Positions 1 to 64,000 of a stretch of 64,000 nucleotides of DNA are shown here, piece after piece. The stretch comes from Piedraia hortae CBS 480.64. Taxonomy: Eukaryota. The position numbers were made by a program, and so were the translations under genes. The number at the start of each line of letters is the position of its first letter. The first letter of the stretch is position 1. Under the pieces are notes generated by a model that made no database searches, had not been told where the DNA came from, and saw nothing but the letters and a program-made list of their open reading frames with translations. The stretch is taken from the NCBI GenBank assembly GCA_010093745.1, contig MU005958.1:434001-498000 (forward strand). The letters run 5' to 3'.

Positions 1-859
1 AGTTGGGTAGATCGACCTTCATGAGCTCTTCAATCTCTTCAACCGCCTTATCAAGCCCCTCCTTGGTGGTAGAGGTGACATGGAGATACAGTGGAGGGTT
101 CTGCTCAGTGTCAGCATACCACTTACTCTTTGCCTGCAACACGTACAGCTGCCGTTGCGAGGCTTTTGTCGGGATAATAGTTTCCGCGGGTCGTGACATC
201 TTTGATTACGTGAGCTGATAACTTACGAACCGAGTCAGTGGGTGCATACCGGCTCCAGTCTTTTCTTTGATCTAAATGGCACTTGTCAGCGAGACTCGAA
301 GGGGCTGGATATGGTAAGCAATGCGTTGAACACGGCAAGTAATTTGCTGGAGATATCAGTGCATGCATTCGGGAGTAATTACCATCTTCTGTGTTGCTCC
401 CTTGGTCAGGGTATAGCGGTTGCGCAGGTCATTGACTTCAATGTCCTTGATAAAGTCACCATCCTGTGTGTACACGTCGTTGTTGATATTGCTAGCCATC
501 GGCGGTTGCGACGGCGACTTTGATCCTGAGCTGGCGGCCTGAGACATTAGTTCCGACCCGACTGCGGCCGACGCTTGGCCTACCGAGCGGATGGGCGGCA
601 CATCGACGTGCTGCGGGATCTTCTTGGCGTTTATCATGGCATTAATCCTTGCTGCAGCTTCAGCTGCTCGAGAAGCTGCATCTAAAGCTGTTTTACTGTC
701 CCGCTGCGGACTTGCCGCACCTGCGGGCAAACTGCGCTCACGCTGTGGTCGATGTCTGTCATCGTGACTGGGTGGAGACCGCGAGCGGCGATCAAAGCGC
801 GTCCTCCTGACAGGCTCAGTCTTGTCGAATCGAGATCGTTTGCGCTGTTCTTCGGACAT
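1..859 (-). CDS. KH-domain RNA-binding protein (KHDC4/BLOM7-like), 5' part; runs off the window start
   Basis: ATG at 859 (MSEEQRKRSRFD). Exons 859-383, 271-250, 199-147 and 100-1 are joined by GT-AG introns. Spliced, it reads IKDIEVNDLRNRYTLTKGATQKM/IKEKTGA/DVTTRGNYYPDKSLATAA/NPPLYLHVTSTTKEGLDKAVEEIEELM, a KH-like domain. Confidence 0.85.
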
Positions 860-997
860 TGCAATGGGCTGCTGTGTTGTTGAGTTCAAGGTGAGGTTGA
901 ATTAGGAATCAGCCGGTGGTCTGCAGGCTAGAGACTAGCGTGGGGCTAGTCTTCTTTGGGTTAGCGTGGCTGTGGTCCACACTCAATCTTTAATGAA

Positions 998-1004
998 TGA
1001 CTCA
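998..1004 (+). promoter_or_regulatory. Gcn4/CpcA-type site TGACTCA just upstream of ILV6
   Basis: Perfect TGACTCA just upstream of the ILV6 ATG at 1018. Amino-acid biosynthesis genes are classic cross-pathway-control targets. Single motif, so could be chance. Confidence 0.4.
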
Positions 1005-1017
1005 CTTCATGTTTTCA

Positions 1018-2007
1018 ATGGCTGCACAACGAGCTCGTCTAGTCTTGGGAGCTGCTAAAACACGCACAACCATTCCAGGCAGACGCATAGCACAGAGAAG
1101 CTGGAAGTCCACCTCTGCAATTGAATACAAAGCGCTTCATCGCCGGATAACTCCATTGCCCACCGCTCCTGCCACTTCTGCCCTCTCGCCCGCTGCTGCT
1201 GTATCATCCATTATATACGAAACTCCTTTACCATCATCTGCACCTCCAACTCGCCATGTTCTCAACTGCTTGGTGCAAAACGAGCCCGGTGTGCTCGCTC
1301 GCGTTTCTGGTGTGCTTGCCGCGAGAAATTTCAACATCGATTCACTTGTTGTCTGCGCTACCGAAGTAAAAGATCTCTCGCGCATGACCATTGTCTTGCG
1401 AGGACACGATGGCGTTGTGGAACAAGCTCGTCGACAGCTAGAAGATCTTGTGCCGGTATGGGCTGTGCTCAATTACACCTCGGCGCCGCTGGTGCAGCGT
1501 GAGCTTCTGTTGGCAAAGATCTGCATCCTCGGCCCTGAATATTTCGAAGAGCTGCTTGCATATCACCAAGAGATTGCAGGCACTTCCCAGCTGCAGGACC
1601 CCGCAGTAGATAATGCAGTCGACCAGAGCACGTCCAAATCCTTCCGTGACTACCACCCTCGAAACCTAACCCCCAGTGAGGCTATGCGTCTAAAGCAGCA
1701 GCATTTGCAGACAATCACCTACTACACGCACCAATTCAAGGGCAAAGTACTGGACATCAGCACGAACAGCTGCATCGTTGAGTTGAGTGCTAAACCGGCC
1801 AGAGTCGATTCGTTCACAAAACTTATCAGTCCATTTGGCATTTTGGAGTCTTCCAGGACTGGTAAGTGGCACCGTTTTCCTATTGGGCTCACTAACAGCT
1901 TTGCCACAGGTTTGATGGCTCTGCCACGCTCGCCACTCGAGTCTGAGACTGAGGAAGAGCAACAAGCAGAGGAGGTAGTAGATACAGCTGCGCTTCCACC
2001 TAGTTGA
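1018..2007 (+). CDS. ILV6: Acetolactate synthase small (regulatory) subunit, mitochondrial
   Basis: ACT domain HVLNCLVQNEPGVLARVSGVLAARNFNIDSLVVC, plus QRELLLAK and SRTG-LMALPRSP. Arg/Ser-rich presequence. 48-nt intron 1862-1909 (GTAAGT..CTAAC..CAG). Alternative ATG at 997. Confidence 0.95.
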   Translation: MAAQRARLVLGAAKTRTTIPGRRIAQRSWKSTSAIEYKALHRRITPLPTAPATSALSPAAAVSSIIYETPLPSSAPPTRHVLNCLVQNEPGVLARVSGVLAARNFNIDSLVVCATEVKDLSRMTIVLRGHDGVVEQARRQLEDLVPVWAVLNYTSAPLVQRELLLAKICILGPEYFEELLAYHQEIAGTSQLQDPAVDNAVDQSTSKSFRDYHPRNLTPSEAMRLKQQHLQTITYYTHQFKGKVLDISTNSCIVELSAKPARVDSFTKLISPFGILESSRTGKWHRFPIGLTNSFATGLMALPRSPLESETEEEQQAEEVVDTAALPPS

Positions 2008-2413
2008 GATCACAGCAATGCAACGCTTTCATAGTAATCGCTAGGCAATTGAATCGTTGTCCCTCGGCTTCTTTCTTCGGTAAAAGTGGGTATGGATTGC
2101 CATGTTCATAACCACGAGGGCCAGTGACGGGGACGTGGCAACAGCTGGAAAGGTCACTGCTTGGAACTTTTGAGTTCGACAGGGACGATGAGCTTTAGAT
2201 AAGGACACAGGTTTGGCTTTGAGGGCGATAGGCTCAGTTATGGCCCTCGTAGCAGTTTGTCAAATGCATTCTTTCAAACCGTTCGAGGGCGGGATAGAGC
2301 AACTTCAATGTATGCTCGAATTTACATGGAAACTGATTGCTTGACGACAAGAAATCTGCAACCCCTTGGATACCTATCCAAGGGATAGGTATTGGGTGTC
2401 GTATATGATGTAT

Positions 2414-3484
2414 TCACAAAATCTTTCCCTGGTTCACGACAAAGGCCTGCAAAGCGGCCATGGCAGCCCACAGTCGATTTTCCGCCTCTTCGAATACCAA
2501 ACTGGCAGGGCTATAGAAAACTTCATCAGACACCTCCTCCTGCTTTCTAGGGAGGCAATGCATGAATCGCCAGCCCTCGGTCGCACCGCCACGTCTCGCT
2601 AATTCAGTTGTGACCTGGAATCCATCAAAGTCCCTCAATCGTTTCTCCTTCTCGCTCTCCCGGCCCATGGATATCCAAGTATCCGTAACGATGACATTTG
2701 CATCTTTGACGGCTTCTTCCGGCACTTGTGTCTCGTGGACCTTGAAACCGGAACCCTTAGGTGCCGAGAAGTGGATAAGCTGACGCATCTCACCAGGAAT
2801 AGTGTACCCGGCTGGTGTGGCGACTGAGAGCCTGACCCCCAGTTTCGCGGCGGCCAGTGCGAGATCGTAGAGGACATTATTTGCGTCACCGATCCAAGCT
2901 ACTTTGAGACCCTCAAGGCCCAATGTTCCGTTTGTATTGGAACTTGGAGTGGCAAAGGCCTCGTGCATTGTCAAGTAGTCTGCCAATGCCTGCAGGGGGT
3001 GGAAAGCGTCTGATAATGCGTTGATTACCGGAACCTGACTATGCTTGGCCAAGTCTGCAACGTCTGCGTGGGCGTTCACCCGTGCAACGATGGCCGACAC
3101 CATTGAACTTATCACCACGCTGGTGTCATAGAGAGATTCGTTCACGCCGAGCTGGATATCTCCAGACCCTAGGAACATTGTGTGTCCCTGCATCCGAGCT
3201 ACGGCGGCTTCTGTACTCACGCGGGTCCGCGTGCTTCGTTTGGTGAACATGAGCGCTACGGTCTGGCCGTAAAGTGAATCATTGATTTCGGGGGGTATGA
3301 CTCCAGATTTGATAGAAGTTTTGTAAGCTGATGCATTTTGGATAAGACGGACCAGTTCCTGTGGCGTTAGGTCGGCTATAGAGAGTAGGTGCCTTGGGGC
3401 AAATGGCGATGTTGATATGCTTCTCTTACAGACCTGTCCGAGTGGCTGCACTTTAATGGGTAAGGACCTGAATCGCAGAGACAT
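2414..3484 (-). CDS. ARG3: Ornithine carbamoyltransferase, mitochondrial
   Basis: Motifs KRSTRTR, HPLQALAD, WIGDANN, TDTWISMG, FMHCLPR and EAENR. Presequence begins MSLRFRSL. Confidence 0.96.
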   Translation of the reverse strand: MSLRFRSLPIKVQPLGQVCKRSISTSPFAPRHLLSIADLTPQELVRLIQNASAYKTSIKSGVIPPEINDSLYGQTVALMFTKRSTRTRVSTEAAVARMQGHTMFLGSGDIQLGVNESLYDTSVVISSMVSAIVARVNAHADVADLAKHSQVPVINALSDAFHPLQALADYLTMHEAFATPSSNTNGTLGLEGLKVAWIGDANNVLYDLALAAAKLGVRLSVATPAGYTIPGEMRQLIHFSAPKGSGFKVHETQVPEEAVKDANVIVTDTWISMGRESEKEKRLRDFDGFQVTTELARRGGATEGWRFMHCLPRKQEEVSDEVFYSPASLVFEEAENRLWAAMAALQAFVVNQGKIL

Positions 3485-3926
3485 TTTTTCGATGGCATGT
3501 ACGGAAGTCGTTTGTGGGTCCGCTTTGCCCCACAAAAGATTAGCAGCTTTGGAGCAGCCAACCAGAACCGTAGTTTGTGGTCTGAGACTATGATATTAGA
3601 ACGGAAGTGCAAAAGAATAATTTTGCAAGAAATTTGGTGTGTGTAACTACAAGTACGTATATTGATCATGCTCCATGTCCAAGTCTAAAATCATGGCAGA
3701 ACTTTAGCCCACTTTGAAATGATAATGATCACCATCCTGATTCAAAAAATTATCATCTCCGATCTCCTTTTTCTGTGGCTTGAAATGATGTGATAACACG
3801 AGCGCCGATATTGCGTAGTGGGAGGCTCGGCCCAAGGCGGGGGGGCGCTTGGCAGGGCGCTTGGCGCTTGACCCAAAGCAGCGGCCGACCCCACGCTTTG
3901 TAACGTCAGACGCATTCACCCCAGCC

Positions 3927-6442
3927 ATGGTTGACCGAGGTGAAAGAGCAGAAGACATGGACGAAGAGAGGGAGTCGGGAACGGAACCGGCAGAGGCAGA
4001 CGGGGAACAAACCGAAGAGACGCCGCTCCTTCAATCTAATGACCCAACACCATCTCCCGCCTGCCGTTCTCTCCTCACATCCCTCCAGCGCAACGGCAAG
4101 GGCGCAAAGCGGCGATGGCCCAGTTTGATCGCATTACTCGTCCTGTGCCTGACAGTGGTTCTGATTATTATATTTGTCTTTTTGGCGCCATCGACAGTGA
4201 TGCGGTATGCCCACCAGGCAGCTGTCTTCCATCCGACAAGCGTATCAATAGCGGGCATAACAAGAACTGGAGTGCTAGTGCGCATACATGGCGACTTTAC
4301 CATGGATGCCTACCGTGTGAGGAGGAAGGCGGTGCGGGACATTGGCCGCTTCTTCACAGCCATGGCGCGGAAGGCAGAAACGGGAGACGGCGAGGTCGAG
4401 ATCCTCCTGCCAGAATACGGCAACCTGCTGCTCGGGACCGCTTACGTACCCGGTATCAAGGTAGACATACGTGCGGGCAAGCAAACTCCCGTGGATTTCG
4501 AAGCCGAGCTCATACCCGGGGAGGCTGACGGCCTGAGGCATATTGCAGAGGACTGGGTGGACAGTCGGCTGGGCCAGCTAAGGGTACGGGGGAAGGCTTT
4601 GGTGCCGCTCAGAAGTGGCATCATCCGCCTCGGCCGACAGATGGTTGAACATGATCTGATATTGACCGGCAATGACCTGCCTTCGATGCCCTCGTATGAC
4701 GTCGAAAATATCCATGTTGGAGAAATGGACAGAAAGGGAGTTTCCACAAATGCAACGTTAATGATACAGAATGACTATTCCGTCGACATGACCCTTCCAC
4801 CCCTGGCATTGGATGTCTTGGTCGATAATTGCCACAGAAACGATCCATATATCAAACTTGCCACGGTACACACGGGCGAATTGAACATTGTACCAAAGCA
4901 AAATGTGCAGCTGGATATCACCAGTGATATGCATGAGTTGCCCAATGTATTGACCCAAGATTGCCCAGGCTCGAAGCAGTCTCCGCTAGACGCCATCTTG
5001 GGTCAATACATGCATGGTAAAGACACGAGAATTTATGTGCGCGGGTCAAGATCTGGGAACGTGCACACACCCACTTGGATGTCGGACATTCTTGCTGAGA
5101 TGACAATCCCTGTTCCGGTGCCAGGGAAGAGCTTTGGCCGACTAATCAAAGATTTCACCATGGCCGATACGCATCTTAGTCTACCCGATCCGCTCCGTGA
5201 TACTAATCCCCGGTTGTCTGCCACTATCCGAGCAATTGTGGAGCTGCCCGGGCAGTTCAATCTGAACGTATCAGTCAACAATGTAAAGGCCGATGCTGAT
5301 ATATTCTACAAAGACCAAATCCTGGGCAAACTTGACTTGCACAAGTGGCAAGCCGCCAACAGCACCTGCATCACATCCAGTGGCAATACATCCACTATCG
5401 AGGTTGAAAGTCGGGTTCATGATGCACCGATACACATTACAAACGAATCCGTGTTTGCAGGTGTCATGCATGAGCTTCTTCTCGGTGAAGGCGTGACAAT
5501 GCTTATAAAAGCCAACGTGGATATCAAGATGCGTACGGGTTTGGGCGAGTTGACGGTACGACGGATCCCCGCGAAAGGGGAAGTGCCTATCGAGCGTAGG
5601 TGGTCCTACCTGAGAAGAATCAGTCGAGGCTAAACATTGGATTCACAGCCATTACGCCGGGAAACAATGGCAGTTTAATATCGGCACTGGACCCCCAAGT
5701 GTGCGATTTTCAAGTCCTAGACACGACTCCTTCCAGCCTGACCCTCCGCGCTGTCGTCAACGTTACGAACCCTACAGATCACTCGGCCACCATCCCTTAC
5801 GTGGACGTGCAGGTGTTCGCAAATAAGACACTACTCGGACATGCAACGGTGCGGAACGCGAAGATGAAGCCCAAAGGCAGAGATACCGTGGACGTCACCG
5901 TGGTCTATGACCCAGCCGACAGCGGCGGGCGCGAATTCGTGTCCCAATACATTTCGGGCTACAACACGACGCTCACTCTACAAGCCCACGAGGGGACAAT
6001 CCCATCCCAGCCATCCCTGGGAAACGTACTATCCAAACTTCCCATAAATATCACCACGCCGCACTTGGATCGAATAAGCCACTTCCTCGAATCCGCAACG
6101 ATGCACCTTCTCTCGTCAACAGCGCAGTTTTCGCTGCTCTCCCCTCTCCGTCGCGAAGTAATCTTCATCACGTCCATAAACGCTTCGGCGTCTTATCACG
6201 GTGACCTTGTGGGCATCATTGAGACAGACTTGCCTTTTGCTATTGCCCCCGGCGGCGTGGCAACGACCCCCAGACTTCCTGTCGAATGGAGCCCCGGCGG
6301 CATGGGCTATGATGCTGTGAAGCGCGCGCTGGGCGGCAAGCTGCGCCTCTCGGCTTTTGCTAATGTTGGTGTTCGGATCGGTCATTGGCGCGACCGTGTC
6401 TGGTTTCAGGGCCATGGTATCGGGGCATTCATCAGGTTATAA
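3927..6442 (+). CDS. Single-pass membrane protein with DUF3712/LEA2-like repeats (Tag1-like)
   Basis: ETPLL dileucine-type motif, one TM helix (WPSLIALLVLCLTVVLIIIFVFL), then beta-rich repeats. Intron 5596-5648 (GTAGGT..CAG) joins ORFs 3849-5633 and 5600-6442 in frame (IEP/ITPG). Confidence 0.8.
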
Positions 6443-6771
6443 GCTCATCTATTCGGCTGTATGTTACAATCTTGTACATGAATATGAAATGGATCCTTGT
6501 CCGCTGCTCTTTCCAGGCTGTTTCAAGCTGCACTCAAAGTGACAAGTACCTGATCCTGGTTCAATAAGCTTTCACAGGAAACAAAAGCGCCAACAAACGC
6601 CAGTTATTGCATAAACACTCTACGAAGTTGCAAGACAAACAAGGCTACAGTCCCAGACCTAGCCACCGCTGCCCGCCGTTCTAGCAATATCCACCAGAAC
6701 AGTCTCATGTTGGCAGGAAAGAGGGTTCACTGCGAGCGGCTGCGGGCTGACAACCCAGGGTATGTGACGCT

Positions 6772-7555
6772 CTACAGAATCATGCACTTCTTCTTCTTCT
6801 CTCTCTTCGTCAGCAACGCGGCGCGAGTGGCATGCTCAAACACTTCGCGCACGCCTTCGTTTGTCTTGGCCGAACATTCGAGATACTTCTGGGCGCCAAT
6901 CTTCTTGCGCACATCTTCAGCCTAGTAAAGCGTCAGCACGGCAGCCAGCACGGTACTAGAACGTAACCTACCTGCTCTGGTGTAACTGGCTTCTGCGAAG
7001 TCTTGTGAAGTTCCTCGATCGTCTTAGGATCGTGTCTCAAATCCTTCTTACAGCCAACCAAAATAATGGGGAGGCCCTGGCAGAAGTGCAGCACCTCCGA
7101 GATCCACTATGTCGCCCATCAGCAAGCGCCCTAGAAGCGAGGTCGGCCACGCCCTACCTTCTCTTGCACGTTGTCCAACGAATCGGGTGAATCGATAGCG
7201 AAGCAGATGAGGATAACGTGCGAGTCGGGATATGAGAGCGGCCGCAGACGATCATAGTCTTCTTGTCCAGCCGTATCCCAGAGTGCAAGTTCTACATGCT
7301 TGCCATCCACCTCAACATCGGCAACATAGTTCTCAAACACTGTCGGGACATAGACCTGCGGCGTGTCAGCGGTCGTGAAACGAGCGGGATTCGCAAGTGC
7401 GGACCTCCGGAAAGGTGCCTTTGGAGAAGACACTACATTTGCATCAGCATTGCTATCGTTGGCTCAAGGTATCGGGGGGGTACATACATAAGCAGGCAAG
7501 TCTTGCCACAGGCTCCGTCGCCGACGATGACCAATTTGCGACGAATTTCCGCCAT
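6772..7555 (-). CDS. RHO1: Rho1 small GTPase
   Basis: [49 protein letters not shown] and C-terminal [12 protein letters not shown]. Four coding introns, plus a 3' splice site (CTGAC..CAG) immediately before the ATG. Confidence 0.97.
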
Positions 7556-9187
7556 CTGCTCCGGCTGTCAGTGATGGGGCCCTGGCGGAAGCGTGACGAG
7601 ACAGGAAAGGCACGTTGCGGGCGGCAAGGAGGGCTTAGCGCTCACCACGTCTTACTCGCAGGAGTTTGCTTGCGGGTCTTGTCCGCTACGCCACTAATTA
7701 GGCGAAGATTGGGGGTCGCTGAACGCCTGATAGAGGCGATCGCGGAGATATGGGGGTGCGGAGAGGTGCTTAGGAAGACAAGAAGGTTGTTGCGCGGGGT
7801 GGAGAGTGATGTGATGGTGGGTTGAGGGAGTTCAGGACCGCATTCCGTTTCCAAGGCGAATCGACGGGGGGCCCAAGCGTCGGCGCTAAGTCCCTACTTG
7901 TCCATTGACCTCGCACCTCTTATCCTGCTTTCTTCCTTCTTTTCGCCACGTCACCTCCAGTTGTCTCTATACACAATTCCCCAGCGTGAGCCGATTACTA
8001 GCTGTCTCCAGCCTTCTTCCATCCCAACCTTTCCCCGTCCTCCTAGCCTGTTGCGCCCGATGAAACAAACAATGATTCATCACGTGCAGTCACGTGTGAC
8101 GCTCAGAGGCAGCCCATCATCCATCTTGACGGGATTCATAGCTTTTTGTAGATTTATCATACGTCCGACTATGTACAGGCTGCGATAACTCCCAACGTCA
8201 GGTGCGGTCAACGAACTGGCAACTTTTCCTATTTGCCAGGATTGCAGACGATTGATAAGTGCGGAGGAAACGGGTCGGAAACGTCGTTGCCCGACAAGCG
8301 AGTTGACCTATAATGAATGATGAGCGTATCAGGCTGTGTTGGTAGCACTTGTGGAATGGTCTACATCACTATGCACTGTTCAGAGTTTCAGCCCTACGGC
8401 TGATATGATAAGTGCTAAATGAGCCGCACGTTGATGACCGGAGGACAAAAGCCACTCTTGAACCAATCTTTGATTTGCAGGCGGCTGAAGTACATGCACG
8501 AGCGTTCTCGTGATCTATGTCTCCAACATTAGACTCCCATAGTAAACAGCTGGTGCCGAACTTTGGACAATGACATGACCCGCTCGCATATTGGAAAAAA
8601 TCTACACAAATTGGGGGCACGCATGTGTTTTTCGCAACCCAAAACGGGCATGTGACCCTGCTGAGGGCATGGTCCTTCGAAATGCGCTCAGCATTTGGCA
8701 AAGTGCTATGACCGAAGATCCTTTCAACAGCGCTGGCGTTGGGGCCCCCCTCATGCGGTGGCTAAGCGACCATGCGGAGGGGTCGGGGCGCCTGCGGGGC
8801 TGGCTGCAGCCAAACGTCGCCCATCGGCTGCGGGGCATTTTCGCACATCTCGTTACTGTTAATGTGCTAGTTCATGCGCTCACCGATGCCCGGCGTGGCG
8901 CCCGAGCCGTCCAACTGCTCTAGGCTCACTAGCAGACGTCTGGTGCACCGTTTTTTTGTCGTACAGCATACATAGCGTGATCCCTGGCTCGACTCTCCGT
9001 CGCCATCAGCCACTCATGGTCGCTCATGCCTGTTCAAACTCTGCAAGCCACCTGTCGGCAGTGACGACTGTGTGCAATAGCCCTACCAGTGATCCCGCCT
9101 CCATAAATTTCTTTCCATGTCGGTTGACCAGTGGGTCAACGAGAAATGCATAAGCTAAACAGTTCCCCCGGCTAAGGCAAGATTACC

Positions 9188-10529
9188 ATGTCTGACTCTC
9201 GAACGCAGGAAATGCCACTGGAAGTGGATGCGACCCATTGGCAGCGTGAAGCTACAGTGGCACCTGAGGACTGGCCAGATCAAGGCAAAGGACACCAGAA
9301 GGTGCATTCCAATCTGACAGCAGCAAATTCCTTGCACGAAGGAGAGGCCCCGCCAGATTCATTTCGTCATAGGTACCATAGCCATGTTGGACATGACTAT
9401 ACATTCTAATCTTTCTGCAGCAGCCTTCAGAGTGAACGCCAGCTTGAGCAGAGAGCCCGGGAGCAATCCTCCAACATATACGACCAGCAGCTTCTTAGTC
9501 GCATCGGCGGACCCAACGCTCCAAAGCATTACTCGGTACCACCCTTCTCCCATCTTGCAACCGTAACGCCTTACGAGCGACGGCAAGCCGGGACAATGAT
9601 GATGAATTCACCTTTCGAGTCGCAGAAGCCACCTGAACCTTCTCCTCAGCTGTGGTCGGGCTACCATGGTGTAGAGGTTTCTCAGCTGAGGCCTCCCTGC
9701 CCACCGATTGTGTCTGAGCCTCAATACCATGCTGGTGCCAAGCGTCGTGCGTCTTCTCCTTTGCCTCCAATTCACCAAGGCAGACGCTCGCCTCGGGCCA
9801 GAGACGGAAGTAAGCTGCCGGTGCGGCAAGACTGGTCTGGCGGTCCTTCTGCACCTTTGGCTATTTTGTCTGCGCATCCTCTCGCTTCCTTCGGTGCCGG
9901 TCATGCATCAAGCGCGGCCACCGGAGAAAAAACTCATCAGGGACTTCCTGAGAAGCAACCTTTGGCTGGGTTCCGGCAGTACACCCAGCCCCAGCAGGGG
10001 TTGGCTCTTTGCTGCAAATGTTGCCCAAAGAAGCCGCAAAGGTTTCTTACTGCAGATGAGCTCCGGTACGCTTCACCAAAGCGCTTAGGGCGCTGCTGCT
10101 GCTGCTAATCGATTTTGTAGGGCGCACGAGGCTCAAAAGCCATTCGCGTGTGGGTTCTGCTCGCATCGGTTCAAGAACAGGAACGAGGCCGAGCGCCATC
10201 AGAACTCGCTGCACCTGCGAAAGCATTCATGGTCATGTGAAGCTATGGCAGGGCCAGAATCCGCATTCTGGCCCTCTCCGGCAGCCGCCCACAATGATCT
10301 CTGCGGGTTTTGTGGCAAAGAGTTTCCCCTGCCGCCTCAGTGGGACGTCCGGACGGAACATCTCAACAGGAAGCACAAGTTTAAAGAGTGCAACCTGGGC
10401 AAGAAATTTTTCCGAGCGGACCACTTCCGGCAGCATCTCAAACACAGCCATGCTGGTGTCAACGGAAAGTGGACAAGTGTGCTTGAGAATGCCTGTGTGC
10501 GGGAGGAAACTGGGGTTGCCTTGTATTAA
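9188..10529 (+). CDS. C2H2 zinc-finger transcription factor
   Basis: Introns 9373-9420 and 10066-10120 give a continuous frame. Zinc motifs CKCCPKKP..., FACGFCSHRFKNRNEAERHQNSLH, CGFCGKEF..EHLNRKH and CNLGKKFFRADHFRQHLKHSH. Confidence 0.85.
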
Positions 10530-10658
10530 TCTCGTTAACATGGAATTTGACGGGTCTGCAGTTAGGCGTATTTGAGTGCAGGTACGTAGAAAGTCAAGTT
10601 TAGACCACCGTTTCTAGAACATGGCAACAACGGATAATGGTACAGTATAGGAGAGGGC

Positions 10659-11147
10659 TCATCCGGATGGGTTTCCTTTCGGCACAGTCGGAAAGAAGTT
10701 TGGGGACGCCATTCTTTCACGATTGCGACGCCTCAATTCTGCTTCTCTTTTCTGCTGTAAGCGCATTTGCCAAAAGCTCTTTTGCAATTCAAAGACCCGA
10801 GGCTTCGGCTTAACTTGGTCTTCGTCCTTAGTTTTAGGTTCCGCCCTGTCAGTTTTCTTCTTGGCTGGCTGCTTGTCACTGTCTTTGACATCCGTGTCTT
10901 CGTCCTTGACTTTCTCGTTCTTCCCCATAGTCTTGTCATCATTTTTGCCCTTCTCGGCTTGGACATGGGGTTGCTGTGAGTCCTTGGCTAGGGCGAATTT
11001 AGTATCATCCAGGTGCCCGGGGCAGATGTAAAAGAAGTCTTCCCCTCCTGGTGTTGTCAGCACCGTTGAGCTAGGCTTGTAGCAGATCCAACAAGCTTTT
11101 GCTGCTGGTTCCGCTACGAGACGTCTATGGTAAATGTTTGTTGCCAT
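10659..11147 (-). CDS. VFA1: VPS4-associated protein 1 (Vfa1/DUF1742)
   Basis: NIYHRRLVAE..AKACWICYKPSSTVL..DFFYICPGHL, a Lys/Asp-rich middle and C-terminal FPTVP. Confidence 0.85.
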   Translation of the reverse strand: MATNIYHRRLVAEPAAKACWICYKPSSTVLTTPGGEDFFYICPGHLDDTKFALAKDSQQPHVQAEKGKNDDKTMGKNEKVKDEDTDVKDSDKQPAKKKTDRAEPKTKDEDQVKPKPRVFELQKSFWQMRLQQKREAELRRRNRERMASPNFFPTVPKGNPSG

Positions 11148-11197
11148 TTTATTCTCCTGTCTGGAAGCTTGCCCTTCGTCAGAAACGACTTTCTACC

Positions 11198-11207
11198 GTC
11201 ACGTGAC
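11198..11207. promoter_or_regulatory. Perfect bHLH (Cbf1-type) E-box palindrome GTCACGTGAC
   Basis: 10-bp palindrome about 50 nt upstream of the VFA1 ATG. Related TCACGTG sites occur in other promoters (about 8090, 24691, 24988, 39774). Confidence 0.4.
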
Positions 11208-13302
11208 AGATTGAACTGATTTTGAACACCAACATTTCACCGCTAAGCAGATCCCGCCTAGCGCCCAATAGGGACATATATGAACGTAAAAACTGTCTTT
11301 TACAATAGATTGATGGTAGGTATCCATTGTCCACGGACTTTGGTTGAGAAGTGGGTGTCCCATGAAACCTGTGTTTTCACGCTATAAAGTCTCAAGCAAA
11401 GAGAATTCTGAACGAAGTGCAATCATACATAATAGCTAACATCAGATTGCCTCAAAGGCGCCGATGTCAGGCCAATGGCTACTTTGAAACAGCTGTCAGG
11501 CGAATTTTACACAGGAATATACACTTTTGTTCAGTTTACTCGGGACTTTGGTATGCATCTGGAAAAAAAAATGGCTCTCAAATGGTATAAAAATGTTAAT
11601 CAAGCGCGTGTGCTAATGAATGTTTGCATACATATAGCATAGGCTAGGGTAGAAGTCTAATGGCGACAGATTTGGTGAATGCAATGCCCCTTAATTCGCC
11701 AAAGATACCAATGCTATTTTTATGGATACTATGGAGGACAGTGTTTGAGTGTTTGATACCGCCACCTATTGGTCTACCGTAATGTTTGCGACAGACACTG
11801 GTAGCGGCTCCCCAACGACAATCTGTCTTGAGCTAACTTCCAAAGCTTCTTGTATATATAAGGCTGTGGCCCGACTTTAGTAGCGGAGTTTTGGAGATTC
11901 TGTTTCTCTTCTCCATCACCAACGGCTGCTGGGCGACCTAGCTACTTATCATCCCCCACAAATCTCTCGGGACTCAAAACGTTTCTGGATCAAGCATGTA
12001 ATCACACACCGAGGAGATCCCTACACTCAGGTTCGTCAGTCGACCTTACAATGAGCTGCAAAAACAAATCAAAACTCGCTCGACTGTTTTTGCCTCCAAC
12101 ATACCTTAAGTAGCATGCCCCTTGCCTGTAATCCCGTCCCACAAAACAAACTTTCCACCGGCAAAAACCCTGTCCACAGTATCACATAGGTAATGTGATT
12201 CCATTCCCGGAAAGGACCGGAAAATGTGGCGTTCCGATCGGCAATTGTGATCTTCAGGGGTGCATACGGAACTGACGGTGTGTCCTGCACTAGAACGCAA
12301 AATACCATCTGAATAAACACCGTGAATCACCACATTTGCATGTAGACACGTCAAAAGAAGCACCGGGGAAGATGTAAGGATACACTGGATGAGCCACTCC
12401 ATTAGAGGACGTGGTCTGTAGGAAGACTTCCTCGCCCAACAAGATCATTTTCCTGGGCGTGGTGTGCTGGTATGAAGTCTCGCTGCTACGAGAGTGACCG
12501 CAAACTACACAAGATCTCTATAGTTTTCTCCCACGTGGGGATTTCTTCCTGGTTCGCGATCACGCCTGTGGTGTGGCGAGTGTGCTCCCGATGACAGGGT
12601 GTCATGGGATTGATATTTCAGCTGTCAGCCCAGGATGGGAAAAGGGATCTAGAACAAGGATATGACTCCTTGGACACTCCGGTGCTGGGGTTAACGTGAC
12701 TAGTTCTTGACCGAACTGCTCAGCTCCTGAGCGAAGGCTAAGCCCGTCTCCGATTCAGATGTACCCCTTAGTTCCCAAATTCCAGAAACTGTGTTCCATG
12801 TCCTTCCTGCTCTCACTTTCTGTGTCCATGTTGCACATATAGCTACGCCCCGAATGTCATGTACATGCGCGAATACGATGCCCATGAATGTTAACTCGAG
12901 TTGCCTGGTTGACTTTTCGCTTATTTGCTAGGATACTATGGGCATGGGTAAGATGGGTTTGTTGTGGCTCTGGATGTGCATAACCACTGTTGTTTGGTTT
13001 GCTTTGAAACATAAGTCTTTCCACTTTGGAGCAGATTGATACGAGAACACACGCAGACTGATCCTATTCGCCACCAGTCGGTACCTTGACATGGTTTACA
13101 TACAGAGGAGAGGTCGGTGAATAGCTTCTGGACCAATATCGAAGGAGACCTGTCTTCAGAGTGTGGGCATGGGTCCATTAACTACTTTGTGCTAATTGCT
13201 GAAAGTCCGTCAGGGAATCAAAACAGAACATTGTTCACGAGCTGTCAATTAGCATAGCCTGTGCTCAATCCAACTTCCAATATGTCCGCGTCACCCTACC
13301 AA

Positions 13303-13712
13303 TCAGTCCCCTACTTCCCCCAAGCAAATTATGCAACAAAATCTCGTACCCTGCGCACCAGCTCCCTCTATAACCCATTTGATATGGGGCCAAGCTTGGC
13401 GGAGTCCCATGAACCTCTTCTTGCGCGGATGGCCGTAGAGGAGGTGGTCACAGCCGCTGCGGGATATGAAGCCTGCGTAGCCCTTCGGTAGAGCATCGAA
13501 CTGCACGCCTGTCGACGGTAGACGCAGCTCCTCTGCCCACCTCAACGCAAGATTCTCGAGCCACTATTGTTCTTCCGGGATTAAGCTGGAGTATTTTGGC
13601 GGGCGGTGGGTTTCTGTCTCGGTTAGTGTACATTTTGTGTTGGGTGGAGAGGGCACGTACCATCCCCATCGGTATAGCTGCCTATGGGGATTATGATTGG
13701 GCCGTGTAACAT
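13303..13712 (-). pseudogene. Stand-alone Clr2 N-terminal (transcription-silencing) domain gene interrupted by one in-frame TAG
   Basis: ATG 13712 and a 47-nt intron 13660-13614 (GTACGT..ACTAAC..CAG). Spliced: MLHGPIIIPIGSYTDGD/ETHRPPKYSSLIPEEQ*WLENLALRW..ALPKGY..DHLLYGHPRKKRF..WPHIKW..CCIIC. This matches the remembered Clr2-N motifs (IPI..SDGD, LPxGY, DxxLYGHP, PH, terminal Cys cluster). TAG at 13566-13564. Confidence 0.75.
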
Positions 13713-14429
13713 TGACGTGAATGAATCGAGCTCTCCTGTGCATAGCAAGTTCTGCCAAGATGGGTCTGTAATGGACCGCGCGGGGAGGATGGTTTAAATG
13801 GTGGCTGGTTGAGTCGCCAGAGGGCATCATGCGACGGCTGGGGTCTGGGAGTTGCCGAAATGGTGGGTTGCGGTGAAAGTGTCCCATCAGTGGGAAGGCT
13901 TGGAGGAGCTGTGTTAGACTTGGGGGCACTAGCGTCATTTAGAGGAATACAGAGGGCAATGGGAGAATCCGATGGATTGGTATTGGGGAGTAGGGTGTCT
14001 TTGCGCGACAATTTTTTTTGCTGCGAGGCAGTGTGCGCCAAATCGTGGGAGAAGGCAGGAAGGCTTGCAGGGCCATTTTTCCTTGGTGTCGCGAGGATGT
14101 GAATGAATGAGCAAAGTTGATGTGAGTGTCGTGTGTTGTGGGGCTATCTTTGCTATAGCCATTCACAGCTTGGCATTCTGGGGTAACCAAAATCTTCCTC
14201 ACTCCGGCCTCACTTGGTATAGCCCCAAAGTTTGGCTCGACAAGTTTTCAAACGGCTGGAGAGCCACCCACACACACACAAGTCCGGATCATTAGCTAAT
14301 ATCAGGGATTATGACAACAGCTAGACGGCGATGTAGTCAGTGGTGCATATTCTGTCAATACATACAGCGCTACCATAATCAAGTAGCAGCTGCATTACGG
14401 TCAAACCTGGACATCGCGCACACTTGATG

Positions 14430-14474
14430 CAGCGGATTGCTCTTTACAGCGGATTGCTCTTTACAGCAGATTGC
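14430..14474. repeat. 18-bp tandem repeat, about 2.5 copies (CAGCGGATTGCTCTTTA-type unit)
   Basis: cagcggattgctctttacagcggattgctctttacagcagattgc read directly from the sequence. Confidence 0.8.
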
Positions 14475-15249
14475 CAGCACCCCCAAATTGACCTCCACTT
14501 AACTGTAAGTACCTGGAAACCGCGAATCCCTCATATAGCGAGCAGTATTCTCGCGTCAAATCCATCCGCTATAACCAGGCTCGACCGTACTGGAGTCATA
14601 AACTAAGTCCCAAACCTACACAGCTTCATAATCCTCCATCGATCATCCGTGAATTTTGCCAGGGTCTTATGTTGGCGTAAAACCTAACGAGAGTCCACAA
14701 GCCCATGAACATTGAAGGTACACATGTTACAATGTGTATGTAATCTTTGGCTTATCCTCAGACCGAAGCATCACCGACAGCGGGTGCATGTGCAAAAATA
14801 GCAGCACCGAAGAAGAGCATCGTCTTGTGAGCAAAATATTGATGGATGCCTTCGACTTGTGACCGAATGCAATGTATATTGTGGGGTTTCAGGCGATCCA
14901 TGTTTCCTCAGCGAACGTTGCTAAAATTTGATCAAGCGGCTGCGGCCGCTCGCGGCCTTCCGCGTACTAGTCTAAGGTCCTACCTTAACGACCCATCTGG
15001 AAAGTTTGCCCCCTAAAGAGCGTACCTAATCGAAACAAAAAGTTGTCGCATGCCTCTTTCAACATTCGATGGATGAAAGTTGGAGATGAAAAGAGTGAAG
15101 CATAAGTTTGTGTACGTATCGCAAATTCTCGAACGTGATTTGCTTTATCCAAACCTCCGGGCTAGTTCGGTAAGGTAACCGAATCCGGTAAAGCGTTACG
15201 AGCTGAACTGCCAATGATGACTTGATTTTTGTTGACAATTCTCCTTATC

Positions 15250-16594
15250 ATGAAATCTGTCAGGGACCAAACAACCAGCCGAATATCCATTTTCGAGCAT
15301 GACGATGCAGGAAACGAAGTGGCAAGCTACTACTGCAGCCCAGCTGACGAGGGGATTGGACGCATTGGTAGGCCATCCTCAACGTGTGGCAAGATAACGG
15401 GTCTGATGAGCAGACATTGCGTTGCCTCAGGCCAAGCCAGTATGGCAGCAATTACTTGACGTTTTTCTGCCCACGGGATACCCACAGAGCGTAACAAAGG
15501 ACTATTTGAAATATCAAATCTACGATTCCTTGCAGGCATTTGCCAGTGGAATTGCCGGGTTGCTTTCGTCAAGGGCAGTGTTAAGCAGCGTTGGAGTTGG
15601 TGATTCAGACGCATCGCCCACGGCTGCGTTGCTGCTGTCGGTGCTGCAAGAATCAGCCGGTCGAGTGGCCACTATCCTGTTCGCCCATCGGCTTGGAACG
15701 GCTTTAGAGCCAGAGTGCAAGATGTACCGTCTCCTGGCCGATGTTCTCAACGACCTTGCCTTTGCCCTGGACTGTCTCTCTCCTGTGTTTCCCAAAACGG
15801 TGCGTGTCTTTGTACTTGCCGGCAGCAGCGTCTTGAGGGCCCTGTGTGGTGTTGCGGCTGGGTCGGCCAAGGCAAGCCTAAGCGCTCACTTCGCATGCTG
15901 GGGTAATCTGGGCGAGCTTAATGCCAAGGATTCGAGCCAGGAGACGATCATCTCTTTGCTCGGTATGCTCGTTGGCAGCCTCGTGGTGTCACGTGTTACA
16001 AGGCCAACAGCAACTTGGACCATGCTCGTCATATTGCTATCGATGCATCTGGAGCTGAACCGGCGGGCAGTGCGAGCAGTGAGCTTACGTACGCTTAACA
16101 GGCAGAGGGCCACATTGGTATATCACCAACTCAAACGCGGACATGTTCCGTCACCATATCAGGTAGCACGAGATGAAAGGATATTCGAGCGAGACGGCGT
16201 GCTCCGCGATGAGAAGGGGAAGATAATGGGCCATTGTGCCATTGGCTGCCCAGTGAAACAGTGGCTGGCTGCATTGCCGGCCCATTCTTCACAGCGTATT
16301 GACATGAACGCTCTTTCAACGATTGTCACGAATAGCCGAGACAAAGCCTACCTTGTGGTCTTTGTTGCTGCACCTCGGCTTCAGGTGCGCATACTAATGA
16401 AACAAGAAGCCAGGCCCTTGGACGGGTTGACGGCTTGGTGGCATGCTCTCGCCCTTGCCGAAGGCTGCGATGACCCAGCAGAAAGAGCGGCTTCGTTGAG
16501 CAGATATACGGAAAGATTACGGATGGCTGGCTGGGACACTGAAAGCAACGCACTGGAAACGAATGCCAAGACTCGGTGCTTCGTGCCGAATTAG
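15250..16594 (+). CDS. RUS1/DUF647 family membrane protein
   Basis: VFLPTGYPQSVTKDYLKYQIYDSLQAF, GVGD, ELNAKDSSQET and TLNRQRA. Intron 15368-15413 links an N-terminal exon starting MKSVRD. Confidence 0.9.
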
Positions 16595-16654
16595 TCAGCG
16601 GTCTCGGCCCCGGCTTCGTCATTTACCCCTCCACATTCGTCCCTTTCAACCAAC

Positions 16655-17278
16655 ATGGCCATGTTCAACGGGAAACGCATACCCAACCTGTCGCAATACA
16701 TTGCCGACCTTAACCAGCCGGTGCAAGAGTACACTGCACCCGATTATGATCGGCTGGACCTCTTGACCACAACCAACTACTTTGACTTCGATGCGCTAAG
16801 CGCGCCTCCGGAAGACAAAGCGCTAGTCGGTGACTTCCAGGCCAGCGATTTCCAAACCAACGACTTCCAGGTTGGCGAGTTTGATGCCACCGATCTCAAG
16901 ACAAATGAATTCCAAAATACCAACTTCAAAGCCACCGATTTCCAGGCCTACCCGCCAGTTCTACCGTATGCGCCGATGCCCGAAATGATGCCAACACCTA
17001 TATCAGGCACAACGCCAGCGACAAAAGCCAACGAGGCAGCGCAGTTGGCGGCTGAAGAAGATAAGAGGAGGCGCAACACAGCAGCTTCGGCGAGGTTCCG
17101 AGTTAAGAAGAAGCAGCGCGAGCAAGCGCTGGAAAAGCAAAACCGTGAAATGGGCATCAAGCTCAAAGAATACGAGGCCAAAATTGAAAAGCTAGAGCAG
17201 GAAAACGAATGGCTACGAGATCTGGTTACAAAATCTGGCCATGTACTTGGGGGAGAACCCAAAGGAGAGTCGGTATAG
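16655..17278 (+). CDS. metR: bZIP sulfur-metabolism regulator MetR/Cys-3-like
   Basis: N-terminal KRIPNLSQYIADLN and bZIP AEEDKRRRNTAASARFRVKKKQREQALE..LEQENEWLRDL, both characteristic of MetR/Cys-3. Confidence 0.8.
   Translation: MAMFNGKRIPNLSQYIADLNQPVQEYTAPDYDRLDLLTTTNYFDFDALSAPPEDKALVGDFQASDFQTNDFQVGEFDATDLKTNEFQNTNFKATDFQAYPPVLPYAPMPEMMPTPISGTTPATKANEAAQLAAEEDKRRRNTAASARFRVKKKQREQALEKQNREMGIKLKEYEAKIEKLEQENEWLRDLVTKSGHVLGGEPKGESV
16832..16951 (+). repeat. Coding 15-bp minisatellite, 8 copies of (D/E/N)F(Q/K/D)xx, inside the bZIP gene
   Basis: Units read DFQAS DFQTN DFQVG EFDAT DLKTN EFQNT NFKAT DFQAY. Confidence 0.85.
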
Positions 17279-17348
17279 AGTAGGAAGCATGTGACGATTC
17301 AACGGAATTCAGCCAATGGTAAACATTCAAATGCACCACAACGTCATT

Positions 17349-18248
17349 TCAGAAAAAGGCGCGGACGGCAATTCCCAGCAGCCAGGCCACATCTTCTTTC
17401 CACCTGCTTTCGTCTTCCTCATCCGGCGGAGGTGGGGGCGGGGGAAGCTTGGCATTCCCACTGTGCCTCCCCTCGCTCTCATCGTCTGCACCAAAGTCGT
17501 AATCGTCGCGGTGATCGTTGAACATGCCCAGAGACATGAATTTGTCTACCAAACCACCCAGCCCAAACGATGCTCGTGAAGTTAGTTTTCCCACCACTGT
17601 CTCTTCGTCTTCTCTATCATCTTCATCTACAAAGTCGGGCTGCATGTGAAAGAAGTTGTCATCAACGTAGCTGCTATCATGGGGGCCGTGGTCCGGTCGG
17701 TTGGCGTCCGTCATGCTACCACGCCGACTCCCTCTACGACTCGTTGTACGACTACCATATCTGCTACCCCAACATGAAGGGGTACGGGGGGCTTTGGCGG
17801 CACCTTGGGCAGCCAGCTCTTCGTAGCCCTCGTCGTAATCCTCCTCGTCGACTTGGTTGGCCGTGTTCGGCCCGTACTCTTGAATAAATGACTGGTTCCG
17901 CCAGCTTTGGCCCTTTGATTCGGCAACCAGGGCATGGGCAGACGCGCTGGCGCGGAGGAGCCATTCGTCGTCTGCTGCTTTAGTCCTGGAGCCGGCCTTG
18001 CGGCGGGAAAGACGGGGCTGAACAGCACCAAGAGCCAAATCAGACTTGTGGCGCGGCATGGGCGACAGGCCATCGCGGCCAGTATAGGATGGGGTGTGGA
18101 GGATTGCAGGTGTGCTGGGGGCGGATTTGCCCTGAATGTACGACGACGTGTGGACTTGTTTGTCGACCAGCGCCTCGGATGACGGCGTGGTCAACGGCGC
18201 CAGCCGCAGGTTTGCGAGGTTTGTCGTCGACCGTTTCTTTCTCTCCAT
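17349..18248 (-). CDS. Fungal conserved protein (DUF3984-like)
   Basis: RSTTNLANLRLAPLT, SYIQGKSAPSTPAIL, DDEWLLRA, ESKGQSW and C-terminal W..DVAWLL. Confidence 0.75.
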   Translation of the reverse strand: MERKKRSTTNLANLRLAPLTTPSSEALVDKQVHTSSYIQGKSAPSTPAILHTPSYTGRDGLSPMPRHKSDLALGAVQPRLSRRKAGSRTKAADDEWLLRASASAHALVAESKGQSWRNQSFIQEYGPNTANQVDEEDYDEGYEELAAQGAAKAPRTPSCWGSRYGSRTTSRRGSRRGSMTDANRPDHGPHDSSYVDDNFFHMQPDFVDEDDREDEETVVGKLTSRASFGLGGLVDKFMSLGMFNDHRDDYDFGADDESEGRHSGNAKLPPPPPPPDEEDESRWKEDVAWLLGIAVRAFF

Positions 18249-18399
18249 TGGCTATTAGATGAAGACTCCTATCCAACGGTATGATGAGGACGTGGGGACG
18301 GCACGTGATGACGACACGGCATCGCGGCGTCGAAGGGTGACAGCAGCCACGCTGCCCTTCAACCCACCACACGCTCCTACAACAGCTAAATTAACAGCT

Positions 18400-19242
18400 A
18401 TGAGCAGTGTGATGGTGTCTGACGGTGCCTTTGCTCCGCACCTTCTCTCGCGCCGCAGTCCCGCCTTCCCCCACGACCGCGATGTCGGCAATGCCCATCG
18501 CAAGCGCAAGGCGTCCGAGGATCGAGACGACCGCATGTCTACGTCGCCGACGGCCTCGCCAGCCATGCCACACATAGCCAGCTCGCACCGTACCAAGCGT
18601 CTCCGCATGGCGCCCCTACCGGCCTCGCAGTCTCTGCCCCTAAACCGTGTGTTGGAGTCGCTGCCGCGGGAGAAGCTCACGACGCTCGTTCTGGACCTGT
18701 GTGAAACGCGGCAAGAGTTCGCTGCGGAGCTTGCCAACCGGGCCCCGCGCCCCACGGTCGATGAGACCATGACGGTGCTGTCCCGCTACGAACGACTGTT
18801 CCGTGACGCCATCCCTAAGGGCAACGTAACGCCCAACTACGCCTTTGGCCGCACACGCCACCAGCTGACGGATCTTATTACTGCTTTGCATGACTACACG
18901 TCGGCGTTCATTCCACCGCGGGAAACCCAACCGTTTGTCTCTCTCAGCTTTCTCGACGCGGCCACGAATCTCATCCATAGCCTACCGAATTGGAACTCGT
19001 ACGAATACATGCGTTTGAAAAACGAAGCCTATGGCGAGCTCGCAGGGCCCTGGGCCGTCGCCGTCGTCGAGTCGGCCAAAAAAGCCGCCGGCTATCGTTT
19101 ACAATTCGAAGGGTGGGACGAGAAGCTCCTGGAACATAACGCGAAGACGGGCGGCAGATTCACCACCGCCGTTGCGGAATTGGAATCCCTTGGTTTCGGA
19201 ACAAATGCCTCTTCGACTGTGACAAGACGTACGAACTGGTAA
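18400..19242 (+). CDS. STS1: Nuclear proteasome tethering factor Sts1/Cut8
   Basis: RKRKA NLS, LPLNRVLESL, APRPTV and SLSFLDAATNLIHSLPNW. The frame is open from an upstream ATG at 18259, but 18400 is the likelier start. Confidence 0.85.
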   Translation: MSSVMVSDGAFAPHLLSRRSPAFPHDRDVGNAHRKRKASEDRDDRMSTSPTASPAMPHIASSHRTKRLRMAPLPASQSLPLNRVLESLPREKLTTLVLDLCETRQEFAAELANRAPRPTVDETMTVLSRYERLFRDAIPKGNVTPNYAFGRTRHQLTDLITALHDYTSAFIPPRETQPFVSLSFLDAATNLIHSLPNWNSYEYMRLKNEAYGELAGPWAVAVVESAKKAAGYRLQFEGWDEKLLEHNAKTGGRFTTAVAELESLGFGTNASSTVTRRTNW

Positions 19243-19728
19243 AGGGAGTCTGCGGTGAGGCAGAGGTACATACACTGGTCTGTTTTTGCGCTACGTTGCA
19301 CTGCATCTTGTTTCTTCGTCTTTTTTTTATCGTGTCTGATTCATCGTTTAGCATGGATGAGGATTATGGAGGGGGTATATGCATAGGACAGCCATATGAA
19401 GATAGAAGGGTGAACGTCGAATTGAGAAGAGAGGAAAACCATTAGCATCACTTGTGGTGTGCATTATCCCAATCACATTGCAGCCGTTGGAGCTGTACCT
19501 GTGTCTACATTAGTTCTGCGGTATATGTGCGCGCAAATACTTGCAGATGCATGCATATGTCCATGTCCGTTTCGATTACACTCACTACATAGCTGCTGTC
19601 TAAACAACACCTTCCTCCTCATCGTCAATGGGTATAATAAAAATCGAAAAAATGAAAAAAGAACATATATAAAAAAAAATGTTCCTTGGCAGGTGCAAAG
19701 AGATCCCCACCCACCCACATCCGTCTTT

Positions 19729-20781
19729 TCAGCTCTCTTCTCTGAGCGCCTGACTTTTTCTCTTTGCGACCCTGTTCACTCCGCTGCTGAATCTGCCGCC
19801 CAATTTCCTCCACATGCCCGAATCGCGAGCCCTTGGAGCAGTCGAGGATGGTGAAACAGTCGAGGTTGGGCTATTGTCCGCTTGCGAATCGTTGTTTTCC
19901 CTTGGGAAACTGTAGCGTGTTTTTCGAGATGTGCTGTTTTCCCCTACGCCAACGTTTCCTCCGCCCTGGTCTGCCGCGGGCCCAAAGGCGTTGTCGGATG
20001 ATTTACTCCCACTTACGGGGGATATCCTAACGCTTTGTCTGGCTCGTCGCAGAGATGAAGATATGTTTTTGGCTTTTTGATTTACGGGAGAGTGCGTTCG
20101 GGAGGAAGAGGCTGATGATTGGGCTGTTTTCGCAGACACCGAGCACGGCTGCGGAGGGGGAGAACTCAGTGTCTGCAGCGGCGGAAGGGACAGCGGTGGC
20201 GGTGGTGACAGGCTGTTAAGAAAAGGAACCAGCACAGAACTCTCCATTAGATCATACATTTGGTCTACGGCTGGCTTCAGATGATCTGGGTCAGGTGGCA
20301 TTTCTCCCATTTGTTCGTGCACACAGAGTATAGGATCCCGAACGTCAGATGAGAGATTGACTTCTCGCGTTCCGTTGGGTCGAATGTACGCTCTGATAAG
20401 CCTCGTCCATAGCGACTGTACCAGATCTCGGTCTTGGTTCGGCGGCAACTGTCCGTCCGTTGCCCGTTCCATCATGCTGCTATAGTGGCTGCGGTACCGG
20501 CGAGCGTCCATGGTAAACTCGAGCGTCTCAAGACAGTGGTTGCTTGCAAGATAGGCAATGAAGGCGGCCAGCGTCCAGGGCGCAGGCGATGTGTTGGCCA
20601 GTATCTGCGAAAGATTCGGCCGCTGCGGGCCCGGCATCATCAAGAGAGTGCGCGGGCGGAACGATGCGTCGCTGCCGCCTGAAGCCTCGGCGTCGCTGTC
20701 CCAGTCCGTCAGGGCGGTTGCCTTGGACTCGGCCGAGGATGTGGACGAGTCGGACAGAGACGAGGCTTTGTGGGAGATCAT
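19729..20781 (-). CDS. RGS-domain protein (RgsA-like)
   Basis: PNLSQILANTSPAPWTLAAFIAYLASNHCLETLEF, YIRPNGTREVNL and LMESSVLVPFL. Start codon uncertain. Confidence 0.88.
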   Translation of the reverse strand: MISHKASSLSDSSTSSAESKATALTDWDSDAEASGGSDASFRPRTLLMMPGPQRPNLSQILANTSPAPWTLAAFIAYLASNHCLETLEFTMDARRYRSHYSSMMERATDGQLPPNQDRDLVQSLWTRLIRAYIRPNGTREVNLSSDVRDPILCVHEQMGEMPPDPDHLKPAVDQMYDLMESSVLVPFLNSLSPPPPLSLPPLQTLSSPPPQPCSVSAKTAQSSASSSRTHSPVNQKAKNISSSLRRARQSVRISPVSGSKSSDNAFGPAADQGGGNVGVGENSTSRKTRYSFPRENNDSQADNSPTSTVSPSSTAPRARDSGMWRKLGGRFSSGVNRVAKRKSQALREES

Positions 20782-21258
20782 CTCATGCGGAGACTACGCT
20801 ATGCACGGGAGGAAACGTCGGATGTCATCCACGATGTGACAATTATGAATTAGGAGATAAAAAAGTGACACGGGGACGGAAGAAGAGGGGAGAAGAGGCC
20901 AAGAAGAAAACGCAAGCCATGTGGGGATGGTGGCGGCGTCTCAAACGACTGAGCGCTGTGACTGACTAATCCTCCCGTCGCCCCGCTGCTTCTCCCGCGC
21001 TTCCAGGCCAATCAGGAGCCGCCGTCCAGGCCATCGAAGCCCCCCCACCTTTGCAGACTAGCGTTTAGCCGCTCCATCACAGATTACGCTAACAGACGTC
21101 AACTGACGCAAAAAAAGATTCAACGTTTTGTGTCTTTATCAGGAGACGCTGCAAATATCCAGAGCAAACAGCATGAACTCAGAAAAAGACAATAGCGTCT
21201 ATGTAGGAAATTACAAATTTTTAGAAATCGTGTATCGTTGTATCCATCTAAGCCCGTG

Positions 21259-24200
21259 TCATCGAGGATTCATGTTGCTGCTACAAGATGAGCGTTTGGA
21301 GCGTGAGGAAACACCAGTGTTCCGTCGTTCCTTCTTCCGTGTTCGTAAACTTAACGTCTTGGACTGTCGTCGTCGCATGACTAGTCCTCCATCGCTCCCA
21401 GATTCATCAGCCTCCTCGTCTGCGCTGTCCAGCGCCTGTTCCACATGGGGAAAGTAGCCTTCGTCGACAGCCTCTATCGTCTTCTTGACCGGCCTTTTTT
21501 CATCGTCTGCTCGCATCGACGGATTTGATGCTGACCCCGATCCTGCAGAGGCCACGTCTGACGAGCTCGATAGCATTGCAGCTGGCAGCTTTCCAGCAGC
21601 GTTGATCGGGCTGACATCCTGTGATGTGGGGTTTGATGTGCCTTCTATCGAGACAGGCCGGGATACGTCTTCATCGGGGCAAGATGTAACGATACGCAAC
21701 AGCCCAGACTTCCGCGCTTCCTCCTCCTCGAACCTCTGAGCGGCCGAGTAGCTTCGATATGGCAATGGCCGCGGGGCATCTAACACGTCTTTGGACAGCG
21801 GGCTCTGTCGCCGGCTATTCACCTGCCCCGAAGCCACTTCTGTGCTCAGTGCCACGCTGGGCTCTCCGTGCGCATCGAGCTGACCGCGCGAGGGCGACGC
21901 CCGTGAATTTGTCCGTCCGCGTAACCCCGTCCTATGTGCGCTGCGCTCTCGTATGGCCTGAATGGCCCGTCGTGCGGCGCCGCTGCTGAGCACAGAGCTC
22001 AACCCGTGCCCGTTACCTGACTCGATGGCCACGGGCATTTCTGGGAGACCAGCTGGCTCCCGGCCCCGCTCAGCAGGGCCTTTTACCGCTTGCGTGGGCC
22101 CGGCGTTGGCAGCTGGCGCGGTTGGGCGAGTCCCAAGTGCAGGCCGTGATGGCGTGGCCTGTGACCTTTGGTCTGAGTCAAGACAGTCGCTTTCGCTCAC
22201 AGGGCTGACGGTAACGCTTCTCGAAAGGAGATGAGCATCCTCGTGCTGGAGCGCGGCTGCCTGAGCCAGTTCATGGCTTTGACCATGGCTGTGGCCCCTT
22301 TCGCGCTTTCCCGCAAAGCCCAGAACCCTCTTCAGTCCGCTCCGCATGCGGTCCAAAAGCTGTAGCGGCACCACGGCCGATTTTACATCTTCGGTTGAAA
22401 CTTCAATTTTCTTGCCCATGTTTTGCCGCTCCGGATCCGTCTCTTCAAGCCATTTCTGCGGATCCTGCAGATCTGCCGACACCCATGGGTGACGCCGCAC
22501 TTCCTCCAGCGTAATCCGTTTCCGCGGGTCCTTTTCCAGCAGCCGCGCGAGCAGATTGCGCAGCGACTCGTTGACCGCTTCGTACTCAATGTCAAGCGAA
22601 CCTCGCTTGCCTGGCTGTACGGCTGTCCACGTGCCTGTCGACGGACCAGCGTCTGTCGGCACCAGTCGTTTGCGCGGTATGTATATTGGCCGTTCCACAA
22701 TATACCGCATAACGACAAATGAGTCGTCTACAAACGGCGTGCGAGCAAAAAGCATGCAAAACAGCGTTATGCCCAGCGCCCACACATCAATTGCCTTGGT
22801 GACGGGCGGAGGATCCGCGTGGTCGCAGTTGATGCACAGCTCCGGCGCGTAAAAGGCTGGTGTTCCCACCGTCATGGCCAACTGCCGCGCCCCATCGAAT
22901 ACCTGCATCTCGGATTCGCTGGCATCCTCGCCCGACTCGCCTTCCCGCAGCGGCCGACCAAGGTAAGACACGCCAAAATCGGATATTTTCACACGACCAT
23001 CGGACGTGGCCAGCAGATTCGGCGGTTTGATGTCGCGGTGGATGATGCCTTGATAGTGCAGGTATTGCAGGCCCACCAGCGTGTCACGGAAAGCAATCCG
23101 GATCTGGCTCTGGGTCATGGCAGGCACAAACTCCAGCTCAGGATTGATGGGCCCATCGAGTAGGGGAAGGTCGGGATGGGAAGGCCTTCCATCTTTTGCT
23201 TCATGGCTACCGGATATAGGAGAGTCCGGGACGGGCGCTCTGGGCTTATCGATACGGGACCCTGACTCTTGAGGGGAGGCACTGGATGGATCATCTTCAT
23301 CAGACAAATCATCGTCGTCTCCGCCAGTTGTTTCAACACTCCACGCTTCCGATGCCGTCGCCCGCCTGCACTCTGTCATCTGGCGAGCGTTGGCCCGACG
23401 AGCGCGAGCCCAGCGTTCCTTCTCTTTATCAAGCCGTTGTTTAACTTCTCGCTGCAGCACATCAAACTCGATACCTAATTGAGAATCGTCCCGCATCGTC
23501 CTCTCTCGCTCATATCGCCATGCTTCGAGAACAGCAATCTCCGTGCAGGTGCGAACCCGCCACTTGATCTCCCCCGGTGTTACGTATTCCAGCACAATGT
23601 AGACCTTCTTGCTCCTGGGATCGTCAATGACCTCGAGCAGCGCAACGATGTTGGGATGCCGCGCCTTTTTGAGAATGGCCACCTCGCGTTTGACCTTGTC
23701 TTCTGATGCAGATGCAGCAATCTTGCCCAGCTTTCGGCGCTTCGAATACCGCTCTACAATCTTTATGGCCACGTGTGTGCCCGAAATCATGTCTCGGCCC
23801 AGCTTAACCTTCCCGTACGCTCCTCGACCAAGCTCATCTATTATCTGGTAGTGGTTGATGTTCTTAAAGCCAGTGGCGGGATCCACATCCACATCAGCCA
23901 CGTGAGTTTCCTGCGGTCATCAGTAACAGCTTTAGGGGAGCACGCTGACCAAGCTACCTTTGGTGGCACCCGGTGGGTGAAATGCAAGAACGGACTGGCA
24001 TAGGTGCCGGACGCGCTGGAGACGCAGGGTTCGCCCGACGATCGTGGCCGAGGGCTGAGCAAACCGCCGGGAGTTGTGGCAGGAGAGTTGTGGCTATCGG
24101 TTTGTGCACCCGACTTGTGCAGGGAATTAGAGGCAGTAGCAAAAGCAGAAAAAAAGGTGTGGATTTCACCTGGGTGGGAGCTCATCTGGCGATGAACCCC

Positions 24201-24617
24201 AGATCGTGTGGGATGGTGTTGCGAATGCAGAGCAGCATGGGATTGGTTGGGGTAAACCAGCGATCGCTCCAGCTCCACAGCTTCGTTAGGGTCAGGGGAA
24301 ACCACAGCCACGGAGTCGGACTCCATCACCGGTGCTAGGCTGTTGAGACGCGCATTCTGGATTGACAGCTGGTCCGTGTGTGACACCAGCTGGGCGGTAG
24401 CGGTGACGTCGCTGGCACTGGCAGGCGGGGTGCTTGTTACGCTCTGCGACCGTCCGAGGCGCGGCATGAAGTACGAGTAATTGGAGTCCAGAGCGGACGT
24501 AGACAACCTGGCCGCCTCGACCTTAACCTCCCCTTCCTCGCCCTTGTCCCGAAAGCCTGCACCGGCCTCCTCCTCCTCGTCCTGCTCCTCACCTTGAGCG
24601 GTCTGACGCGACGTCAT
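21259..24617 (-). CDS. Ser/Thr protein kinase, CAMKK/Sak1-Ssp1-like
   Basis: INHYQIIDELGRGAYGKVKLG, VAIK, HRDIKPPNLL, ISDFGVS, GTPAFYAPE and DVWALG. Intron 23957-23911 joins ORF 23841-24617 to the kinase ORF (PPK/ETHVA). Confidence 0.92.
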
Positions 24618-25756
24618 GGCCTGGTGTTCAGATTAGCCCCATGGACGGCCGTGGCATGGGAGGAGGGGAGGTGGGGCTCGTCAGGCCATATCACGTGAAG
24701 GCTAACGCAGATCTTCTGGGCCAATCTTCGGCTGGCTGTCGCAGTTTTACCGTCTTCTTCTAGCATTCGTTACTGCTCACCGACGACAGCAAACAGTGAA
24801 CTGTTGTTTGAGCAAAAAGCAACGAAAAGAGTTGAGCTGACGGTGGGCGCAGGGACGAAGCGTGGCAAAAAGCACATGGCCGGGCCCAACTGGCAAAACC
24901 CCTCCCTCTCCTCCCCCTCCGTCACCTCCGCCGCAATGGCGCACGCTAGCTGCTTAGGGAATGGCGATCCGGACCATATGTGTTTCGTCACGTGATGTGA
25001 AAATTGGCACATTTTCCTGGATCGGGCACGCTCGGCAAAGACGACGTCGGGTTTGCTCGTCAAGTGTTTACTGGACTGTCCCTTTTGGGTAGGTGGTAGT
25101 TGCACGCGACATGTGCAAAGTCCATTGCACATGGCATGCTGCAAGTTGCCGGTGGCCTCAATGCTGGTGCCATGCTGTTTGTGGCAATGACCCCTCAGAT
25201 GGCGCAGCAGGACGCCTGTTGCCACAGGTTATCACAAACAAGTAGAGCTTAATTCAGCGTGCTTGCAGACTGCTGGCTCCTTTTCCTCACCAGCGTCATG
25301 GTGTGCTTAAGCGTCGGCAACGTTCAATACGTTAAGGTTTGAAAAGATGAGCAAGGATCCATTTAGTGATGCTCACACATGTCAGCGTTGTGGGTTCCTG
25401 AAGCTAATGTAAATATTGGCACGTATGCGTCTTGGACAGGGATGTGCCGGCAGGTAAAAGGTAAGCTGCTGCCAAATCAAAAGCGCAGGGGCATGGGTCA
25501 TGTATGATTGACAGGCTGGGTCTGCTCTGGGCTCGGCTGTTCGAGCCGATGATCTGCCAAGGGCTTGCACCACCATTACCAGAGCTTTGGAGACGAAAAC
25601 TTGAAACCCGCCAATCAATATTACCAACAAGCTCACGGTCGACTGCGCATGGCCATGTCCGCTATTCTGTATTTTGATGACTGAATTGCAAGTGAAGAGT
25701 TTGCGAGCCATGCAAGACACACATGGACTACTTACGTTTATGCTGTGGGACACTGC

Positions 25757-26281
25757 TTAAATTCCCAGAAGAGCCTCGTCCTCTTCCTCTTCCCTTTGCT
25801 CTTGTTCCTTGTCTTCCATCTCCCTCATCTCGGCCGCAGCTGCAATGTTCTCTCCCCCAAACTGGGCCCCTGACGACTTTTTCTCCTTCTCAGCTCTCTC
25901 GCGCACAATACGGGCGATGGCATTGTCAGTGCGCACGTTGAGCACCTTCAGCCTCTGATCTAGTTCCCGCTTGAGATCCCAATTAGCCTTCTTGGGCTGC
26001 AATGTGAACAAATGTAGTGGCTTCTCTTCGCCCTGCCTGGCCTGTATCTGTACAGCGGATGCCAATTCCGCTGCCTGCTTCTCTACCGTTTGCTGCCCCT
26101 CAGAAGGCGCCGATTCGAAGCCCAGCTTTGGGCCCTGTGTTTCCACGTCATAGTTGCGCCCGGACAGATACGGGACTTTTGTGTCATGATCCTCGGTTGG
26201 AGCTTTGCGCTTGAGCGACTGCAGCTGAGCCAGCCGCGCCTTGCGGTCTTGGGCGGCTGCGCTGAGCGACAGTGCGGTCAT
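25757..26281 (-). CDS. cwf18: Splicing factor Cwf18/CCDC12
   Basis: RKARLAQLQSLKRK, LSGRNYD, LQPKKANWDLKREL and RTDNAIARIVRER. Confidence 0.9.
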   Translation of the reverse strand: MTALSLSAAAQDRKARLAQLQSLKRKAPTEDHDTKVPYLSGRNYDVETQGPKLGFESAPSEGQQTVEKQAAELASAVQIQARQGEEKPLHLFTLQPKKANWDLKRELDQRLKVLNVRTDNAIARIVRERAEKEKKSSGAQFGGENIAAAAEMREMEDKEQEQREEEEDEALLGI

Positions 26282-26352
26282 GGTTGTGGTGGGGGAATTT
26301 CCACTTTGGGACGTCCAACCGCACTCGACCACGAACACCTCCAAGTTCGCCT

Positions 26353-28377
26353 ATGCCGCCATGCACTGCCCCATCTCGCGCTGTAGTCTGCTCGGTTAGA
26401 CCGCTACGTTCATCTCAACGCTGTGCAAGTGACCAGACCAGAGCCTTTGTCTCGCCCATCTCCAGCAGCCCGGCCTGGGGCCATTCAGAAGGTGCGGGTG
26501 CGCCCGCTTGGACTTGGCCTCTACCTACAGTCCGACAATCGCCCTCTCTCCCTGATAGAAAGGTTTTCGGAGTTGACAGACGTGGACCGCAGTACCTGCG
26601 TCCAAGCATCATCGCTCTCGAGCGCCCCACGGCATACTTTTGCGCAGAATGGCAGAAATACTTGGCGCGAATCCAGCGCAAGTACGACAAATACCAACCC
26701 AGCTTCTGGTTGCAAGACAGGAAACTTCCCAAATTTCCGCCAAGGGTAAAGGGCTGGATCGAGAAGACTCTATCACTTATGGAACGGCCTCCGGTGCCTC
26801 TCTCGCTCTTACAAGACTCACTGGGCACAAATGGACGAGAAGCGTGGAAGTGGACAGCATTGTGGCTTGCGAGTCATCAACCCGACCATCTCCTAGATTT
26901 TATCATGGCGACATCTGTAATTCCGCATCCCCCTATCAACTGGATCGAGGACTGTTTGCAGTTCCTGGCTCAATATTATAGTTTTAATCCCACGCTGACG
27001 CCAGATGGGCGTGCGGCGAAGCTTTCGCATTTGGCAGACAGCTTCCTTGTTCTCCTGCAGCGGGATAACGAGCACTATTGGTTCAATAGCAGCTTCCTCA
27101 GTCTGTTGATGAAGCACTGCAGCGAACGCCACATTTCAGCTCTGTGGCAAGTCTTCATAGACGGTCGCATACAGGCCAAATTTTCCCAGCATGTATACCT
27201 CAACTTTGCTCATCACTTCGCCCTGCACGGCCAACTTGACAATTCGCTGGATGCTGCCTTGCGAGCCCGTGCCGCGGGCTGCCGGCCCCAATCTCTTGCA
27301 TTTCGAATGGGATGCGCCTCGCTCCTTCGGAAGGCCATCAATCACCAGGACGGCCTACGGTACAGCGTTGGCATAATTGAAATCCTCATAGATGCTGGGC
27401 TGACACTCGACCGGCTCATGTACAACATCATCATGCTTAATGCCATTGACAGCGGGGACAGCCAGACAGCTGAATCAGTGCATCGCGCTGCCATAGAAAA
27501 GGGCTTTCAACCCGACGCATACACACGCGCCATCCAGCTCAAAGCTTGCAAAGCCGACATCAATAATGGGGAAAAGTTGCGCGAGGTTATCCGGGCAAGC
27601 GTCACCCAAGGAATGGCTCGCGAAAATGCAGTTGTTGCAACAGAAATATTGCACTGCCTGGCTCTGCACCACACGTTCGTCAATCCCAAGGGTGCATTCG
27701 GAGCCATCATGGAAGCTTACGCGCAGCTGTTCGATACCGCTCCCTTAACCCGTCTTCAAATACCCTTTCCAGATGACATATCAGCAGATGTGTCGGGCCC
27801 TCGACGGCCAAGCCCAACTCCACAGGCCATAGGGATGGTTATAACAGGACTGCTTATGGCGCATTCAGACTATGGCCCAGACATCGGGGCTCGTGTGTAT
27901 GCACAGTGGAGACGTCAGGTCCAAGCCAAAGACCCTGTCTTGTCTGAGCTCGCGCTGAATACCCACATGTCCAATATATTCATTAAGCACTTTCTACGCA
28001 CCAGGCGTGGCTTACTCCTAGCAACCCAAGTCATCAAGGACATGCAAGAAAAGCTCTACATTCGTCCTGATGTTCGACAAGCAGAGCCAGACTTATGGAC
28101 ATGGTCCATCTTACTAGATGGCTTTGCCAAGCGTGGCGAGGCGCACCTGGCGGAACAGGTAAAAGAACACATGGAAGCTAAAGGCATTGAGCCTAACCAT
28201 GTCACGTGGAACACGCTGGTCGATGCCTATGTTCGCGCAGAGGACACGGAGGGTATGCTAAACACGCTTCGAAGAATGAATGCAAAAGGAGTGGCCATGT
28301 CCGAGTGGACATATGGGCATTTGAATCGCGTCAAGGACAAGGAGCGGTTGGAGGAAGTGCTCAGATCAGTCGCTTGA
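26353..28377 (+). CDS. Pentatricopeptide repeat protein, probably mitochondrial
   Basis: PPR-like units LDRLMYNIIMLNA, PDAYT, PDLWTWSILLDGFAKRG and PNHVTWNTLVDAYVRA. Arg/Ser-rich N-terminus. Confidence 0.85.
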   Translation: MPPCTAPSRAVVCSVRPLRSSQRCASDQTRAFVSPISSSPAWGHSEGAGAPAWTWPLPTVRQSPSLPDRKVFGVDRRGPQYLRPSIIALERPTAYFCAEWQKYLARIQRKYDKYQPSFWLQDRKLPKFPPRVKGWIEKTLSLMERPPVPLSLLQDSLGTNGREAWKWTALWLASHQPDHLLDFIMATSVIPHPPINWIEDCLQFLAQYYSFNPTLTPDGRAAKLSHLADSFLVLLQRDNEHYWFNSSFLSLLMKHCSERHISALWQVFIDGRIQAKFSQHVYLNFAHHFALHGQLDNSLDAALRARAAGCRPQSLAFRMGCASLLRKAINHQDGLRYSVGIIEILIDAGLTLDRLMYNIIMLNAIDSGDSQTAESVHRAAIEKGFQPDAYTRAIQLKACKADINNGEKLREVIRASVTQGMARENAVVATEILHCLALHHTFVNPKGAFGAIMEAYAQLFDTAPLTRLQIPFPDDISADVSGPRRPSPTPQAIGMVITGLLMAHSDYGPDIGARVYAQWRRQVQAKDPVLSELALNTHMSNIFIKHFLRTRRGLLLATQVIKDMQEKLYIRPDVRQAEPDLWTWSILLDGFAKRGEAHLAEQVKEHMEAKGIEPNHVTWNTLVDAYVRAEDTEGMLNTLRRMNAKGVAMSEWTYGHLNRVKDKERLEEVLRSVA

Positions 28378-28503
28378 GCATGTATAAATGTGAAAGATGA
28401 TGTTTCTGTACAATTACAAGGCCCATGGTGGCCAGGTCTACGCATCTCATCGTCATCGCCTGTGTCTTGGCAAATTAGCGCTTCTGTACGACGGCAGCTC
28501 ATA

Positions 28504-29155
28504 TTATGAGCCATCTGCTTCGTTTCTTTCAACGAGTTCTCCCACGCCGAGATGACGGCCAACTTTGACCTTTTGTAGAGTCCGACCTAGATCTCCGACT
28601 TGGTCGCCTTCATCCTGAGCGGATCCGCTGTAAGCATCTTCTAAATTGTCGAGATCTTTCCGCATGCTGTAGGCATCTTCGCCATCTGCATAGTAACGCG
28701 ACTCAATTGTCACTACGCGGAAGCCGAGTCTATCTTTGTACAGGGCGAGAGCTGCCACGTTGGAGACGCGAACATGCAAGGACACATAGTGTGCATTGAA
28801 CGTCTCACGCATGGCCCTTTGGCTCTGTCGCATAAGCTTCTCAGCCAAGCCTAACCTTCGATGAGTGCGCATCACGCTGAGGGACGTGATGTGGCCGTGA
28901 GGGACACCATCTTTCGGCTCCTCCTCCATTTTGGCCAGCACATAACCTACTACTTTGCCCTTGTCTGAGGTCTGGGATGTCAGTGCACCTACCAAACGGA
29001 AAAAAGTAAGTACCGACCTTGGCAACATAGCTGAGCTGCGGCCAGCTGAGCACATGATACATGTAGTACTTGCAAAAGTAGTTTTCGGGCAAGTTGGTAA
29101 CATTCGTCTGCTGCACCTCTGGAATGTCTCGAGACTCAAGCTCTTTGATGTCCAT
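28504..29155 (-). CDS. NAA10: NatA catalytic subunit (N-terminal acetyltransferase)
   Basis: [56 protein letters not shown] and YYADGEDAY. Intron 29017-28972. Confidence 0.95.
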
Positions 29156-29436
29156 TTTCCACTGCTAATAAAGCAGTGCGCTGCGCGTAAATGTTGTGCG
29201 TCTGATATTTTAGTGGGGTCGCTAGTGCTGTGTAGGATAGAAGAAATGGACACTGGCCAATCAAATTTAGTACACGCAGGAAAGCTATTGAACAAGAGGA
29301 ATAGCGGCGCATGACGCTAAAAACACAATGGTAAAATACGCGAAAAAAAAAGTTCCATGTCACCGACCCTTCGACTCTTGGAATGCTTCCCAGCGGCGGC
29401 GCAAGCGCACTGCAGCGTTTGACCGGATAACGGCAG

Positions 29437-30579
29437 CCAAGTGGAGGCAGCTCAGGGCATCGGCCATCCACAAGCTCGTCACGTTCCTCCAGTCCACCGC
29501 TGGAACCCCCTTCCCTCTCCCTCCGCAATCCCCGCCATCACCGGCGGGAGAGTAGTCTTCTTGGCATCTCAAATAGCGTCACCGACATAGGAAACAGTGT
29601 GAGGCGGACCGTCTCCCTCCGCGCCCACCGGCCCCCTGCCCCGCCCTCGTCTGCCGTGCCCCCGAACCTCCCAATGCATCCCCCATCGATGCACTCGCAG
29701 CCGCAGCCCACGCGTGCTCATGCCGGGTCTGTAGCAAATGCGGCCGCAGCGTTGGTGGGAAGTCCGGCCGCAATACATCAGACGATCCATGAAACCACGG
29801 CCAAGCGCGTCAAAACGGTAGATTACCTGCGTCGACTTCATCAGGGCGACGTCTTCCACTTCAAGACTCTACACTTTAGCACAGCGTCAATTCAGCATCT
29901 GCCGTCTTGTCAGCCCCACAAGCTTGGCAGACGGGCCACCAACTACTTCTTCCTCGGCTACAGTCTGCCCTTGCTTCTCGATCTCTATCCCACCTCACCG
30001 TTAGAGTACCTCAAAGCCCTGGCAGCTCTGCTACACGAGTTTGACAGCTACCAGACCATTACCGGATCCGACGGCAGCAGCGGCAGTTTAAGTCGAGCCA
30101 AGGTTGGGTTGATGCTCAAGTCTCACATAGGCCTCGCCAACCGGTCGGGCATCCGCACAAGTCGACGTGTCAGCGCAGCAACCACTGAAAGCGTCGGGAC
30201 GTTGGATTCTTCCAGATCCCACGCCACCTCTCCTCCCTCAGAGAACAGCCTATTCTGGCAGGACGTCGCACAACCCCCAAGCCTGGGACTAGACTTTCAA
30301 TACCTCTTGACCCCACCCCTACCTTTTGATCCCGACTTCAACACAACATTTAGCACTTTTTGTCTGGTTCTGGAAGAATCCTACTCACACCTCCTCTCTC
30401 TTCTTGCAGACCCAGACAGCTGCACACCAGCCGTGGGCGAAGCATACGCGAAGGCCGATAAAGCCGTGCGGAAAATCCTCATCCAGCCCCTCGTTCGTGA
30501 AATTGAAGAGAACACGCGTCAGGGCATCAAAACGGAATTCGCAAATCTGGGGAAATTGGTTATTGGTGGATTGGCGTGA
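29437..30579 (+). CDS. Conserved fungal hypothetical protein; first exon uncertain
   Basis: Frame open from 29431 to 30579, with globular-looking segments (IHETTAKRVKTVDYLRRLHQG, LLTPPLPFDPDF, KADKAVRKILI). First in-frame ATG is only at 29674. Confidence 0.7.
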   Translation, partial: PSGGSSGHRPSTSSSRSSSPPLEPPSLSLRNPRHHRRESSLLGISNSVTDIGNSVRRTVSLRAHRPPAPPSSAVPPNLPMHPPSMHSQPQPTRAHAGSVANAAAALVGSPAAIHQTIHETTAKRVKTVDYLRRLHQGDVFHFKTLHFSTASIQHLPSCQPHKLGRRATNYFFLGYSLPLLLDLYPTSPLEYLKALAALLHEFDSYQTITGSDGSSGSLSRAKVGLMLKSHIGLANRSGIRTSRRVSAATTESVGTLDSSRSHATSPPSENSLFWQDVAQPPSLGLDFQYLLTPPLPFDPDFNTTFSTFCLVLEESYSHLLSLLADPDSCTPAVGEAYAKADKAVRKILIQPLVREIEENTRQGIKTEFANLGKLVIGGLA

Positions 30580-32066
30580 TATACCCTTGTGTAAACGATG
30601 ATGGATAACGGTTAATGATAATCTGCGAACTCGTGTGATGTTCCAACCAGGTGAATCTCTGTCATATGATCAATCGTCAAAAGACATTCGTGCTAGGAAG
30701 TCACCATGAAAGTTTAAATATCATACCTATGGGATCGCGTCTCTGTACAGTACATCTCCTCAGTGGCTTTCTTTACCTCCCCCCCTAATCACCATACACG
30801 TTCTCCCTCCCCCTCCTTCGAGTACCTTCCCAACTCATGCCCAGTCAATGATCCTTCTCAGTGGATTATGTCCAGCTACGAGCCCACTCAACACGCTTCC
30901 CTTTCCGAATATCCCAGAGAATTCTCACCTTTCTGCAGAAAAAAAAACGTACATCTGTTCCTCGAGACGTACCGTAACGACTCGCCGCTTCTATCCAAAG
31001 CAACGATCGCTGTTGAGGGCATGTATCCGCAACGAGCGTCTGAGACCACGTGACTATATGCTAAACCAATGATCTCCCCTTGAATCAGTTTAGTGACTGG
31101 GCGTAGGTGGATGGTAGGACGAAGTGATTTTGTAATCGTTTGATTTGTTTTTGGGACTGTGCGTATGTGGTTTATCATGACGAGGTATTTTTTCTTTTCT
31201 CAACAAGCATCTTTACCTTGTCGTATGTGTGCTGACTCAGTGATAACATCCATTGGTTACGGATGTCTGGGGAACTGATTTAAGAGAGCGCGAAAGTTCA
31301 CGTGATGATGTGGATCACGGCACTGGAACTGCGGTTTAGACTCAGGCGATGGGTATTTCCGATGGAGAGGATATGGGTGTAGAAATCGAGGAGGGTAAAA
31401 TATGTCTGGATGTGGGGAAGTCTGGGTTTTCGTGAGTAACTTGACGGGGTGACCTTCTATATCTGTGGGAGGGGTTTTGGCTTTCGTGAACATCGGGACG
31501 AGCTATTGATTTTTACATCTTTCGATTTTCGTGGGGGTGAAAAATTTTATTGCTTTCTTTCGTTAGTGTTTGTGTGTCAATTTGTGTATAAGTTGGGTAA
31601 ATGAGGCTTGGCAATTCGAGGAAAGTCCACTCATGCGAGTCGTTGAAGACGACGTTTTCTTCCCCGACGATAAGTGATCCGAGTAAAAGAGTGTGTTTGC
31701 GACCGAGGTTTGTCAAAACGATGGCCCTCTCAAAACATCACGTACAGTCAAACCTGCGTATAGCGGATACTGGATACAGCGGATTCCTCCTTACAGCGGG
31801 TTTTCAGCACCCCTAATTCTGTCTCCGTTTACCTATAGGTAGTAACAGGATACAGAAGATCCTTGACACAGTAGACAAATTTCCCGCGCCAGACCTATCC
31901 GCTGTAAACAAGTTCGACTGTACATCCATTAGAGAAGTTCAGCATAACATAGTCGCCTTCGTCTTGCCGGGGGCCGGCAAGAAGATATCATCTCACCCAG
32001 ACAAGCGTCAACAACTATCCCCATGATAGGCGAACATAACCCCATCCCCACGATTCAGCAACCCAC

Positions 32067-32371
32067 CTACACTATCAGCTGCATACGAGCATATCTCTTA
32101 CCCTTCTCGACGCGCGTCTCCTGCTCCAGAATCCATTTGACCAGTCGCACCAGACAAAAGCAGTGGTGACAGCCAGATTCGCCACACAACTTGAGCACCT
32201 CACGAATTTCCGCTTTGCTTGCGTTTACGAGATCGAGCTGTACAGACCCAGAAGAGGGTTGTGTTAGTTTAAGCAAACTGACGAGGGAGAAAGACTCACT
32301 CCGATAGGGGTCGTGCAGTCTTCAGGTGAGAGGAGCATGTTTCCCTTGGGTGGGACTGAGGGGGTGGGCAT
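32067..32371 (-). CDS. Putative small spliced orphan protein with a C-x4-CxxCxC cluster
   Basis: ATG 32371. Intron 32299-32238 (GTGAGT..ACTAAC..CAG) joins two ORFs in phase 0: MPTPSVPPKG..TTPIG/LDLVNASKAEIREVLKLCGESGCHHCFCLVRL. Confidence 0.35.
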
Positions 32372-34091
32372 CTTTTTGGGGGAGGGTGAGTATCGGTTGT
32401 TTGGGCAGAGGCTTGGGGAGCTTACGACTGAATGGATCTTTGGGAAGGAGTGACTGTTGCTGATGGGTTGATAGTTTACCCTTGTTGGGTGCTCCCACTG
32501 GAGGTGGGGAGTGGCGCAGGGGAGGTTTTTTTTATGCAAGCTTTCGCGCTATGACGCATGGGGAAGGTACGCTGGGGATAAAATTCCTACGCAATCGCGC
32601 GGGTGGGTGAGATGGTCTGTATCTACGAGGATTTCCATGGCTCGGTATGATACTCTACGCACGAGGTTCGGGTGCTTTGCACAGTGGGTGGCAGATCTTT
32701 GTATATATGAGAATATGATGGTGGATGACTTTTGAGGCAACATGACGAGAAGACTACACAGCTGCTGCTACGTCGCCGACAGGACCAGCCGATACTGTAC
32801 CATGATTGACCAGTTTATACGCCCCATATGCTCCCAGGAGCCTCTCTCGGCTCGGTTTTTCTGGTCGTCAATCCATTCGGAGAATCTATCGCCTTTGTCT
32901 TTAAACATGGAATCCGCAAGACATCTGCATTGACGCCAGGATTTAATTACTTTGACAACCGTGCGATGGTCGGCATCGGCGAGAAGGCTCTGGGGATGGT
33001 GTCAACCACTGCTACATACGAGGGAAGGGAAGCCCACGTCGATACACATGCAAGTGCAGGATATGGCAGGCACCTTGGACCCCTGATCTGAGAGGTTTGC
33101 ATTCTTTTCATCATCAGACATTCTAGGATTGCCTTGCAAACAGTCAGTAGTGTGGACTTGACTATGAGTGGACGTGGTACTTGACGAAACTCCGTGCAGG
33201 TCGATGTAAAAGAGAGTAGAAGAGAAAACGGAGCCAGGGATCTATTGCTATGAAGACGTATGCGTCTACGGTAACAATCTGGTGAACCAGTGTAAACGCC
33301 AAGGCGTGTGTGTCCACGGCAACCTTCGCCAAGGCTTAATGTCCCAAATGTATATGCCAAAATAAACGAAGATCATCACGCATCAAATACCTCAAGTAGC
33401 AAGACGCAATTGCCCTTTCACCTTTGAGACCACAAGAGGCACAAGAGGCACAAAAGGTCTCTGCTTAAGAGAAAGAGATAGATCGCCACCACGCAAACTT
33501 CAGCACATCATACCTCAGCTCACAGCCCACCCACCAGTTCCCAGTCCTTCATGACCGGACTGTCATTCGGAAGGCTGGACCGTATTTTCAATTTCAATCC
33601 CTTGTATTTCGGAAGGATGACCGAGCTTAAATAGAGGAAGGGGTGTTGGCGGTTCCGGTAGAGAGTTGTGAAAAGCGGGTATTATGGATCGAACGGAACA
33701 AGTAGGTTGATTGGGGTGGTAATGAAATGGTATCGCCCCACGTTGAAAGTAGAAAAGGACCACCAAAAGCTGCATAGCAAAAGCGAGTGACGATAAACCT
33801 TTACCTAGAACACCACACAGTCGCACTACCTTTGCATCTGTTCTTCGCCTGTTTCAGGGACCGCTGTGGCTCCTCGCCTCCGCTGTGCTCTAGCCCAGTC
33901 TGCTCTTGATGAGTAGGCAACGCTGGATATTCATGTAGCCCGTGGCTAGTTGGCATGCTCGGAAGAGTAGGCAATTTGGGTAATACCAAATTCATCGGTA
34001 ACTCTGAACTAGCTCCCGGTTCTGCACTGTGCATTGAAAGATCACGTGGCAGCCACTCTGGATCGTCTTCCATCTCTTCATCTAGGACGGG

Positions 34092-35114
34092 CTATTCTTC
34101 CATATTTGGAGATACTGGTGGTAAAGAATCAGAATTATCCTCCAGCTCCGGAGGCATTTGAATCTCCTTGTACCCATCTTCCAGCAGCCGGTCTCTCATC
34201 TCCAGATCCGTGTAAGACAGATAGTCCCATTCCGTATCCTCATACTCCTGTAGCATATACCCTGTTCCTGGACTTTCCTGGTGTTCTGGTTGGGTCGTAA
34301 ACAGACAAACGTCTTCTAAACTACTGCTGCGTCTGAAAGACACACGCAGGTTGAGGCTACGTCGAGCCTCCTTACGTAGGCGTTTAGTCCTTTCTGGAGT
34401 TGTTTCGTTGTGTGGACCAAAGACGGGAAGGTCTTCAACTTGGTAGTCGTTGGCAGCTGCTTCTCTCCTTTCTGCCAAGCGTGCTGATGTGCGCCGTTCG
34501 AACCTGGGAACTTTTACCCAACCCCCACTACTTGAACTGGCTTTGCGCTTCTTGCTGTTTATTGTATCGTATATTTGTGGTTCTGGAACTTCTGTGGGGC
34601 CGGTACTTCGAGGAATTTGTTCATGAATTGGAACTGGCGTTCCTGGCTGATTAATGAGAGTAAACGTTGCATTGTTTCCGGCCCAGCTGGCAGAATTGGC
34701 GCCCGATTCGCCATTTGTTGTACTAGCAGCTTGGAGTGGCTGTGGAACGGGATAATCTAGCATCATGCTGGATGGCGCCGGAAGATAACCAGAGCTACTA
34801 TTCTCATGGGTAGGTGCATTGGCAGATGATACTTGCATTTCTGCTTGCTGCTGTGTGATGGAAGTTAGTGACTCATCCATGGTCGTAGGGAGAGTGGATC
34901 TGTCATAATCATCACAATTTGGCTTGGCATCGCAAACTTCTAATGCTTCGGCCGCATCCAGAGCCGTACTTTTGAGGCTACCAGAAGAAGATTTTGCTGC
35001 AGTCGAGCAAGACTGGTCCGGGATGCTTTCCATTGTATGCGAATTGCTGATGGATGCTCGTTCCATTCTTGATTTTTGACGCTGTTTTTTCTTTCGTTTT
35101 GACATATTTCGCAT
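34092..35114 (-). CDS. Orphan low-complexity protein with basic NLS-like patches
   Basis: About 340-codon ORF (SKRKKKQRQK, KKRK, acidic C-terminus) with no recognisable family. The same frame continues past the TAG to 33801. Confidence 0.5.
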   Translation of the reverse strand: MRNMSKRKKKQRQKSRMERASISNSHTMESIPDQSCSTAAKSSSGSLKSTALDAAEALEVCDAKPNCDDYDRSTLPTTMDESLTSITQQQAEMQVSSANAPTHENSSSGYLPAPSSMMLDYPVPQPLQAASTTNGESGANSASWAGNNATFTLINQPGTPVPIHEQIPRSTGPTEVPEPQIYDTINSKKRKASSSSGGWVKVPRFERRTSARLAERREAAANDYQVEDLPVFGPHNETTPERTKRLRKEARRSLNLRVSFRRSSSLEDVCLFTTQPEHQESPGTGYMLQEYEDTEWDYLSYTDLEMRDRLLEDGYKEIQMPPELEDNSDSLPPVSPNMEE

Positions 35115-35921
35115 GCGACACAGGGGCACACGTGTCAGCTATAACAATGTGACGTAGAATGACAGCAAGATGTGGGTTGCTGAAGATGGTAAAAAACAAG
35201 CAGCGTGTGTGTAGAAGTGAGTTTGCAGCATTACTTTGGGAAAACTTTAGTATAAACATTGAACAGTACATCCTGCTTTATTCTCCTGCATGTGCGTTAT
35301 ACATGCTCAATTGCTTACTGAACGGGTTTGTTATACATACAAGGGCATGATGTCCCGACTCGAGAAAAGATCGACAAGATTGCCATGGGAGTGAACTGGA
35401 AAATGCAACCTTAGGGATGTACGGGTGGGCGGGTGGGGCTCAATTTTTCGATGGTGAATAAAAGTTCGGCATGAAGAGTCTTGGCATCCGTAGTGACCGG
35501 CCCGAGCCGCCCAGAGGTAATACAGTTGTGATAGCTGCAATCCGACCCAGGCATCGGGCAGAAATTTGCGCAAGTGACGGGAATATTCGCAAGGTATATT
35601 CGCCAGCCGATGAATCTTCAACATCATAGGAATCTCAAACTGTTGATTATGTGCCTTGAAAATGCCGTTAAAAAACAATATGCTAACTTCTTGACGACAT
35701 TGTCTTGATCTACTTTATGAAGGCCGTTGCTGCTCTGCACCAATCGCACACGGCGTGGAAGTGCACTGGAAAAGTCTTGGCCGACAATCAAACGTTTTAG
35801 CGTTGCGCTAGCGGGACATGAGCGGGCCGCTGCATGAAAATTTTGGTGGATTATGCGAAATGACGCAATTTACACACTCGGATATAATCTGGCAAGCCAG
35901 AAGCCAATCACACCGAGAAAT

Positions 35922-37094
35922 ATGACAGCAAATCTCGCACAGCTCGATGCTTCGCGCCTGACAAGACAGCTGACAAAAGAGCCACGACCGGTTCCCTCTC
36001 CCAATGGACCTGAGGCATGGGCACAAAACACCTGTACAGACCACATGATTGCCGTCAAATGGACAGCTGAGAAAGGCTGGGATGCGCCTGAGTTGAAGCC
36101 CTATGGCCCCCTTTCCATTATGCCAAGCGCCTCTGTTTTGCATTACGCAACCGAATGTTTCGAAGGGCTCAAGCTGTATCGCGGCTACGATAGCCGTTTA
36201 CGCCTCTTCCGCGTTGCGCGCAACTGTCAACGCATGCGCCAATCTGTTACTCGCGTCGCACTGCCTGATTTCGATCCAGTGCAGTTAGAAAAGCTGATAG
36301 TCGCATTGTCGGCTCAAGATGGATCCAAATGGCTGCCCCCAAGCCGCACTGGGGGCTTTCTTTATGTACGTCCAGCCATAATCGCCACTGATCCCAGCCT
36401 CGGTATACAGCGCCCAAAGGAGGCTTTGCTCTATATCATATTGGCAGTCTTTCCCGACATGAGTCTGTCAGACCTCACAGACGGACCTCCTTCAACCGGC
36501 CTCAAACTCCTAGCCTCGGACGAGAATACAATTCGCGCATGGCCTGGTGGTTTCGGCTACGCTAAAGTCGGTGCCAACTATGGCCCGTCGTTGGTGGCCC
36601 AAGGCGAGGCACGCTCACGTGGCTTTGATCAAGTTCTGTGGCTTTTTGGAGCAGAGAATTTCGTAACTGAGGCGGGTGGCAGCAACTTTTTTGTCGTTAT
36701 CAGAAGCTCTGAGAGCAACAAGGTGGAGCTCATAACTGCGCCATTAAAAGATCGCATCATCCTAGAGGGCGTTACTCGTGCATCCATTCTGGATTTGGCA
36801 CGAGAGCGCTTACAGACATCCAATGACGGAGTCGAAGCTGTGCAGGTTGTCGAAAAGCAATACACCATGGCTGAACTCATCGAGGCAAAAAACCAAGGTC
36901 GCTTACTAGAAGCATTTGCTGCCGGCACTGCCTTCTTTATCGCGCCCGTTAGTCGCATTCATTTCCGTGGCCAGGACATCGATATCCCAACAGATGGCGT
37001 GTACGCTAGAACAATAAGACGGTGGTTGGAAGATATTCAATATGGTCGTACACAGAATGAATGGGCCACATTAGTGACTGAGGCTGCGATGTAG
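35922..37094 (+). CDS. Branched-chain amino acid aminotransferase
   Basis: TDHM, LHYATECFEGLK, LYVRP, RAWPGGFGYAKVGANY, TEAGGSN, ILEGVTR and EAFAAGTA. An upstream in-frame ATG lies at 35853. Confidence 0.95.
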   Translation: MTANLAQLDASRLTRQLTKEPRPVPSPNGPEAWAQNTCTDHMIAVKWTAEKGWDAPELKPYGPLSIMPSASVLHYATECFEGLKLYRGYDSRLRLFRVARNCQRMRQSVTRVALPDFDPVQLEKLIVALSAQDGSKWLPPSRTGGFLYVRPAIIATDPSLGIQRPKEALLYIILAVFPDMSLSDLTDGPPSTGLKLLASDENTIRAWPGGFGYAKVGANYGPSLVAQGEARSRGFDQVLWLFGAENFVTEAGGSNFFVVIRSSESNKVELITAPLKDRIILEGVTRASILDLARERLQTSNDGVEAVQVVEKQYTMAELIEAKNQGRLLEAFAAGTAFFIAPVSRIHFRGQDIDIPTDGVYARTIRRWLEDIQYGRTQNEWATLVTEAAM

Positions 37095-37099
37095 GGGGC

Positions 37100-37549
37100 T
37101 CACTGCTCTCCATACGAGTCACGCAACAACTTTATAGATGACTTTGACAAAAAGACAGTTAGATGAGCCTGGGTTCTCACGGCTACGTCGCTGCTCTTTG
37201 GACCCATGCTCTCGAAGTAATCTTGGTCATCTTCTGCTTTGGTTGAATCTTCCTCTGCAACTTGTTCCGCGCCCTTCTCCACGAAAACTTGATCACATGA
37301 CACAGCGGTATACTGCTTACACGACACACCACGCGAAGCCAAGTCGCGCTTAGCAATCTCCACAATGCTGATCAACTTGGGGGCGGCCTTGCCGGTTGCC
37401 GCTAGGCTAACGACAACTGGTTTTTGCTTTTGCTGTGCCGTCAAAGACTCAATTATACGACCTGTGCGTTGTCTTATGGCCGTTGATTGCATTACGTTAA
37501 GCTTCACAACATCGTGCGTGTTTTCCAATATTCTTATCTCGTGCGCCAT
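37100..37549 (-). CDS. Alba-like nucleic-acid-binding protein (Rpp25/Pop6-like)
   Basis: VVVSLAATGKAAPKLISIVEIAKR, QYT, LTVFLS and C-terminal YGEQ. Confidence 0.7.
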   Translation of the reverse strand: MAHEIRILENTHDVVKLNVMQSTAIRQRTGRIIESLTAQQKQKPVVVSLAATGKAAPKLISIVEIAKRDLASRGVSCKQYTAVSCDQVFVEKGAEQVAEEDSTKAEDDQDYFESMGPKSSDVAVRTQAHLTVFLSKSSIKLLRDSYGEQ

Positions 37550-37977
37550 GGCAGCTAATGAATTCAAATGGGCAAATATCTTTGGTGGTTTGGATGTGGT
37601 GATGTCACACTAGTGCATTCTAGATAAACACGTCATTGGGCGGGACGCGACGGCACGTCAAACCAATCACGACGCGTTGTTTCCAAGTCAAGGGTGCGCG
37701 TTCCAGCCCGTTCCGCTTCCTCCCCCCTATCATACTCTGCTCGTCTTCTTCCATCGCTCCTTCCTACAACAACCTCGCCTAGTAACCACTCCCTTGTACC
37801 ACCATCGCACCCGTTCCTTTCCTTTACGCTGCAACGAATGTGTTATTAGTCTGTTAATGTTTCTTTCTCCCGCACCCTTCGACTTTCAAGTGGCAAGGCA
37901 AATTTGTTGTTTCCCCGTATCGGTCCGCTTACTCAGTTTCCATTGGACCGCCCAAACCTCGGGCGTCGCCGTGCACA

Positions 37978-39459
37978 ATGGAACATAAATTTGGTTTGCC
38001 TCAATACAACAACGGGTTCCAGATCGGCAAACATGGGCTGGGTCCGTTCGACACAAAGCGTTTTGATCTCGACATGTCGAGCAAAGCTAAGCGCAAACTC
38101 CCAGATGAATTTTCAGAGTCACCCATATCAAAGCGACCCTATGTTCCACCAATCAAGTTGGAGTTTCAACCGTCACATGGGCCCGTGGCAGGTCTTTTGA
38201 CACCTCTCTCCGCGGCCACGAATCATGCAGGCCATTTGACTCACTTTGACAATCTTGCGCTGGCGCAGATCATTGAAAACGAATTCAATTGGCAAATATT
38301 GCACAAGCACAACGAGCTTCGTCTAATTGAACAAGAGCTGGCAAAGTGTCAAGTTGCTCTTGAACAGTTACGCCGGTGCGAGCTCGTGCCTTTTCCTGGC
38401 ACCCAAGGCCTGTCAATGGCAGTGACCAAGGGCTTGGGACCGTGGGTAATCCCATCATCGGGCCAGCCACGTCCAAGTCATCCCCCACCTTGGGGCGTTA
38501 CCGATGGTCCATACTCTCGACACTACCAACAATGGCTTCTGCCCGATGCCAGATTCGATTCAACGGTAGCAACGGTTGGTCCTGCAGATGACCTTGGGAC
38601 GGTTCCAGCCCGATCCACGCGCAATGCAGCCGCATCCCGTCGTCTGAATCCTGCCACGCACATGCCCATGACTGCCAAAGTCGGCGACGTTTCCGGCAAC
38701 AAGGTTTCTCCATTAATCCTAAGAAGATCAACAGATGGAAAGTTTGTGAAGTTGATGTGCAACCACTGTGATCGGAGCAATTTTTCTAACATCCAAGGAT
38801 TCCTGAATCACTGCCGTCTTGCGCATAAGGTTGACTACAAGTCTCATGATGCCGCAGCAGTCGACTGTGGTCTCGTGGTAGATGAAGGTGAGGCTGCCCG
38901 GCTGCGCCTTCTGGCGTCGATGACGCCCAAGGAGGCCACCAGCCGATCAGCTGCCGCCACATCGCGTGTTCATCCTCTTAATCTTCCAACAGCTCGCACA
39001 AACATCTCTCCAGCTGTGCAAGCGATGGGCTCGACGCAAGCACCGCGGCTCTCTGCATTTCTGGCCAAGCGTGGCTTTAGCGCCAACTTGGATGATGCTA
39101 TCAACCACGCCAAATACAGAGAGCCGAGCGAGGCTGCTTCACCGGTACAGCCATCGCCCACCACCTTTTCGGCGGCTGGGCTGGTAAGCAGACGTCAATA
39201 TTCACCGCCTGCATCAACAACAATGGTCTCACCAGACCAGAGCCCTCATACGGCTGACAGCTACCCGGGACTGGTTAGTGATCGTGAAGACGACGATCAC
39301 GGTTCGGGATCAGAATACGAAGCACCAATGGCGGAGGCACCTTCTGTCGCAGTGCGAAGGACCTGTGTCGGCTCAATGGAGCTGACGGAAGAACATGTGG
39401 AGCAAGAGGATGGCGTAATGATCAGGAGGAGCAGCTTGGGAGATTCATTGCACCACTGA
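37978..39459 (+). CDS. AHC1: ADA histone acetyltransferase complex component Ahc1-like
   Basis: EFNWQILHKHNELRLIEQELAKCQVALEQLRRC, WGVTDGPYSRHYQQWL and zinc finger CNHCDRSNFSNIQGFLNHCRLAH. Confidence 0.8.
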   Translation: MEHKFGLPQYNNGFQIGKHGLGPFDTKRFDLDMSSKAKRKLPDEFSESPISKRPYVPPIKLEFQPSHGPVAGLLTPLSAATNHAGHLTHFDNLALAQIIENEFNWQILHKHNELRLIEQELAKCQVALEQLRRCELVPFPGTQGLSMAVTKGLGPWVIPSSGQPRPSHPPPWGVTDGPYSRHYQQWLLPDARFDSTVATVGPADDLGTVPARSTRNAAASRRLNPATHMPMTAKVGDVSGNKVSPLILRRSTDGKFVKLMCNHCDRSNFSNIQGFLNHCRLAHKVDYKSHDAAAVDCGLVVDEGEAARLRLLASMTPKEATSRSAAATSRVHPLNLPTARTNISPAVQAMGSTQAPRLSAFLAKRGFSANLDDAINHAKYREPSEAASPVQPSPTTFSAAGLVSRRQYSPPASTTMVSPDQSPHTADSYPGLVSDREDDDHGSGSEYEAPMAEAPSVAVRRTCVGSMELTEEHVEQEDGVMIRRSSLGDSLHH

Positions 39460-39818
39460 GTCGAGTTTGTACCATGTGTTTTATGCGTTTTGGCAGCCAT
39501 TTGGAACGACAGACCTGATAGGAGCAGCTTAAGGCTCATGAAAATTGTACAATAGAAGTGAATATACCGAACACTGACTCGCAAAGTATGCAGGCTGACG
39601 CTTGATTACCTAATCCGTTCATGCTTCAAGGATCCTTTCAAAGTCTGACGCAATCTTTGTGTTGCGACAGACAGCCACATACCGCCCCAAGCGCTTTTCC
39701 TTTTTGGGCTAAACGCCTCGAACCTTCCGAGGCGCGTGCGGCCTCACAATGGGTCACGTGGTGGGGTTGGCGCTGGGCCTTGCGCTTCCGTTTACCCTTC
39801 TTCCACAACACATCAGCC

Positions 39819-40829
39819 ATGTCATCACAGCGATATGAGAGAGTAAGTGCACACCTGTTGGCGGTGGGGCCGCATGCTGACGAGTCGTCGCAGATAGCAG
39901 AAGCGGCAGACGAAGACATTCCATCATCCCCACCACCGTCATTCAGGTCGCGATCCTCGAGGGAATGGTCGCGTCAGGACGAGGACGAGCGAGATCTGGA
40001 AGAAGCATTTGATGCGCCATCCGATAACGAAGATGAGGCGTCGGAGCGGCTGATGTCTGGTGGGGAGCGCAGTCGGTCACAGGGCGACGAAGAAGGCGAC
40101 CGAAGGCCACCAACTCAGCGTAGAGTGACGGAGGTTCCGACATTTGTGTCCACAGCACCGAGAGCGCAGGCCAATGACGGTGTTTGGGCGAATCTGAGTG
40201 CGAAACCGCGACCGGGAGATGATTTGGATGAAAAGCCGCCAACGTACGAACAGGCGGCGGCCGACCAGGCTCCTCCGTATTGGGAAACAGCGGTATTTTC
40301 CCCATACAGCATTTCGGGCAATCCAGACGATATCTTCGTGGACGACAAGCGGGTCGGTTCGCTGTTCTCCTTTGTCTGGAACGCTCTCATCTCCATGTCA
40401 TTCAACTTCGTCGGCTTCCTCCTTACCTACCTCTTGCACACGACCCACGCAGCTAAACAGGGTTCCCGAGCCGGTCTCGGGTTGACTCTGATCCAATACG
40501 GCTTCTCTCTCCGCCCTGACGGACCAAGCGACAGTGCAGGCGACCCAAACTCGCCCACCACGTTCGTCCCAGACAACCCGGACGCTCACAACTTTGATCC
40601 CAACGCCGTAAGCGGCAACGCCCCCTCTGGTCCTGTCATGGGCGCCATGACATCCATGGCCAACTGGTTACCGTGGGCGATGATGGTTCTGGGCTGGTTC
40701 ATCGTCATCAAAGCCATGTCAGATTACGTTGCGGCCCGACGACGCGAACAACTCATTCTTTCCAGTCCCGATCGCGGTTTGGGTGTCGCCATTGTCGCCG
40801 AGGGCGATTCACCAGAAACGAGCGTTTGA
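39819..40829 (+). CDS. BSD2: Rsp5 adaptor / metal homeostasis protein Bsd2
   Basis: NDGVWANLSAKP, PPTYEQAAADQAPPYWET (PY motifs) and FVGFLLTYLLHTTHAAKQGSRAGLG. Intron 39843-39893. Confidence 0.9.
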   Translation: MSSQRYERVSAHLLAVGPHADESSQIAEAADEDIPSSPPPSFRSRSSREWSRQDEDERDLEEAFDAPSDNEDEASERLMSGGERSRSQGDEEGDRRPPTQRRVTEVPTFVSTAPRAQANDGVWANLSAKPRPGDDLDEKPPTYEQAAADQAPPYWETAVFSPYSISGNPDDIFVDDKRVGSLFSFVWNALISMSFNFVGFLLTYLLHTTHAAKQGSRAGLGLTLIQYGFSLRPDGPSDSAGDPNSPTTFVPDNPDAHNFDPNAVSGNAPSGPVMGAMTSMANWLPWAMMVLGWFIVIKAMSDYVAARRREQLILSSPDRGLGVAIVAEGDSPETSV

Positions 40830-41029
40830 ACCTTGATGGATTCATGTAGCCTTTTTGTCATTTTGATACCTAGCAATATCCGGAGGAAAAAAAACAACAT
40901 GCGTGATACCTACTCTATAGTATATATTCCACTTGAGAAAAAGACTAGAGAAGGCACACGCACGAACTACGCATGAATTGAAAAATGTTTTTGATTGGTA
41001 TCTCGTCTTTTTGTTTTCCATTAGTAAAG

Positions 41030-43933
41030 TCATGCCTGAACTCCTCCTTTTACGAAGTCATGAATCCGCTCCAGCGCAGCAGAAATGATTTCCTCATCCA
41101 CATACATTGTCCCGTCCACGACCGTCCAGGGGCCGTTCGAGGTGGGCAAAAAGAGGTTCTCCCTTAGATTTTTCATCAGCTGTTGCGGCGAGGAGGAATT
41201 TGGTTGGATTGTTATCAGCCACATTGGTTTTTGGGATTGTGGTCGCATTCCAACTGTGATTTCGAACGCAATTTTGAGGTCGTGGTAGCTGATTGCGTAG
41301 CGAGTTGATGAACGGGGGAAGACTCGCGCTTTTGGAGAGCTGTTTTCCAGCCTGTCAAGGGTGCGGAGGAGGGGGAGGGTGAATATTAAGGTGCGGATGA
41401 AGTTGTAGAAAGCGCCTTTGCGTGTGGACTGGAGCCGGGTTTGGAGAAAGGTTTTGATGCGGTTGTGAGGATTTGCAGAGCCTTTGGGCTCGAGGATGAG
41501 GTTTGCAGGTGGGCTGCCGTTTTCGTCGTATTGGAGTTGACATCGTAAGGGACCTGCTGCGTCGTATTGGAATGACATGCTGTCTAGCCAGGCGTGGTCG
41601 CAGGGGAGGTGGAATTGATGAAGGGTGTGAAGTCTTTGGTCGAGACTCTTGACGTTGGCGAGGCGGGTGGTTAAGAGGTCCATGTAGGGCGTCCCGTGCC
41701 TGAAGACGAGCTTCATCGCGAGCCCGGATATGGGGTTGATTCGGATCTTGGGATCCTCGACGCGATTCTCATGCTTGCGTAAGAATTTCAACGTGTTTTT
41801 GGGTGCGTTGAGACGGGCGTGAACAACGACTTTGCCCTGATCGGCCTGGTTCGCGGCGTCTGGGTCTCGCTGAATGCCAAAGTTTGTGATCCTTGTTATC
41901 CACGCCTTGGTCTCGCCTGGCATATAGAGGGCTGTGAAATTCGCGCTGGGCTGGTTAAGGTCGGGGGTTTCTTGTAACGGCAAAAGTGATCCGTCTAGGA
42001 CGGATGGAACCGCTTTGGTCGCACCAGGCGGCTGCATCTCCTTTTTGTCGAGCACCATCTTCTGCGCACATTGTTCGACATGTTTGAGCACGTCAAGGTA
42101 GGAAATTGGCTGTGCTGTTGCGAGTTGCAGGAGGTTGTCAATCTTTTGGCGCACCACAACTTCTTCTTCGCCTCCCAGCGCCCCTATCCACCACCGCTCG
42201 CCCGAGGGCCCTACACTCAGCACGAGCACTCTGTTCTCGTCCCAATCTGACGGATGATATACCAGTCTTACCTGGGTGTCTGGTGGCACTCCCATCACCG
42301 CCCGGGGTTGCATCTGACGCCACGGCAGCTGTTTTGCAAGCTGCTTGACGTGCTCCGTCACTGATCGCAACGAGACGAACATCAACCAATGTGCAATGTC
42401 AATATTTGCATCGGTATTCAGTCTCTTCTCGCACTCCGTTACAAAAGGCAAGGGGGGCGTGATGAAGAATCTCCCCGTGATGGGCTCCAGCTGAACGCAC
42501 AGCGGCGACGGCATTGCATCCATTTTGAGCTCAAGCTTGTAGACTTCATTGACAGCGTCAACCTCAACCTCTACCTTGAGGACCTTTATAGCAGTCGAAC
42601 GGGCTCTGATGCTGTCACGTATTGCGTCGAGTCTGAGCCTGCAGTGTTTTTCAACCACAATATTCATACAACGTTCCATGCTGAGCTTGACAAAGTCGAA
42701 ATCCAGTGCGTCATCGACTTGCTTTCCTTCGCGGAACCACCGGACTTGGATCTCCGACGTACGCGGCTTCCACGACGGGCCTTTTCTCCCACTTGAGATG
42801 CCGAATTCAACCCAGTTCTTGCGACCAGGCACATCAGCCCAATACTGAACGATGAGACTGTTGCGCATCTGCTGCAGTTGGAGCGAACTGAACCATCGAT
42901 TCTGCGTCACTAATTGAATAGTCTGATAGCGCAAGGTATTGATTTTATGCATCAGCACAAAATGGTGCAAGAACTCGTAGCCACCTTGAAGCCCTTTGAT
43001 GCCCAGTTCGTAGTTTGTGCGGCTCTCTACGTGAGCGCGAATGTGCTCGTTGCGGAGAGACGGGCAAGGAGAGAAAAGAAAGCGAGCATCGACGAAATAG
43101 AGGGGGGACGAATTATCGTAGTCGGCAACGGAGATTTCGACCTCGAATTCGTCGAGCACGCGGAAAGTGGCCCTTCCATTGGCCACATACCAATCCTCCA
43201 TGCATGGCGGGATTTTCTCTTCGAGAGTCAGTCGCCCCATAAGATTCACGTTCATCTCTTTCATCGTCTGCAGAAGCTGTTTGGCAGTCAACGGCTTCTT
43301 TGGGATGTAACCCAGATCGGGCCAGCCTTGCACTTCGCCCATAACCATGACCTCCATTGCGCCTTCAATGTTGGGTTGCGGCACTTGAAATGCCTCCATT
43401 TTATGCTGCAGTTGGATAATCGAAGTTAGGGCCATAGGAGCTGCCCACCGCTGCTTGTCAAACCAGACTTTCAGATCGATGAGCTTCGCCATGTCGTCGG
43501 CATTCTTGCTCCAATCCATGAGGACCAAAGTCTTGATGAACCGATCTCGTTGTTGCTGCGCAAACTCCATAAGCAGGCGCTTCTTCGCCACGCTGACCAC
43601 TGAAGTATCTTCAGGACCCGCATTCGGCGCACTTCCACCAGCGTCGCCGGTGCCCAGATCGGACATTTTGTTCAAGGTGTCTGACAGATCGTAGTAGCAT
43701 TGCTGGGCAACTCGCTCCACTAGCTTTCCCAGCGACCGGTTTGAATCCGTATTCCGCCATGATCCATCCAGTTTCGGCGGCGCATCTTGTAATCCGTTGA
43801 CGGCGTTGTTGTATATTTGCTTGAGATCGCCGGAATCTTCTGCCACGGTTCCACCCCCTTCCAGCCCTGCCACTTCTTTCTTTGACTCCACGGGCTCAGC
43901 TGCGCCGGAGCTCATGGTGATGCGGCCGGGCAT
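41030..43933 (-). CDS. MED14: Mediator subunit Med14 (Rgr1)
   Basis: LGKLVERVAQQCY, KKRLLMEFA..RDRFIKTLVL..WS, PQPNIEGA, VANGRATFRVLDEFEVEI and FLHHFVLMHKI. Probable start MPGRI at 43933. Confidence 0.9.
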   Translation of the reverse strand: MPGRITMSSGAAEPVESKKEVAGLEGGGTVAEDSGDLKQIYNNAVNGLQDAPPKLDGSWRNTDSNRSLGKLVERVAQQCYYDLSDTLNKMSDLGTGDAGGSAPNAGPEDTSVVSVAKKRLLMEFAQQQRDRFIKTLVLMDWSKNADDMAKLIDLKVWFDKQRWAAPMALTSIIQLQHKMEAFQVPQPNIEGAMEVMVMGEVQGWPDLGYIPKKPLTAKQLLQTMKEMNVNLMGRLTLEEKIPPCMEDWYVANGRATFRVLDEFEVEISVADYDNSSPLYFVDARFLFSPCPSLRNEHIRAHVESRTNYELGIKGLQGGYEFLHHFVLMHKINTLRYQTIQLVTQNRWFSSLQLQQMRNSLIVQYWADVPGRKNWVEFGISSGRKGPSWKPRTSEIQVRWFREGKQVDDALDFDFVKLSMERCMNIVVEKHCRLRLDAIRDSIRARSTAIKVLKVEVEVDAVNEVYKLELKMDAMPSPLCVQLEPITGRFFITPPLPFVTECEKRLNTDANIDIAHWLMFVSLRSVTEHVKQLAKQLPWRQMQPRAVMGVPPDTQVRLVYHPSDWDENRVLVLSVGPSGERWWIGALGGEEEVVVRQKIDNLLQLATAQPISYLDVLKHVEQCAQKMVLDKKEMQPPGATKAVPSVLDGSLLPLQETPDLNQPSANFTALYMPGETKAWITRITNFGIQRDPDAANQADQGKVVVHARLNAPKNTLKFLRKHENRVEDPKIRINPISGLAMKLVFRHGTPYMDLLTTRLANVKSLDQRLHTLHQFHLPCDHAWLDSMSFQYDAAGPLRCQLQYDENGSPPANLILEPKGSANPHNRIKTFLQTRLQSTRKGAFYNFIRTLIFTLPLLRTLDRLENSSPKARVFPRSSTRYAISYHDLKIAFEITVGMRPQSQKPMWLITIQPNSSSPQQLMKNLRENLFLPTSNGPWTVVDGTMYVDEEIISAALERIHDFVKGGVQA

Positions 43934-45140
43934 CCTCTGCTCACCAGAAGCGCGACCGGCCGACGACGCCGCCGCTGGGCGCAGTGGCGCTGATATCGTC
44001 TTTATGTCGGCGCGCAAGAGGCCGCGTCCGTAGCTTCCCTCGATGCGACCTCTGAGCGAACGGGTGGTTGCGCGACGTTGTTGGAGGCCTGAGGTACCGC
44101 GGCCTAATGCGACACTAGCGGGTTTAGCTGCCTTAGCGTCGCGTTCCCTGCCTGTAATCCCTGATGGGTGCGGGGTCACTTTCTCGGAAGTCGTTTGACT
44201 GTGGAATGTTGTAGCCTTGGCGGTACAGAAAGTGTCAAGTGAAGTTGGTCTGGCACTCTACCCGACTGCACTAACCGAAACGGAACAGTTTCCAATGTTG
44301 AAACACTGTAACTCACAGCGCCAGGTGTCACAGGTACACCATCTGGCACACCAAAGCATTGTGTTGCAGAAACACACCGTGCGACGAACATGCTCACAAT
44401 GTGCTTGTGAGCCCGTCCATTGAAGGTTCAGCATGCAAGAGTCTTCAGGAGCTCTGCTATTAAAGGTCAAGTGGGTGGAGCTGAGCGGCGACTTATCGAG
44501 TGAGATATCATAGTACCTGTGGATAGCAGCTTGTGCATTGCATCAAAATACTGCATTGAGTAACCCGCAGTTCGGTCAACCATAAGCGACTGACCTCCAA
44601 CTTAGACTGACAGGGATGATCAAGAACACGCGGGGTTGTTCCTCCTAAAACCCGTAACCAGATCCTTGCCCTTTGTGCAGCATACTTGTGATAGAGCTGC
44701 TCACACTCCATGAGCTGGTGAAAGACATTACAGTTTCAGTGGGCAGCAACTGAATTGGCTCATTTATCTGGATTCAACCTATTTCTAGAGCTATAGCGTG
44801 CTTCTAACACTCGCGTGGAGATAACGGGACAAACCTTTTCTCAGAAATTTTAAAATAAGAGAACAATCAAGCAGAATTTGGTAGACTATCTGCAAGTAAA
44901 TCCAGACAAATGAATCTGCACAGCAGATTACGATTCCAATGATATGCTCCACTGCAATGCGGGTACCGGGATGTACCTTAGATAGCCATCGGTGGACTTC
45001 GCCACGCCGGTGGGGTCAGCACGTTTTCACAATAAGATAAGATGCTACCAATGCCATCAAGGCGCAAAGGCAACCGGGGAAGCTGAGGTATGGCCTATCG
45101 TCTGCCATTCACGTCGACATTTTTTCTGTTGTAATGGTAG

Positions 45141-47115
45141 ATGGCCAGGCCATCTGATTGGCTCGGACGCCGCAAATGCAGTTCCGTGCGCCGGCTGCAT
45201 CCTCACTTTGGTCATTCACACCCCAGGAGACCATCGCCCTACTCAATACGCAGTGGAGAGGATGCCGATGACGAGCGCTCCATTCTGTCCATGAGCTACA
45301 GCATGGAAGAGGACCTCCCCGCGCCGTCCTATCCCGGCGAGGACACCCGGCCAACTTCTGACAAGGAACTGCTGGGATTCTACGCCTACAGCTTCGCTGC
45401 CGAAGTGTTTGTCGTTTGTGGTCTGGGAGCTTTCATTCCAATGCTACTCGAAGACTTGGCCAGATCCCTGCCCTCAGCTGTGTTGGCCAAAGATCATTCT
45501 CAGCCTTGCAGAACCGTTGGTAACGATCTGTTAACAGCCTCCGGGATAGCCACTGTGGTGCCAGATAAAGATGCCCAATGCGTGTTTCGTCTAATGGGCA
45601 TTGAGATCAACACAGCCTCTTTTGCCATGTATACATTTTCCATTTCTGTCCTCGTTCAGACACTGGCCGTTGTGTCCGTGTCAGGAGCAGCTGATCATGG
45701 ACGGTCCCGAAAAGACCTTCTTGTAGCAACGGCCGTCGCAGGGTCGATAGCCACCATGCTTTTCCTCACAGTTGCACCCAATACTTACCTGCTCGCATCA
45801 CTCTGGGCCATCCTTAGCAATGCCTGCTTCGGCACCAGTTTTGTACTTTTCAACTCTTTCCTGCCTCTTCTAGCTCGGTGGTATCCTGTCCCTCAAAATG
45901 TAGCAACAGGAACTCCTGGGATACCGCAAATTTCCCTATCATGTGTTGATGAGGAGGAGGTAAGTCCACTTTTCTTGTCTTGCCCGGGTCAAGCTAAGTG
46001 CCATAGCACGATGTAGGTTATCCGGAATGCAATGCCCAATCGACTACACCTCTGCTTGGCTCCCCGGATATCCCACCGACATCAGCCGTTGAGGAAGTAT
46101 CCTCCACGATATCATCTCGCGGCGTGGGGATAGGCTATGTCGCCGCCATCATTGTGCAAATCCTATCAATATTAATTCTACAATCATCAGGAGCAACCAA
46201 TCTTGCGCTGAGACTCGTACTATTCTTCATTGGGCTTTGGTGGCTTACATTCACCTTGCCGGCAGCGTTATGGCTCCGACCACGACCCGGCCCTCCTCTG
46301 CGGCCAGAAAACGAAAAGCCACAGACATGCTTCCGCTATCTTTCGAACTCCTTGATAGGCACCCGACGAACAATTATGCAAGCTCGGCGGCTCAAAGACG
46401 TGCTGCTGTTCCTGTGCGCTTGGTTCATGATATCCGATGCTATTGCAACGGTATCTGGCACATCTATACTTTTTGCCAAAACCGCCCTTGGAATGGCCCC
46501 GTCTGCCCTGGCCATGATCAATGTAGTGGTCACGCTTTCGGGCATCGTGGGCGCAATGACATGGCCCATCACATCGAATATGATGCAGCTCAGGCCCAGT
46601 CAGACCATTCTCATTTGTATTTGTCTCTTTGAGGCTATTCCGCTGTATGGCCTGCTGGGCTATGTTCCTGCTGTGAAGAGACTCGGTTTTTTCGGTCTAC
46701 AACAGCAGTGGGAAATGTACCCCTTGGGCGCAGTGTATGGACTTGTGCTCGGTGGTCTGTCGAGTTATTGTCGAAGCCTTTATGGGGAGCTGATTCCAAA
46801 TGGAAGCGAAGCGGCCTTTTATGCACTTTATGCCATAACGGATAAAGGCAGTAGCATTTTGGGACCGATAATAGTGGATGCTATCACTGATGCTACGGGG
46901 GATATTCGACCGGTGAGTTTATGATGATACTTCGATATGTGAGCTAACATGTGTAGGCTTTCTGGTTCCTGGCCGTGCTTATTGGGCTGCCAATTCCCAT
47001 CATGTACTTGGTAGATATCGACCGGGGGAAGAGGGAAGCTTCATTGACAGCATCCGCTTTGATGGTGGAGGAAGTTCCCCAGCTCGAATGGGAGGACGAA
47101 GAGGCTGATCCCTAA
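45141..47115 (+). CDS. ATG22: Vacuolar amino-acid effluxer Atg22 (MFS)
   Basis: [50 protein letters not shown] and [18 protein letters not shown]. Introns 45960-46006 and 46913-46956 keep the frame to TAA at 47113-47115. Confidence 0.92.
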
Positions 47116-47153
47116 CGTGAAAGCTTCTACAGGAAAGTTTGCGTCATTACGAG

Positions 47154-48308
47154 CTACCGTTTTTTGGGTGCGCTGATGCTGACACTGTTATATTTGACAG
47201 TCAGTAGTCCTTCTTTTTCTCGAGTCTTCTTCTGCTGCACCGCTTTGATCCCGATGCGGTCAGTGACGGGGGCAGCGTTCAGTATGGCATCGAAGGCCTC
47301 ATCACCATCTCCGTCCAGGTCTGAGCCTGATTCCGCATCGGAGTCTTCTGGCAGAGGAAGTTCTTTGGCAGGCGGACGTTGGATCACCTTCGGGGTGCGA
47401 TCGCTGTATGCAGGTTCAGGATTTGCAAAGGGCTTAGAAGCCAGAACCTTCTGTCTGAGATATGCCATTTCCTCATCGTCGTCGGAAGGCGGTAGATCTC
47501 CAGGCTCGATATAGCCATCTGACTCTTCGTCTTCTTGGGTGGGTTGCTCGCCGGGCTTTGGGCCGCCCAGTTGTACACCACCCATGCCACTGTCGTCACT
47601 GTCATCATCCTCATCGTCCACCGGCATTCTTCGATTCAAATTTCCTCCTCTCCACGCATCATTGCCATTACCATTTGCCTCTCTCTCCTCTTTGTCAACT
47701 TCATATTCCCTCTCAATCTTCGCAAGCCACTGCTTTTCGGCTATTTTAACTTGTCCTTCGTCGTCACAAGCTGCGTATCGCTTCAAGACTGCCTCGTTGA
47801 TATCCAGGAATGCCTCCCCATACCCGAAGCCAGCAAGAATCTCCTCAGCCCATTCCTTGTGACCACAAATGACAAAACAGGCGGCCAAGGCCTCGACGCA
47901 ATTAAGCCGCCAGGGCCGACCGTAGTTCGTCGGGTTTGCAGCTATCAGGTATGGCAAGAGTCGAGGATTCGGCCCTCCGATGCGGTGAAAAGGAACTTCC
48001 TCGATTCGATTCCAGCTCGCCTCAACCACTGCACTGCCGTATTGTTCTAGAATGGGACGATCGGCGGGAGAAAGCAGGATCTTCGCCTTTGGACTGATGA
48101 CGATCCCGGCATGTTTCTGACCAACATGCAGTTCACGCATAAGGCCCTGGCGCATCAGACGCTTGCCAGAGCATTTTTTTGCGTCGCAATGGTTGAAGTC
48201 CCAGGCCGCTGCTTTGAAAGTGGGGACATTCTCGGAATTATCCGGCTTGGAATCAGTCCGATAACCATGTTTCTTGCCTTTGTTGGCGAAATTTTTTTTG
48301 TGTCGCAT
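47154..48308 (-). CDS. TSR3: 18S rRNA aminocarboxypropyltransferase Tsr3
   Basis: WDFNHCDAKKCSGKRL, RLLPYLIAANPTNYGRPWRLNCVEALAA, FGYGEAFLDIN and an acidic tail. Confidence 0.95.
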   Translation of the reverse strand: MRHKKNFANKGKKHGYRTDSKPDNSENVPTFKAAAWDFNHCDAKKCSGKRLMRQGLMRELHVGQKHAGIVISPKAKILLSPADRPILEQYGSAVVEASWNRIEEVPFHRIGGPNPRLLPYLIAANPTNYGRPWRLNCVEALAACFVICGHKEWAEEILAGFGYGEAFLDINEAVLKRYAACDDEGQVKIAEKQWLAKIEREYEVDKEEREANGNGNDAWRGGNLNRRMPVDDEDDDSDDSGMGGVQLGGPKPGEQPTQEDEESDGYIEPGDLPPSDDDEEMAYLRQKVLASKPFANPEPAYSDRTPKVIQRPPAKELPLPEDSDAESGSDLDGDGDEAFDAILNAAPVTDRIGIKAVQQKKTREKEGLLTVKYNSVSISAPKKR

Positions 48309-48526
48309 GATGTCGGATTGTCGCAGTTAACCGAACCCTTGACCGATTCCCCCGACCAGTAGAGACTGATGCAGTGGAGCGGCCCGAACCTTGTGCCAGG
48401 ACCTGTGCAGAATGACGTCTTTGACGGGCCGGTCCGTCTCAATAACAACCACCTGGCACGATTGAGCGCTATTTTGCTGGCAGCGGAGCCAGAGGCCGGC
48501 CACCGGCGCTACCCTCAGACGAAATA

Positions 48527-50344
48527 ATGGAAGCTGCGGCAGCTCGCCATGCGGCGCGAGACCGATTTGCATATCCCATTGAACCCCCTCAGACGCCCTT
48601 ACAACGACTTATCAAGAACGCCTGCTCCCCCGAGAACTACGAGCCCAACCTGGCACTGGCCCTTGAGATTGCCGAATTGATTAATGAAAAAAAGGGCAGC
48701 GCCCCGCGCGAGGCGGCCATGGCCATCATCAGTTACATCAATCACCGGAACCCCAACATCAGCATGTTGGCGCTGAGCCTACTGGACATTTGCGTTAAAA
48801 ACTGCGGCTATCCATTCCATCTGCAGATCAGTACAAAGGAATTTCTAAACGAGCTTGTACGGCGGTTCCCGGAGCGGCCTCCACTGCGCACGACGCGAGT
48901 ACAGAACCGCATTCTCGAGCTCATCGGGGAGTGGCGATGGACGATTTGCGAGACGAGCAAGTACAAGGAGGATCTTGGTTATATCAGGGACATGCACCGG
49001 CTGCTGGGTATGAAGGGCTACGTCTTCCCCGAGGTGCGAAAGGAGGATGCTGCCGTTCTGAACCCGAGTGATAACTTGCGAAGTGCTGAAGAGATGGAAG
49101 CGGAAGAGCGGGAGGCGCAGTCGGCCAAACTGCAGGAGCTCATCCGCAGAGGCACGCCACAGGATCTTCAAGAAGCGAACCGCTTGATGAAGGTCATGGC
49201 GGGCTACGATAACAGACGCAAAACGGACTACCGCGCCAAAGCGGCCGAGGAGGTGGGGAAAGTGCAGCAAAAGGCTCGGCTGCTGGAGGAAATGCTGCAG
49301 ACGCAGTCAGAGCTCAAGGAGGGAGATGTGGCAGAAGAACTGGCAGCTGCCCTGGCTTCGGCCCATCCCAAGATCCAGAAAATGTGCGAAGAGGAAAGTG
49401 ATGACCGCGAGGCGGTGGCAAAGCTGTTGGAGATTAACGACAGTATCCATCGCACAGTTGAACGCTATCGTCTTGTCAAGAAGGGTGATGTTGGCGCTGC
49501 GAATTCTATTCCTAAAGGCACTCTTGGCGTATCAGGGGCTGGGGTCTCAGCGGGACCGGGCCAAGAGCTTTCTTTGATTGATTTGGGCGGCGAAGACACA
49601 CCGGCCCCGCAGCCGACACCTGGAGGGAGTACCTTGGCAAATGATTTGCTTGGATTGAGCATGGACGATAGCCAGCCATCAGGAAACAGCGGATCTCATA
49701 GCTTAAATGATACTTCGGCCCGTAACGCTTCAATAATGGCGCAGTTCAACAGCAAGCCTGCAACAGGGCTGTCTCCAACGAAGCTGCCTGCAGCTCCGTG
49801 GTCGTCAGGATCTACCTTGGACCTACTGGACATTGGAACAGGAAGTGCTGCTTTACAAGCTACTCCACAGGTTGCTTCGCAGTCTGCAACACCTACAAAC
49901 AACGATGACGAATGGACGTTTTCCTCGTCTCTTCCCGATCAGCCCGCCACGATTGAAGTAACGCCCAGCACCAGCCACATCAGGATCGAATTTAATGTCT
50001 CAAGAACGTCTGATACCACCTTACAAATTCTATCGAGCATCAGTAACAAAACGGACCAGAACATCAAAGAATTGGCTTTGCAGTTGGCCGTCACCAAGGT
50101 GGGTAGTTTGATGAACCATGGCTGCATTCAACTAACGTAATAGGGCTATACCCTTCAGCTCCAGCCACAGTCTTCACTGACCCTGGCTCCGAGACAGGTC
50201 AAGGGAATCACTCAAACGATCCAGGTGCAGAATGTGGAGAGGGGAACGGGCACAAAGGTCAAGATGAGGTGGAAAGTGGGGTACAATCTAGGCGGTATGC
50301 CGATGAACGAGCAGGGGGAAGTTGTGGGCATGGGAGTGATGTAG
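48527..50344 (+). CDS. GGA: GGA clathrin adaptor (VHS-GAT-GAE)
   Basis: VHS motif LLDICVKNCGYPFHLQISTKEFLNELVRRF, GAT motif AKLQELIRRGTP.DL.EAN, clathrin box LIDL. Intron 50099-50143, then the GAE end (KVKMRWKVGY). Confidence 0.92.
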
Positions 50345-50802
50345 TCCCTACCCGTATATGTACATGTTATTAACAGCTGCAGTGGGCATTGGTCTTGGCG
50401 TTCTGCACGGGGGCTGCGGATACACCGTATCGGCAATGCAGCGCCGCTCGGGTGCGGTTTAGTTCCTTTGATGGGGTCATTGGGCCACGATGCATCGTTT
50501 AGGTCTGCGGCAAATAATTCTGCTGTGAACCCATCCGCCCACGCACCCGATGATGGCCGGTGGACGACGCACGTCCCCTCCGCGATCAGGCTCGGCGGAA
50601 ATATCCGTCAGTACCACACTATGAATGGCGGGGAACGGGAGCGGGCTCGTGCTCACCGTTGTCAGATAGAAAAAGGTATTCGTTACCGTTGGAAAGTCTT
50701 CTTTCGCCTTCTACCAACAACATCACATTCTGTCAAACGTTTTTTTTTTTCAACGGTGCAACACGTCAAATTTATAAAGACAACAAACCCACGGGCTTAG
50801 GC

Positions 50803-51387
50803 ATGCGCACCACACAGCGTTTTTCAGCAGACGGGGATGAGCAGACGCAGATATTCGTTAAAGACGTTACTGGGGATGGTGGGTATTCGTGGAAATGGCC
50901 GTGTCAGGCTGACATGTCATAAGCATTCTCTCTTTCCATTCCCACCGCGACAACCGTGGAGACGTTTGTTAACATGGTAGCGCTACGTAGCCAAGTGTCC
51001 CCCGACGACCTTCGCGTCGTATATGCCGGGCGTCAGCTGCAAGTATGCAGAGACGACAGTTCGCCGGCGCCGCCGACTGCCGCGGCCAGACCGACGCTCG
51101 CTGATCATGGCATCACGCACGAATCGACCATCTACCTGGCAGGCAGCATCCGCGGCGGCGCTCAGGGGAAAAAGGTGCGTTGCACCTATAGCGACTGCCG
51201 CGAATTCGCTCAGCGCATCGTTGGCGACTGCAGCTTCTGCACCGGCCACTTTTGCAGCAGACACCGCATGCTGGAAAATCACAGTTGCCCCGGTCTGGAA
51301 GACTGCAAGAATGAGGAGAAGCAGCGAAACAAGGAAAAGCTGGAACGCGAGCGGACAAAGCCCGTCAGGGGTCTGGGCACTGGCTAG
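50803..51387 (+). CDS. Ubiquitin-like plus AN1 zinc-finger protein (Tmc1-like)
   Basis: QIFVKDVTG, LRVVYAGRQL, TLADHGITHESTIYL..IRGG, then CTYSDC..CSFCTGHFCSRHRMLENHSC. Intron 50879-50923. Confidence 0.88.
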
Positions 51388-51872
51388 CCTGTAGGCTGAT
51401 AGTTATCGTTCATCTGTGTCTGTGTCTTTGGGAAGACGTCATGACCCCACATAACCTTGCCGGGATGTTCCCGCAAATGATACATCCAAATTTGCACAGA
51501 TGGTTACCGAGTTGGCCATCAAAATCTTGAAACAGTTTGAACCCCCAAGGGTGCAGTCATTGTGTAAACAGAGCTGCTGAATAGATCATGTGCTCGACGT
51601 CCCGTGCTTGGCTATCATGATAAGAACTCAATCTAGAGTGCAATTAAATTTCCTAGAGCACTGTCCACAAAACATACCGCGAGTAAAATTCAAGATAGTG
51701 ACCATGAGCAGTGATCCATCCGTCAAAATAGACTTCCTAGTCCAGTCATTGTCCCATGCGCACCACGCACTTTGAATTAAAACTCTCCCGCGCACAATTC
51801 CACATCATAAAAGAACACTCCATGCCACAAAACCCTACATTGAAGCTAATCATACACCCCCTCCCTCCCAAC

Positions 51873-54800
51873 TCAAACAATCGAACTTCCATCCCCCAAA
51901 TCCCTCACCACCCCCTCCCTGCACGTTCCCTCCTCCCCATTCCTCAACGCAAACGTATCCTCATAAACCCCCATCGCAAGACTCCTCACAAATGGCCTAA
52001 CCACAACCCTCGCAAACTCCCCGCGCGGCAGCGCCCTGATATCATTCCCATCGAGTCTCAACCCCTCGAGTCTCAACCCCCCTCTCGTCCCAACCTTCAA
52101 ACCGTCCTCAACCCCCAGAACATCATCCCCCTCCGCCCCCTCTTCCGCCCCCGCAAGCACCCCCGCAATTTGTTCCGCCAACGGTCCATCCCCCTCGGTA
52201 GAGCGATAAACCGCATCAGTCGAATCCGCAATAAAAAGCCACTGTCTCAGTAAAAACTCATCCGGAGCGAGAGAAACCAACTGATCGAGCAGCTTACAAG
52301 CTTGCAAAATCCCATTATTCGTCCAGCCTGATCCCCCTGAGGGGAGAACTGCGGTAAGCGCGTCGTCGAGGAGGTCGTCGATCAACGGCCACAAGGCCGA
52401 GAGGTTTGGAGGGGAGAAGGAGAGGGTTGCTGCGCGAGATAGGATTAGGACTTCTGCTTTGATGGTGGAGGAAGGAAAGGAGGATTCTGTTGCTGAAGAT
52501 AAATCGGCGATTTTTTCGAGGAGGGGTTTTAGGTGTGAGAGGTGGGTATCTTTTGGGGAGGAAAGGAGGATTAGGGTGATCCGGCGGAGGGTTAGTTGTG
52601 TTTTGCGGTCGGAGTCGAGACGCGTTGCGTTGGCGTTTACGCCAAATAATGAGCCGGCGGTTGAGGGCGGGGTGAGGCGGGAAAGTTGTTCAGTGAGGCG
52701 GTCGGGGTCGCGGAACATCCATTGGTGGATTATGGGTAGCCAGGGGGTTAGGGGGGAGGAGAAGATTCGGGCGTCGTGGATTGCGTCGTGGACTTCGCGC
52801 TTCCAGGACTTGGAGGTGGGTGATTTTCTTGAGATTTCGTGGAGGAGGGTTAAGATTTCTGGGGTTAGGTTGGTGGGGAAGGATTTGGAGTGGATTAGAG
52901 GCGTTATGATGCTGTTGGTTATGTTGTTCGTTGCAGTTATGATGCGTTCGGGCGTTTCGACGATTGTGTCAAGTTCGCGGACCGCGTCGGTTAGGACGGA
53001 GATGAGGTTGCTTGCTTTGGTGCGCTCGTCGTGGTCGGGGGTTGGGATGCCGGGTACGGTGGTTAGGCTGGCTGCTAGGAGACGTTGGAATATGTCTATG
53101 AGTTCGCGTCGCATTCGCCTTTGTTCGCTAAAGTTTGTATGGAGGGATTTTTGGGATAAGCATTGGACGAGGGATAGGAGAGGGGGTAGTGCTTGGCGAT
53201 ATGGCAAAGGGTTGGCGAGCACGTCCCTTAAAAAGGCGATGCAGTCCGTCCAGATCTCGTCCAGTGCGTCGTCTTCCAGAGAGTTGACGTACTGCAAGAG
53301 GAAAACAGCAATGTCGGCCGCTGTCATGTCCACACTCATCTGTCGTCCACTCTGTGTGTCGATTCGGCCGCAGAGTGCGTTTAGTATTGTAGGAACCACG
53401 TTCTTTGGACGGGATCCTTGCATGACATGCAAAAGATCCAACGCAGTCGAGACTTTATTGGAAAGCAGAGAAATCACCACCTCCAAGCTCTCAAGCGGCT
53501 CGACCATGAACATTTGCTCTAGCAAGTGACGCGCTTTGTGTCGAAGACGGAGTGAGTAATACGTCGTTGTTGCGCTGGAGCCATGATCATGCTCGTTGGA
53601 CCAGCCCCAGATCTTGAGGCATGTTTGTATGGAATCATGAAAGGCCAGCACAACCGTCAATCGACTGTTGGCCTGTGCCGTCTTGCTTGGTGGTCCTTCT
53701 GATTTGAAAACGCCCGATGTCATGGTCCCAAAGAGCCCTCGGTTAGGGACAGGAGATTGGGTGGCTTCTTCCGCAATCTGCTCCTGTGCAAGACAATCGT
53801 GTGCCCGTGCCAGGACCATCTCCAAGGCTTCCAAAAGGCCCAGACAGACTGCATCGGGACTCCACTCATGCACATCTTCTTGCTCTGTCATCCTCACCAG
53901 CTCAGAAAACACTGCATCCAGCTCGCCGCAGAGACATTCTACCAGCGGCAGCAGGCTCGCGAATATCGCATTGGAAAATGTTGGCAGCATGCTGGACAGA
54001 AACCTCAGCCAGTGTGCCATGTGTCGACGGCCTGATTTTGAGGTGAAACCCATTCGGAGACACTTTAGCAGCTGCGGAGGTGGCGGTGCTTGTGTGGTCA
54101 TCAAACTGGGTGTGTTGCTGGCCTTTTTTTCTACCAGCCGGAGGTTGATAGCATCAGGTATCATGTCTAAGATGAGGCCTTGGAGGTCATCCTCGTCATT
54201 GGCAACACAGCCCAGCAACCGATCCATCAGGACAGAGTCCAGTGCCATTTCCCGGAACTGGTTAGACACCGGGCTTGTCATTAAAATGCGAAGAACGTTT
54301 AAGCACCGACGGTCAAGTTCCGTTGAAGTCTGTCGCGACACCATCTGCGAGCACACTTGAGCGATATACCTCGCTCCTTCTGATTCTGACTTGGCATTGC
54401 TGAGGCTGTTCCATGTCCAATCGCCTCCGTCACGGAGGAGACCCTCAAGCTGTCCGAGAACATAGACCAAACCCCTCTGTTTATCCCGCACAACTCGAAG
54501 ACGAGTCTTTGGATCTTCTACTCTCTCCTCATCTTCTTTCAGGATAATCTCTAGCCGTTCAAAGATAATTTCAAAAACATACCGAAGCGTTGGGAGAGCT
54601 GCAAGCCAGTCTCTTGCCGTCTCAGCAGCAACGCTTGGTGTTGCGCCCAATACGTCCACAATCCACGACAATGGCTCTGCTAGGATTTGCCTTCTTCGCT
54701 CAAATTTTGCAGCATCAGCCATTGCCGTGGCTGCACTGCTTCGTCGGGTCAACGTGGCTCCGCCGTTCTTAGTGGCTACCACTTGCGCGGGCATTGAATG

Positions 54801-57043
54801 GTTCCAGAGGATTGCAAACCGTCTGACTGCTTCATCGTCAAGAGGCGATTTTTCTGTTTGGCATTTCGTCCCAGATCGCATCTGAGTGATCAGCAACGCT
54901 TGCAACTTGTTATCATCGCCTGCTAGCTTGTTCAGCTGCCACAGAGCTCTCACTGCTTCAACATGATATTTGGGTCGAGAAGGTGAAAGATGTGCCCACA
55001 GCTGCGCAGTCAGCAATGGCTGTAGCTGGAAGAGTTCGTTGGCGGTGATGCGACCAGCTGAGTTGTATTCTGTCGTCAAGGATAATATTGCGTTCAGAAC
55101 TGAAAAGGAAACTGGACATTCAGTTATCCACCCCTGAATTTCCATTGGCAATGTTGGAATGGGACCAACATCGCGCGTGATGGAGAGGAGATTGTCCATG
55201 ACTGGCACGAGTTCGCAAAAAGTTGAGCTCTGCTTATCCTTGATAGTACGCCGGACTAAGCTCGTGACCTGGTGAAGAAGAGTCGCAGCCAGAGTGGAAC
55301 GGCCCATGGGCAACGAAACTTTGCCAGCTGATTGGGGCAGTTCCCGATAGAACCTTGCAATGATTGAGCTATTGTCTTCTTCAACTTCTTCCGATCCATC
55401 ACCCTTGAGCGCTCTCTCAGGAATTAGCTGGGACAGTTTGTCTGCGATTTCCAAAGCCAAGGTGGTCAATATACCTGTAGGCGTTGACTGTCGGTTGAGC
55501 AGATCAAAGATTAGAGAAAGCGTGAGGGGGGCGTGAATGAGGACCATCTCTTCGTCTGACACATTAAACGTCCCTAGAGCCCAATTGACTAGACGCAGGT
55601 TTTTTCCAGACCGTTCCTCAAAGGCTTTTCGAACGTAATTGCAAAAATTTGTCCAAACAAGACCGGCTTCCACTCCATCAAAAAACAGCGATGCACTTCG
55701 CATAACTTCCTTCACTTCCGAAGCGGATGCAGTCTGGCCGAACGTATACACACTTTCCAATGCTGGTGGGAATACTTCAGTGAGGATCGATCCGCCAATC
55801 TCCCAGCGATCCATCAACGATAGACAAATCCGAAGCGGACGAGCAACTTGGGCCGCATTATTCGGATGTTCATCTAGCAGACTGAGCATCACACGCCGCA
55901 GGGATCCTTCGCCATATTTCCGAAAGTACTCCCGCTGAGGTGCATCTTCCTGACTCCCAGATTCCTCTTTGCTCGGTCCCACAAACCAGGACCAAAGACG
56001 TCTGTTCAAACTCATGTCACGCCTCAGCAAAACTTGGACGGTTGCAGCTACTAATCGGTCGAGGTCTTCTTGATCAATCTTCTCCCGCAAGACCGGAGAG
56101 TTTAGCGGTAGATGTGTGACTAGCAGGTTCAGGAATTCTCTTTGGGCCAAGACCTGGTCGTCTGACAGTCCGGCAACAAATGCTCTGACAAGCAGCCCAG
56201 GTTCTGGACATATAACGACATAAGCCTCGTCCGAAAGGCTGTCTGTTGTGAAGTTTGGCAGACGACGTGACATGTAATTCAGCATCCCTGGCCTTCTTGA
56301 CGGACTGGTGATGACACATAGGAAGAGACATTGCCAAAAGTACCCATTTCGGGGCTCGGCAGGATCTGGCTGGGCAAATTCGTCTTCCAGTTTCTGCAAA
56401 ATCGCAAATGCACGATCAAAGTCCTCGCCCGATTCCTCTTCAATAGCAGGGCTAAGGCCTAAAATGAGTGATTTCAAAGCCGGTCGTAATGTTTTTGCCG
56501 GTAACCGAACAATGTGGTGTTCAAAAAGGGCATAGAGGGCAGGTCTGACGGAGAGCGAGGCAAATGAGAGCACGGAGGCCAATCCGGGAAGGTAATCAGT
56601 CAGGTGCAAGGACAAGTGATGGGCGCCAAAGGTCGAGAAGATATAAGAGTACACTTCGAGAGCTTTTTGATGGACACCAGAGGGCAGAGCTGGGTTCATG
56701 CATTGTGCAAGTTTGAAGGCTATGCTTCTACTGTGCGGTAGTATGGGAGAGTCTTTGGGATGCGTTTGTATCGCTTTAAGAAGGCGACCCAAAAAGGCGA
56801 TATAGTCGGCCCATTCTTCGGGAGATGTTTCCCAGGTAGCAAGAGCTTTTTCGATTACAGTTGCATATCTGCGGAGGCCCTTATCTGCCTTGTATAGTCC
56901 TATATACCATGAGCTACTGTCCACTACTGATACCCCACGCGCATACCGTCCTCTGCCGCTCGTCGCGCTACGCGAGGCGCAGGCGATGAACGCCCCGAGC
57001 TTGCAGGCGACTGGGAGCGATTACCAGCGATATCCAAGTTCAT
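51873..57043 (-). CDS. DOP1: Dopey/Dop1 (DopA) endosome-Golgi trafficking protein
   Basis: EWADYIAFLGRLLKA, LAQCMNPALPSGVHQKALEVY and LRRDMSLNRRLWSWF. First exon 57043-56947 (MNLDIAG..SPASSGRSSP) is joined by intron 56946-56900. Confidence 0.93.
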
Positions 57044-57162
57044 CTTCGTACATTCTAGCTGTCCTACGTGCCAATCGCAAGTTTCATATTCTGGTTGAAC
57101 GTGGCTTGGTGCCTCAGGCCGCAACGCGCACCTCCACCTCCACGGACGGAGTGAAGGTGAAG

Positions 57163-58767
57163 ATGTCTAGAGAATCTACGCCGCCGCCTTTACCTCGGAG
57201 ACCTGTAAAGGATACAGAACCTCCCAAGCCAGCTTCTCTCCGCCTCTCAAAGTCGTCTTCGAGACCTCAGCTGCTATCTCCAGCCACTACAGCGCTGTCC
57301 CTGACTGATGTATTAAGCGGGGAAAGCACTCCAGCGAGTCGGAGTGTGTCCAGAGAACAATCGCTTGATCACTTTCATCGTTCAAGCATTGACAGCGATG
57401 TTAGTAGGAGTATATCAGGAGAATTCCATGATGATTCGTTGGATTTACAAACAGACGACTCCATCAGTCTTCAATTTCAACACGAGTTTGATGCACTAGA
57501 AGGACTAGATGAAGAAGACTTGATCCGCAAATGGGGAGCCAAGCTTAAACACTTTTTCATCTTGTCAGCCTCGGGCAAGCCCATCTATAGCCGTCATGGC
57601 GACGACCAGCTCATCAGCAACTACATTGGCATAGCCCAAACACTGATATCCTTTTACCAAGACGCCAATGACAATCTTAAGTCGTTTACAGCCGGCGACA
57701 CCCGGTTCGTCATGCTGTCAGAAGGATACTTGAACCTCGTAGCCATAAGCCGATTGGGTGAAAGCGAAGGTCAACTACGCTCCCAGCTGGAAAGCCTCTA
57801 CATGCAGATCTTATCCGCACTGACTTTGCCGTCCATGGAAAAAATGTTCAAGCTTCGCCCGTCTACTGATCTTCGTCGGCCACTCGCGGGAACAGACGTG
57901 CTGCTGGACAGTCTGGCAGACGGCTTCACACGAGGCTCACCTTCAACTCTCTTATCCGCACTAGAATGCCTGCGTCTTCATAAAAGCCATCGAGAGGTGA
58001 TTGACGAAACATTTCTCAGAGTTCGTTCTCCAAATTTGCTCTACGGGTTGATCGTAGCAGCTGGTCGTCTGGTTAGCGTAGTTCGGCCTAAGAAGCATTC
58101 TCTACACCCGGGCGACCTCCACTTGATTTTCAATATGCTCTTTGAAGCGAGCAACATCCGCGCTGGTGGTGGGGAGAACTGGATTCCTCTTTCTCTGCCG
58201 GGTTTCCACAAGAACGGTTACCTCTACATGTACGTTAGTTTCGTCACCGAGGAGGTAGATGACGCCTTAGCCGTCGTTCTTATCAGCGCGAACAGGGAAG
58301 GCTTCTATGAGCTGCGTGAGATGCGAGACAGTCTACTCGAACAACTCGAGCAAAACGAAGGCATGTCCCATCTTAAAGCAGCCATGAGCAAAGGCCGGGC
58401 TTCATGTTCTCAAATGGTTCCCGGCTCTGTCCTGAAGCATTTCCTCTACAAGTCCCGCGCTCACGTGCAGTTTACCATGCCTTCATTTGAGCCTTTATTC
58501 GGAGACGCTGTGTTACGAAGGAAGCTGCTAAGCTGGTATGGCAGTTTGCATGAAAGCATCCATTCACGCGCGGCACGGTTAAAAGTGCAACATCGGTCAA
58601 CACCGTACATGTCGGGCTTGGCATGGGAAACAGCGCAGTTTGAACTCTATTGCGTGGCAGGTCCCAATGCGTCGAGGAACGACCTCTTGCACGCTGCCAA
58701 CCGGGTTGTGAAGCAAATGAAACGAGAGGAGGAAAAAGTTTTCATAATCGGTGGAGCAGTCTTCTAA
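57163..58767 (+). CDS. MON1: Vacuolar fusion protein Mon1 (Rab7 GEF subunit)
   Basis: KLKHFFILSASGKPIYSRHG, YMQILSALT, HSLHPGDLHLIFN, WIPLSLPGF and EEKVFIIGGAVF. Confidence 0.93.
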   Translation: MSRESTPPPLPRRPVKDTEPPKPASLRLSKSSSRPQLLSPATTALSLTDVLSGESTPASRSVSREQSLDHFHRSSIDSDVSRSISGEFHDDSLDLQTDDSISLQFQHEFDALEGLDEEDLIRKWGAKLKHFFILSASGKPIYSRHGDDQLISNYIGIAQTLISFYQDANDNLKSFTAGDTRFVMLSEGYLNLVAISRLGESEGQLRSQLESLYMQILSALTLPSMEKMFKLRPSTDLRRPLAGTDVLLDSLADGFTRGSPSTLLSALECLRLHKSHREVIDETFLRVRSPNLLYGLIVAAGRLVSVVRPKKHSLHPGDLHLIFNMLFEASNIRAGGGENWIPLSLPGFHKNGYLYMYVSFVTEEVDDALAVVLISANREGFYELREMRDSLLEQLEQNEGMSHLKAAMSKGRASCSQMVPGSVLKHFLYKSRAHVQFTMPSFEPLFGDAVLRRKLLSWYGSLHESIHSRAARLKVQHRSTPYMSGLAWETAQFELYCVAGPNASRNDLLHAANRVVKQMKREEEKVFIIGGAVF

Positions 58768-61064
58768 TCATGTCTAACCAGCCATGTGCGAGCTATGGTC
58801 TGAAATCGCATCACATCATTTTCCAGCCTCTTCACACGAGCATCCATCACTGCTCGCCAAGCCCTTTGCAGAACTGTTGTTGCTTCGACGAGACGGTGTT
58901 GTGTCCGCACCACTGCGGCGCAGGAATGTGCCAGTCGACAGAGAGCGAGTCTCCTGGTTATCTGCCTCCTTGCCAGCATTAGCCGATAAGCTCTTGAAAT
59001 CTTGACCGCGGATTTGTGCGTTTTGGCCAGATGTAACAACCTCGACGCAAGGAACGCGAGGTTGGCAATAACGGCATGTCGCGAAGGAACAAATCCGTCT
59101 TTCGCAGTCAACTGCGAGACGAAAGTCTTGCTGCATCCAATCGCAGCCAGCTTGTCCGCCAGTCCGGCAGGTTGTCCGGAAATAAACTCTCCGAACCCAT
59201 CCAAAATAGCCTCATAAACCTCCCTCCCACATTCCGCAAACATCTCCGTCGTCAGAGCAGAACCATAGTACCCTTCCGCCCACTCCATCAACTTCCCCTC
59301 CCCAGCAAGTCCCTCCCCAACCAACTTATTCAATCCAAACGGACACACGATCCTCCACAACAAACTGAGCGTCCGTTCCCTATGTCCATCCACCAAATCT
59401 TCCGCCTGTACCCCAGAAACGTCAACCCCCTTCTCCCTCAACCCATCCAACGCCCTTTGGGTATTACCCAACCTCTCCCTCCTAGTCCTACACTGCCCCC
59501 CCACCCCTTTTCCACCAAACAAAACAACCCCCAACCGCCCCAAAAGCACCCCATCCCGAACCCCAACTGCCAAATCTTTTACTCCCCAATCCTCATCCTC
59601 ATCCTGCACAAACCCAACCTCAAAACCCAAAAATCCCAACCTTCGAACCAAATCCCCCGTCGACGGAATCACAACCTTCCCCAACCTAACAATCATCTCC
59701 CTCGAAGCCTTAACCCCCCCCTCACACCTAAAAACCAACCCCCCCTTAATCCCACCCCGATCCAAAACCCAAATAACCATCAACGCACGAAGGACACAAA
59801 CCCACCACTCCCCTTCGACAAAAAACCTCTTCAAGAAAGCCCTCACCCTGACCGAGGGCGGAATGGTGCGGCCAACGACGACTTCAGCCGCGGCGCGGAG
59901 CCATCCCTCTTCATACACTTCCAGGAGGGAGAGGAATGCTTCGCGAATCCCGAGATCGGTGGAGAGATGGACCGGCTTTGCTGGCGCGAGGGTCCCATAC
60001 CGCAAGCTTTGTTCGAGCCGGGTGTGCAGGGTTACTGTTGTGGGGGTGTGGTAGATTTTAAGAAGAGGTTCCCGCCGGGGGGGAGGGGGGGGTTGTGCGG
60101 TGGGGGTGAGGAGGGTGTTGATTATTTCACGCAGGGAGACTTCTTGGTGGGAGAGCCAGTGGGGCAAGGGGGTGTAGAGGCTTGGGTGGGGGATGTGGGG
60201 TAGGGGTTGGTAAGACTCCTTTGGGGGATGGAGGGCTGCTGGTTTTGGGTGGTCGTTTTGGGTTGTGATTGTCATGATCAGTTCCGCAGGGGGGGAGAAG
60301 GTCTCTTTCTTCCCACCGTTTTGGCTGGGGATCGTAGTTGTGGACTTGCAGGTGGGTTTGGGATTTTGCGGACTTTGGGGGGTGCGGGTTTGGGAGGGCT
60401 TCGCCGTGACTGATTGCTTGAGAGGACGCGGGAACGCCGATGTATCGGCTGGTGATACCACTTTTGCGGATACAGATGGCTTTTTCATTTTTCGCTTCGT
60501 GTCTGGGAGGAGGTTATCTTTCTCACCGCCCTGGCCTGGTATGTCCACTTTGTGGTTTGTATGGGTGGGTTTCGGGGTTATTGAACCCAGTGGGACTCGT
60601 TTGTGAGGGGGCTTCGCCGCGCCTTCTTGTTTTGAAGAACGATTATTGGGCCGCTTCGCGCTGGGTAACATGAATGTATCGTCTAGTAATCCCGCTTTTG
60701 TGAATGATTTCTTCCTGTTCCGGTTCGCGTCTGGGAGAAGATTCTCTTTTCCACCGCCCTGGCCTGGGATGTCCACTGTGCAATTGGTGTTGTTGGGTTT
60801 GGGAGTTATGGTACCCAGTGGTGTGCGTCTTTGGGGTGTCGGCTTCACCGCGTCTGCTTTTTTTGGAGACCGCTTGTTAGGACGCTTCGCAATGGGGAAC
60901 ATCCATGTATCGTCTAGGGTTTTGTCTTTTGCGCCGGGATGGATCGTCAACATAGCTGTTGTGGAGTCTGGCGGGATGTAAATTGTTCGTCTTCGCCGGT
61001 CGACAGGGGACATGTTCATATTGGGTTTCAGGGGTGAAAAGGCGAGATGCAGATTTGTCGCCAT
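58764..61064 (-). CDS. ASPM/Sha1-like calmodulin-binding spindle protein (CH domain plus IQ motifs)
   Basis: RRRTIYIPPD, TIHPG, DLGIREAFL, WLRAAAEVVVGR, CH motif VKDLAVGVRDGVLLGRL..EDLVDGHRERTLSLLW and IQ-like LQRAWR. Start uncertain; the frame is open to 61355. Confidence 0.8.
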   Translation of the reverse strand: MATNLHLAFSPLKPNMNMSPVDRRRRTIYIPPDSTTAMLTIHPGAKDKTLDDTWMFPIAKRPNKRSPKKADAVKPTPQRRTPLGTITPKPNNTNCTVDIPGQGGGKENLLPDANRNRKKSFTKAGLLDDTFMLPSAKRPNNRSSKQEGAAKPPHKRVPLGSITPKPTHTNHKVDIPGQGGEKDNLLPDTKRKMKKPSVSAKVVSPADTSAFPRPLKQSVTAKPSQTRTPQSPQNPKPTCKSTTTIPSQNGGKKETFSPPAELIMTITTQNDHPKPAALHPPKESYQPLPHIPHPSLYTPLPHWLSHQEVSLREIINTLLTPTAQPPPPPRREPLLKIYHTPTTVTLHTRLEQSLRYGTLAPAKPVHLSTDLGIREAFLSLLEVYEEGWLRAAAEVVVGRTIPPSVRVRAFLKRFFVEGEWWVCVLRALMVIWVLDRGGIKGGLVFRCEGGVKASREMIVRLGKVVIPSTGDLVRRLGFLGFEVGFVQDEDEDWGVKDLAVGVRDGVLLGRLGVVLFGGKGVGGQCRTRRERLGNTQRALDGLREKGVDVSGVQAEDLVDGHRERTLSLLWRIVCPFGLNKLVGEGLAGEGKLMEWAEGYYGSALTTEMFAECGREVYEAILDGFGEFISGQPAGLADKLAAIGCSKTFVSQLTAKDGFVPSRHAVIANLAFLASRLLHLAKTHKSAVKISRAYRLMLARRQITRRLALCRLAHSCAAVVRTQHRLVEATTVLQRAWRAVMDARVKRLENDVMRFQTIARTWLVRHD
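60481..60917 (-). repeat. Intragenic tandem duplication, 231-bp offset, in the ASPM-like gene
   Basis: Copy 1: LDDTWMFPIAKRPNKRS..RRTPLGTITPKP..VDIPGQGGGKENLLPD. Copy 2: LDDTFMLPSAKRPNNRS..KRVPLGSITPKP..VDIPGQGGEKDNLLPD. Confidence 0.92.
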
Positions 61065-62249
61065 TGTGTGGATTTTCGATAGAGGTGTTTGCTCAATTGA
61101 TGGTTTGGCGCGTGGATGAGTATTTGGGTCGGTCGGTTGGCGTGGCAACGGCGTAGGTAGCGGGTTAAGGTTTGGAGTTTCACACACAATACACACCATG
61201 TGACAGCAACTTTCACTACTCAGGTTTTTCAGGTCTGAACTTTGGTCCATTGTTATTTGCCTCTGGACCAGCCGCGCTAGATATCGACAAGTGCTTTTCG
61301 CGTAGCTGATCATCGCAACTTTTACTCCAAACCCTGCATCGCATCTTGTGTGCATAAAGCTCGATCATACAACCACTCAATATCGTCATATAGCCGGACT
61401 TGGACTCTGCGAACACTGGACAGATTGAATAAACCTTTATAGTGGAATGGCAGCGCCTCCAATATGGTCTTCACGCAAGCGTAAACACTGGATATGGCGA
61501 ACCGAAATTTCGTGCCATATCGATCCGCCGAATCCAGGGTTAGAGTGTAGCTGCATTGATAGAACCAAAAAGTGGGCTGGAGATCAGCTCTGATGAGTAT
61601 GGTGAAAGGGGTGCGTTGGATGTAAGTTCGCATATGCACTGAGAATCAATTTCGAGTCTGTGATGCCTGTTACATTCTTTTGGAAAATTGGGGGTTGGGC
61701 AACAGATGGCAGTCCATCTGTGTGCCTAGTCAACCAATCCATCGATCAACTAATGAGCAGAATACCCACTTCAATATCGGCGTAAAGTTACGGAAATGCC
61801 CGCTCAATAATGCATACATACTACTGAACCATGAGTTTCTTTCTCCAATATCGTCGCAAAGTTACAGAAAGGCTCATACAATAGTATATTGAGTCATAGT
61901 GTAGCAACTACTTTCTCCATTATTGACTCAAAGTCACATAGATACCTATTCAATAGTGCGCGAGCCGGCATGCCCCTTTTTATTCCGTGAGAGCAAATGA
62001 ATTGCCTCCGTATGTCAGCGTCGAGCGCTCTTCACTAACTCATTCCGAGGAAACTTTCGAGAATCTCTACTGAGACGACGAGTTTTCCCCGAGCAGGACT
62101 GTACGTTAACCTTCCCTGCTCATCAAAAAGCTCTGAGTAGTCACTTAATATCTCGCCGACATTGCTGCAGAAAATCAGAAAAGGCATGGTAGAAATGTAT
62201 TGGTGTAGTTCATGTCATAAGATGACGATAGTTATCCTCCGACTACTCA

Positions 62250-62674
62250 TCACTGCCAAACCACCCCCACCCCAGCCTTCTCCCCCTCTCCCCCCGAAAA
62301 CTCATCAAACCTCGCATCCCTATCCCACACATTCCCCAACTCTGATTCCTCCCTCCTTCGACGCAGCAACACGCTTAAAATATCGAATCCGATGCATCGG
62401 GATCTACTTCTCCTTATCTTTATCCCTAACCCACGCATCTGCATGAAGCTCCTTCATCCCCTCAAACCTCTCCGCGTATCCAATCACATAGTCCGCAACG
62501 TCCAGGTTCGGGTCCCAGTAGAGTCTATTCAGAATTTTCGGTCCGGGTGTTAATTTTCCTTTGGGGCCTTGAGATTGGAGTTGGGAGGGGGGGGGGTTAT
62601 CCTGCGTGAGTTCTTTGCCTTGGAGTTGGTGTGGCGGTGTAGTTCGACACGCGGGTTGGTGTGCTCGGTGGCAT
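62250..62674 (-). pseudogene. MJ1316 (DUF504/LENG9-type) RNA cyclic-end recognition domain pseudogene
   Basis: A frame absent from the ORF track reads KGKLTPGPKILNRLYWDPNLDVADYVIGYAERFEGMKE..WVRDKDKEK*IPMHRIRYFKR. After a frameshift it continues VWDRDARFDEFSG. TAG at 62406-62404; the ATG at 62674 is out of frame. Confidence 0.8.
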
Positions 62675-64000
62675 TGTTGTGTTTAAATTTAGGACAATGG
62701 GATAGTGCGAGAGTATGCTGATGGGTGCGCCTTGCCATTGTTTGAGCTGAAAAATAATCGTGGTGTTTGTTTAAGTTGTTGAGTTATGTTGGGTGTGGTT
62801 GGGATTTTTATGGAGGGATGCTGTGTGACTGACTTGTCGAGGACTACTGTTGCGAGGTGTCTTTTTCCATGGCAAAGGGGGGGGGGGTTTCTGTGTATCA
62901 CCAGACCATCTTGTCGTTTTTGACCCTAGCGGACCCAATTGCATCGTCACACCACTTCCATATCGCAATGCCACATTAGCATCCAAGATAAATCATCTTA
63001 TGACCCATGAGCTTTCAGTCGATCTGTTCACTGATCAACACCAAGCTCACAAGATCTTTCTATGCGAATGAGTCATGATGAGAATATTCCGCTGTCTCAC
63101 TTACGAATTTCACACACATATTAACAATATTGCTTGGATTGATTCTTGGGTTTGGTTCAAATCGTTGTGGATGAACATAATTCAGTCAATATTGGCATGA
63201 TAAGTATCTCCAGGCGATTGGTAAATTTGAAGGACTCAACCATCCTAGGAAGATAGAATTGTGCGTACTATGATACCTGCCTACTTTTATGTGCTGCAAC
63301 GCAATAGTGCACGGTCATACGTTATCGGACGCCGGCGTGGCACCAAATCTGTTATGGAAATCTGATTGGCTTCAATCTTCTATGAGAACACTATTCTACT
63401 ATACCACCATGCATCGATTAGCTTCCATCGCAAACGTCTGAAAAGCTTGCTTCGGTGGGAAAAACTATCTTTCCCTGCTTCATCCAAGACAATATCACAA
63501 TCGCCGAGCAGCAGATCCGTCACGGCTTGTGACATCTCCAGTGTTCATTCCCCCTCAATCCGAAAAAGACTCCTGTGATGCGCAGTTCGGATGAAAAGGC
63601 ATGAATACACCCATGTTGCCCAGTTCCTAAGGCGGGAATGGAAACTGAACGGAGAGGACCATGTACCGTATACCTCATGTTAAAGGTGATTAGGTTTCAC
63701 AGACCTACTTATCCCGTCATCTGACATCAAGTTCTATGTACTTGGTATATATCTTTTTCTTTTTTCTTAAAAAGAAAAAAAAGCCGAAAGATGAACAGCC
63801 GTGGCAGTCTTACCCCCGTTGCCAGAGTGCCGTGGCAATTTCAGAGGTATAGATGTACAGAGATGGGTTCGAAGATATCAAAGTTTGAGCTGTAAAGGAA
63901 ATCTGCTCAGCTCGTTTTTACTTCTTGGCAGAGGGAACTCCGCCCATGCTGCAGATTTTGTAATTACAACCCTTTCCTCGTCGCGAGGCCTTCCTATCCT

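What the first reader, a model, noticed from the sequence alone, without database searches (positions are those of the whole stretch)
13270..62900. The skew islands recur (about 7 in 64 kb) and coincide with dead or dying genes: candidate localized hypermutation system
Seen: the same C/A-to-G/T polarity switch occurs near 13.5, 31.1, 32.3, 41.1 (weaker), 52.3, 59.95 and 62.5 kb. Both recognisable pseudogenes (Clr2-N, MJ1316) and the small orphan at 32.3 kb are centred on a switch, while the long conserved genes DOP1, ASPM-like and MED14 stay in frame. This does not look like classic RIP: the targets appear single-copy within the window, stay GC-rich, and the change is strand-polar. Inference: fixed sites (origins or break hotspots) with error-prone strand-specific synthesis drive gene loss in this compact genome. 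I do not know of this being described in filamentous fungi.
Basis: inference. Interest (0 to 1): 0.78.

Follow-up and report, generated by a model that had tools for sequence, protein, structure and literature searches.

The report
Strand-flipping mutation islands in fungal genes
In this compact fungal genome, short stretches of DNA have been rewritten so that one strand is almost all G and T, then abruptly almost all C and A, even inside essential conserved genes, which points to a strong local one-strand mutation pressure that has not been described in this form.

Summary
All seven reported switch sites exist (13566, 31087, 32255, 41134, 52337, 59913, 62504). They are edges or centres of discrete 0.4-2 kb blocks with sharp borders. 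The islands are not confined to dead genes. The strongest lie inside intact DOP1, an ASPM-like gene and MED14. There, third codon positions jump from balanced to 82% C+A, then to 85% G+T, within one conserved domain. Amino-acid content is dragged the same way, and the three proteins are extreme outliers among 45-119 homologs only within the arms. An independent RNA data set carries the identical sequence, so this is not an assembly artefact. RIP, repeats, hairpins, mobile elements, sequence-context-specific deaminases and termination-motif selection were tested and do not fit. The polarity mirrors that reported at human meiotic break hotspots and is opposite to the weak bias at all 9 real divergent promoters here. 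My best reading (about 35%) is transcription-linked, R-loop-type exposure of one strand where convergent transcripts overlap, possibly self-reinforcing. Origin-type and break-repair models remain rivals. The link to gene decay is suggestive only: two confirmed pseudogenes, one eroded domain, p=0.04. The mechanism needs strand-specific RNA, R-loop and genome-wide data.

The parts
13570..14159 (.). Island 1: single G/T-rich (plus strand) arm, mean keto score +0.28
   Evidence: Change-point fit; 100-bp profile
13303..13563 (-). Clr2 N-terminal domain fragment of a disrupted gene. An in-frame stop at 13564-13566 separates it from the upstream open frame 13564-13938. No Clr2 C-terminal domain was found downstream.
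   Evidence: Pfam PF16761 E=5.4e-8; ORF table; 11 of 11 downstream minus-strand ORFs without a Clr2 hit
31080..31609 (.). Island 2: single G/T-rich arm (+0.32), preceded by a long weak C-rich stretch from about 29250 to 31080
31980..32199 (.). Island 3: C/A-rich arm (-0.31), short and weak
   Evidence: 6-segment fit
32300..32739 (.). Island 3: G/T-rich arm (+0.32). No Pfam family found in ORFs here.
41130..42149 (.). Island 4: single G/T-rich arm (+0.26) covering the last ~1 kb of MED14 coding sequence (sense strand C/A-rich)
   Evidence: third-position block; 4-fold sites C .49; z -4.0; 0 of 59 homologs more extreme
41030..44179 (-). MED14, intact open frame
   Evidence: Pfam PF08638 E=2.4e-54; homologs
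51780..52339 (.). Island 5: C/A-rich arm (-0.40). It covers the last 460 nt of DOP1 coding sequence plus about 93 nt beyond its stop codon (sense strand G/T-rich).
52340..53219 (.). Island 5: G/T-rich arm (+0.36) inside the DOP1_C domain (sense strand C/A-rich). The flip is abrupt.
51873..56924 (-). DOP1 (Dopey), intact. The DOP1_C domain (residues 1208-1658) spans the whole island.
   Evidence: Pfam PF24598 E=9.5e-108, PF04118 E=2.3e-109; 1518 homologs at E<=1e-50; RNA contig with one 47-nt intron
59180..59849 (.). Island 6: C/A-rich arm (-0.51) over the CH-domain region of the ASPM-like gene (sense strand G/T-rich)
   Evidence: z +10.4; 0 of 45 homologs more extreme
59850..60009 (.). Island 6: about 160-bp compositionally neutral core (only this island supports a core; islands 5 and 7 flip abruptly)
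   Evidence: BIC -294.1 with core, -290.6 without
60010..61179 (.). Island 6: G/T-rich arm (+0.38; +0.52 in 60020-60399). The distal part, 60400-61179, partly reflects a K/P/T-rich repeat region of the protein.
   Evidence: z -5.6 for 60010-60400
58764..61355 (-). ASPM-like gene (CH domain plus IQ motif), open frame intact. The database's own model of 828 aa implies a start near 61250; the next ATG is at 61064.
62240..62499 (.). Island 7: C/A-rich arm (-0.35)
62500..62899 (.). Island 7: G/T-rich arm (+0.43). The flip is abrupt.
62404..62682 (-). MJ1316-domain fragment of a pseudogene: in-frame TAG at 62404-62406, with the domain continuing after it and then in another frame
   Evidence: Pfam PF04457 E=1.9e-9, profile positions 6-46 of 75; sequence read

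Best explanation
What it is (shown). These are discrete 0.4-2 kb islands in the nuclear genome of a fast-evolving dothideomycete. Within each, one DNA strand has lost C and A and gained G and T. In four islands the favoured strand swaps within 160 bp or less. The pattern is laid over whatever the DNA encodes. It is strongest at silent codon positions and weaker at first and second positions. It has dragged protein composition with it and is absent from homologous proteins of other lineages. That is the signature of a long-acting, local, strand-specific mutation pressure that selection only partly resists.

How it most likely works (inferred). On each side of the switch, the strand that lost C and A is the one whose 5' end points toward the switch. 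That is the geometry of a non-template strand displaced by polymerases moving away from the switch. It is not the geometry of the 3' tails left by resection at a break. My committed reading is transcription-linked exposure of the R-loop type, in zones where transcripts from both strands overlap. This genome has convergent genes that abut or overlap, and RNA contigs that bridge gene boundaries. Toward its own distal end each transcript would leave its non-template strand single-stranded. Exposed C and A are then replaced by T and G through deamination and base loss followed by lesion bypass. A G-richer non-template strand favours further RNA-DNA hybrids, so the state could reinforce itself. Such feedback would explain the all-or-none blocks, the plateaus, the sharp edges and the abrupt strand flip.

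The chemistry, the antisense transcripts and the feedback are all inferred, not shown.
For: Real and not an artefact. DNA contigs (X1) and spliced RNA contigs from a different sample and study (X2) match the window with 0 other letters in all 12 listed pieces.

Mutational, not selective.
- DOP1 third positions go from A .25 C .24 G .27 T .24 (body) to C .54 A .28, then to G .55 T .30.
- Pooled 4-fold sites: G .55 T .30 A .09 C .07 (n=174), and the complementary C .54 A .23 (n=409).
- Pooled 2-fold sites in the G/T-sense arms: T in 57 of 63 Y-ending and G in 91 of 108 R-ending codons.
- Untranslated islands have the same amplitude.
- Dinucleotide odds ratios are near 1 and there is no neighbour preference around the remaining C or A.
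- Termination-type motifs are not enriched.

Local. 26 of 29 long ORFs show no block of consecutive skewed third-position windows.

Lineage-specific. The amino-acid keto index of the query is the most extreme in DOP1 arm A (0 of 119 lower). It is also the most extreme in both ASPM-like arms (0 of 45; z -5.6 and +10.4) and in the MED14 arm (0 of 59). Flanking parts are ordinary (z +0.1, -0.4, +1.7).

Geometry. All 4 two-armed islands run C/A then G/T. This is the mirror of the asymmetry reported at human DSB hotspots, where the forward strand is single-stranded left of the break and loses C and A (PMC7615360).

Transcript landmarks. The left edge of island 5 (51780) lies 93 nt past the DOP1 stop. 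The right edge of island 6 (61180) lies within about 120 nt of the candidate ASPM-like start codons. Island 4 begins 100 nt inside the MED14 3' end and 300 nt past the stop of the convergent Bsd2-like gene.

RNA bridging. RNA contigs run continuously across gene borders (49294-52131 and 52749-59473).

G clusters. G-run motifs are in excess next to the island 6 switch (6 against 0.79 expected, and 7 against 3.28).
Against: - No strand-specific RNA data exist here, so the antisense transcripts required over the G/T (plus strand) arms are hypothetical. The RNA contigs are unstranded.
- Most genes are transcribed yet unskewed, including the first 3.7 kb of DOP1 itself. Transcription alone is therefore not enough.
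- 7 of the 10 convergent junctions have no island. Adjacency to a convergent junction is not informative, because most minus-strand genes here have a plus-strand left neighbour.
- All 9 of 9 real divergent promoters in the window show the opposite weak polarity (mean step -0.147, p=0.004). Outward transcription from ordinary promoters therefore does not produce this sign in this genome.
- The ASPM-like G/T-sense arm ends 415 nt before the stop codon, and the DOP1 C/A-sense arm starts mid-gene at no known landmark.
- G-run clustering is absent or below expectation in island 5's right arm and in island 4.
- Island 7 had no RNA cover in the one RNA run.
- Constant polarity rests on only 4 two-armed islands (p=0.125).
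Confidence: 0.35

Rival explanations
1. Origin-type asymmetry. Each switch is a fixed site where the duplex is opened for replication. The lagging-strand template on each side (plus strand on the right, minus strand on the left) is exposed or copied with a different error spectrum, as at bacterial origins and as proposed for human CpG islands.
For: The polarity (C/A then G/T) is that of bacterial origins and of the bidirectional asymmetry around human CpG islands (PMC2817419, abstract only). The G+T enrichment on one strand is the classical leading-strand / single-strand signature (recalled). One island has a core of about 160 bp. All island-bearing genes lie on one strand (5 of 15 minus-strand genes including the two pseudogenes, against 0 of 16 plus-strand; p=0.018). 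That hints at an interaction with a larger directional process such as fork direction.
Against: Arms are only 0.3-1.2 kb and end sharply, instead of extending toward termination zones. Seven sites in 64 kb, with neighbours 1.2 and 2.6 kb apart, is denser than expected for replication origins (an expectation from recall, not tested here). The cores are not AT-rich and share no convincing motif: GGGAGA occurs in 5 of 7 cores, and 1 of 30 random sets did as well. Three islands have one arm only. In eukaryotic initiation both strands near an origin are copied by the same polymerases (recalled), so a kb-limited asymmetry is not expected.
Confidence: 0.17
2. Recurrent break or nick at the switch, with outward repair synthesis. 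After a site-anchored double-strand break or nick, the strand resynthesised away from the site (plus strand to the right, minus strand to the left) is made by an error-prone polymerase that favours G-T mispairs. The new strand therefore gains G and T.
For: Arm lengths of 0.3-1.2 kb resemble resection and conversion tract lengths. Human meiotic hotspots show a symmetric central +/-100 bp, 1-2 kb flanks with strand-asymmetric C>N and A>N changes, and implicated translesion polymerases (PMC7615360, sections 4 and 8). An abrupt flip in islands 5 and 7 suits a site-specific cut. GC at 4-fold sites rises from .50 (DOP1 body) to .62-.65 (pooled arms), as conversion bias would give. Earlier scan notes describe similar silent-site scars beside a bacterial palindromic repeat and beside phage homing endonucleases (unchecked leads).
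Against: If the damage is on the resected 3' tails, as the human data are read, the expected order is G/T then C/A, the mirror of what is seen. The model survives only if errors in the nascent strand dominate. Variable resection lengths predict graded outer edges, not sharp ones. No nuclease gene, repeat or hairpin lies at the cores. Three islands are one-armed.
Confidence: 0.15
3. An extreme local form of the gene-polar skew of fungal genes. Each island is one transcription unit whose coding strand is C-rich upstream and G-rich downstream, as McLean and Tirosh described for most yeasts, here amplified in a few units (possibly including internal short transcripts of DOP1 and MED14).
For: The sense-strand order is the same (C-rich then G-rich). 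In both cases 4-fold sites and amino-acid usage are affected and the skew spills into UTRs (PMC3315797, parts 1-2 of 4 read). The 5' ends of genes in this window are weakly sense-C/A-rich at 9 of 9 divergent junctions. The ASPM-like and MJ1316 islands cover most of their genes. Five unnamed DOP1 homologs show a milder G/V-rich shift at the same C-terminal stretch. An earlier scan note reports a similar sawtooth in a planctomycete (unchecked).
Against: It is not a general property here: 26 of 29 long ORFs have no block. In DOP1 the pattern fills only the last 1.4 kb of a 5-kb gene. The MED14 3' end is C/A-rich, the wrong sign for a 3' end. AT skew flips together with GC skew here, whereas that paper reports uniform positive AT skew. 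Because the order C/A then G/T reads the same on both strands, agreement of two-armed islands with the sense order is automatic and carries no weight.
Confidence: 0.13
4. Selection for the skew itself, for example G-rich non-template stretches that stop read-through polymerases in a genome where convergent genes abut.
For: The genome is very compact: the MON1 and ASPM-like frames overlap by 4 nt and introns are 44-47 nt. Terminal GC skew linked to termination is reported for human genes (PMC3787257; search listing and start of abstract only).
Against: No termination-type motif is enriched, and GTAG is depleted (z -4.2). The skew costs protein conservation. It persists in pseudogenes and in stretches with no recognisable gene. 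The ASPM-like G/T-sense arm would terminate its own mRNA 0.4-1.1 kb early.
Confidence: 0.05

Closest known systems
[quoted passage not shown]
   Same: Coding strand C-rich upstream and G-rich downstream. Four-fold sites and amino-acid usage are affected. The skew extends into UTRs. The cause is unknown and thought to be transcription-linked.
   Different: That is a weak genome-wide average gradient with uniform AT skew. Here there are a few discrete blocks of extreme amplitude (about 85% G+T at silent sites), AT skew flips too, most genes are unaffected, and the blocks need not span a gene.
Strand-asymmetric mutagenesis at human meiotic DSB hotspots (Hinch et al. 2023, PMC7615360)
   Same: A centre without asymmetry, kb-scale flanks, and loss of C and A from one strand on each side. 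C>G, C>T and A>G are attributed to single-strand damage and translesion synthesis.
   Different: The polarity is mirrored. In humans it is a mutation-rate signal in polymorphism data, not a saturated change of composition. The sites are PRDM9-defined, whereas no motif was found here.
Origin-type skew jumps (bacterial oriC; bidirectional asymmetry around human CpG islands, Polak & Arndt 2009, PMC2817419)
   Same: The same upward polarity and the same pair of enriched bases (G and T) on the strand running away from the site.
   Different: Those asymmetries are weak and extend tens of kb to Mb. Here the arms are 0.3-1.2 kb, sharp-edged, extreme and closely spaced.
GC-skewed, R-loop-forming promoters and terminators of human genes (Ginno et al. 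2013, PMC3787257; listing and start of abstract only)
   Same: Kb-scale G-rich non-template strand linked to transcription. At bidirectional promoters (as I recall) the sign flips in the same order as here.
   Different: Those lie at CpG-island promoters or gene ends. Here the blocks lie in coding sequence, and the annotated divergent promoters of this window have the opposite sign.
Heavy/light-strand asymmetry of vertebrate mitochondrial DNA (recalled, no call)
   Same: Comparable amplitude at silent sites and the same chemistry (C to T and A to G on the strand that spends time single-stranded), with amino-acid usage dragged along.
   Different: That is whole-genome, organellar and tied to the replication mode. 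Here the blocks are local and lie in nuclear genes.
Repeat-induced point mutation (RIP) of filamentous ascomycetes
   Same: A fungal, strand-coordinated transition bias that can kill genes.
   Different: RIP targets duplicated DNA, lowers GC and leaves a TpA excess. None of these applies here.

Membership tests
RIP (repeat-induced point mutation) | Targets are duplicated sequences | tested here: not met
   No long direct repeats link the islands. Arm-against-arm local alignments give scores of at most 34, equivalent to about 17 matched bases.
RIP (repeat-induced point mutation) | C-to-T at CpA, giving GC loss and a TpA excess | tested here: not met
   Arms have GC 0.525 against 0.522 for the window. 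TpA/ApT is 0.60 against 0.61, and (CpA+TpG)/(ApC+GpT) is 1.18 against 1.32. A is lost as well as C.
Gene-polar GC skew of fungal genes (McLean & Tirosh 2011) | Coding strand C-biased at the 5' end and G-biased at the 3' end of the gene | tested here: inconclusive
   Fits the ASPM-like gene and MJ1316. In DOP1 it holds only within the last 1.4 kb. The MED14 3' end has the wrong sign. Agreement of two-armed islands is automatic by symmetry.
Gene-polar GC skew of fungal genes (McLean & Tirosh 2011) | A property of most genes of the genome | tested here: not met
   26 of 29 long ORFs in the window have no third-position block. The whole genome was not available.
Gene-polar GC skew of fungal genes (McLean & Tirosh 2011) | AT skew roughly uniform and positive along genes | tested here: not met
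   AT skew flips with GC skew, for example +0.22 to -0.36 across 59.3-60.5 kb.
Meiotic DSB hotspot asymmetry (Hinch et al. 2023) | Flanks in which one strand loses C and A, with a symmetric centre of about +/-100 bp | tested here: inconclusive
   Loss of C and A from one strand per side is met. A neutral centre is supported in 1 of 4 two-armed islands, and the flip is abrupt in 2.
Meiotic DSB hotspot asymmetry (Hinch et al. 2023) | The depleted strand is the resected 3' tail (forward strand left of the centre) | tested here: not met
   Here the forward strand is depleted of C and A on the right of the centre in 4 of 4 two-armed islands (compared).
Replication-origin skew jump | Upward jump (C/A to G/T on the forward strand) | tested here: met
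Replication-origin skew jump | Asymmetry extends across the replicon to termination zones | tested here: not met
   Arms end sharply after 0.3-1.2 kb.
Replication-origin skew jump | Initiation of replication at the site | not testable with these tools
   No replication data are available.
GC-skewed R-loop regions (bidirectional promoter type) | G-rich non-template strand on both sides of a pair of divergent start sites | tested here: inconclusive
   The sign order fits. But all 9 annotated divergent junctions here have the opposite weak sign, and cryptic start sites cannot be seen in unstranded contigs.
GC-skewed R-loop regions (bidirectional promoter type) | RNA-DNA hybrids form on the C-rich template | not testable with these tools
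   No DRIP-type data. G-run clustering is mixed.

The most novel reading that the evidence does not exclude
A self-sustaining local mutation regime in a eukaryotic nuclear genome. Once a stretch acquires strand skew, a structure that depends on that skew (RNA-DNA hybrids or stalled polymerases in zones of overlapping transcription) keeps one strand exposed and drives silent sites to about 85% G+T. This creates bistable, sharp-edged domains that flip strand at a point, rewrite conserved proteins and eventually erode dispensable genes. It would be a nuclear counterpart of mitochondrial heavy-strand asymmetry and a new route of gene loss in compact genomes.
Probability: 0.25. Interest if true: 0.85.

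Novelty: new variant of a known kind. Interest (0 to 1): 0.7.

Why it matters
Strand-asymmetric mutation is usually a weak statistical signal seen only after averaging thousands of genes or sites. Here it is visible by eye in single genes and strong enough to recode a conserved domain and shift its amino-acid content. It is also confined to sharp blocks beside unaffected sequence in the same transcript. That offers a natural experiment for three questions. Which process exposes or resynthesises one strand locally: transcription overlap, R-loops, origins or breaks? How far can mutation pressure push essential proteins? Can such pressure contribute to gene loss during genome compaction? It also warns annotators that biased blocks open long spurious ORFs on the opposite strand (for example 52459-53529 and 59076-60203) and can push real domains below family thresholds.

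Tried and rejected
- Whole genome: none is held.
- Palindrome or hairpin: only short inverted matches of 70-88%. Aligning each C/A arm against the reverse complement of its G/T arm gave z of -0.12, -0.63 and +0.21 for islands 5-7, and +3.5 for the weak island 3, against 100 shuffles.
- Shared or mobile element: arms are not similar to each other. There is no tRNA and no Rfam family. Only three small tandem-repeat rows were found.
- Core motif: GGGAGA in 5 of 7 cores. 1 of 30 random sets reached 5, and 7- and 8-mers were no better than random.
- Context-specific deaminase: no neighbour preference at the remaining C or A beyond the window-wide TpA deficit.
- G-quadruplex clustering: in excess in island 6 and the island 5 left arm, absent elsewhere.
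- Termination motifs: not enriched.
- Nucleotide spectrum from amino-acid replacements: counts too small. DOP1 arm B gave 17 of 22 single-step changes toward G or T; arm A gave only 18.4 of 34.1 toward C or A.
- RNA evidence: only one RNA-like run was listed. It is unstranded contigs, so it gives no strand, start, end or level. No RNA holder covered 61428-63400. Contig depths cannot rank parts of genes.
- Convergent-junction link: 3 of 3 intact-gene islands lie just right of a convergent junction, but 10 of 14 minus-strand genes (the two pseudogenes counted) have a plus-strand left neighbour, so this is uninformative.
- Literature: seven searches found no description of kb-scale extreme skew blocks inside fungal nuclear genes. 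Subscription journals are not covered.
- Scan notebook: nothing for this genome or look-alike stretches. The word search gave leads from other organisms only.

Full report
**Observation**

A sliding composition profile shows paired extremes of GC and AT skew at the reported places, for example GC skew -0.72 at 59251-59750 and +0.50 at 60001-60500. I scored each base +1 for G or T and -1 for C or A, then took the step between adjacent 400-bp windows. This gave positive peaks at 13566, 31087, 32255, 41134, 52337, 59913 and 62504, matching all seven sites of the finding. Weaker peaks lie at 6123 and 19826.

The three largest steps (+0.675, +0.91, +0.665) exceed all 200 shuffles of 100-bp blocks (largest 0.525). 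The other four (+0.37 to +0.51) do not.

**Shape of the islands**

Profiles at 100 bp and change-point fits show plateaus with sharp borders:

| Island | C/A arm (mean score) | G/T arm (mean score) | Flip |
|---|---|---|---|
| 5 | 51780-52339 (-0.40) | 52340-53219 (+0.36) | abrupt |
| 6 | 59180-59849 (-0.51) | 60010-61179 (+0.38) | 160-bp neutral core |
| 7 | 62240-62499 (-0.35) | 62500-62899 (+0.43) | abrupt |
| 3 | 31980-32199 (-0.31, weak) | 32300-32739 (+0.32) | not resolved |
| 1 | none | 13570-14159 (+0.28) | one-armed |
| 2 | none | 31080-31609 (+0.32) | one-armed |
| 4 | none | 41130-42149 (+0.26) | one-armed |

So 'the same polarity switch seven times' really means four two-armed islands, all C/A then G/T (p=0.125), plus three one-armed G/T blocks.

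**Not an artefact**

No genome is held for the window. Two public runs from different samples and studies hold the stretch. I laid both on 43500-63400. DNA contigs (X1) and contigs that turned out to be RNA (X2) match with no differing letter in all 12 listed pieces, including pieces that enter the islands. X2 carries five spliced GT..AG introns of 44-47 nt. The sequence is therefore real and transcribed, and RNA equals DNA.

**What lies under the islands**

The organism is a dothideomycete near Teratosphaeriaceae/Mycosphaerellales on a long branch. The best DOP1 homolog is 47% identical.

- DOP1: the minus-strand frame 51873-56924 has Dopey_N (E=2.3e-109) and DOP1_C (E=9.5e-108, residues 1208-1658). 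DOP1_C covers the whole of island 5.
- ASPM-like: 58764-61355 (minus strand) is a CH/IQ protein.
- MED14: 41030-44179 (minus strand).
- Clr2-like: the Clr2 N-terminal domain (13303-13563, minus strand, E=5.4e-8) is cut off from the upstream frame by a stop at 13564-13566. None of the 11 downstream minus-strand ORFs scanned matched the Clr2 C-terminal domain.
- MJ1316: the fragment (62404-62682, minus strand, E=1.9e-9) ends at an in-frame TAG. The domain resumes after it and then continues in another frame.
- No family was found in islands 2 and 3.

So two islands sit on true pseudogenes, two on unidentified DNA, and three inside intact conserved genes.

**Mutation pressure, not selection**

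In DOP1 the third codon positions are balanced in the body (A .25 C .24 G .27 T .24). They become C .54 A .28 in the upstream arm and G .55 T .30 in the downstream arm. First and second positions move less.

| Arms (pooled) | 4-fold sites | 2-fold Y-ending | 2-fold R-ending |
|---|---|---|---|
| G/T-sense | G .55 T .30 A .09 C .07 (n=174) | T in 57 of 63 | G in 91 of 108 |
| C/A-sense | C .54 A .23 G .11 T .11 (n=409) | C in 121 of 148 | A in 87 of 130 |

Gene bodies are balanced. On the favoured strand both transitions (C to T, A to G) are therefore strongly biased. There is also an extra net shift to G that needs transversions.

Several further tests point the same way:

- Only MED14, DOP1 and the ASPM-like gene, of 29 long ORFs, carry blocks, so this is not codon usage or a general gene gradient.
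- Dinucleotide odds ratios in the arms are 0.82-1.23, apart from the TpA deficit of 0.63. The remaining C and A have no neighbour preference.
- GC is 0.525 against 0.522 for the window, and the RIP indices equal the window's.
- Arms are neither complementary to each other nor copies of one element.
- No RNA gene lies in the window.

**Effect on proteins**

Against 12 orthologs each:

- DOP1 identity relative to ortholog-ortholog identity falls from 0.95 and 0.93 in the body to 0.83 and 0.61 in the two arms.
- Conserved columns are replaced in 30 of 60 and 46 of 185 arm positions, against 74 of 500 in the body (p=3e-9 and 0.003).
- In the ASPM-like gene the figures are 55 of 124 and 18 of 44 against 16 of 70 (p=0.003 and 0.058). 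In MED14 they are 32 of 81 against 85 of 286 (p=0.11).
- G/T-sense arms gain G, V, E and R. C/A-sense arms gain P, T, I, N, H and Q, in all three genes.
- The CH domain scores 23.9 bits, under Pfam's 26-bit cut-off, while most homologs keep it.

I also scored each residue by the G+T content of the first two bases of its codons. On this index the query is the most extreme sequence in four arms: DOP1 arm A (0 of 119 lower), both ASPM-like arms (0 of 45; z -5.6 and +10.4) and the MED14 arm (0 of 59). Its flanking regions are average. In DOP1 arm B one homolog (P0027) is higher and four more are raised. The islands are therefore derived in this lineage, with a possible recurrence at the DOP1 3' end.

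These data show directional pressure. They do not by themselves show a raised mutation rate.

**Geometry and mechanism**

On each side, the strand that lost C and A has its 5' end toward the switch.

- Break hotspots: Hinch et al. 2023 (PMC7615360; passages, sections 4 and 8 and two legends read) report a very similar anatomy at human meiotic hotspots. There is a symmetric central +/-100 bp, with 1-2 kb flanks losing C and A on one strand. But there the affected strand is the resected 3' tail (forward strand on the left), which predicts G/T then C/A. The window shows the mirror image. A break model survives only if errors in the outward-synthesised strand dominate.
- Origins: the polarity fits bacterial origins and the asymmetry around human CpG islands (PMC2817419, abstract only). 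Short sharp arms and spacings of 1.2-2.6 kb do not fit.
- Ordinary promoters: within the window, all 9 real divergent gene junctions show the opposite weak step (mean -0.147, p=0.004). 7 of the 10 convergent junctions are positive. Ordinary promoters therefore do not generate the island sign.
- McLean and Tirosh 2011 (PMC3315797, parts 1-2 of 4 read) describe the only fungal pattern with the same sense-strand order. It is a weak genome-wide gradient with uniform AT skew.

Some borders match transcript landmarks:

- 51780 is 93 nt past the DOP1 stop.
- 61180 is near the ASPM-like start.
- 41130 is 100 nt inside the MED14 3' end and 300 nt past the convergent neighbour's stop.

Other borders (53219, 59180, 42149) match nothing known. 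RNA contigs bridge neighbouring genes, and the MON1 and ASPM-like frames overlap by 4 nt. Long overlapping transcripts are therefore plausible, but their strands are unknown.

I commit, at about 35%, to transcription-linked, R-loop-type exposure of the non-template strand in zones of overlapping convergent transcription. Positive feedback between G-richness and hybrid formation would explain the all-or-none, sharp-edged blocks. The rivals are origin-type opening (0.17), break or nick repair synthesis (0.15), an extreme form of the gene-polar skew (0.13) and selection for skew (0.05). The remainder is something not yet considered.

**Novelty**

Seven literature searches found no account of such blocks in fungal nuclear genes. 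Notes from this scan describe comparable silent-site rewriting in a bacterium, in phages and in a planctomycete. They are unchecked and have different or unresolved geometry.

I file this as a new variant of known strand-asymmetry phenomena. It is remarkable for its amplitude, its confinement and its effect on conserved proteins.

Noticed in passing
window 45957-46005, 46911-46956, 50096-50142, 50877-50923, 56898-56946: All five introns seen in the RNA contigs are tiny (44-47 nt skipped; GT..AG, or CT..AC for the minus-strand one). This fits an extremely compact genome.
   Followed up: partly
window 58764-58767: The convergent MON1 (plus strand, 56890-58767) and ASPM-like (minus strand, 58764-61355) reading frames overlap by 4 nt, so their 3' UTRs must lie inside each other's coding sequence.
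   Followed up: no
window 52459-53529 (+), 59076-60203 (+), 51756-52253 (+): Long open frames of 165-375 aa on the strand opposite to DOP1 and the ASPM-like gene have no Pfam family. They most likely exist only because the biased composition removes stop codons, which is a trap for gene callers.
   Followed up: partly
window 60476-60917: The ASPM-like N-terminal region contains diverged direct repeats of about 228-231 bp (72-75% identity) that encode a K/P/T-rich repeat. This contributes to the weaker outer part of the island 6 G/T arm.
   Followed up: partly
window 51999-52007, 60192-60229 and 60106: The DNA-run contigs break inside islands 5 and 6, and an RNA contig ends in a run of 16 G at 60106. 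The biased, homopolymer-rich arms seem hard to assemble.
   Followed up: no
proteins P0022, P0023, P0027, P0035, P0041 (unnamed DOP1 homologs): Five homologs from unnamed assemblies show a milder G/V-rich shift at the same C-terminal stretch of DOP1 (index +0.14 to +0.23 against a mean of +0.01), but not the arm A shift. A similar 3'-end bias may exist in other lineages. Their DNA could not be fetched.
   Followed up: partly
window 50923-51387 (+): A small plus-strand gene with one 45-nt intron lies between the GGA-like gene (stop near 50342-50344) and DOP1. By eye its product looks like a ubiquitin-like plus AN1-type zinc-finger protein. That label is recalled and was not tested against Pfam.
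   Followed up: no
window 7131-7463 (-) and 9410-10108 (+): A Ras-family fragment (E=5.4e-21, profile positions 17-92 of 162) and a fungal C2H2 zinc finger lie in the ORF-poor stretch 6.4-10.1 kb. They are probably intron-split genes rather than dead ones, and there is no island there.
   Followed up: partly
window 14430-14474: A 17-bp tandem repeat (2.6 copies, CAGCGGATTGCTCTTTA) lies about 270 bp beyond the right edge of island 1.
   Followed up: no
window 6123 and 19826: Two weaker steps of the same sign (+0.33 and +0.30). The second lies at a convergent gene junction (plus-strand ORF ending at 19242, minus-strand ORF 19729-20781). These may be incipient or faded islands.
   Followed up: no
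homolog names: In two named relatives the locus tags of the DOP1 and ASPM-like homologs are two apart (B0A55_07251 and 07253; LTR37_012492 and 012494). The DOP1-MON1-ASPM neighbourhood therefore seems conserved in the group.
   Followed up: no

What the first reader, a model, noticed from the sequence alone, without database searches (positions are those of the whole stretch)
51750..53250. Second bipolar skew island of the same polarity in the 3' end of DOP1
Seen: the + strand is C/A-rich over 51750-52260 (line 51901-51960: 33 C, 4 G). It switches near 52300-52350 and is G/T-rich to about 53220 (line 52861-52920: 28 G, 2 C), then returns to balanced composition for the rest of the 5-kb CDS. 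The Dop1 sequence is Thr/Pro/Ser/Leu-rich before the switch and Gly/Val/Glu/Arg-rich after it. A 15-bp tandem duplication (GLRLE-GLRLD, about 52052-52081) lies within the island. The C/A arm extends past the stop codon into non-coding DNA, which favours mutation over selection on the protein.
Basis: partly seen in the sequence, partly recalled or inferred. Interest (0 to 1): 0.72.

Follow-up and report, generated by a model that had tools for sequence, protein, structure and literature searches.

The report
Mirror-image mutation patch in fungal gene
A 1.5-kilobase patch at the end of an ordinary fungal gene has been rewritten outward from one point, each DNA strand gaining G and T, enough to speed up change in the protein; similar fungal skews are known, but their cause is not.

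Summary
The island is real. DOP1 third codon positions are 48% C/A for 1,167 codons, then 85%, then 15% after a switch at about 52,325; the skew continues about 200 nt past the stop. It is one of 62 same-polarity islands in 1.05 Mb of this genome; the outward-running strand is about G52/T24/C12/A12 whether coding or template, and the skew ends by about 1.2 kb. Local strand-asymmetric mutation is well supported; the trigger is not shown. I favour recurrent break- or nick-primed repair synthesis (0.4) over 3'-end transcription (0.27) or origin firing (0.18). Closest known: the fungal 5'-C/3'-G gene skew (averaged; AT skew flat) and bacterial GRINS (duplicated; this is single-copy). A CGCG excess at centres replicated in held-out DNA; a convergent-neighbour excess did not. 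The scan noted such islands before, in this and other fungal genomes.

The parts
51873..56699 (-). DOP1 (DopA/Dopey) main coding stretch, 1608 aa from the first ATG; the true 5' end lies further upstream, beyond an intron
   Evidence: ORF; Pfam Dopey_N, TPR_DOP1_M, DOP1_C; spliced minus-strand joint 56898-56946 in run X2
52326..53198 (+). Arm 1: G/T-rich on +, C/A-rich on the DOP1 coding strand (about codons 1168-1458)
   Evidence: third positions 85% C/A; outer edge 53180-53246; four-fold sites C100 A44 T15 G11
52260..52400 (.). Weakly skewed centre; switch at about 52325; nearest CGCG at 52359
   Evidence: 100-nt bins 52201-52400 are weakly skewed; change point 52322-52328; CGCG list
51873..52325 (+). 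Arm 2, coding part: C/A-rich on +, G/T-rich on the DOP1 coding strand (last 150 codons)
   Evidence: third positions 15% C/A; four-fold sites G46 T18 C7 A4
51665..51872 (+). Arm 2, non-coding extension past the DOP1 stop codon
   Evidence: 141 of 208 bases C/A, p 3e-7; the next 277 bases are balanced
52047..52080 (.). 15-bp tandem repeat, 2.3 copies (GLRLE-GLRLD); the orthologues shown have non-repeated sequence of similar length here
   Evidence: alignment rows printed (13 of 30 orthologues shown)
50803..51387 (+). Convergent neighbour: ubiquitin-like plus AN1 zinc-finger gene, with an intron; its stop lies 278 nt from the island edge (context, not part of the island)
   Evidence: Pfam zf-AN1; spliced joint 50877-50923; start codon read from the sequence

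Best explanation
The island is the accumulated footprint of a locus-fixed, strand-asymmetric hypermutation process. It starts in a zone of about 100-200 bp and acts outward on both sides for about 0.5-1 kb. It turns A to G and C to T (and favours G over T) on whichever strand runs 5'-to-3' away from the centre, until silent sites saturate and conserved residues begin to change. SHOWN: the geometry, the mirror equilibrium, independence from coding strand, finite reach, locus specificity and excess protein divergence. INFERRED: that the centre is a site of recurrent DNA breaks or nicks, such as an intragenic recombination or repair hotspot, and that the changes arise on the newly made repair strand. 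That strand runs outward from the break on both sides, is copied without effective mismatch repair and is transiently displaced as single-stranded DNA. The stated confidence is for this trigger; confidence in local strand-asymmetric mutation as such is about 0.9.
For: Mirror equilibrium at four-fold sites on the outward strand: A.11 C.12 G.52 T.26 where it is the coding strand (1,963 sites), A.12 C.13 G.52 T.22 where it is the template (4,050 sites). This points to a DNA-level process symmetric about a point. In 45 islands the skew is 0.29-0.37 within 100 nt of the centre, peaks at 0.60 at 200-300 nt, is 0.16 at 800-1000 nt and about 0 beyond 1,250 nt. A symmetric centre with asymmetric kilobase flanks is the shape reported for human break hotspots (PMC7615360, section 4 and passages). 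Locus-specific: one of two tandem sulfatase paralogues (240 of 360 residues identical) carries an island and the other is unskewed; two-fold differences are A>G 21, C>T 21, G>A 1, T>C 3. The protein shift in DOP1 lies outside the range of 30 orthologues in both arms. Yeast repair synthesis is 100-1,000 times more substitution-prone, escapes mismatch repair and displaces the new strand (PMC12891019, passages). Displaced nascent single strands are a mutation target in break-induced replication (PMC9262586, passages). The same correlated G+T / C+A skew marks gene-conversion tracts in bacteria (GRINS, PMC8256042 parts 2-4). In Zymoseptoria, of the same order, 1,435 of 2,578 hotspots are exonic and few are shared between species (PMC5844332, passages). 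A Spo11-type gene is present.
Against: No break, recombination or mutation-rate data exist here; the trigger is inferred from shape alone. The best-documented hotspot footprint has the opposite polarity: in humans the resected single strand left of the break on the forward strand loses C and A, so that route is excluded and only nascent-strand errors or damage fit. I found no paper passage giving an A>G plus C>T nascent-strand spectrum for repair synthesis. Centres are biased to gene 3' ends (23 of 34 in the last third) and short-gene arms often stop near gene ends, which a transcription-linked process explains more directly. Genes without a called island keep a weak skew of the same sign. No polymorphism was seen in the one other run, so present-day activity is not shown.
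Confidence: 0.4

Rival explanations
1. Transcription-linked mutation near gene 3' ends: an extreme, patchy form of the fungal 5'-C/3'-G gene skew. RNA polymerase pausing, head-on meeting with read-through from a convergent neighbour, or sense and antisense R-loops expose or repair one strand on each side of a fixed point.
For: Direction matches McLean and Tirosh (PMC3315797 parts 1-3). 23 of 34 island centres in long ORFs lie in the last third and 26 of 34 within 700 nt of the stop. In the discovery set 15 of 16 island genes had a convergent 3' neighbour within 1 kb, against 66 of 131 other genes (p 0.0009); 10 of those 15 neighbours have clear Pfam hits, 1 a weak hit, 4 none. DOP1 and the neighbouring ASPM-like island gene are both convergent. 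An RNA contig runs from the AN1 gene into the DOP1 3' end (49294-52131), a weak hint only.
Against: The convergent excess did not repeat in held-out contig C3: 2 of 5 against 15 of 30 (p 1.0); pooled 17 of 21 against 81 of 161 (p 0.01). 8 of 34 centres lie 999-3,042 nt from the stop. The two arms are equally strong whether the outward strand is coding or template, which needs antisense effects as strong as sense ones. The first 1,167 DOP1 codons show no skew although they are transcribed.
Confidence: 0.27
2. Replication origins: each centre is a fixed initiation site, possibly helicases pushed to gene ends by transcription, and the first kilobase of synthesis is error-prone or leaves the lagging template exposed.
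For: Polarity is that of an origin, with the outward strand G/T-rich (recalled textbook rule, not from a call). Human origins carry mutation footprints of about 1-2 kb ascribed to polymerase delta use (PMC9645720, passages). Yeast origins lie mostly near gene 3' ends and Mcm2-7 can be pushed up to 2 kb (PMC4991242, passages). Density is one island per 17 kb (62 in 1,051,829 bases).
Against: No long-range leading/lagging skew beyond 1,250 nt, at four-fold sites or in non-coding DNA. Spacing is clustered (CV 1.4 in C2), with neighbours 0.9-1.3 kb apart and a 143-kb gap at this threshold. Most centres lie inside coding sequence (33 of 45), whereas origins are mostly intergenic. No AT-rich core.
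Confidence: 0.18
3. Selection, on the Dop1 protein or on a long mRNA fold-back between the C/A arm and the G/U arm.
For: The arms are complementary in composition, and a 1,200-nt piece folds more stably (-427 kcal/mol) than one control piece of DOP1 (-365).
Against: That stability is fully explained by composition: z 0.01 against 30 arm-wise shuffles. Only short, imperfect inverted repeats were found, and no Rfam match. The skew is strongest at silent sites, crosses the stop codon and breaks conserved residues. It hits unrelated genes.
Confidence: 0.03
4. Damage to the resected single strands at break hotspots, as in the human germ line.
For: Same scale and central symmetry, and the same class of change (loss of C and A on one strand).
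Against: It predicts G/T on the left and C/A on the right of the + strand; the opposite is seen (62 forward islands; 19 reverse junctions, and 11 of the 12 examined lie within 1.2 kb of a forward centre).
Confidence: 0.02
5. Sequencing or assembly artefact, or an inserted foreign or mobile piece.
For: None beyond the abrupt change in composition.
Against: The frame stays open and matches DOP1_C across the island. Contigs of two runs cover it with no other letters or indels listed; one of them (X1) may be the source of this DNA, X2 is another study. It is single-copy in the genome.
Confidence: 0.01

Closest known systems
Opposite GC skews at the 5' and 3' ends of fungal genes (McLean and Tirosh 2011, PMC3315797; parts 1-3 of 4 read, supplement not seen)
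   Same: Coding strand C-rich upstream and G-rich at the 3' end; reaches four-fold sites and the 3' UTR; shifts amino-acid use; cause unknown.
   Different: That paper describes gene averages with gradual ramps, flat AT skew, and similar size at degenerate and non-degenerate positions. Here there is a bounded island with a step, AT skew flips with GC skew, third positions dominate, most of the gene is unskewed, and protein divergence is raised.
[quoted passage not shown] 2021, PMC8256042; parts 2-4 of 5 read)
   Same: Kilobase scale; correlated GC and TA skews that change abruptly; strongest at third positions; Gly/Val/Trp up in G/T parts, Pro/Thr up in C/A parts; mechanism unknown.
   Different: GRINS are by definition duplicated regions, mostly bacterial. 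This island is single-copy in a fungal housekeeping gene and has one fixed polarity around one centre.
Mutation footprint of human meiotic break hotspots (Hinch et al. 2023, PMC7615360; section 4 and passages read)
   Same: Symmetric centre of about 100 bp each side, strand-asymmetric flanks of 1-2 kb with off-centre peaks, loss of C and A on one strand.
   Different: Opposite polarity; seen there in rare variants, here as saturated base composition.
Origin-centred mutation footprint and skew jumps (Murat et al. 2022, PMC9645720; passages read)
   Same: Centre-anchored local mutagenesis of about 1-2 kb that builds nucleotide skews.

Membership tests
Fungal 5'-C/3'-G gene skew (McLean and Tirosh) | Coding strand C-biased upstream and G-biased at the 3' end | tested here: met
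Fungal 5'-C/3'-G gene skew (McLean and Tirosh) | Affects four-fold sites and extends into the 3' UTR | tested here: met
Fungal 5'-C/3'-G gene skew (McLean and Tirosh) | AT skew largely constant along the gene | tested here: not met
   TA skew flips with GC skew: about -0.2 to +0.2 around 45 centres; four-fold A.24/T.12 against A.11/T.24
Fungal 5'-C/3'-G gene skew (McLean and Tirosh) | C bias from the promoter through most of the gene, with gradual ramps | tested here: not met
   first 1,167 codons 48% C/A, then a step within about 66 nt
Fungal 5'-C/3'-G gene skew (McLean and Tirosh) | Similar size at non-degenerate and degenerate positions | tested here: not met
   DOP1 arms: third position 0.5-0.8 against mostly 0.0-0.5 at first and second
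GRINS | Longer than 500 bp with mean absolute GC and TA skews above 0.15, correlated | tested here: met
   1.55 kb; arm counts give GC skew -0.60/+0.51 and TA skew -0.19/+0.19 (from counts)
GRINS | Duplicated: more than 80% identity to another region | tested here: not met
   only the self match in the own genome; the search skips common words, so short repeats are not excluded
GRINS | Skew strongest at third positions with matching amino-acid shifts | tested here: met
Meiotic break-hotspot footprint (human type) | Weakly asymmetric centre, asymmetric flanks within 1-2 kb | tested here: met
   the dip at the centre may partly reflect error in placing centres
Meiotic break-hotspot footprint (human type) | Loss of C and A on the forward strand to the left of the centre | tested here: not met
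   left side of + strand is C/A-rich
Meiotic break-hotspot footprint (human type) | Mapped breaks or recombination at the centre | not testable with these tools
   no break or crossover data
Replication origin skew jump | Outward strand G/T-rich on both sides | tested here: met
   the origin rule itself is recalled
Replication origin skew jump | Skew persists over many kilobases towards termination zones | tested here: not met
   about zero beyond 1,250 nt
Replication origin skew jump | Mapped initiation at the centre | not testable with these tools
   no replication data

The most novel reading that the evidence does not exclude
Filamentous fungi carry discrete, intragenic break-repair hypermutation hotspots with CGCG-rich centres that can be read from a single genome. 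They use the same chemistry as bacterial GRINS but act on single-copy genes, raise protein divergence several-fold in about 15% of long genes here, and account for much of the unexplained fungal 5'-C/3'-G gene skew.
Probability: 0.25. Interest if true: 0.8.

Novelty: new variant of a known kind. Interest (0 to 1): 0.5.

Why it matters
About 7% of the surveyed DNA and 34 of 223 long ORFs carry such islands, and in DOP1 the island raises change at conserved residues about five-fold. That would bias codon-usage, dN/dS and phylogenetic analyses of these genes. It also turns an old, averaged and unexplained fungal skew into a list of point-like sites that break, origin and R-loop maps can test directly. 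If the centres are repair hotspots or origins, they could be mapped from sequence alone. The averaged pattern is already in print and the trigger is unproven, which limits the score.

Tried and rejected
Loss of repair genes as the cause: not supported by presence searches in the own genome: 6 MutS loci, 3 MutL, 2 uracil glycosylase family, 4 Y-family polymerase matches, one with a stop inside, RNase H2, 2 cytosine methyltransferase loci. Function was not tested. A single-context deaminase or polymerase-eta signature: not seen; the bias acts in all 14 neighbour contexts scored, C loss is strongest before A or T, and A loss is weaker after T. A fixed centre motif: CCTCCGCG (7 of 45 discovery centres) had 0 hits within 120 nt of 17 held-out centres, so it is dropped; only the CGCG excess held. 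A general palindrome excess was small (mean z 0.66). Direct substitution spectrum: sulfatase paralogues are saturated at four-fold sites; the other repeats compared gave no polarised signal. Relatives' DNA: the metagenome scan gave 3 loci at 35-36% identity; L063 shows no island, L062 and L064 were dropped because my frame picking failed on their interrupted frames. Polymorphism: no other letters in runs X1 and X2, uninformative; the run search listed no holder on record as RNA, although X2 proved to hold spliced contigs. mRNA fold-back, Rfam and repeat status: negative. Literature: searches for a description of bounded bipolar skew islands in fungi returned 1, 0 and 1 papers, none on this subject by title and abstract start; one search returned GRINS papers only. 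The library lacks most subscription journals, so absence from print is not established.

Full report
OBSERVATION. The composition claims are exact: 33 C and 4 G at 51901-51960, 28 G and 2 C at 52861-52920, and a balanced remainder of the CDS. The host ORF 51873-56699 (-) is DOP1. It is transcribed and spliced in run X2, which shows a minus-strand intron at 56898-56946 and covers the island without listed differences (one study besides the possible source run). On third codon positions the gene has three states: 48% C/A for 1,167 codons, 85% to codon 1458, 15% to the stop. The switch is at 52322-52328 and the outer edge at 53180-53246. The second arm continues to about 51665, some 208 nt past the stop (141 of 208 C/A, p 3e-7), and the next 277 nt are balanced. 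The 15-bp repeat is at 52047-52080. The nearest DOP1 relatives are Teratosphaeriaceae and other Mycosphaerellales at 43-51% identity; the genome G000 has 16.9 Mb in 132 contigs.

MUTATION, NOT SELECTION. I aligned DOP1 with 30 of the 120 listed homologues. At columns at least 90% conserved in the others, this protein differs at 11 of 229 outside the island, 21 of 102 in the C/A arm and 17 of 55 in the G/T arm (p 3e-8 for both arms together). At the 80% threshold the other proteins differ at 6-9% in the arm and outside segments alike, while this one differs at 11% outside, 24% and 39% in the arms. One outside segment just before the island (residues 1001-1159) is raised at that threshold (16 of 84) but not at 90% (3 of 54). 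Replacements are mirrored: in the C/A arm 30 go towards C/A-rich codons and 17 away (p 0.08 alone), in the G/T arm 22 go towards G/T and 5 away (p 0.002); outside 48 and 42; the arms differ at p 0.0002. The amino-acid shift of both arms lies outside the range of all 30 orthologues, so this island is lineage-specific at least in strength. The arms do not form a selected RNA fold (z 0.01 against 30 shuffles). The island is single-copy.

A CLASS OF SITES. I read 1,051,829 bases of the genome (662 kb of C2 including the window, 200 kb of C1, 190 kb of C3; about 6% of the genome). A fixed rule (both 400-nt arms with keto skew of at least 0.2) gave 35, 10 and 17 C/A-to-G/T islands and 10, 2 and 7 reverse junctions; three block shuffles of C2 gave none at this threshold. 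11 of the 12 reverse junctions examined lie within 1.2 kb of a forward centre. Median arm length is 530 nt (10-90%: 329-1,022) and islands cover 7.3% of the DNA; the 400-nt rule biases these lengths. DOP1 shares the top score among 112 long C2 ORFs. On the strand that runs 5'-to-3' away from the centre, four-fold sites are G52 T26 C12 A11 where that strand is coding and G52 T22 C13 A12 where it is template. The skew peaks 200-400 nt out and is gone beyond about 1,250 nt; four-fold GC rises from about 0.60 to 0.65. One of two tandem sulfatase paralogues has an island and the other has none; its four-fold sites are G in 76 and T in 30 of 127 regardless of the paralogue's base, which shows saturation, and two-fold differences are A>G 21, C>T 21, G>A 1, T>C 3 (direction assumes the unskewed copy is nearer the ancestor).

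WHERE THE CENTRES LIE. Gene calls are my own ORF-based ones and miss short or intron-rich genes. 33 of 45 centres lie in called ORFs. 34 of 223 long ORFs carry one; 23 of 34 are in the last third, 26 within 700 nt of the stop and 8 at 999-3,042 nt. Host genes are unrelated, mostly intact housekeeping genes. A convergent 3' neighbour within 1 kb was found for 15 of 16 island genes against 66 of 131 others in C2 and C1 (p 0.0009), but for only 2 of 5 against 15 of 30 in held-out C3; pooled p 0.01. I treat this as unconfirmed. No fixed motif marks centres. The tetramer CGCG is in excess within 120 nt of centres: 65 against 37 in synonymous shuffles in the discovery set, and 22 against 14 (p 0.015) in held-out C3, where it is the top-ranked tetramer; background genes have 1,230 against 1,414. 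DOP1 has 12 CGCG in the 1.55-kb island and 6 in the other 3.5 kb. This may mark a binding or methylation site, or may be a by-product of context-dependent change acting on both strands at the centre: GGGA and CGGA are also up and GCCA and GGCA down. I cannot separate the two.

MECHANISM. Shown: a process anchored at a point, mirror-symmetric, blind to coding direction, of finite reach, converting A to G and C to T on the outward strand. Two geometries fit (inference): the outward strand is newly made with uncorrected errors, or it is displaced and damaged while single-stranded. Damage on resected ends, the human hotspot route, gives the opposite polarity and is excluded. Break- or nick-primed repair synthesis fits both geometries at once, since the new strand runs outward on both sides, escapes mismatch repair and is extruded as single strand (yeast). 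It also fits the finite length, the locus specificity, the link of the same skew to gene conversion in GRINS and the exonic, fast-moving hotspots of Zymoseptoria. I give it 0.4. A 3'-end transcription process explains the position bias best but not the equal strength of both arms or the unskewed 3.5 kb of DOP1 (0.27). Origins have the right polarity and a precedent for a local footprint, but there is no long-range skew and spacing is clustered with a 143-kb gap (0.18). Mismatch-repair, uracil-glycosylase, RNase H2, Y-polymerase, Spo11-type and methyltransferase genes are present, so simple gene loss is not indicated. About 0.09 is left for mechanisms I have not thought of.

WHAT IS KNOWN. The direction matches the fungal gene skew of McLean and Tirosh (parts 1-3 of 4 read), but three of its described features are not met: flat AT skew, gradual gene-long ramps, and equal size at all codon positions. 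Genes without a called island keep a weak skew of the same sign, so islands do not replace that pattern entirely. The base signature matches GRINS, but the defining duplication is absent. So it works like a GRINS-type skew patch placed like the fungal gene skew, and is a full member of neither. My searches found no paper on bounded bipolar islands in fungi; the library is incomplete, and the supplements of these papers were not seen. Earlier notes of this scan report the same islands elsewhere in this genome and in other fungal genomes; they gave me the two papers and the 3'-end lead and are not independent evidence. PMC9645720, PMC4991242, PMC5844332, PMC12891019 and PMC9262586 were seen as passages only.

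VERDICT. Real, strong and mutational; a new, bounded variant of a known but unexplained fungal skew, with a measured effect on the protein and testable point-like centres. Trigger unproven. Interest 0.5.

Noticed in passing
window 59180-61180: The strongest island of the window lies in the ASPM-like gene (58764-61364, -); its centre is 1,160 nt from the stop and its downstream arm ends about 416 nt before the stop. The gene also has an internal repeat of about 250 bp at 75% identity (window 60440-60917).
   Followed up: partly
window 62236-62896: A short, strong island in DNA with no called ORF; RNA contigs of X2 do not cover it, which is no evidence on expression.
   Followed up: no
window 56898-56946: Spliced minus-strand intron upstream of the first ATG used here, so the DOP1 N-terminus is longer than 1608 aa suggests; Dopey_N is matched only from profile position 62. 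DOP1 and MON1 (56986-58767, +) start head to head with very little space.
   Followed up: partly
window 58764-58767: The MON1 and ASPM-like reading frames overlap by 4 nt at their stop codons.
   Followed up: no
window 45957-50923: The four plus-strand introns seen are only 44-47 nt long, short for a filamentous fungus (comparison recalled).
   Followed up: no
G000:C2 228294-232541 (L040): Tandem sulfatase paralogues, one with an island and one without: a natural internal control.
   Followed up: yes
G000:C2 and C1 island genes: 10 of 27 island genes are followed by more than 1.5 kb without a called ORF, against 16 of 154 other genes. This could be missed, fast-evolving or decayed genes beside islands.
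   Followed up: no
G000:C2 72501-74032 and 86752-88280: A 1.5-kb inverted duplicate at 98.5% identity with older copies near 154-157 kb; other repeats compared show balanced transitions with no obvious one-way C-to-T excess.
   Followed up: partly
G000:C11 308357-309487: A cytosine methyltransferase domain in a 2,037-aa open frame, the size of a DNMT5-type CG methyltransferase (label recalled, not tested); may bear on the CGCG excess.
   Followed up: no
G000:C2 290149-432327: A 143-kb stretch with no island at the threshold used, while other regions have one every few kb.
   Followed up: no

Follow-up and report, generated by a model that had tools for sequence, protein, structure and literature searches.

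Two-armed islands of strand skew in coding exons of the fungus Piedraia hortae

Within one exon on contig MU005958.1 of Piedraia hortae CBS 480.64, the plus strand passes from C/A-rich to G/T-rich DNA, and the protein encoded on the opposite strand changes in composition with it. What could make the two halves of a single coding sequence diverge in this way? An initial annotation proposed a localized strand-asymmetric mutator that acts outward from a fixed point, and likened its polarity to that of a bidirectional replication origin; as alternatives it named an R-loop or a recurrent break/resection site. The question is addressed here across the window, i.e., the whole stretch of 64,000 nucleotides that was analysed (positions 434,001 to 498,000 of the contig), and all coordinates below are counted from its first letter.

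The host gene lies on the minus strand (58764..61250) and is a single exon of 828 aa (P0011) within an open frame of 866 codons from stop to stop (58764..61364). Its product is an ASPM-like or Sha1-like protein with CH and IQ domains: the IQ match scores 23.9 bits against a Pfam cut-off of 20.3, the CH match also reaches 23.9 bits but falls under its cut-off of 26, and 117 non-self homologues were found (best 37% identical), which their source names as ASPM-like or Sha1. Read contigs mapped to the window have no joint inside the gene. Both halves of the skewed region are in one exon of one gene, as had been annotated, and that exon is a single intron-free open frame.

The left arm of this island (island 2; 59101..59850) is C/A-rich on the plus strand and G/T-rich on the minus strand, which is both the sense and the outward-running strand (G.436, T.291, A.176, C.097). 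Third-position GC skew is +0.6 to +1.0, the sense four-fold sites (n=97) are G49 T34 A10 C4, and the product is the Gly/Val/Trp/Leu-rich part of the CH-domain region. Polarity flips across an unskewed centre of 139 bp (59851..59989; G49 T22 A29 C39, GC 0.63, keto skew 0.02). In the right arm (59990..60450) the plus strand is G/T-rich (G.446, T.276, A.135, C.143) and the sense strand is C/A-rich (four-fold sites, n=91: C48 G17 A15 T11), encoding the Pro/Thr/His/Gln-rich part of the protein. On either side of the centre, the G/T excess falls on the outward 5' to 3' strand, the polarity first described. A weak tail follows on the right (60451..61150), with T over A on the plus strand, equivalent to A over T on the sense strand, a keto skew of 0.27-0.31 in 300-bp windows and little silent-site GC skew (sense four-fold sites over 61250-60500, n=130: G32 T19 A43 C36); its C/A lean is present in orthologues too. 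Downstream of the island, 440 nt of the gene are even in composition. The largest absolute value of (G+T-A-C)/n in 300-bp windows is 0.607, whereas no shuffled version of the window, out of 200, went above 0.273. The base counts of the initial annotation are exact (C31 G3 at 59461-59520; G37 C6 at 60061-60120), the peptides that it quoted are correct minus-strand readings, and its broader ranges are strongly skewed (59220-59850, G49 T108 A185 C289, GC skew -0.71; 59950-60420, G211 T130 A62 C68, GC skew +0.51). Its limits for the island are slightly too narrow: the left arm begins at ~59100-59200 and the right arm ends at ~60450, with the weaker tail to ~61150.

The same arrangement recurs in the window. 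Island 1 lies in a minus-strand Dopey/DopA gene (51873..56699; 1608 aa, database protein P0129), whose homologues carry PF04118 and related Dopey domains (best 49-50% identical). The gene likely has a further upstream exon, and read contigs contain a splice-like joint at 56898/56946. The left arm (51626..52230, G/T-rich on the minus strand and C/A-rich on the plus strand) comprises the 3' end of the gene and ~250 nt past the stop codon; its sense four-fold sites (n=75) are G46 T17 A4 C8, and its non-coding part (51626-51872) has a keto skew of -0.31. Around the centre (52231..52340) the third-position skew changes sign between ~52420 and 52330. The right arm (52341..53230), within the gene and G/T-rich on the plus strand, has a sense third-position GC skew of -0.62 to -1.0, apart from one window at -0.50, and sense four-fold sites (n=154) of C91 A42 T13 G8. 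Upstream of the island, 3.5 kb of the gene is even in composition. Island 3 overlies a small minus-strand MJ1316-domain gene (62250..62783), which is read in pieces in three frames and has a PF04457 match on 62407-62682 (E 1.9e-9). Its left arm (62200..62500, outward strand minus) is the weaker, with a keto skew of -0.28 and a GC skew of -0.55 to -0.60, and its right arm (62501..62900, outward strand plus; keto skew +0.43) extends past the gene into non-coding DNA (keto skew +0.49 over 62784-62900). Island 4, also weaker, has its right arm (41250..41800, outward strand plus) in the 3' part of Med14, identified by PF08638. The plus-strand third-position keto skew is +0.33 to +0.73 (mostly at least 0.5) at 41270-41720 and -0.2 below 41230; the sign flips at ~41250 and the left arm is faint.

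Polarity is identical in the three strong islands (ASPM-like, Dopey and MJ1316) and the weaker Med14 island. The four centres, at ~41.25, 52.3, 59.9 and 62.5 kb, are all inside exons and span 22 kb, with a spacing of 2.6-11 kb. Arms are 0.45-0.85 kb long with abrupt outer ends, the unskewed centres measure ~110-140 bp, and whole islands span ~1.35-1.6 kb (islands 1 and 2) or ~0.7 kb (island 3). The window has 25 other ORFs that are 200 aa or longer; measured in 50-codon windows, 24 of them show no skew beyond +/-0.52, and Med14 alone goes further (-0.64). Weak flips at ~13.45, 31.0 and 32.2 kb are in DNA that has no long ORF. In the DNA of relatives, 1,014,284 bp from 72 metagenome loci that surround relatives of Dopey yielded 4 two-armed pairs at a threshold of 0.35, all of them amino-to-keto (strongest 0.46/0.41), although two of these loci, L059 and L070, seem to be one. 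These pairs were rejected as instances of the same phenomenon: they are too weak, none is in Dopey, and those inspected are in low-complexity or gene-end DNA.

Does the skew originate in the DNA or in the proteins? It is strongest at four-fold (silent) sites, with third-position skew of up to 1.0, and it runs on into non-coding flanks. Over four arms, 342 of 417 four-fold sites have G or T on the outward 5' to 3' strand, while background four-fold sites (n=605) hold each base at 25% (G153 T144 A155 C153); GC at these sites is also raised in the arms (271/417 versus 306/605). In 150-nt windows at a step of 30, islands 1-3 have a mean absolute GC skew of 0.49-0.52 and TA skew of 0.21-0.29, compared with 0.12-0.15 and 0.10-0.15 in the rest of the window. 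The TA skew changes sign along with the GC skew at the islands, and the two are correlated there (r 0.75-0.93; elsewhere -0.26 to -0.01). The composition is not shared by the aligned orthologues (101 for ASPM-like, 112 for Dopey). At codon positions 1-2 the ASPM-like arms deviate from 97-101 orthologues per window by z of -2.7 to -4.7 and +3.3 to +6.9, the Dopey arms deviate from 112 orthologues more weakly with the same sign, and in the alignments of 102 and 113 sequences it is the proteins from the window that stand furthest out. Homology is continuous through both ASPM-like arms. The frame is intact, the arms holding 0 stops where the alternative sense frames hold 2-17 (2-15 for the ASPM-like gene). 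An excess of deletions was considered as part of the process and set aside, being inconsistent between genes: of 348 orthologue columns that are well filled, 112 have no counterpart in the ASPM-like G/T arm, whereas the Dopey arms lack only 5-6%, like the rest of Dopey. Silent sites, non-coding flanks and unskewed orthologues together place the cause on the DNA rather than in the protein or codon choice, in agreement with the initial annotation.

Two independent read sets match the assembly. Unstranded contigs from X1 and from X2, which belongs to a different study, align to 51000-61079 with neither a differing letter nor an indel, and none has a joint within an island; one X2 contig with a GT..AG-type joint elsewhere covers parts of two arms. 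The X2 contigs are of spliced-RNA type, its label as RNA is a guess, and its cover stops at ~61425, left of island 3. Both runs have contigs that break off at runs of G/C within islands (X1 at 60192-60229; X2 with a poly-G loose end at 60106). Contig depth is higher round the centres, although depth cannot rank parts of a gene.

The direction of change was estimated by polarising amino-acid differences at 488 conserved columns, of which 195 had changed. By this crude measure, a parsimony on non-synonymous sites at 37-50% identity, the pooled gains on the outward strand were G 101.7, T 57.3, A 37.0 and C 28.0, and the control was balanced. The inferred changes are not transitions only: C>G, T>G and A>G occur at roughly the same level, and C>T and A>T follow. 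Surviving C and A occur in neighbour contexts, CpG included, at counts near the expectation from composition, except that GA is more and TA less frequent, as coding sequence gives. Sequence shared by the centres was also sought. No motif common to the four exceeded a random-segment null by k-mer sharing, and GGGTCCCA, which occurs at two centres, is present 2 times in the window against 2.19 expected. A hairpin or palindrome between the arms was rejected (best inverted match 34 nt at 74%), as was a selected RNA duplex (fold z +0.47 against shuffles). When seven arms were compared with the 64-kb window by blastn, no non-self match exceeded 46 nt, save for a tandem repeat in the ASPM-like N-terminal region (73% over 214 nt).

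Given the silent-site skew, its lineage specificity, the absence of assembly error and the recurrence, the islands very probably record a site-anchored, strand-asymmetric substitution bias at the DNA level. The outward 5' to 3' strand has gained G, and to a lesser degree T, and lost C and A over 0.45-0.85 kb on each side of an unskewed centre of ~110-140 bp; silent sites are near saturation, and the protein has been dragged along where selection allows.

What acts at the centres? We tentatively suggest that each is a recurrent start site of recombination-type repair synthesis. The centre would be a stable site of repeated initiation, for example a hotspot of breaks whose width is about that of the neutral centre. 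In each event, outward resynthesis across a resected tract would involve the same strand in a given arm, and this strand, when displaced, would briefly be single-stranded, so that errors and lesions on it could be fixed as changes to G and T. Repetition at a stable site over evolutionary time may then yield two mirror-image arms with sharp outer ends. Mean meiotic resection in yeast is ~0.8 kb. The length and abrupt ends of the arms fit such a tract-limited process, the density of the centres, four in 22 kb, is like that of hotspots, and the raised GC at four-fold sites also fits. Damage to the 3' single-stranded tail after 5' to 3' resection is the best-documented break-associated mutagenesis, but its geometry predicts the opposite polarity, and the repair model must therefore rest on the less documented nascent-strand route. 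No polymerase signature that we know of raises C>G, T>G and A>G equally on a nascent strand. Insertion of C opposite abasic sites of an exposed template would account for such a spectrum no less well, a point in favour of transcription or a lagging-strand template. As for parallels, GRINS have the same signature and sit in gene-conversion tracts (PMC8256042, in excerpt), but the arms here are single-copy within the window, leaving the link to conversion between repeats with no counterpart. In excerpts on Zymoseptoria, another dothideomycete genus, recombination hotspots occur in coding regions, in favour of the model, but sister species have only 6% and 20% of hotspots in common, which counters the long-lived hotspots that saturation needs, and GC-biased conversion is weak or absent (PMC5844332).

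The main rival source of the asymmetry, somewhat less probable, is transcription, with each neutral centre acting as an intragenic bidirectional promoter. Divergent transcripts from a nucleosome-free region would form R-loops in which the exposed non-template strand is the outward 5' to 3' strand of each arm. Deamination of C would give T, base loss followed by C insertion opposite abasic sites would give G, and since a G-rich non-template strand favours more R-loops the skew could reinforce itself. Insertion of C in this manner is the Rev1 "C rule" of yeast. The polarity fits, the neutral centre, at 110-139 bp, matches a promoter gap in size, and the near-equality of C>G, T>G and A>G, followed by C>T and A>T, is what lesion bypass on a G-rich strand would leave. 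This reading requires promoters inside coding exons of four genes, however, and outside the islands the four-fold sites in the transcribed DNA of these genes are perfectly even, so transcription alone is not the cause of the skew. The average fungal gene has the same sense order, C-biased 5' and then G-biased 3', in a pattern that its authors think is transcription-coupled, but AT skew in that excerpted account is uniform along genes (PMC3315797), whereas here it flips with GC skew.

The origin favoured by the initial annotation, with the outward strand gaining G and T as lagging-strand template or leading nascent strand, is improbable. The upward jump from C/A-rich to G/T-rich on the plus strand is indeed found, and is the same in all four islands; bacterial origins and upward skew jumps in human DNA share this polarity. 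The four same-polarity centres, 2.6-11 kb apart in 22 kb, and arms of under 1 kb make origins unlikely, as the asymmetry ends after 0.45-0.85 kb and forks would go much further. All centres are exonic, that of island 2 is 63% GC, and to our knowledge a silent-site skew of 0.8-1.0 is far above any known eukaryotic origin-associated skew. Selection on the mRNA or protein, whether for a long-range C/A-G/U duplex, control of elongation by C content or an amino-acid need, is very hard to credit. In composition the halves complement each other, and they are paired in the predicted minimum-energy fold; adaptive C-avoidance has been suggested for the genome-average pattern (PMC3315797, in excerpt). 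Yet the fold (-378.8 kcal/mol) is no better than that of shuffles (-382.9 +/- 8.7 kcal/mol), 13 of 20 of which were as good; the inter-arm match is short, the skew continues into non-coding flanks, orthologues manage without it, and the four host genes are unrelated. Least credible of all is an artefact such as misassembly, sequencing-chemistry conversion, an unspliced intron or an inserted element. Contig breaks at G/C runs might suggest one, but the agreement of both read sets across the islands, the jointed X2 contig and the orthologue homology spanning both arms in an intact frame argue against it.

Returning to site-anchored substitution, the observations may indicate, at a little short of an even chance, that a fungal nuclear genome has active or recently active strand-specific hypermutation, as a eukaryotic single-copy counterpart of the bacterial GRINS. 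Such a process would convert the outward strand towards G/T over ~0.5-0.85 kb on each side of fixed intragenic starts of ~100-150 bp, rewriting Dopey, an ASPM-like spindle protein and Med14 without killing them. Kilobase patches of C/A and then G/T on one strand point to a local one-strand mutation process that has so far been described mainly in bacteria, and it is very unusual for eukaryotic nuclear DNA to show, in single-copy genes of an essential type, a local bias that overrides codon neutrality and in part the constraint on the protein. A search of the open-access literature, supplements aside, found no published description of islands like these in the nuclear genes of fungi. If this reading is correct, the fixed polarity would be the first geometric clue to the GRINS mechanism, pointing to a fixed start, shared across domains of life, from which DNA is synthesised outward or a strand is exposed, and a two-armed fungal system would make the question testable with break, origin, R-loop and nascent-RNA maps. 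Since background four-fold sites are even, the islands are clean records of one mutational process, including its strand, start, reach and base preferences. There are also practical effects: protein composition is distorted, domain detection is weakened (as with CH below its Pfam cut-off), long G/C runs break assemblies and spurious antisense ORFs of ~400 codons arise.

How do the islands compare with known asymmetries? Kataegis-type clusters at resected breaks or in break-induced replication are single somatic events with C-specific changes. They resemble the islands in that a fixed point marks the switch of the mutated strand and the tract limits the extent, but the islands are a fixed equilibrium on an evolutionary scale that involves all four bases, and damage to resection tails has the opposite polarity. 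Replication-associated asymmetry, as at bacterial ori/ter, human origin jumps and yeast centromeric origins, extends over tens of kb to Mb, with an amplitude of ~0.1 in eukaryotes; origins are spaced tens of kb apart and the asymmetry persists along each replichore. It too places the G/T excess on the strand running 5' to 3' away from the start on both sides, but differs from the islands in arm length, centre spacing and silent-site amplitude. GC-skewed R-loop promoters have a G-rich non-template strand downstream of the start, are two-armed where bidirectional and extend from below a kilobase to a kilobase. The islands share the G-rich outward strand, the two arms and a similar extent, although known cases are at promoters rather than in exons and are several-fold weaker. 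Fungal promoters have been reported, in excerpt, as C-biased on the sense strand (PMC555766; PMC3315797), a sign opposite to that of R-loop promoters.

Closer in lineage are the GC skews of opposite sign that fungal genes have at their 5' and 3' ends, described for 64 species that include two Dothideomycetes and attributed to mutation of unknown mechanism (McLean and Tirosh, 2011; PMC3315797, in excerpt). The sense strand is likewise C-biased and then G-biased in the Dopey, ASPM-like and MJ1316 genes, although a two-armed pattern of this polarity reads so on either strand. Amino-acid usage and four-fold sites are affected in both, and the skew reaches UTRs there and non-coding flanks here. The published pattern is, however, weak, a gradient in the genome average that is fixed to start and stop codons and has uniform AT skew (PMC3315797, in excerpt), whereas the islands are bounded, near saturation and away from gene ends, with a TA skew that flips along with the GC skew, and in Med14 it is the 3' part that has a C/A-rich sense strand.

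It is the signature of GRINS, intense and correlated GC and TA skews, that the islands match. In the excerpted account these are duplicated regions of more than 500 bp that are more than 80% identical to another copy, found in polyketide synthase clusters and other bacterial genes; they are recognized by mean absolute GC and TA skews both above 0.15 in 150-nt windows at a step of 30, and are linked to gene conversion, their chemistry and mechanism being unknown (PMC8256042). The only eukaryotic cases given are amoeba and choanoflagellate PKS genes, and the stem "fung" is absent from the text (PMC8256042). Differences are evident: the islands are in single-copy housekeeping genes of a fungus, no second copy above 80% DNA identity is present within the 64-kb window, and their consistent two-armed form, with a fixed polarity around a neutral centre, is not described for GRINS in that excerpted account (PMC8256042). 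Against this, islands 1-3 exceed both the skew threshold (GC 0.49-0.52, TA 0.21-0.29) and the 500-bp length. In both systems GC and TA skew correlate positively with each other and are strongest at third codon positions, signs change abruptly within 1 kb, and proteins shift between Gly/Val/Cys/Trp and Pro/Thr/His/Gln, with function retained in GRINS proteins and an intact frame, known from sequence, retained here.

The skew island in the ASPM-like gene (island 2) comprises a left arm (about 59101-59850) in which the + strand is C/A-rich and a right arm (about 59990-60450) in which it is G/T-rich, separated by an unskewed centre of 139 bp (59851-59989; keto skew, (G+T-A-C)/n, of 0.02). In 200-bp windows the extremes of GC skew are -0.81 and +0.66, and the top keto skew over 300 bp, 0.607, compares with at most 0.273 in 200 shuffles. 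The initial annotation had described this flip and given base counts for two lines of sequence (31 C and 3 G; 37 G and 6 C), which are exact on recount; its description agrees with the recomputed composition, and the observation is real and strong. Both arms lie inside a single minus-strand open frame (58764..61364), with no stops in the true frame of the arms against 2-15 in the other two sense frames. The product (P0011, 828 aa) carries an IQ motif and a calponin-homology domain in Pfam, the latter at 23.9 bits, slightly under the cut-off of 26. Its 117 non-self homologues, named ASPM-like or Sha1 at source, are in Dothideomycetes (top identity 37%).

Contigs from two public runs of different studies cover 51000-61079 with no differences or indels, and no joint falls within island 2. 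One contig of the second run (X2), which also spans parts of two arms, lacks 47 nt at 56898/56946 whose minus-strand ends are GT..AG, and thus derives from spliced RNA. Island 2 is therefore not a misassembly, an intron or an insertion. The skipped segment (56898-56946) indicates that Dopey has an intron close to its 5' end. The Dopey protein hit P0129 begins downstream of this intron and has 1608 aa where orthologues have about 1800, so one or more first exons may be missing from the gene model. Of the window's 12 runs of at least seven G or C, eight fall in islands 2 and 3 (59496-60295 and 62587-62887), the longest being G10 and G11; run lengths there may be uncertain because the contigs of both runs break at these points.

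Positions 60476-60917, in the part of the ASPM-like gene that encodes its disordered N-terminal region, hold a tandem repeat of about 228-231 nt period (60476-60633 and 60704-60861 are 72% identical, 60590-60686 and 60821-60917 75%; blastn gives 73% over 214 nt), and upstream of the gene a 47-nt unit occurs three times in direct orientation at 61765-61957 (spacing 72-74 nt, 72-74% identical). The frames of Mon1 (+ strand, three longin domains) and the ASPM-like gene (minus strand) converge and finish within 4 bp of each other at 58764-58767, so their 3' ends must overlap. Residues 441-690 of P0011 (59200-59870, the G/T-rich arm of the gene) lack 112 of 348 columns filled in at least 80% of orthologues (32%), compared with 9-10% beside this arm; the Dopey arms show no comparable loss. 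On the + strand, antisense to the genes, two open frames cross the islands (388 codons at 59037-60203 and 414 codons at 52285-53529); they are most likely by-products of stop-poor composition, not genes.

Within the ASPM-like gene the skew is greatest at third codon positions, where GC skew on the sense strand lies between -0.6 and -0.7 in the 5' arm and between +0.76 and +1.0 across most of the 3' arm. Four-fold degenerate sites number C48 G17 A15 T11 in the 5' arm (n=91) and G49 T34 A10 C4 in the 3' arm (n=97). Background silent sites are free of any codon bias, with G153 T144 A155 C153 (n=605) in the unskewed part of Dopey. The alignment took those of hits P0012-P0123 that reach 900 aa, 101 orthologues in all, leaving out of the 117 the five lowest-scoring (P0124-P0128) and eleven shorter ones. 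They do not share the composition of island 2: base make-up from codon positions 1-2 departs from theirs, with z between -2.7 and -4.7 in the 5' arm and between +3.3 and +6.9 in the 3' arm's core, and none of them has a comparable skew profile. Non-coding flanks are also skewed (keto skew is -0.31 over 51626-51872 and +0.49 over 62784-62900). The skew thus acts on DNA, not on protein. The initial annotation had named orthologues of like composition, unskewed synonymous sites and misassembly as grounds for doubt; all were checked and none holds.

The keto-skew map reveals three strong two-armed islands in the window. Island 1 (51626-53230) lies over Dopey's 3' end and runs some 250 nt past the stop, and island 3 (62200-62900) lies over a small MJ1316-domain gene (PF04457, E 1.9e-9), extending into non-coding DNA; a weaker island 4 changes sign at about 41250, within the 3' part of Med14. 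All four change from C/A-rich to G/T-rich along the + strand, a pattern that reads alike on the minus strand and is therefore uninformative on gene direction. Island 1 repeats the key tests: third-position GC skew first lies between -0.62 and -1.0, apart from one window at -0.50, and then between +0.54 and +1.0, with four-fold sites of C91 A42 T13 G8 followed by G46 T17 A4 C8. The amino-acid shift against 112 Dopey orthologues (best identity 49-50%) is smaller than in the ASPM-like protein, as expected for a more constrained protein. On the outward strand, running 5' to 3' away from the centre, the six strong arms are nearly alike in composition (G.37-.45, T.26-.35, A.13-.25, C.10-.14). Pooled over four arms, this strand has G or T at 342 of 417 four-fold sites and a purine at 272 (z 6.2 against one half), while GC stands at 271/417 compared with 306/605 in the background. 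Elsewhere, skew in 50-codon windows stays within ±0.52 in 24 of 25 other ORFs of 200 aa or more, the exception being Med14 at -0.64. Three weaker flips of the same polarity (about 13200-14200, 30700-31700 and 31900-32800) lie in stretches without long ORFs. The MJ1316-domain gene (62250-62783), not covered by RNA contigs, is readable just in pieces in three frames, which could be due to very short introns or to frameshifts at G/C runs.

The arms neither match each other as inverted copies (best match 34 nt at 74%) nor repeat any other part of the window, and a selected mRNA fold is rejected, the segment being no more stable than shuffles (z +0.47). Motif sharing among island centres does not exceed a random-segment null, and the neighbour context of surviving bases is unremarkable. 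The window's sole two copies of GGGTCCCA (59990-59997 and 62510-62517) are both at island centres; their number is about what chance predicts (2 observed, 2.19 expected in the window) and island 1 has no copy.

The direction of change was polarised from amino-acid differences at strongly conserved orthologue columns (488 columns in four arms, 293 unchanged), a crude approach relying on parsimony, non-synonymous sites and deep divergence. On the outward strand the estimated changes are C>G 36.3, T>G 33.0, A>G 32.3, A>T 23.7, C>T 22.7 and C>A 21.3, and net gains G 101.7, T 57.3, A 37.0 and C 28.0; changes are balanced in a control region of Dopey. Since all three bases appear to change to G, and gains are led by G and then T, the process would not consist of transitions alone, with G a sink for all three other bases and T a second sink.

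What kind of event could leave this pattern? The geometry shown is a neutral centre, 110-139 bp wide, flanked by two arms that hold a plateau for 0.45-0.85 kb and end abruptly; in each arm, G and T are enriched on the strand leading 5' to 3' from the centre. A replication origin, divergent transcription and outward resynthesis after a break would all fit this geometry. The initial annotation's general reading, a local strand-asymmetric mutator working outward from a fixed point, is supported, but its replication-origin version is not: leading-strand synthesis or lagging-template exposure at the centre is unlikely given four centres inside 22 kb, arms that end in less than 1 kb and the exonic position of every centre. 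Divergent transcription, exposing the non-template strand in each arm, is doubtful. Yeast inserts C opposite abasic sites, and the spectrum of changes to G fits such insertion on an exposed strand, where G-richness would also reinforce R-loop formation; however, four bidirectional promoters inside genes would be required, and silent sites are perfectly even elsewhere in the same transcribed genes.

Slightly ahead of this, though still tentative, is a break at the centre followed by resection, after which strands would be resynthesised outward across the resected tracts. It is preferred because the islands are tract-like in extent and hotspot-like in density, silent-site GC is raised, and GRINS (regions with intense, correlated GC/TA skews, mainly bacterial), the only phenomenon on record with such a signature, are described as located in gene-conversion tracts (PMC8256042). 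Damage to resected 3' tails would predict the opposite polarity, so the break model must rest on the nascent strand. In the dothideomycete Zymoseptoria, hotspots are described as occurring in coding regions and turning over fast, with weak GC-biased conversion (PMC5844332); by analogy, the rapid turnover and weak bias would count against repair synthesis. About a third of the probability falls to causes beyond those named.

How do the islands compare with known systems? Metagenomic DNA surrounding Dopey relatives (1.01 Mb) contains only four two-armed pairs (three if loci L059 and L070 are one), far weaker, all of the same polarity and none within Dopey. McLean and Tirosh describe a genome-average skew pattern in 64 fungi, ascribed to mutational causes not known, with the same sense-strand order as the islands (PMC3315797). 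That pattern is described as weak, tied to gene ends and uniform in AT skew, and the islands are therefore not simply its extreme tail. In the openly accessible literature that was searched, such islands are described in no fungal nuclear gene. The islands match GRINS in skew strength, third-position dominance, the Gly/Val/Trp versus Pro/Thr/His shift and the correlation of GC and TA skews (r 0.75-0.93, against about 0 elsewhere in the window); the duplication that defines GRINS is absent within the window, and they are therefore not filed as such. The GRINS paper touches on single-copy skewed regions in passing; the eukaryotic cases it reports come only from PKS genes of amoebae and choanoflagellates, and fungi are not mentioned (PMC8256042). 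The islands are best described as GRINS-like, single-copy, two-armed skew patches in fungal housekeeping genes, of unproven mechanism, and add a new form to a poorly understood skew phenomenon.
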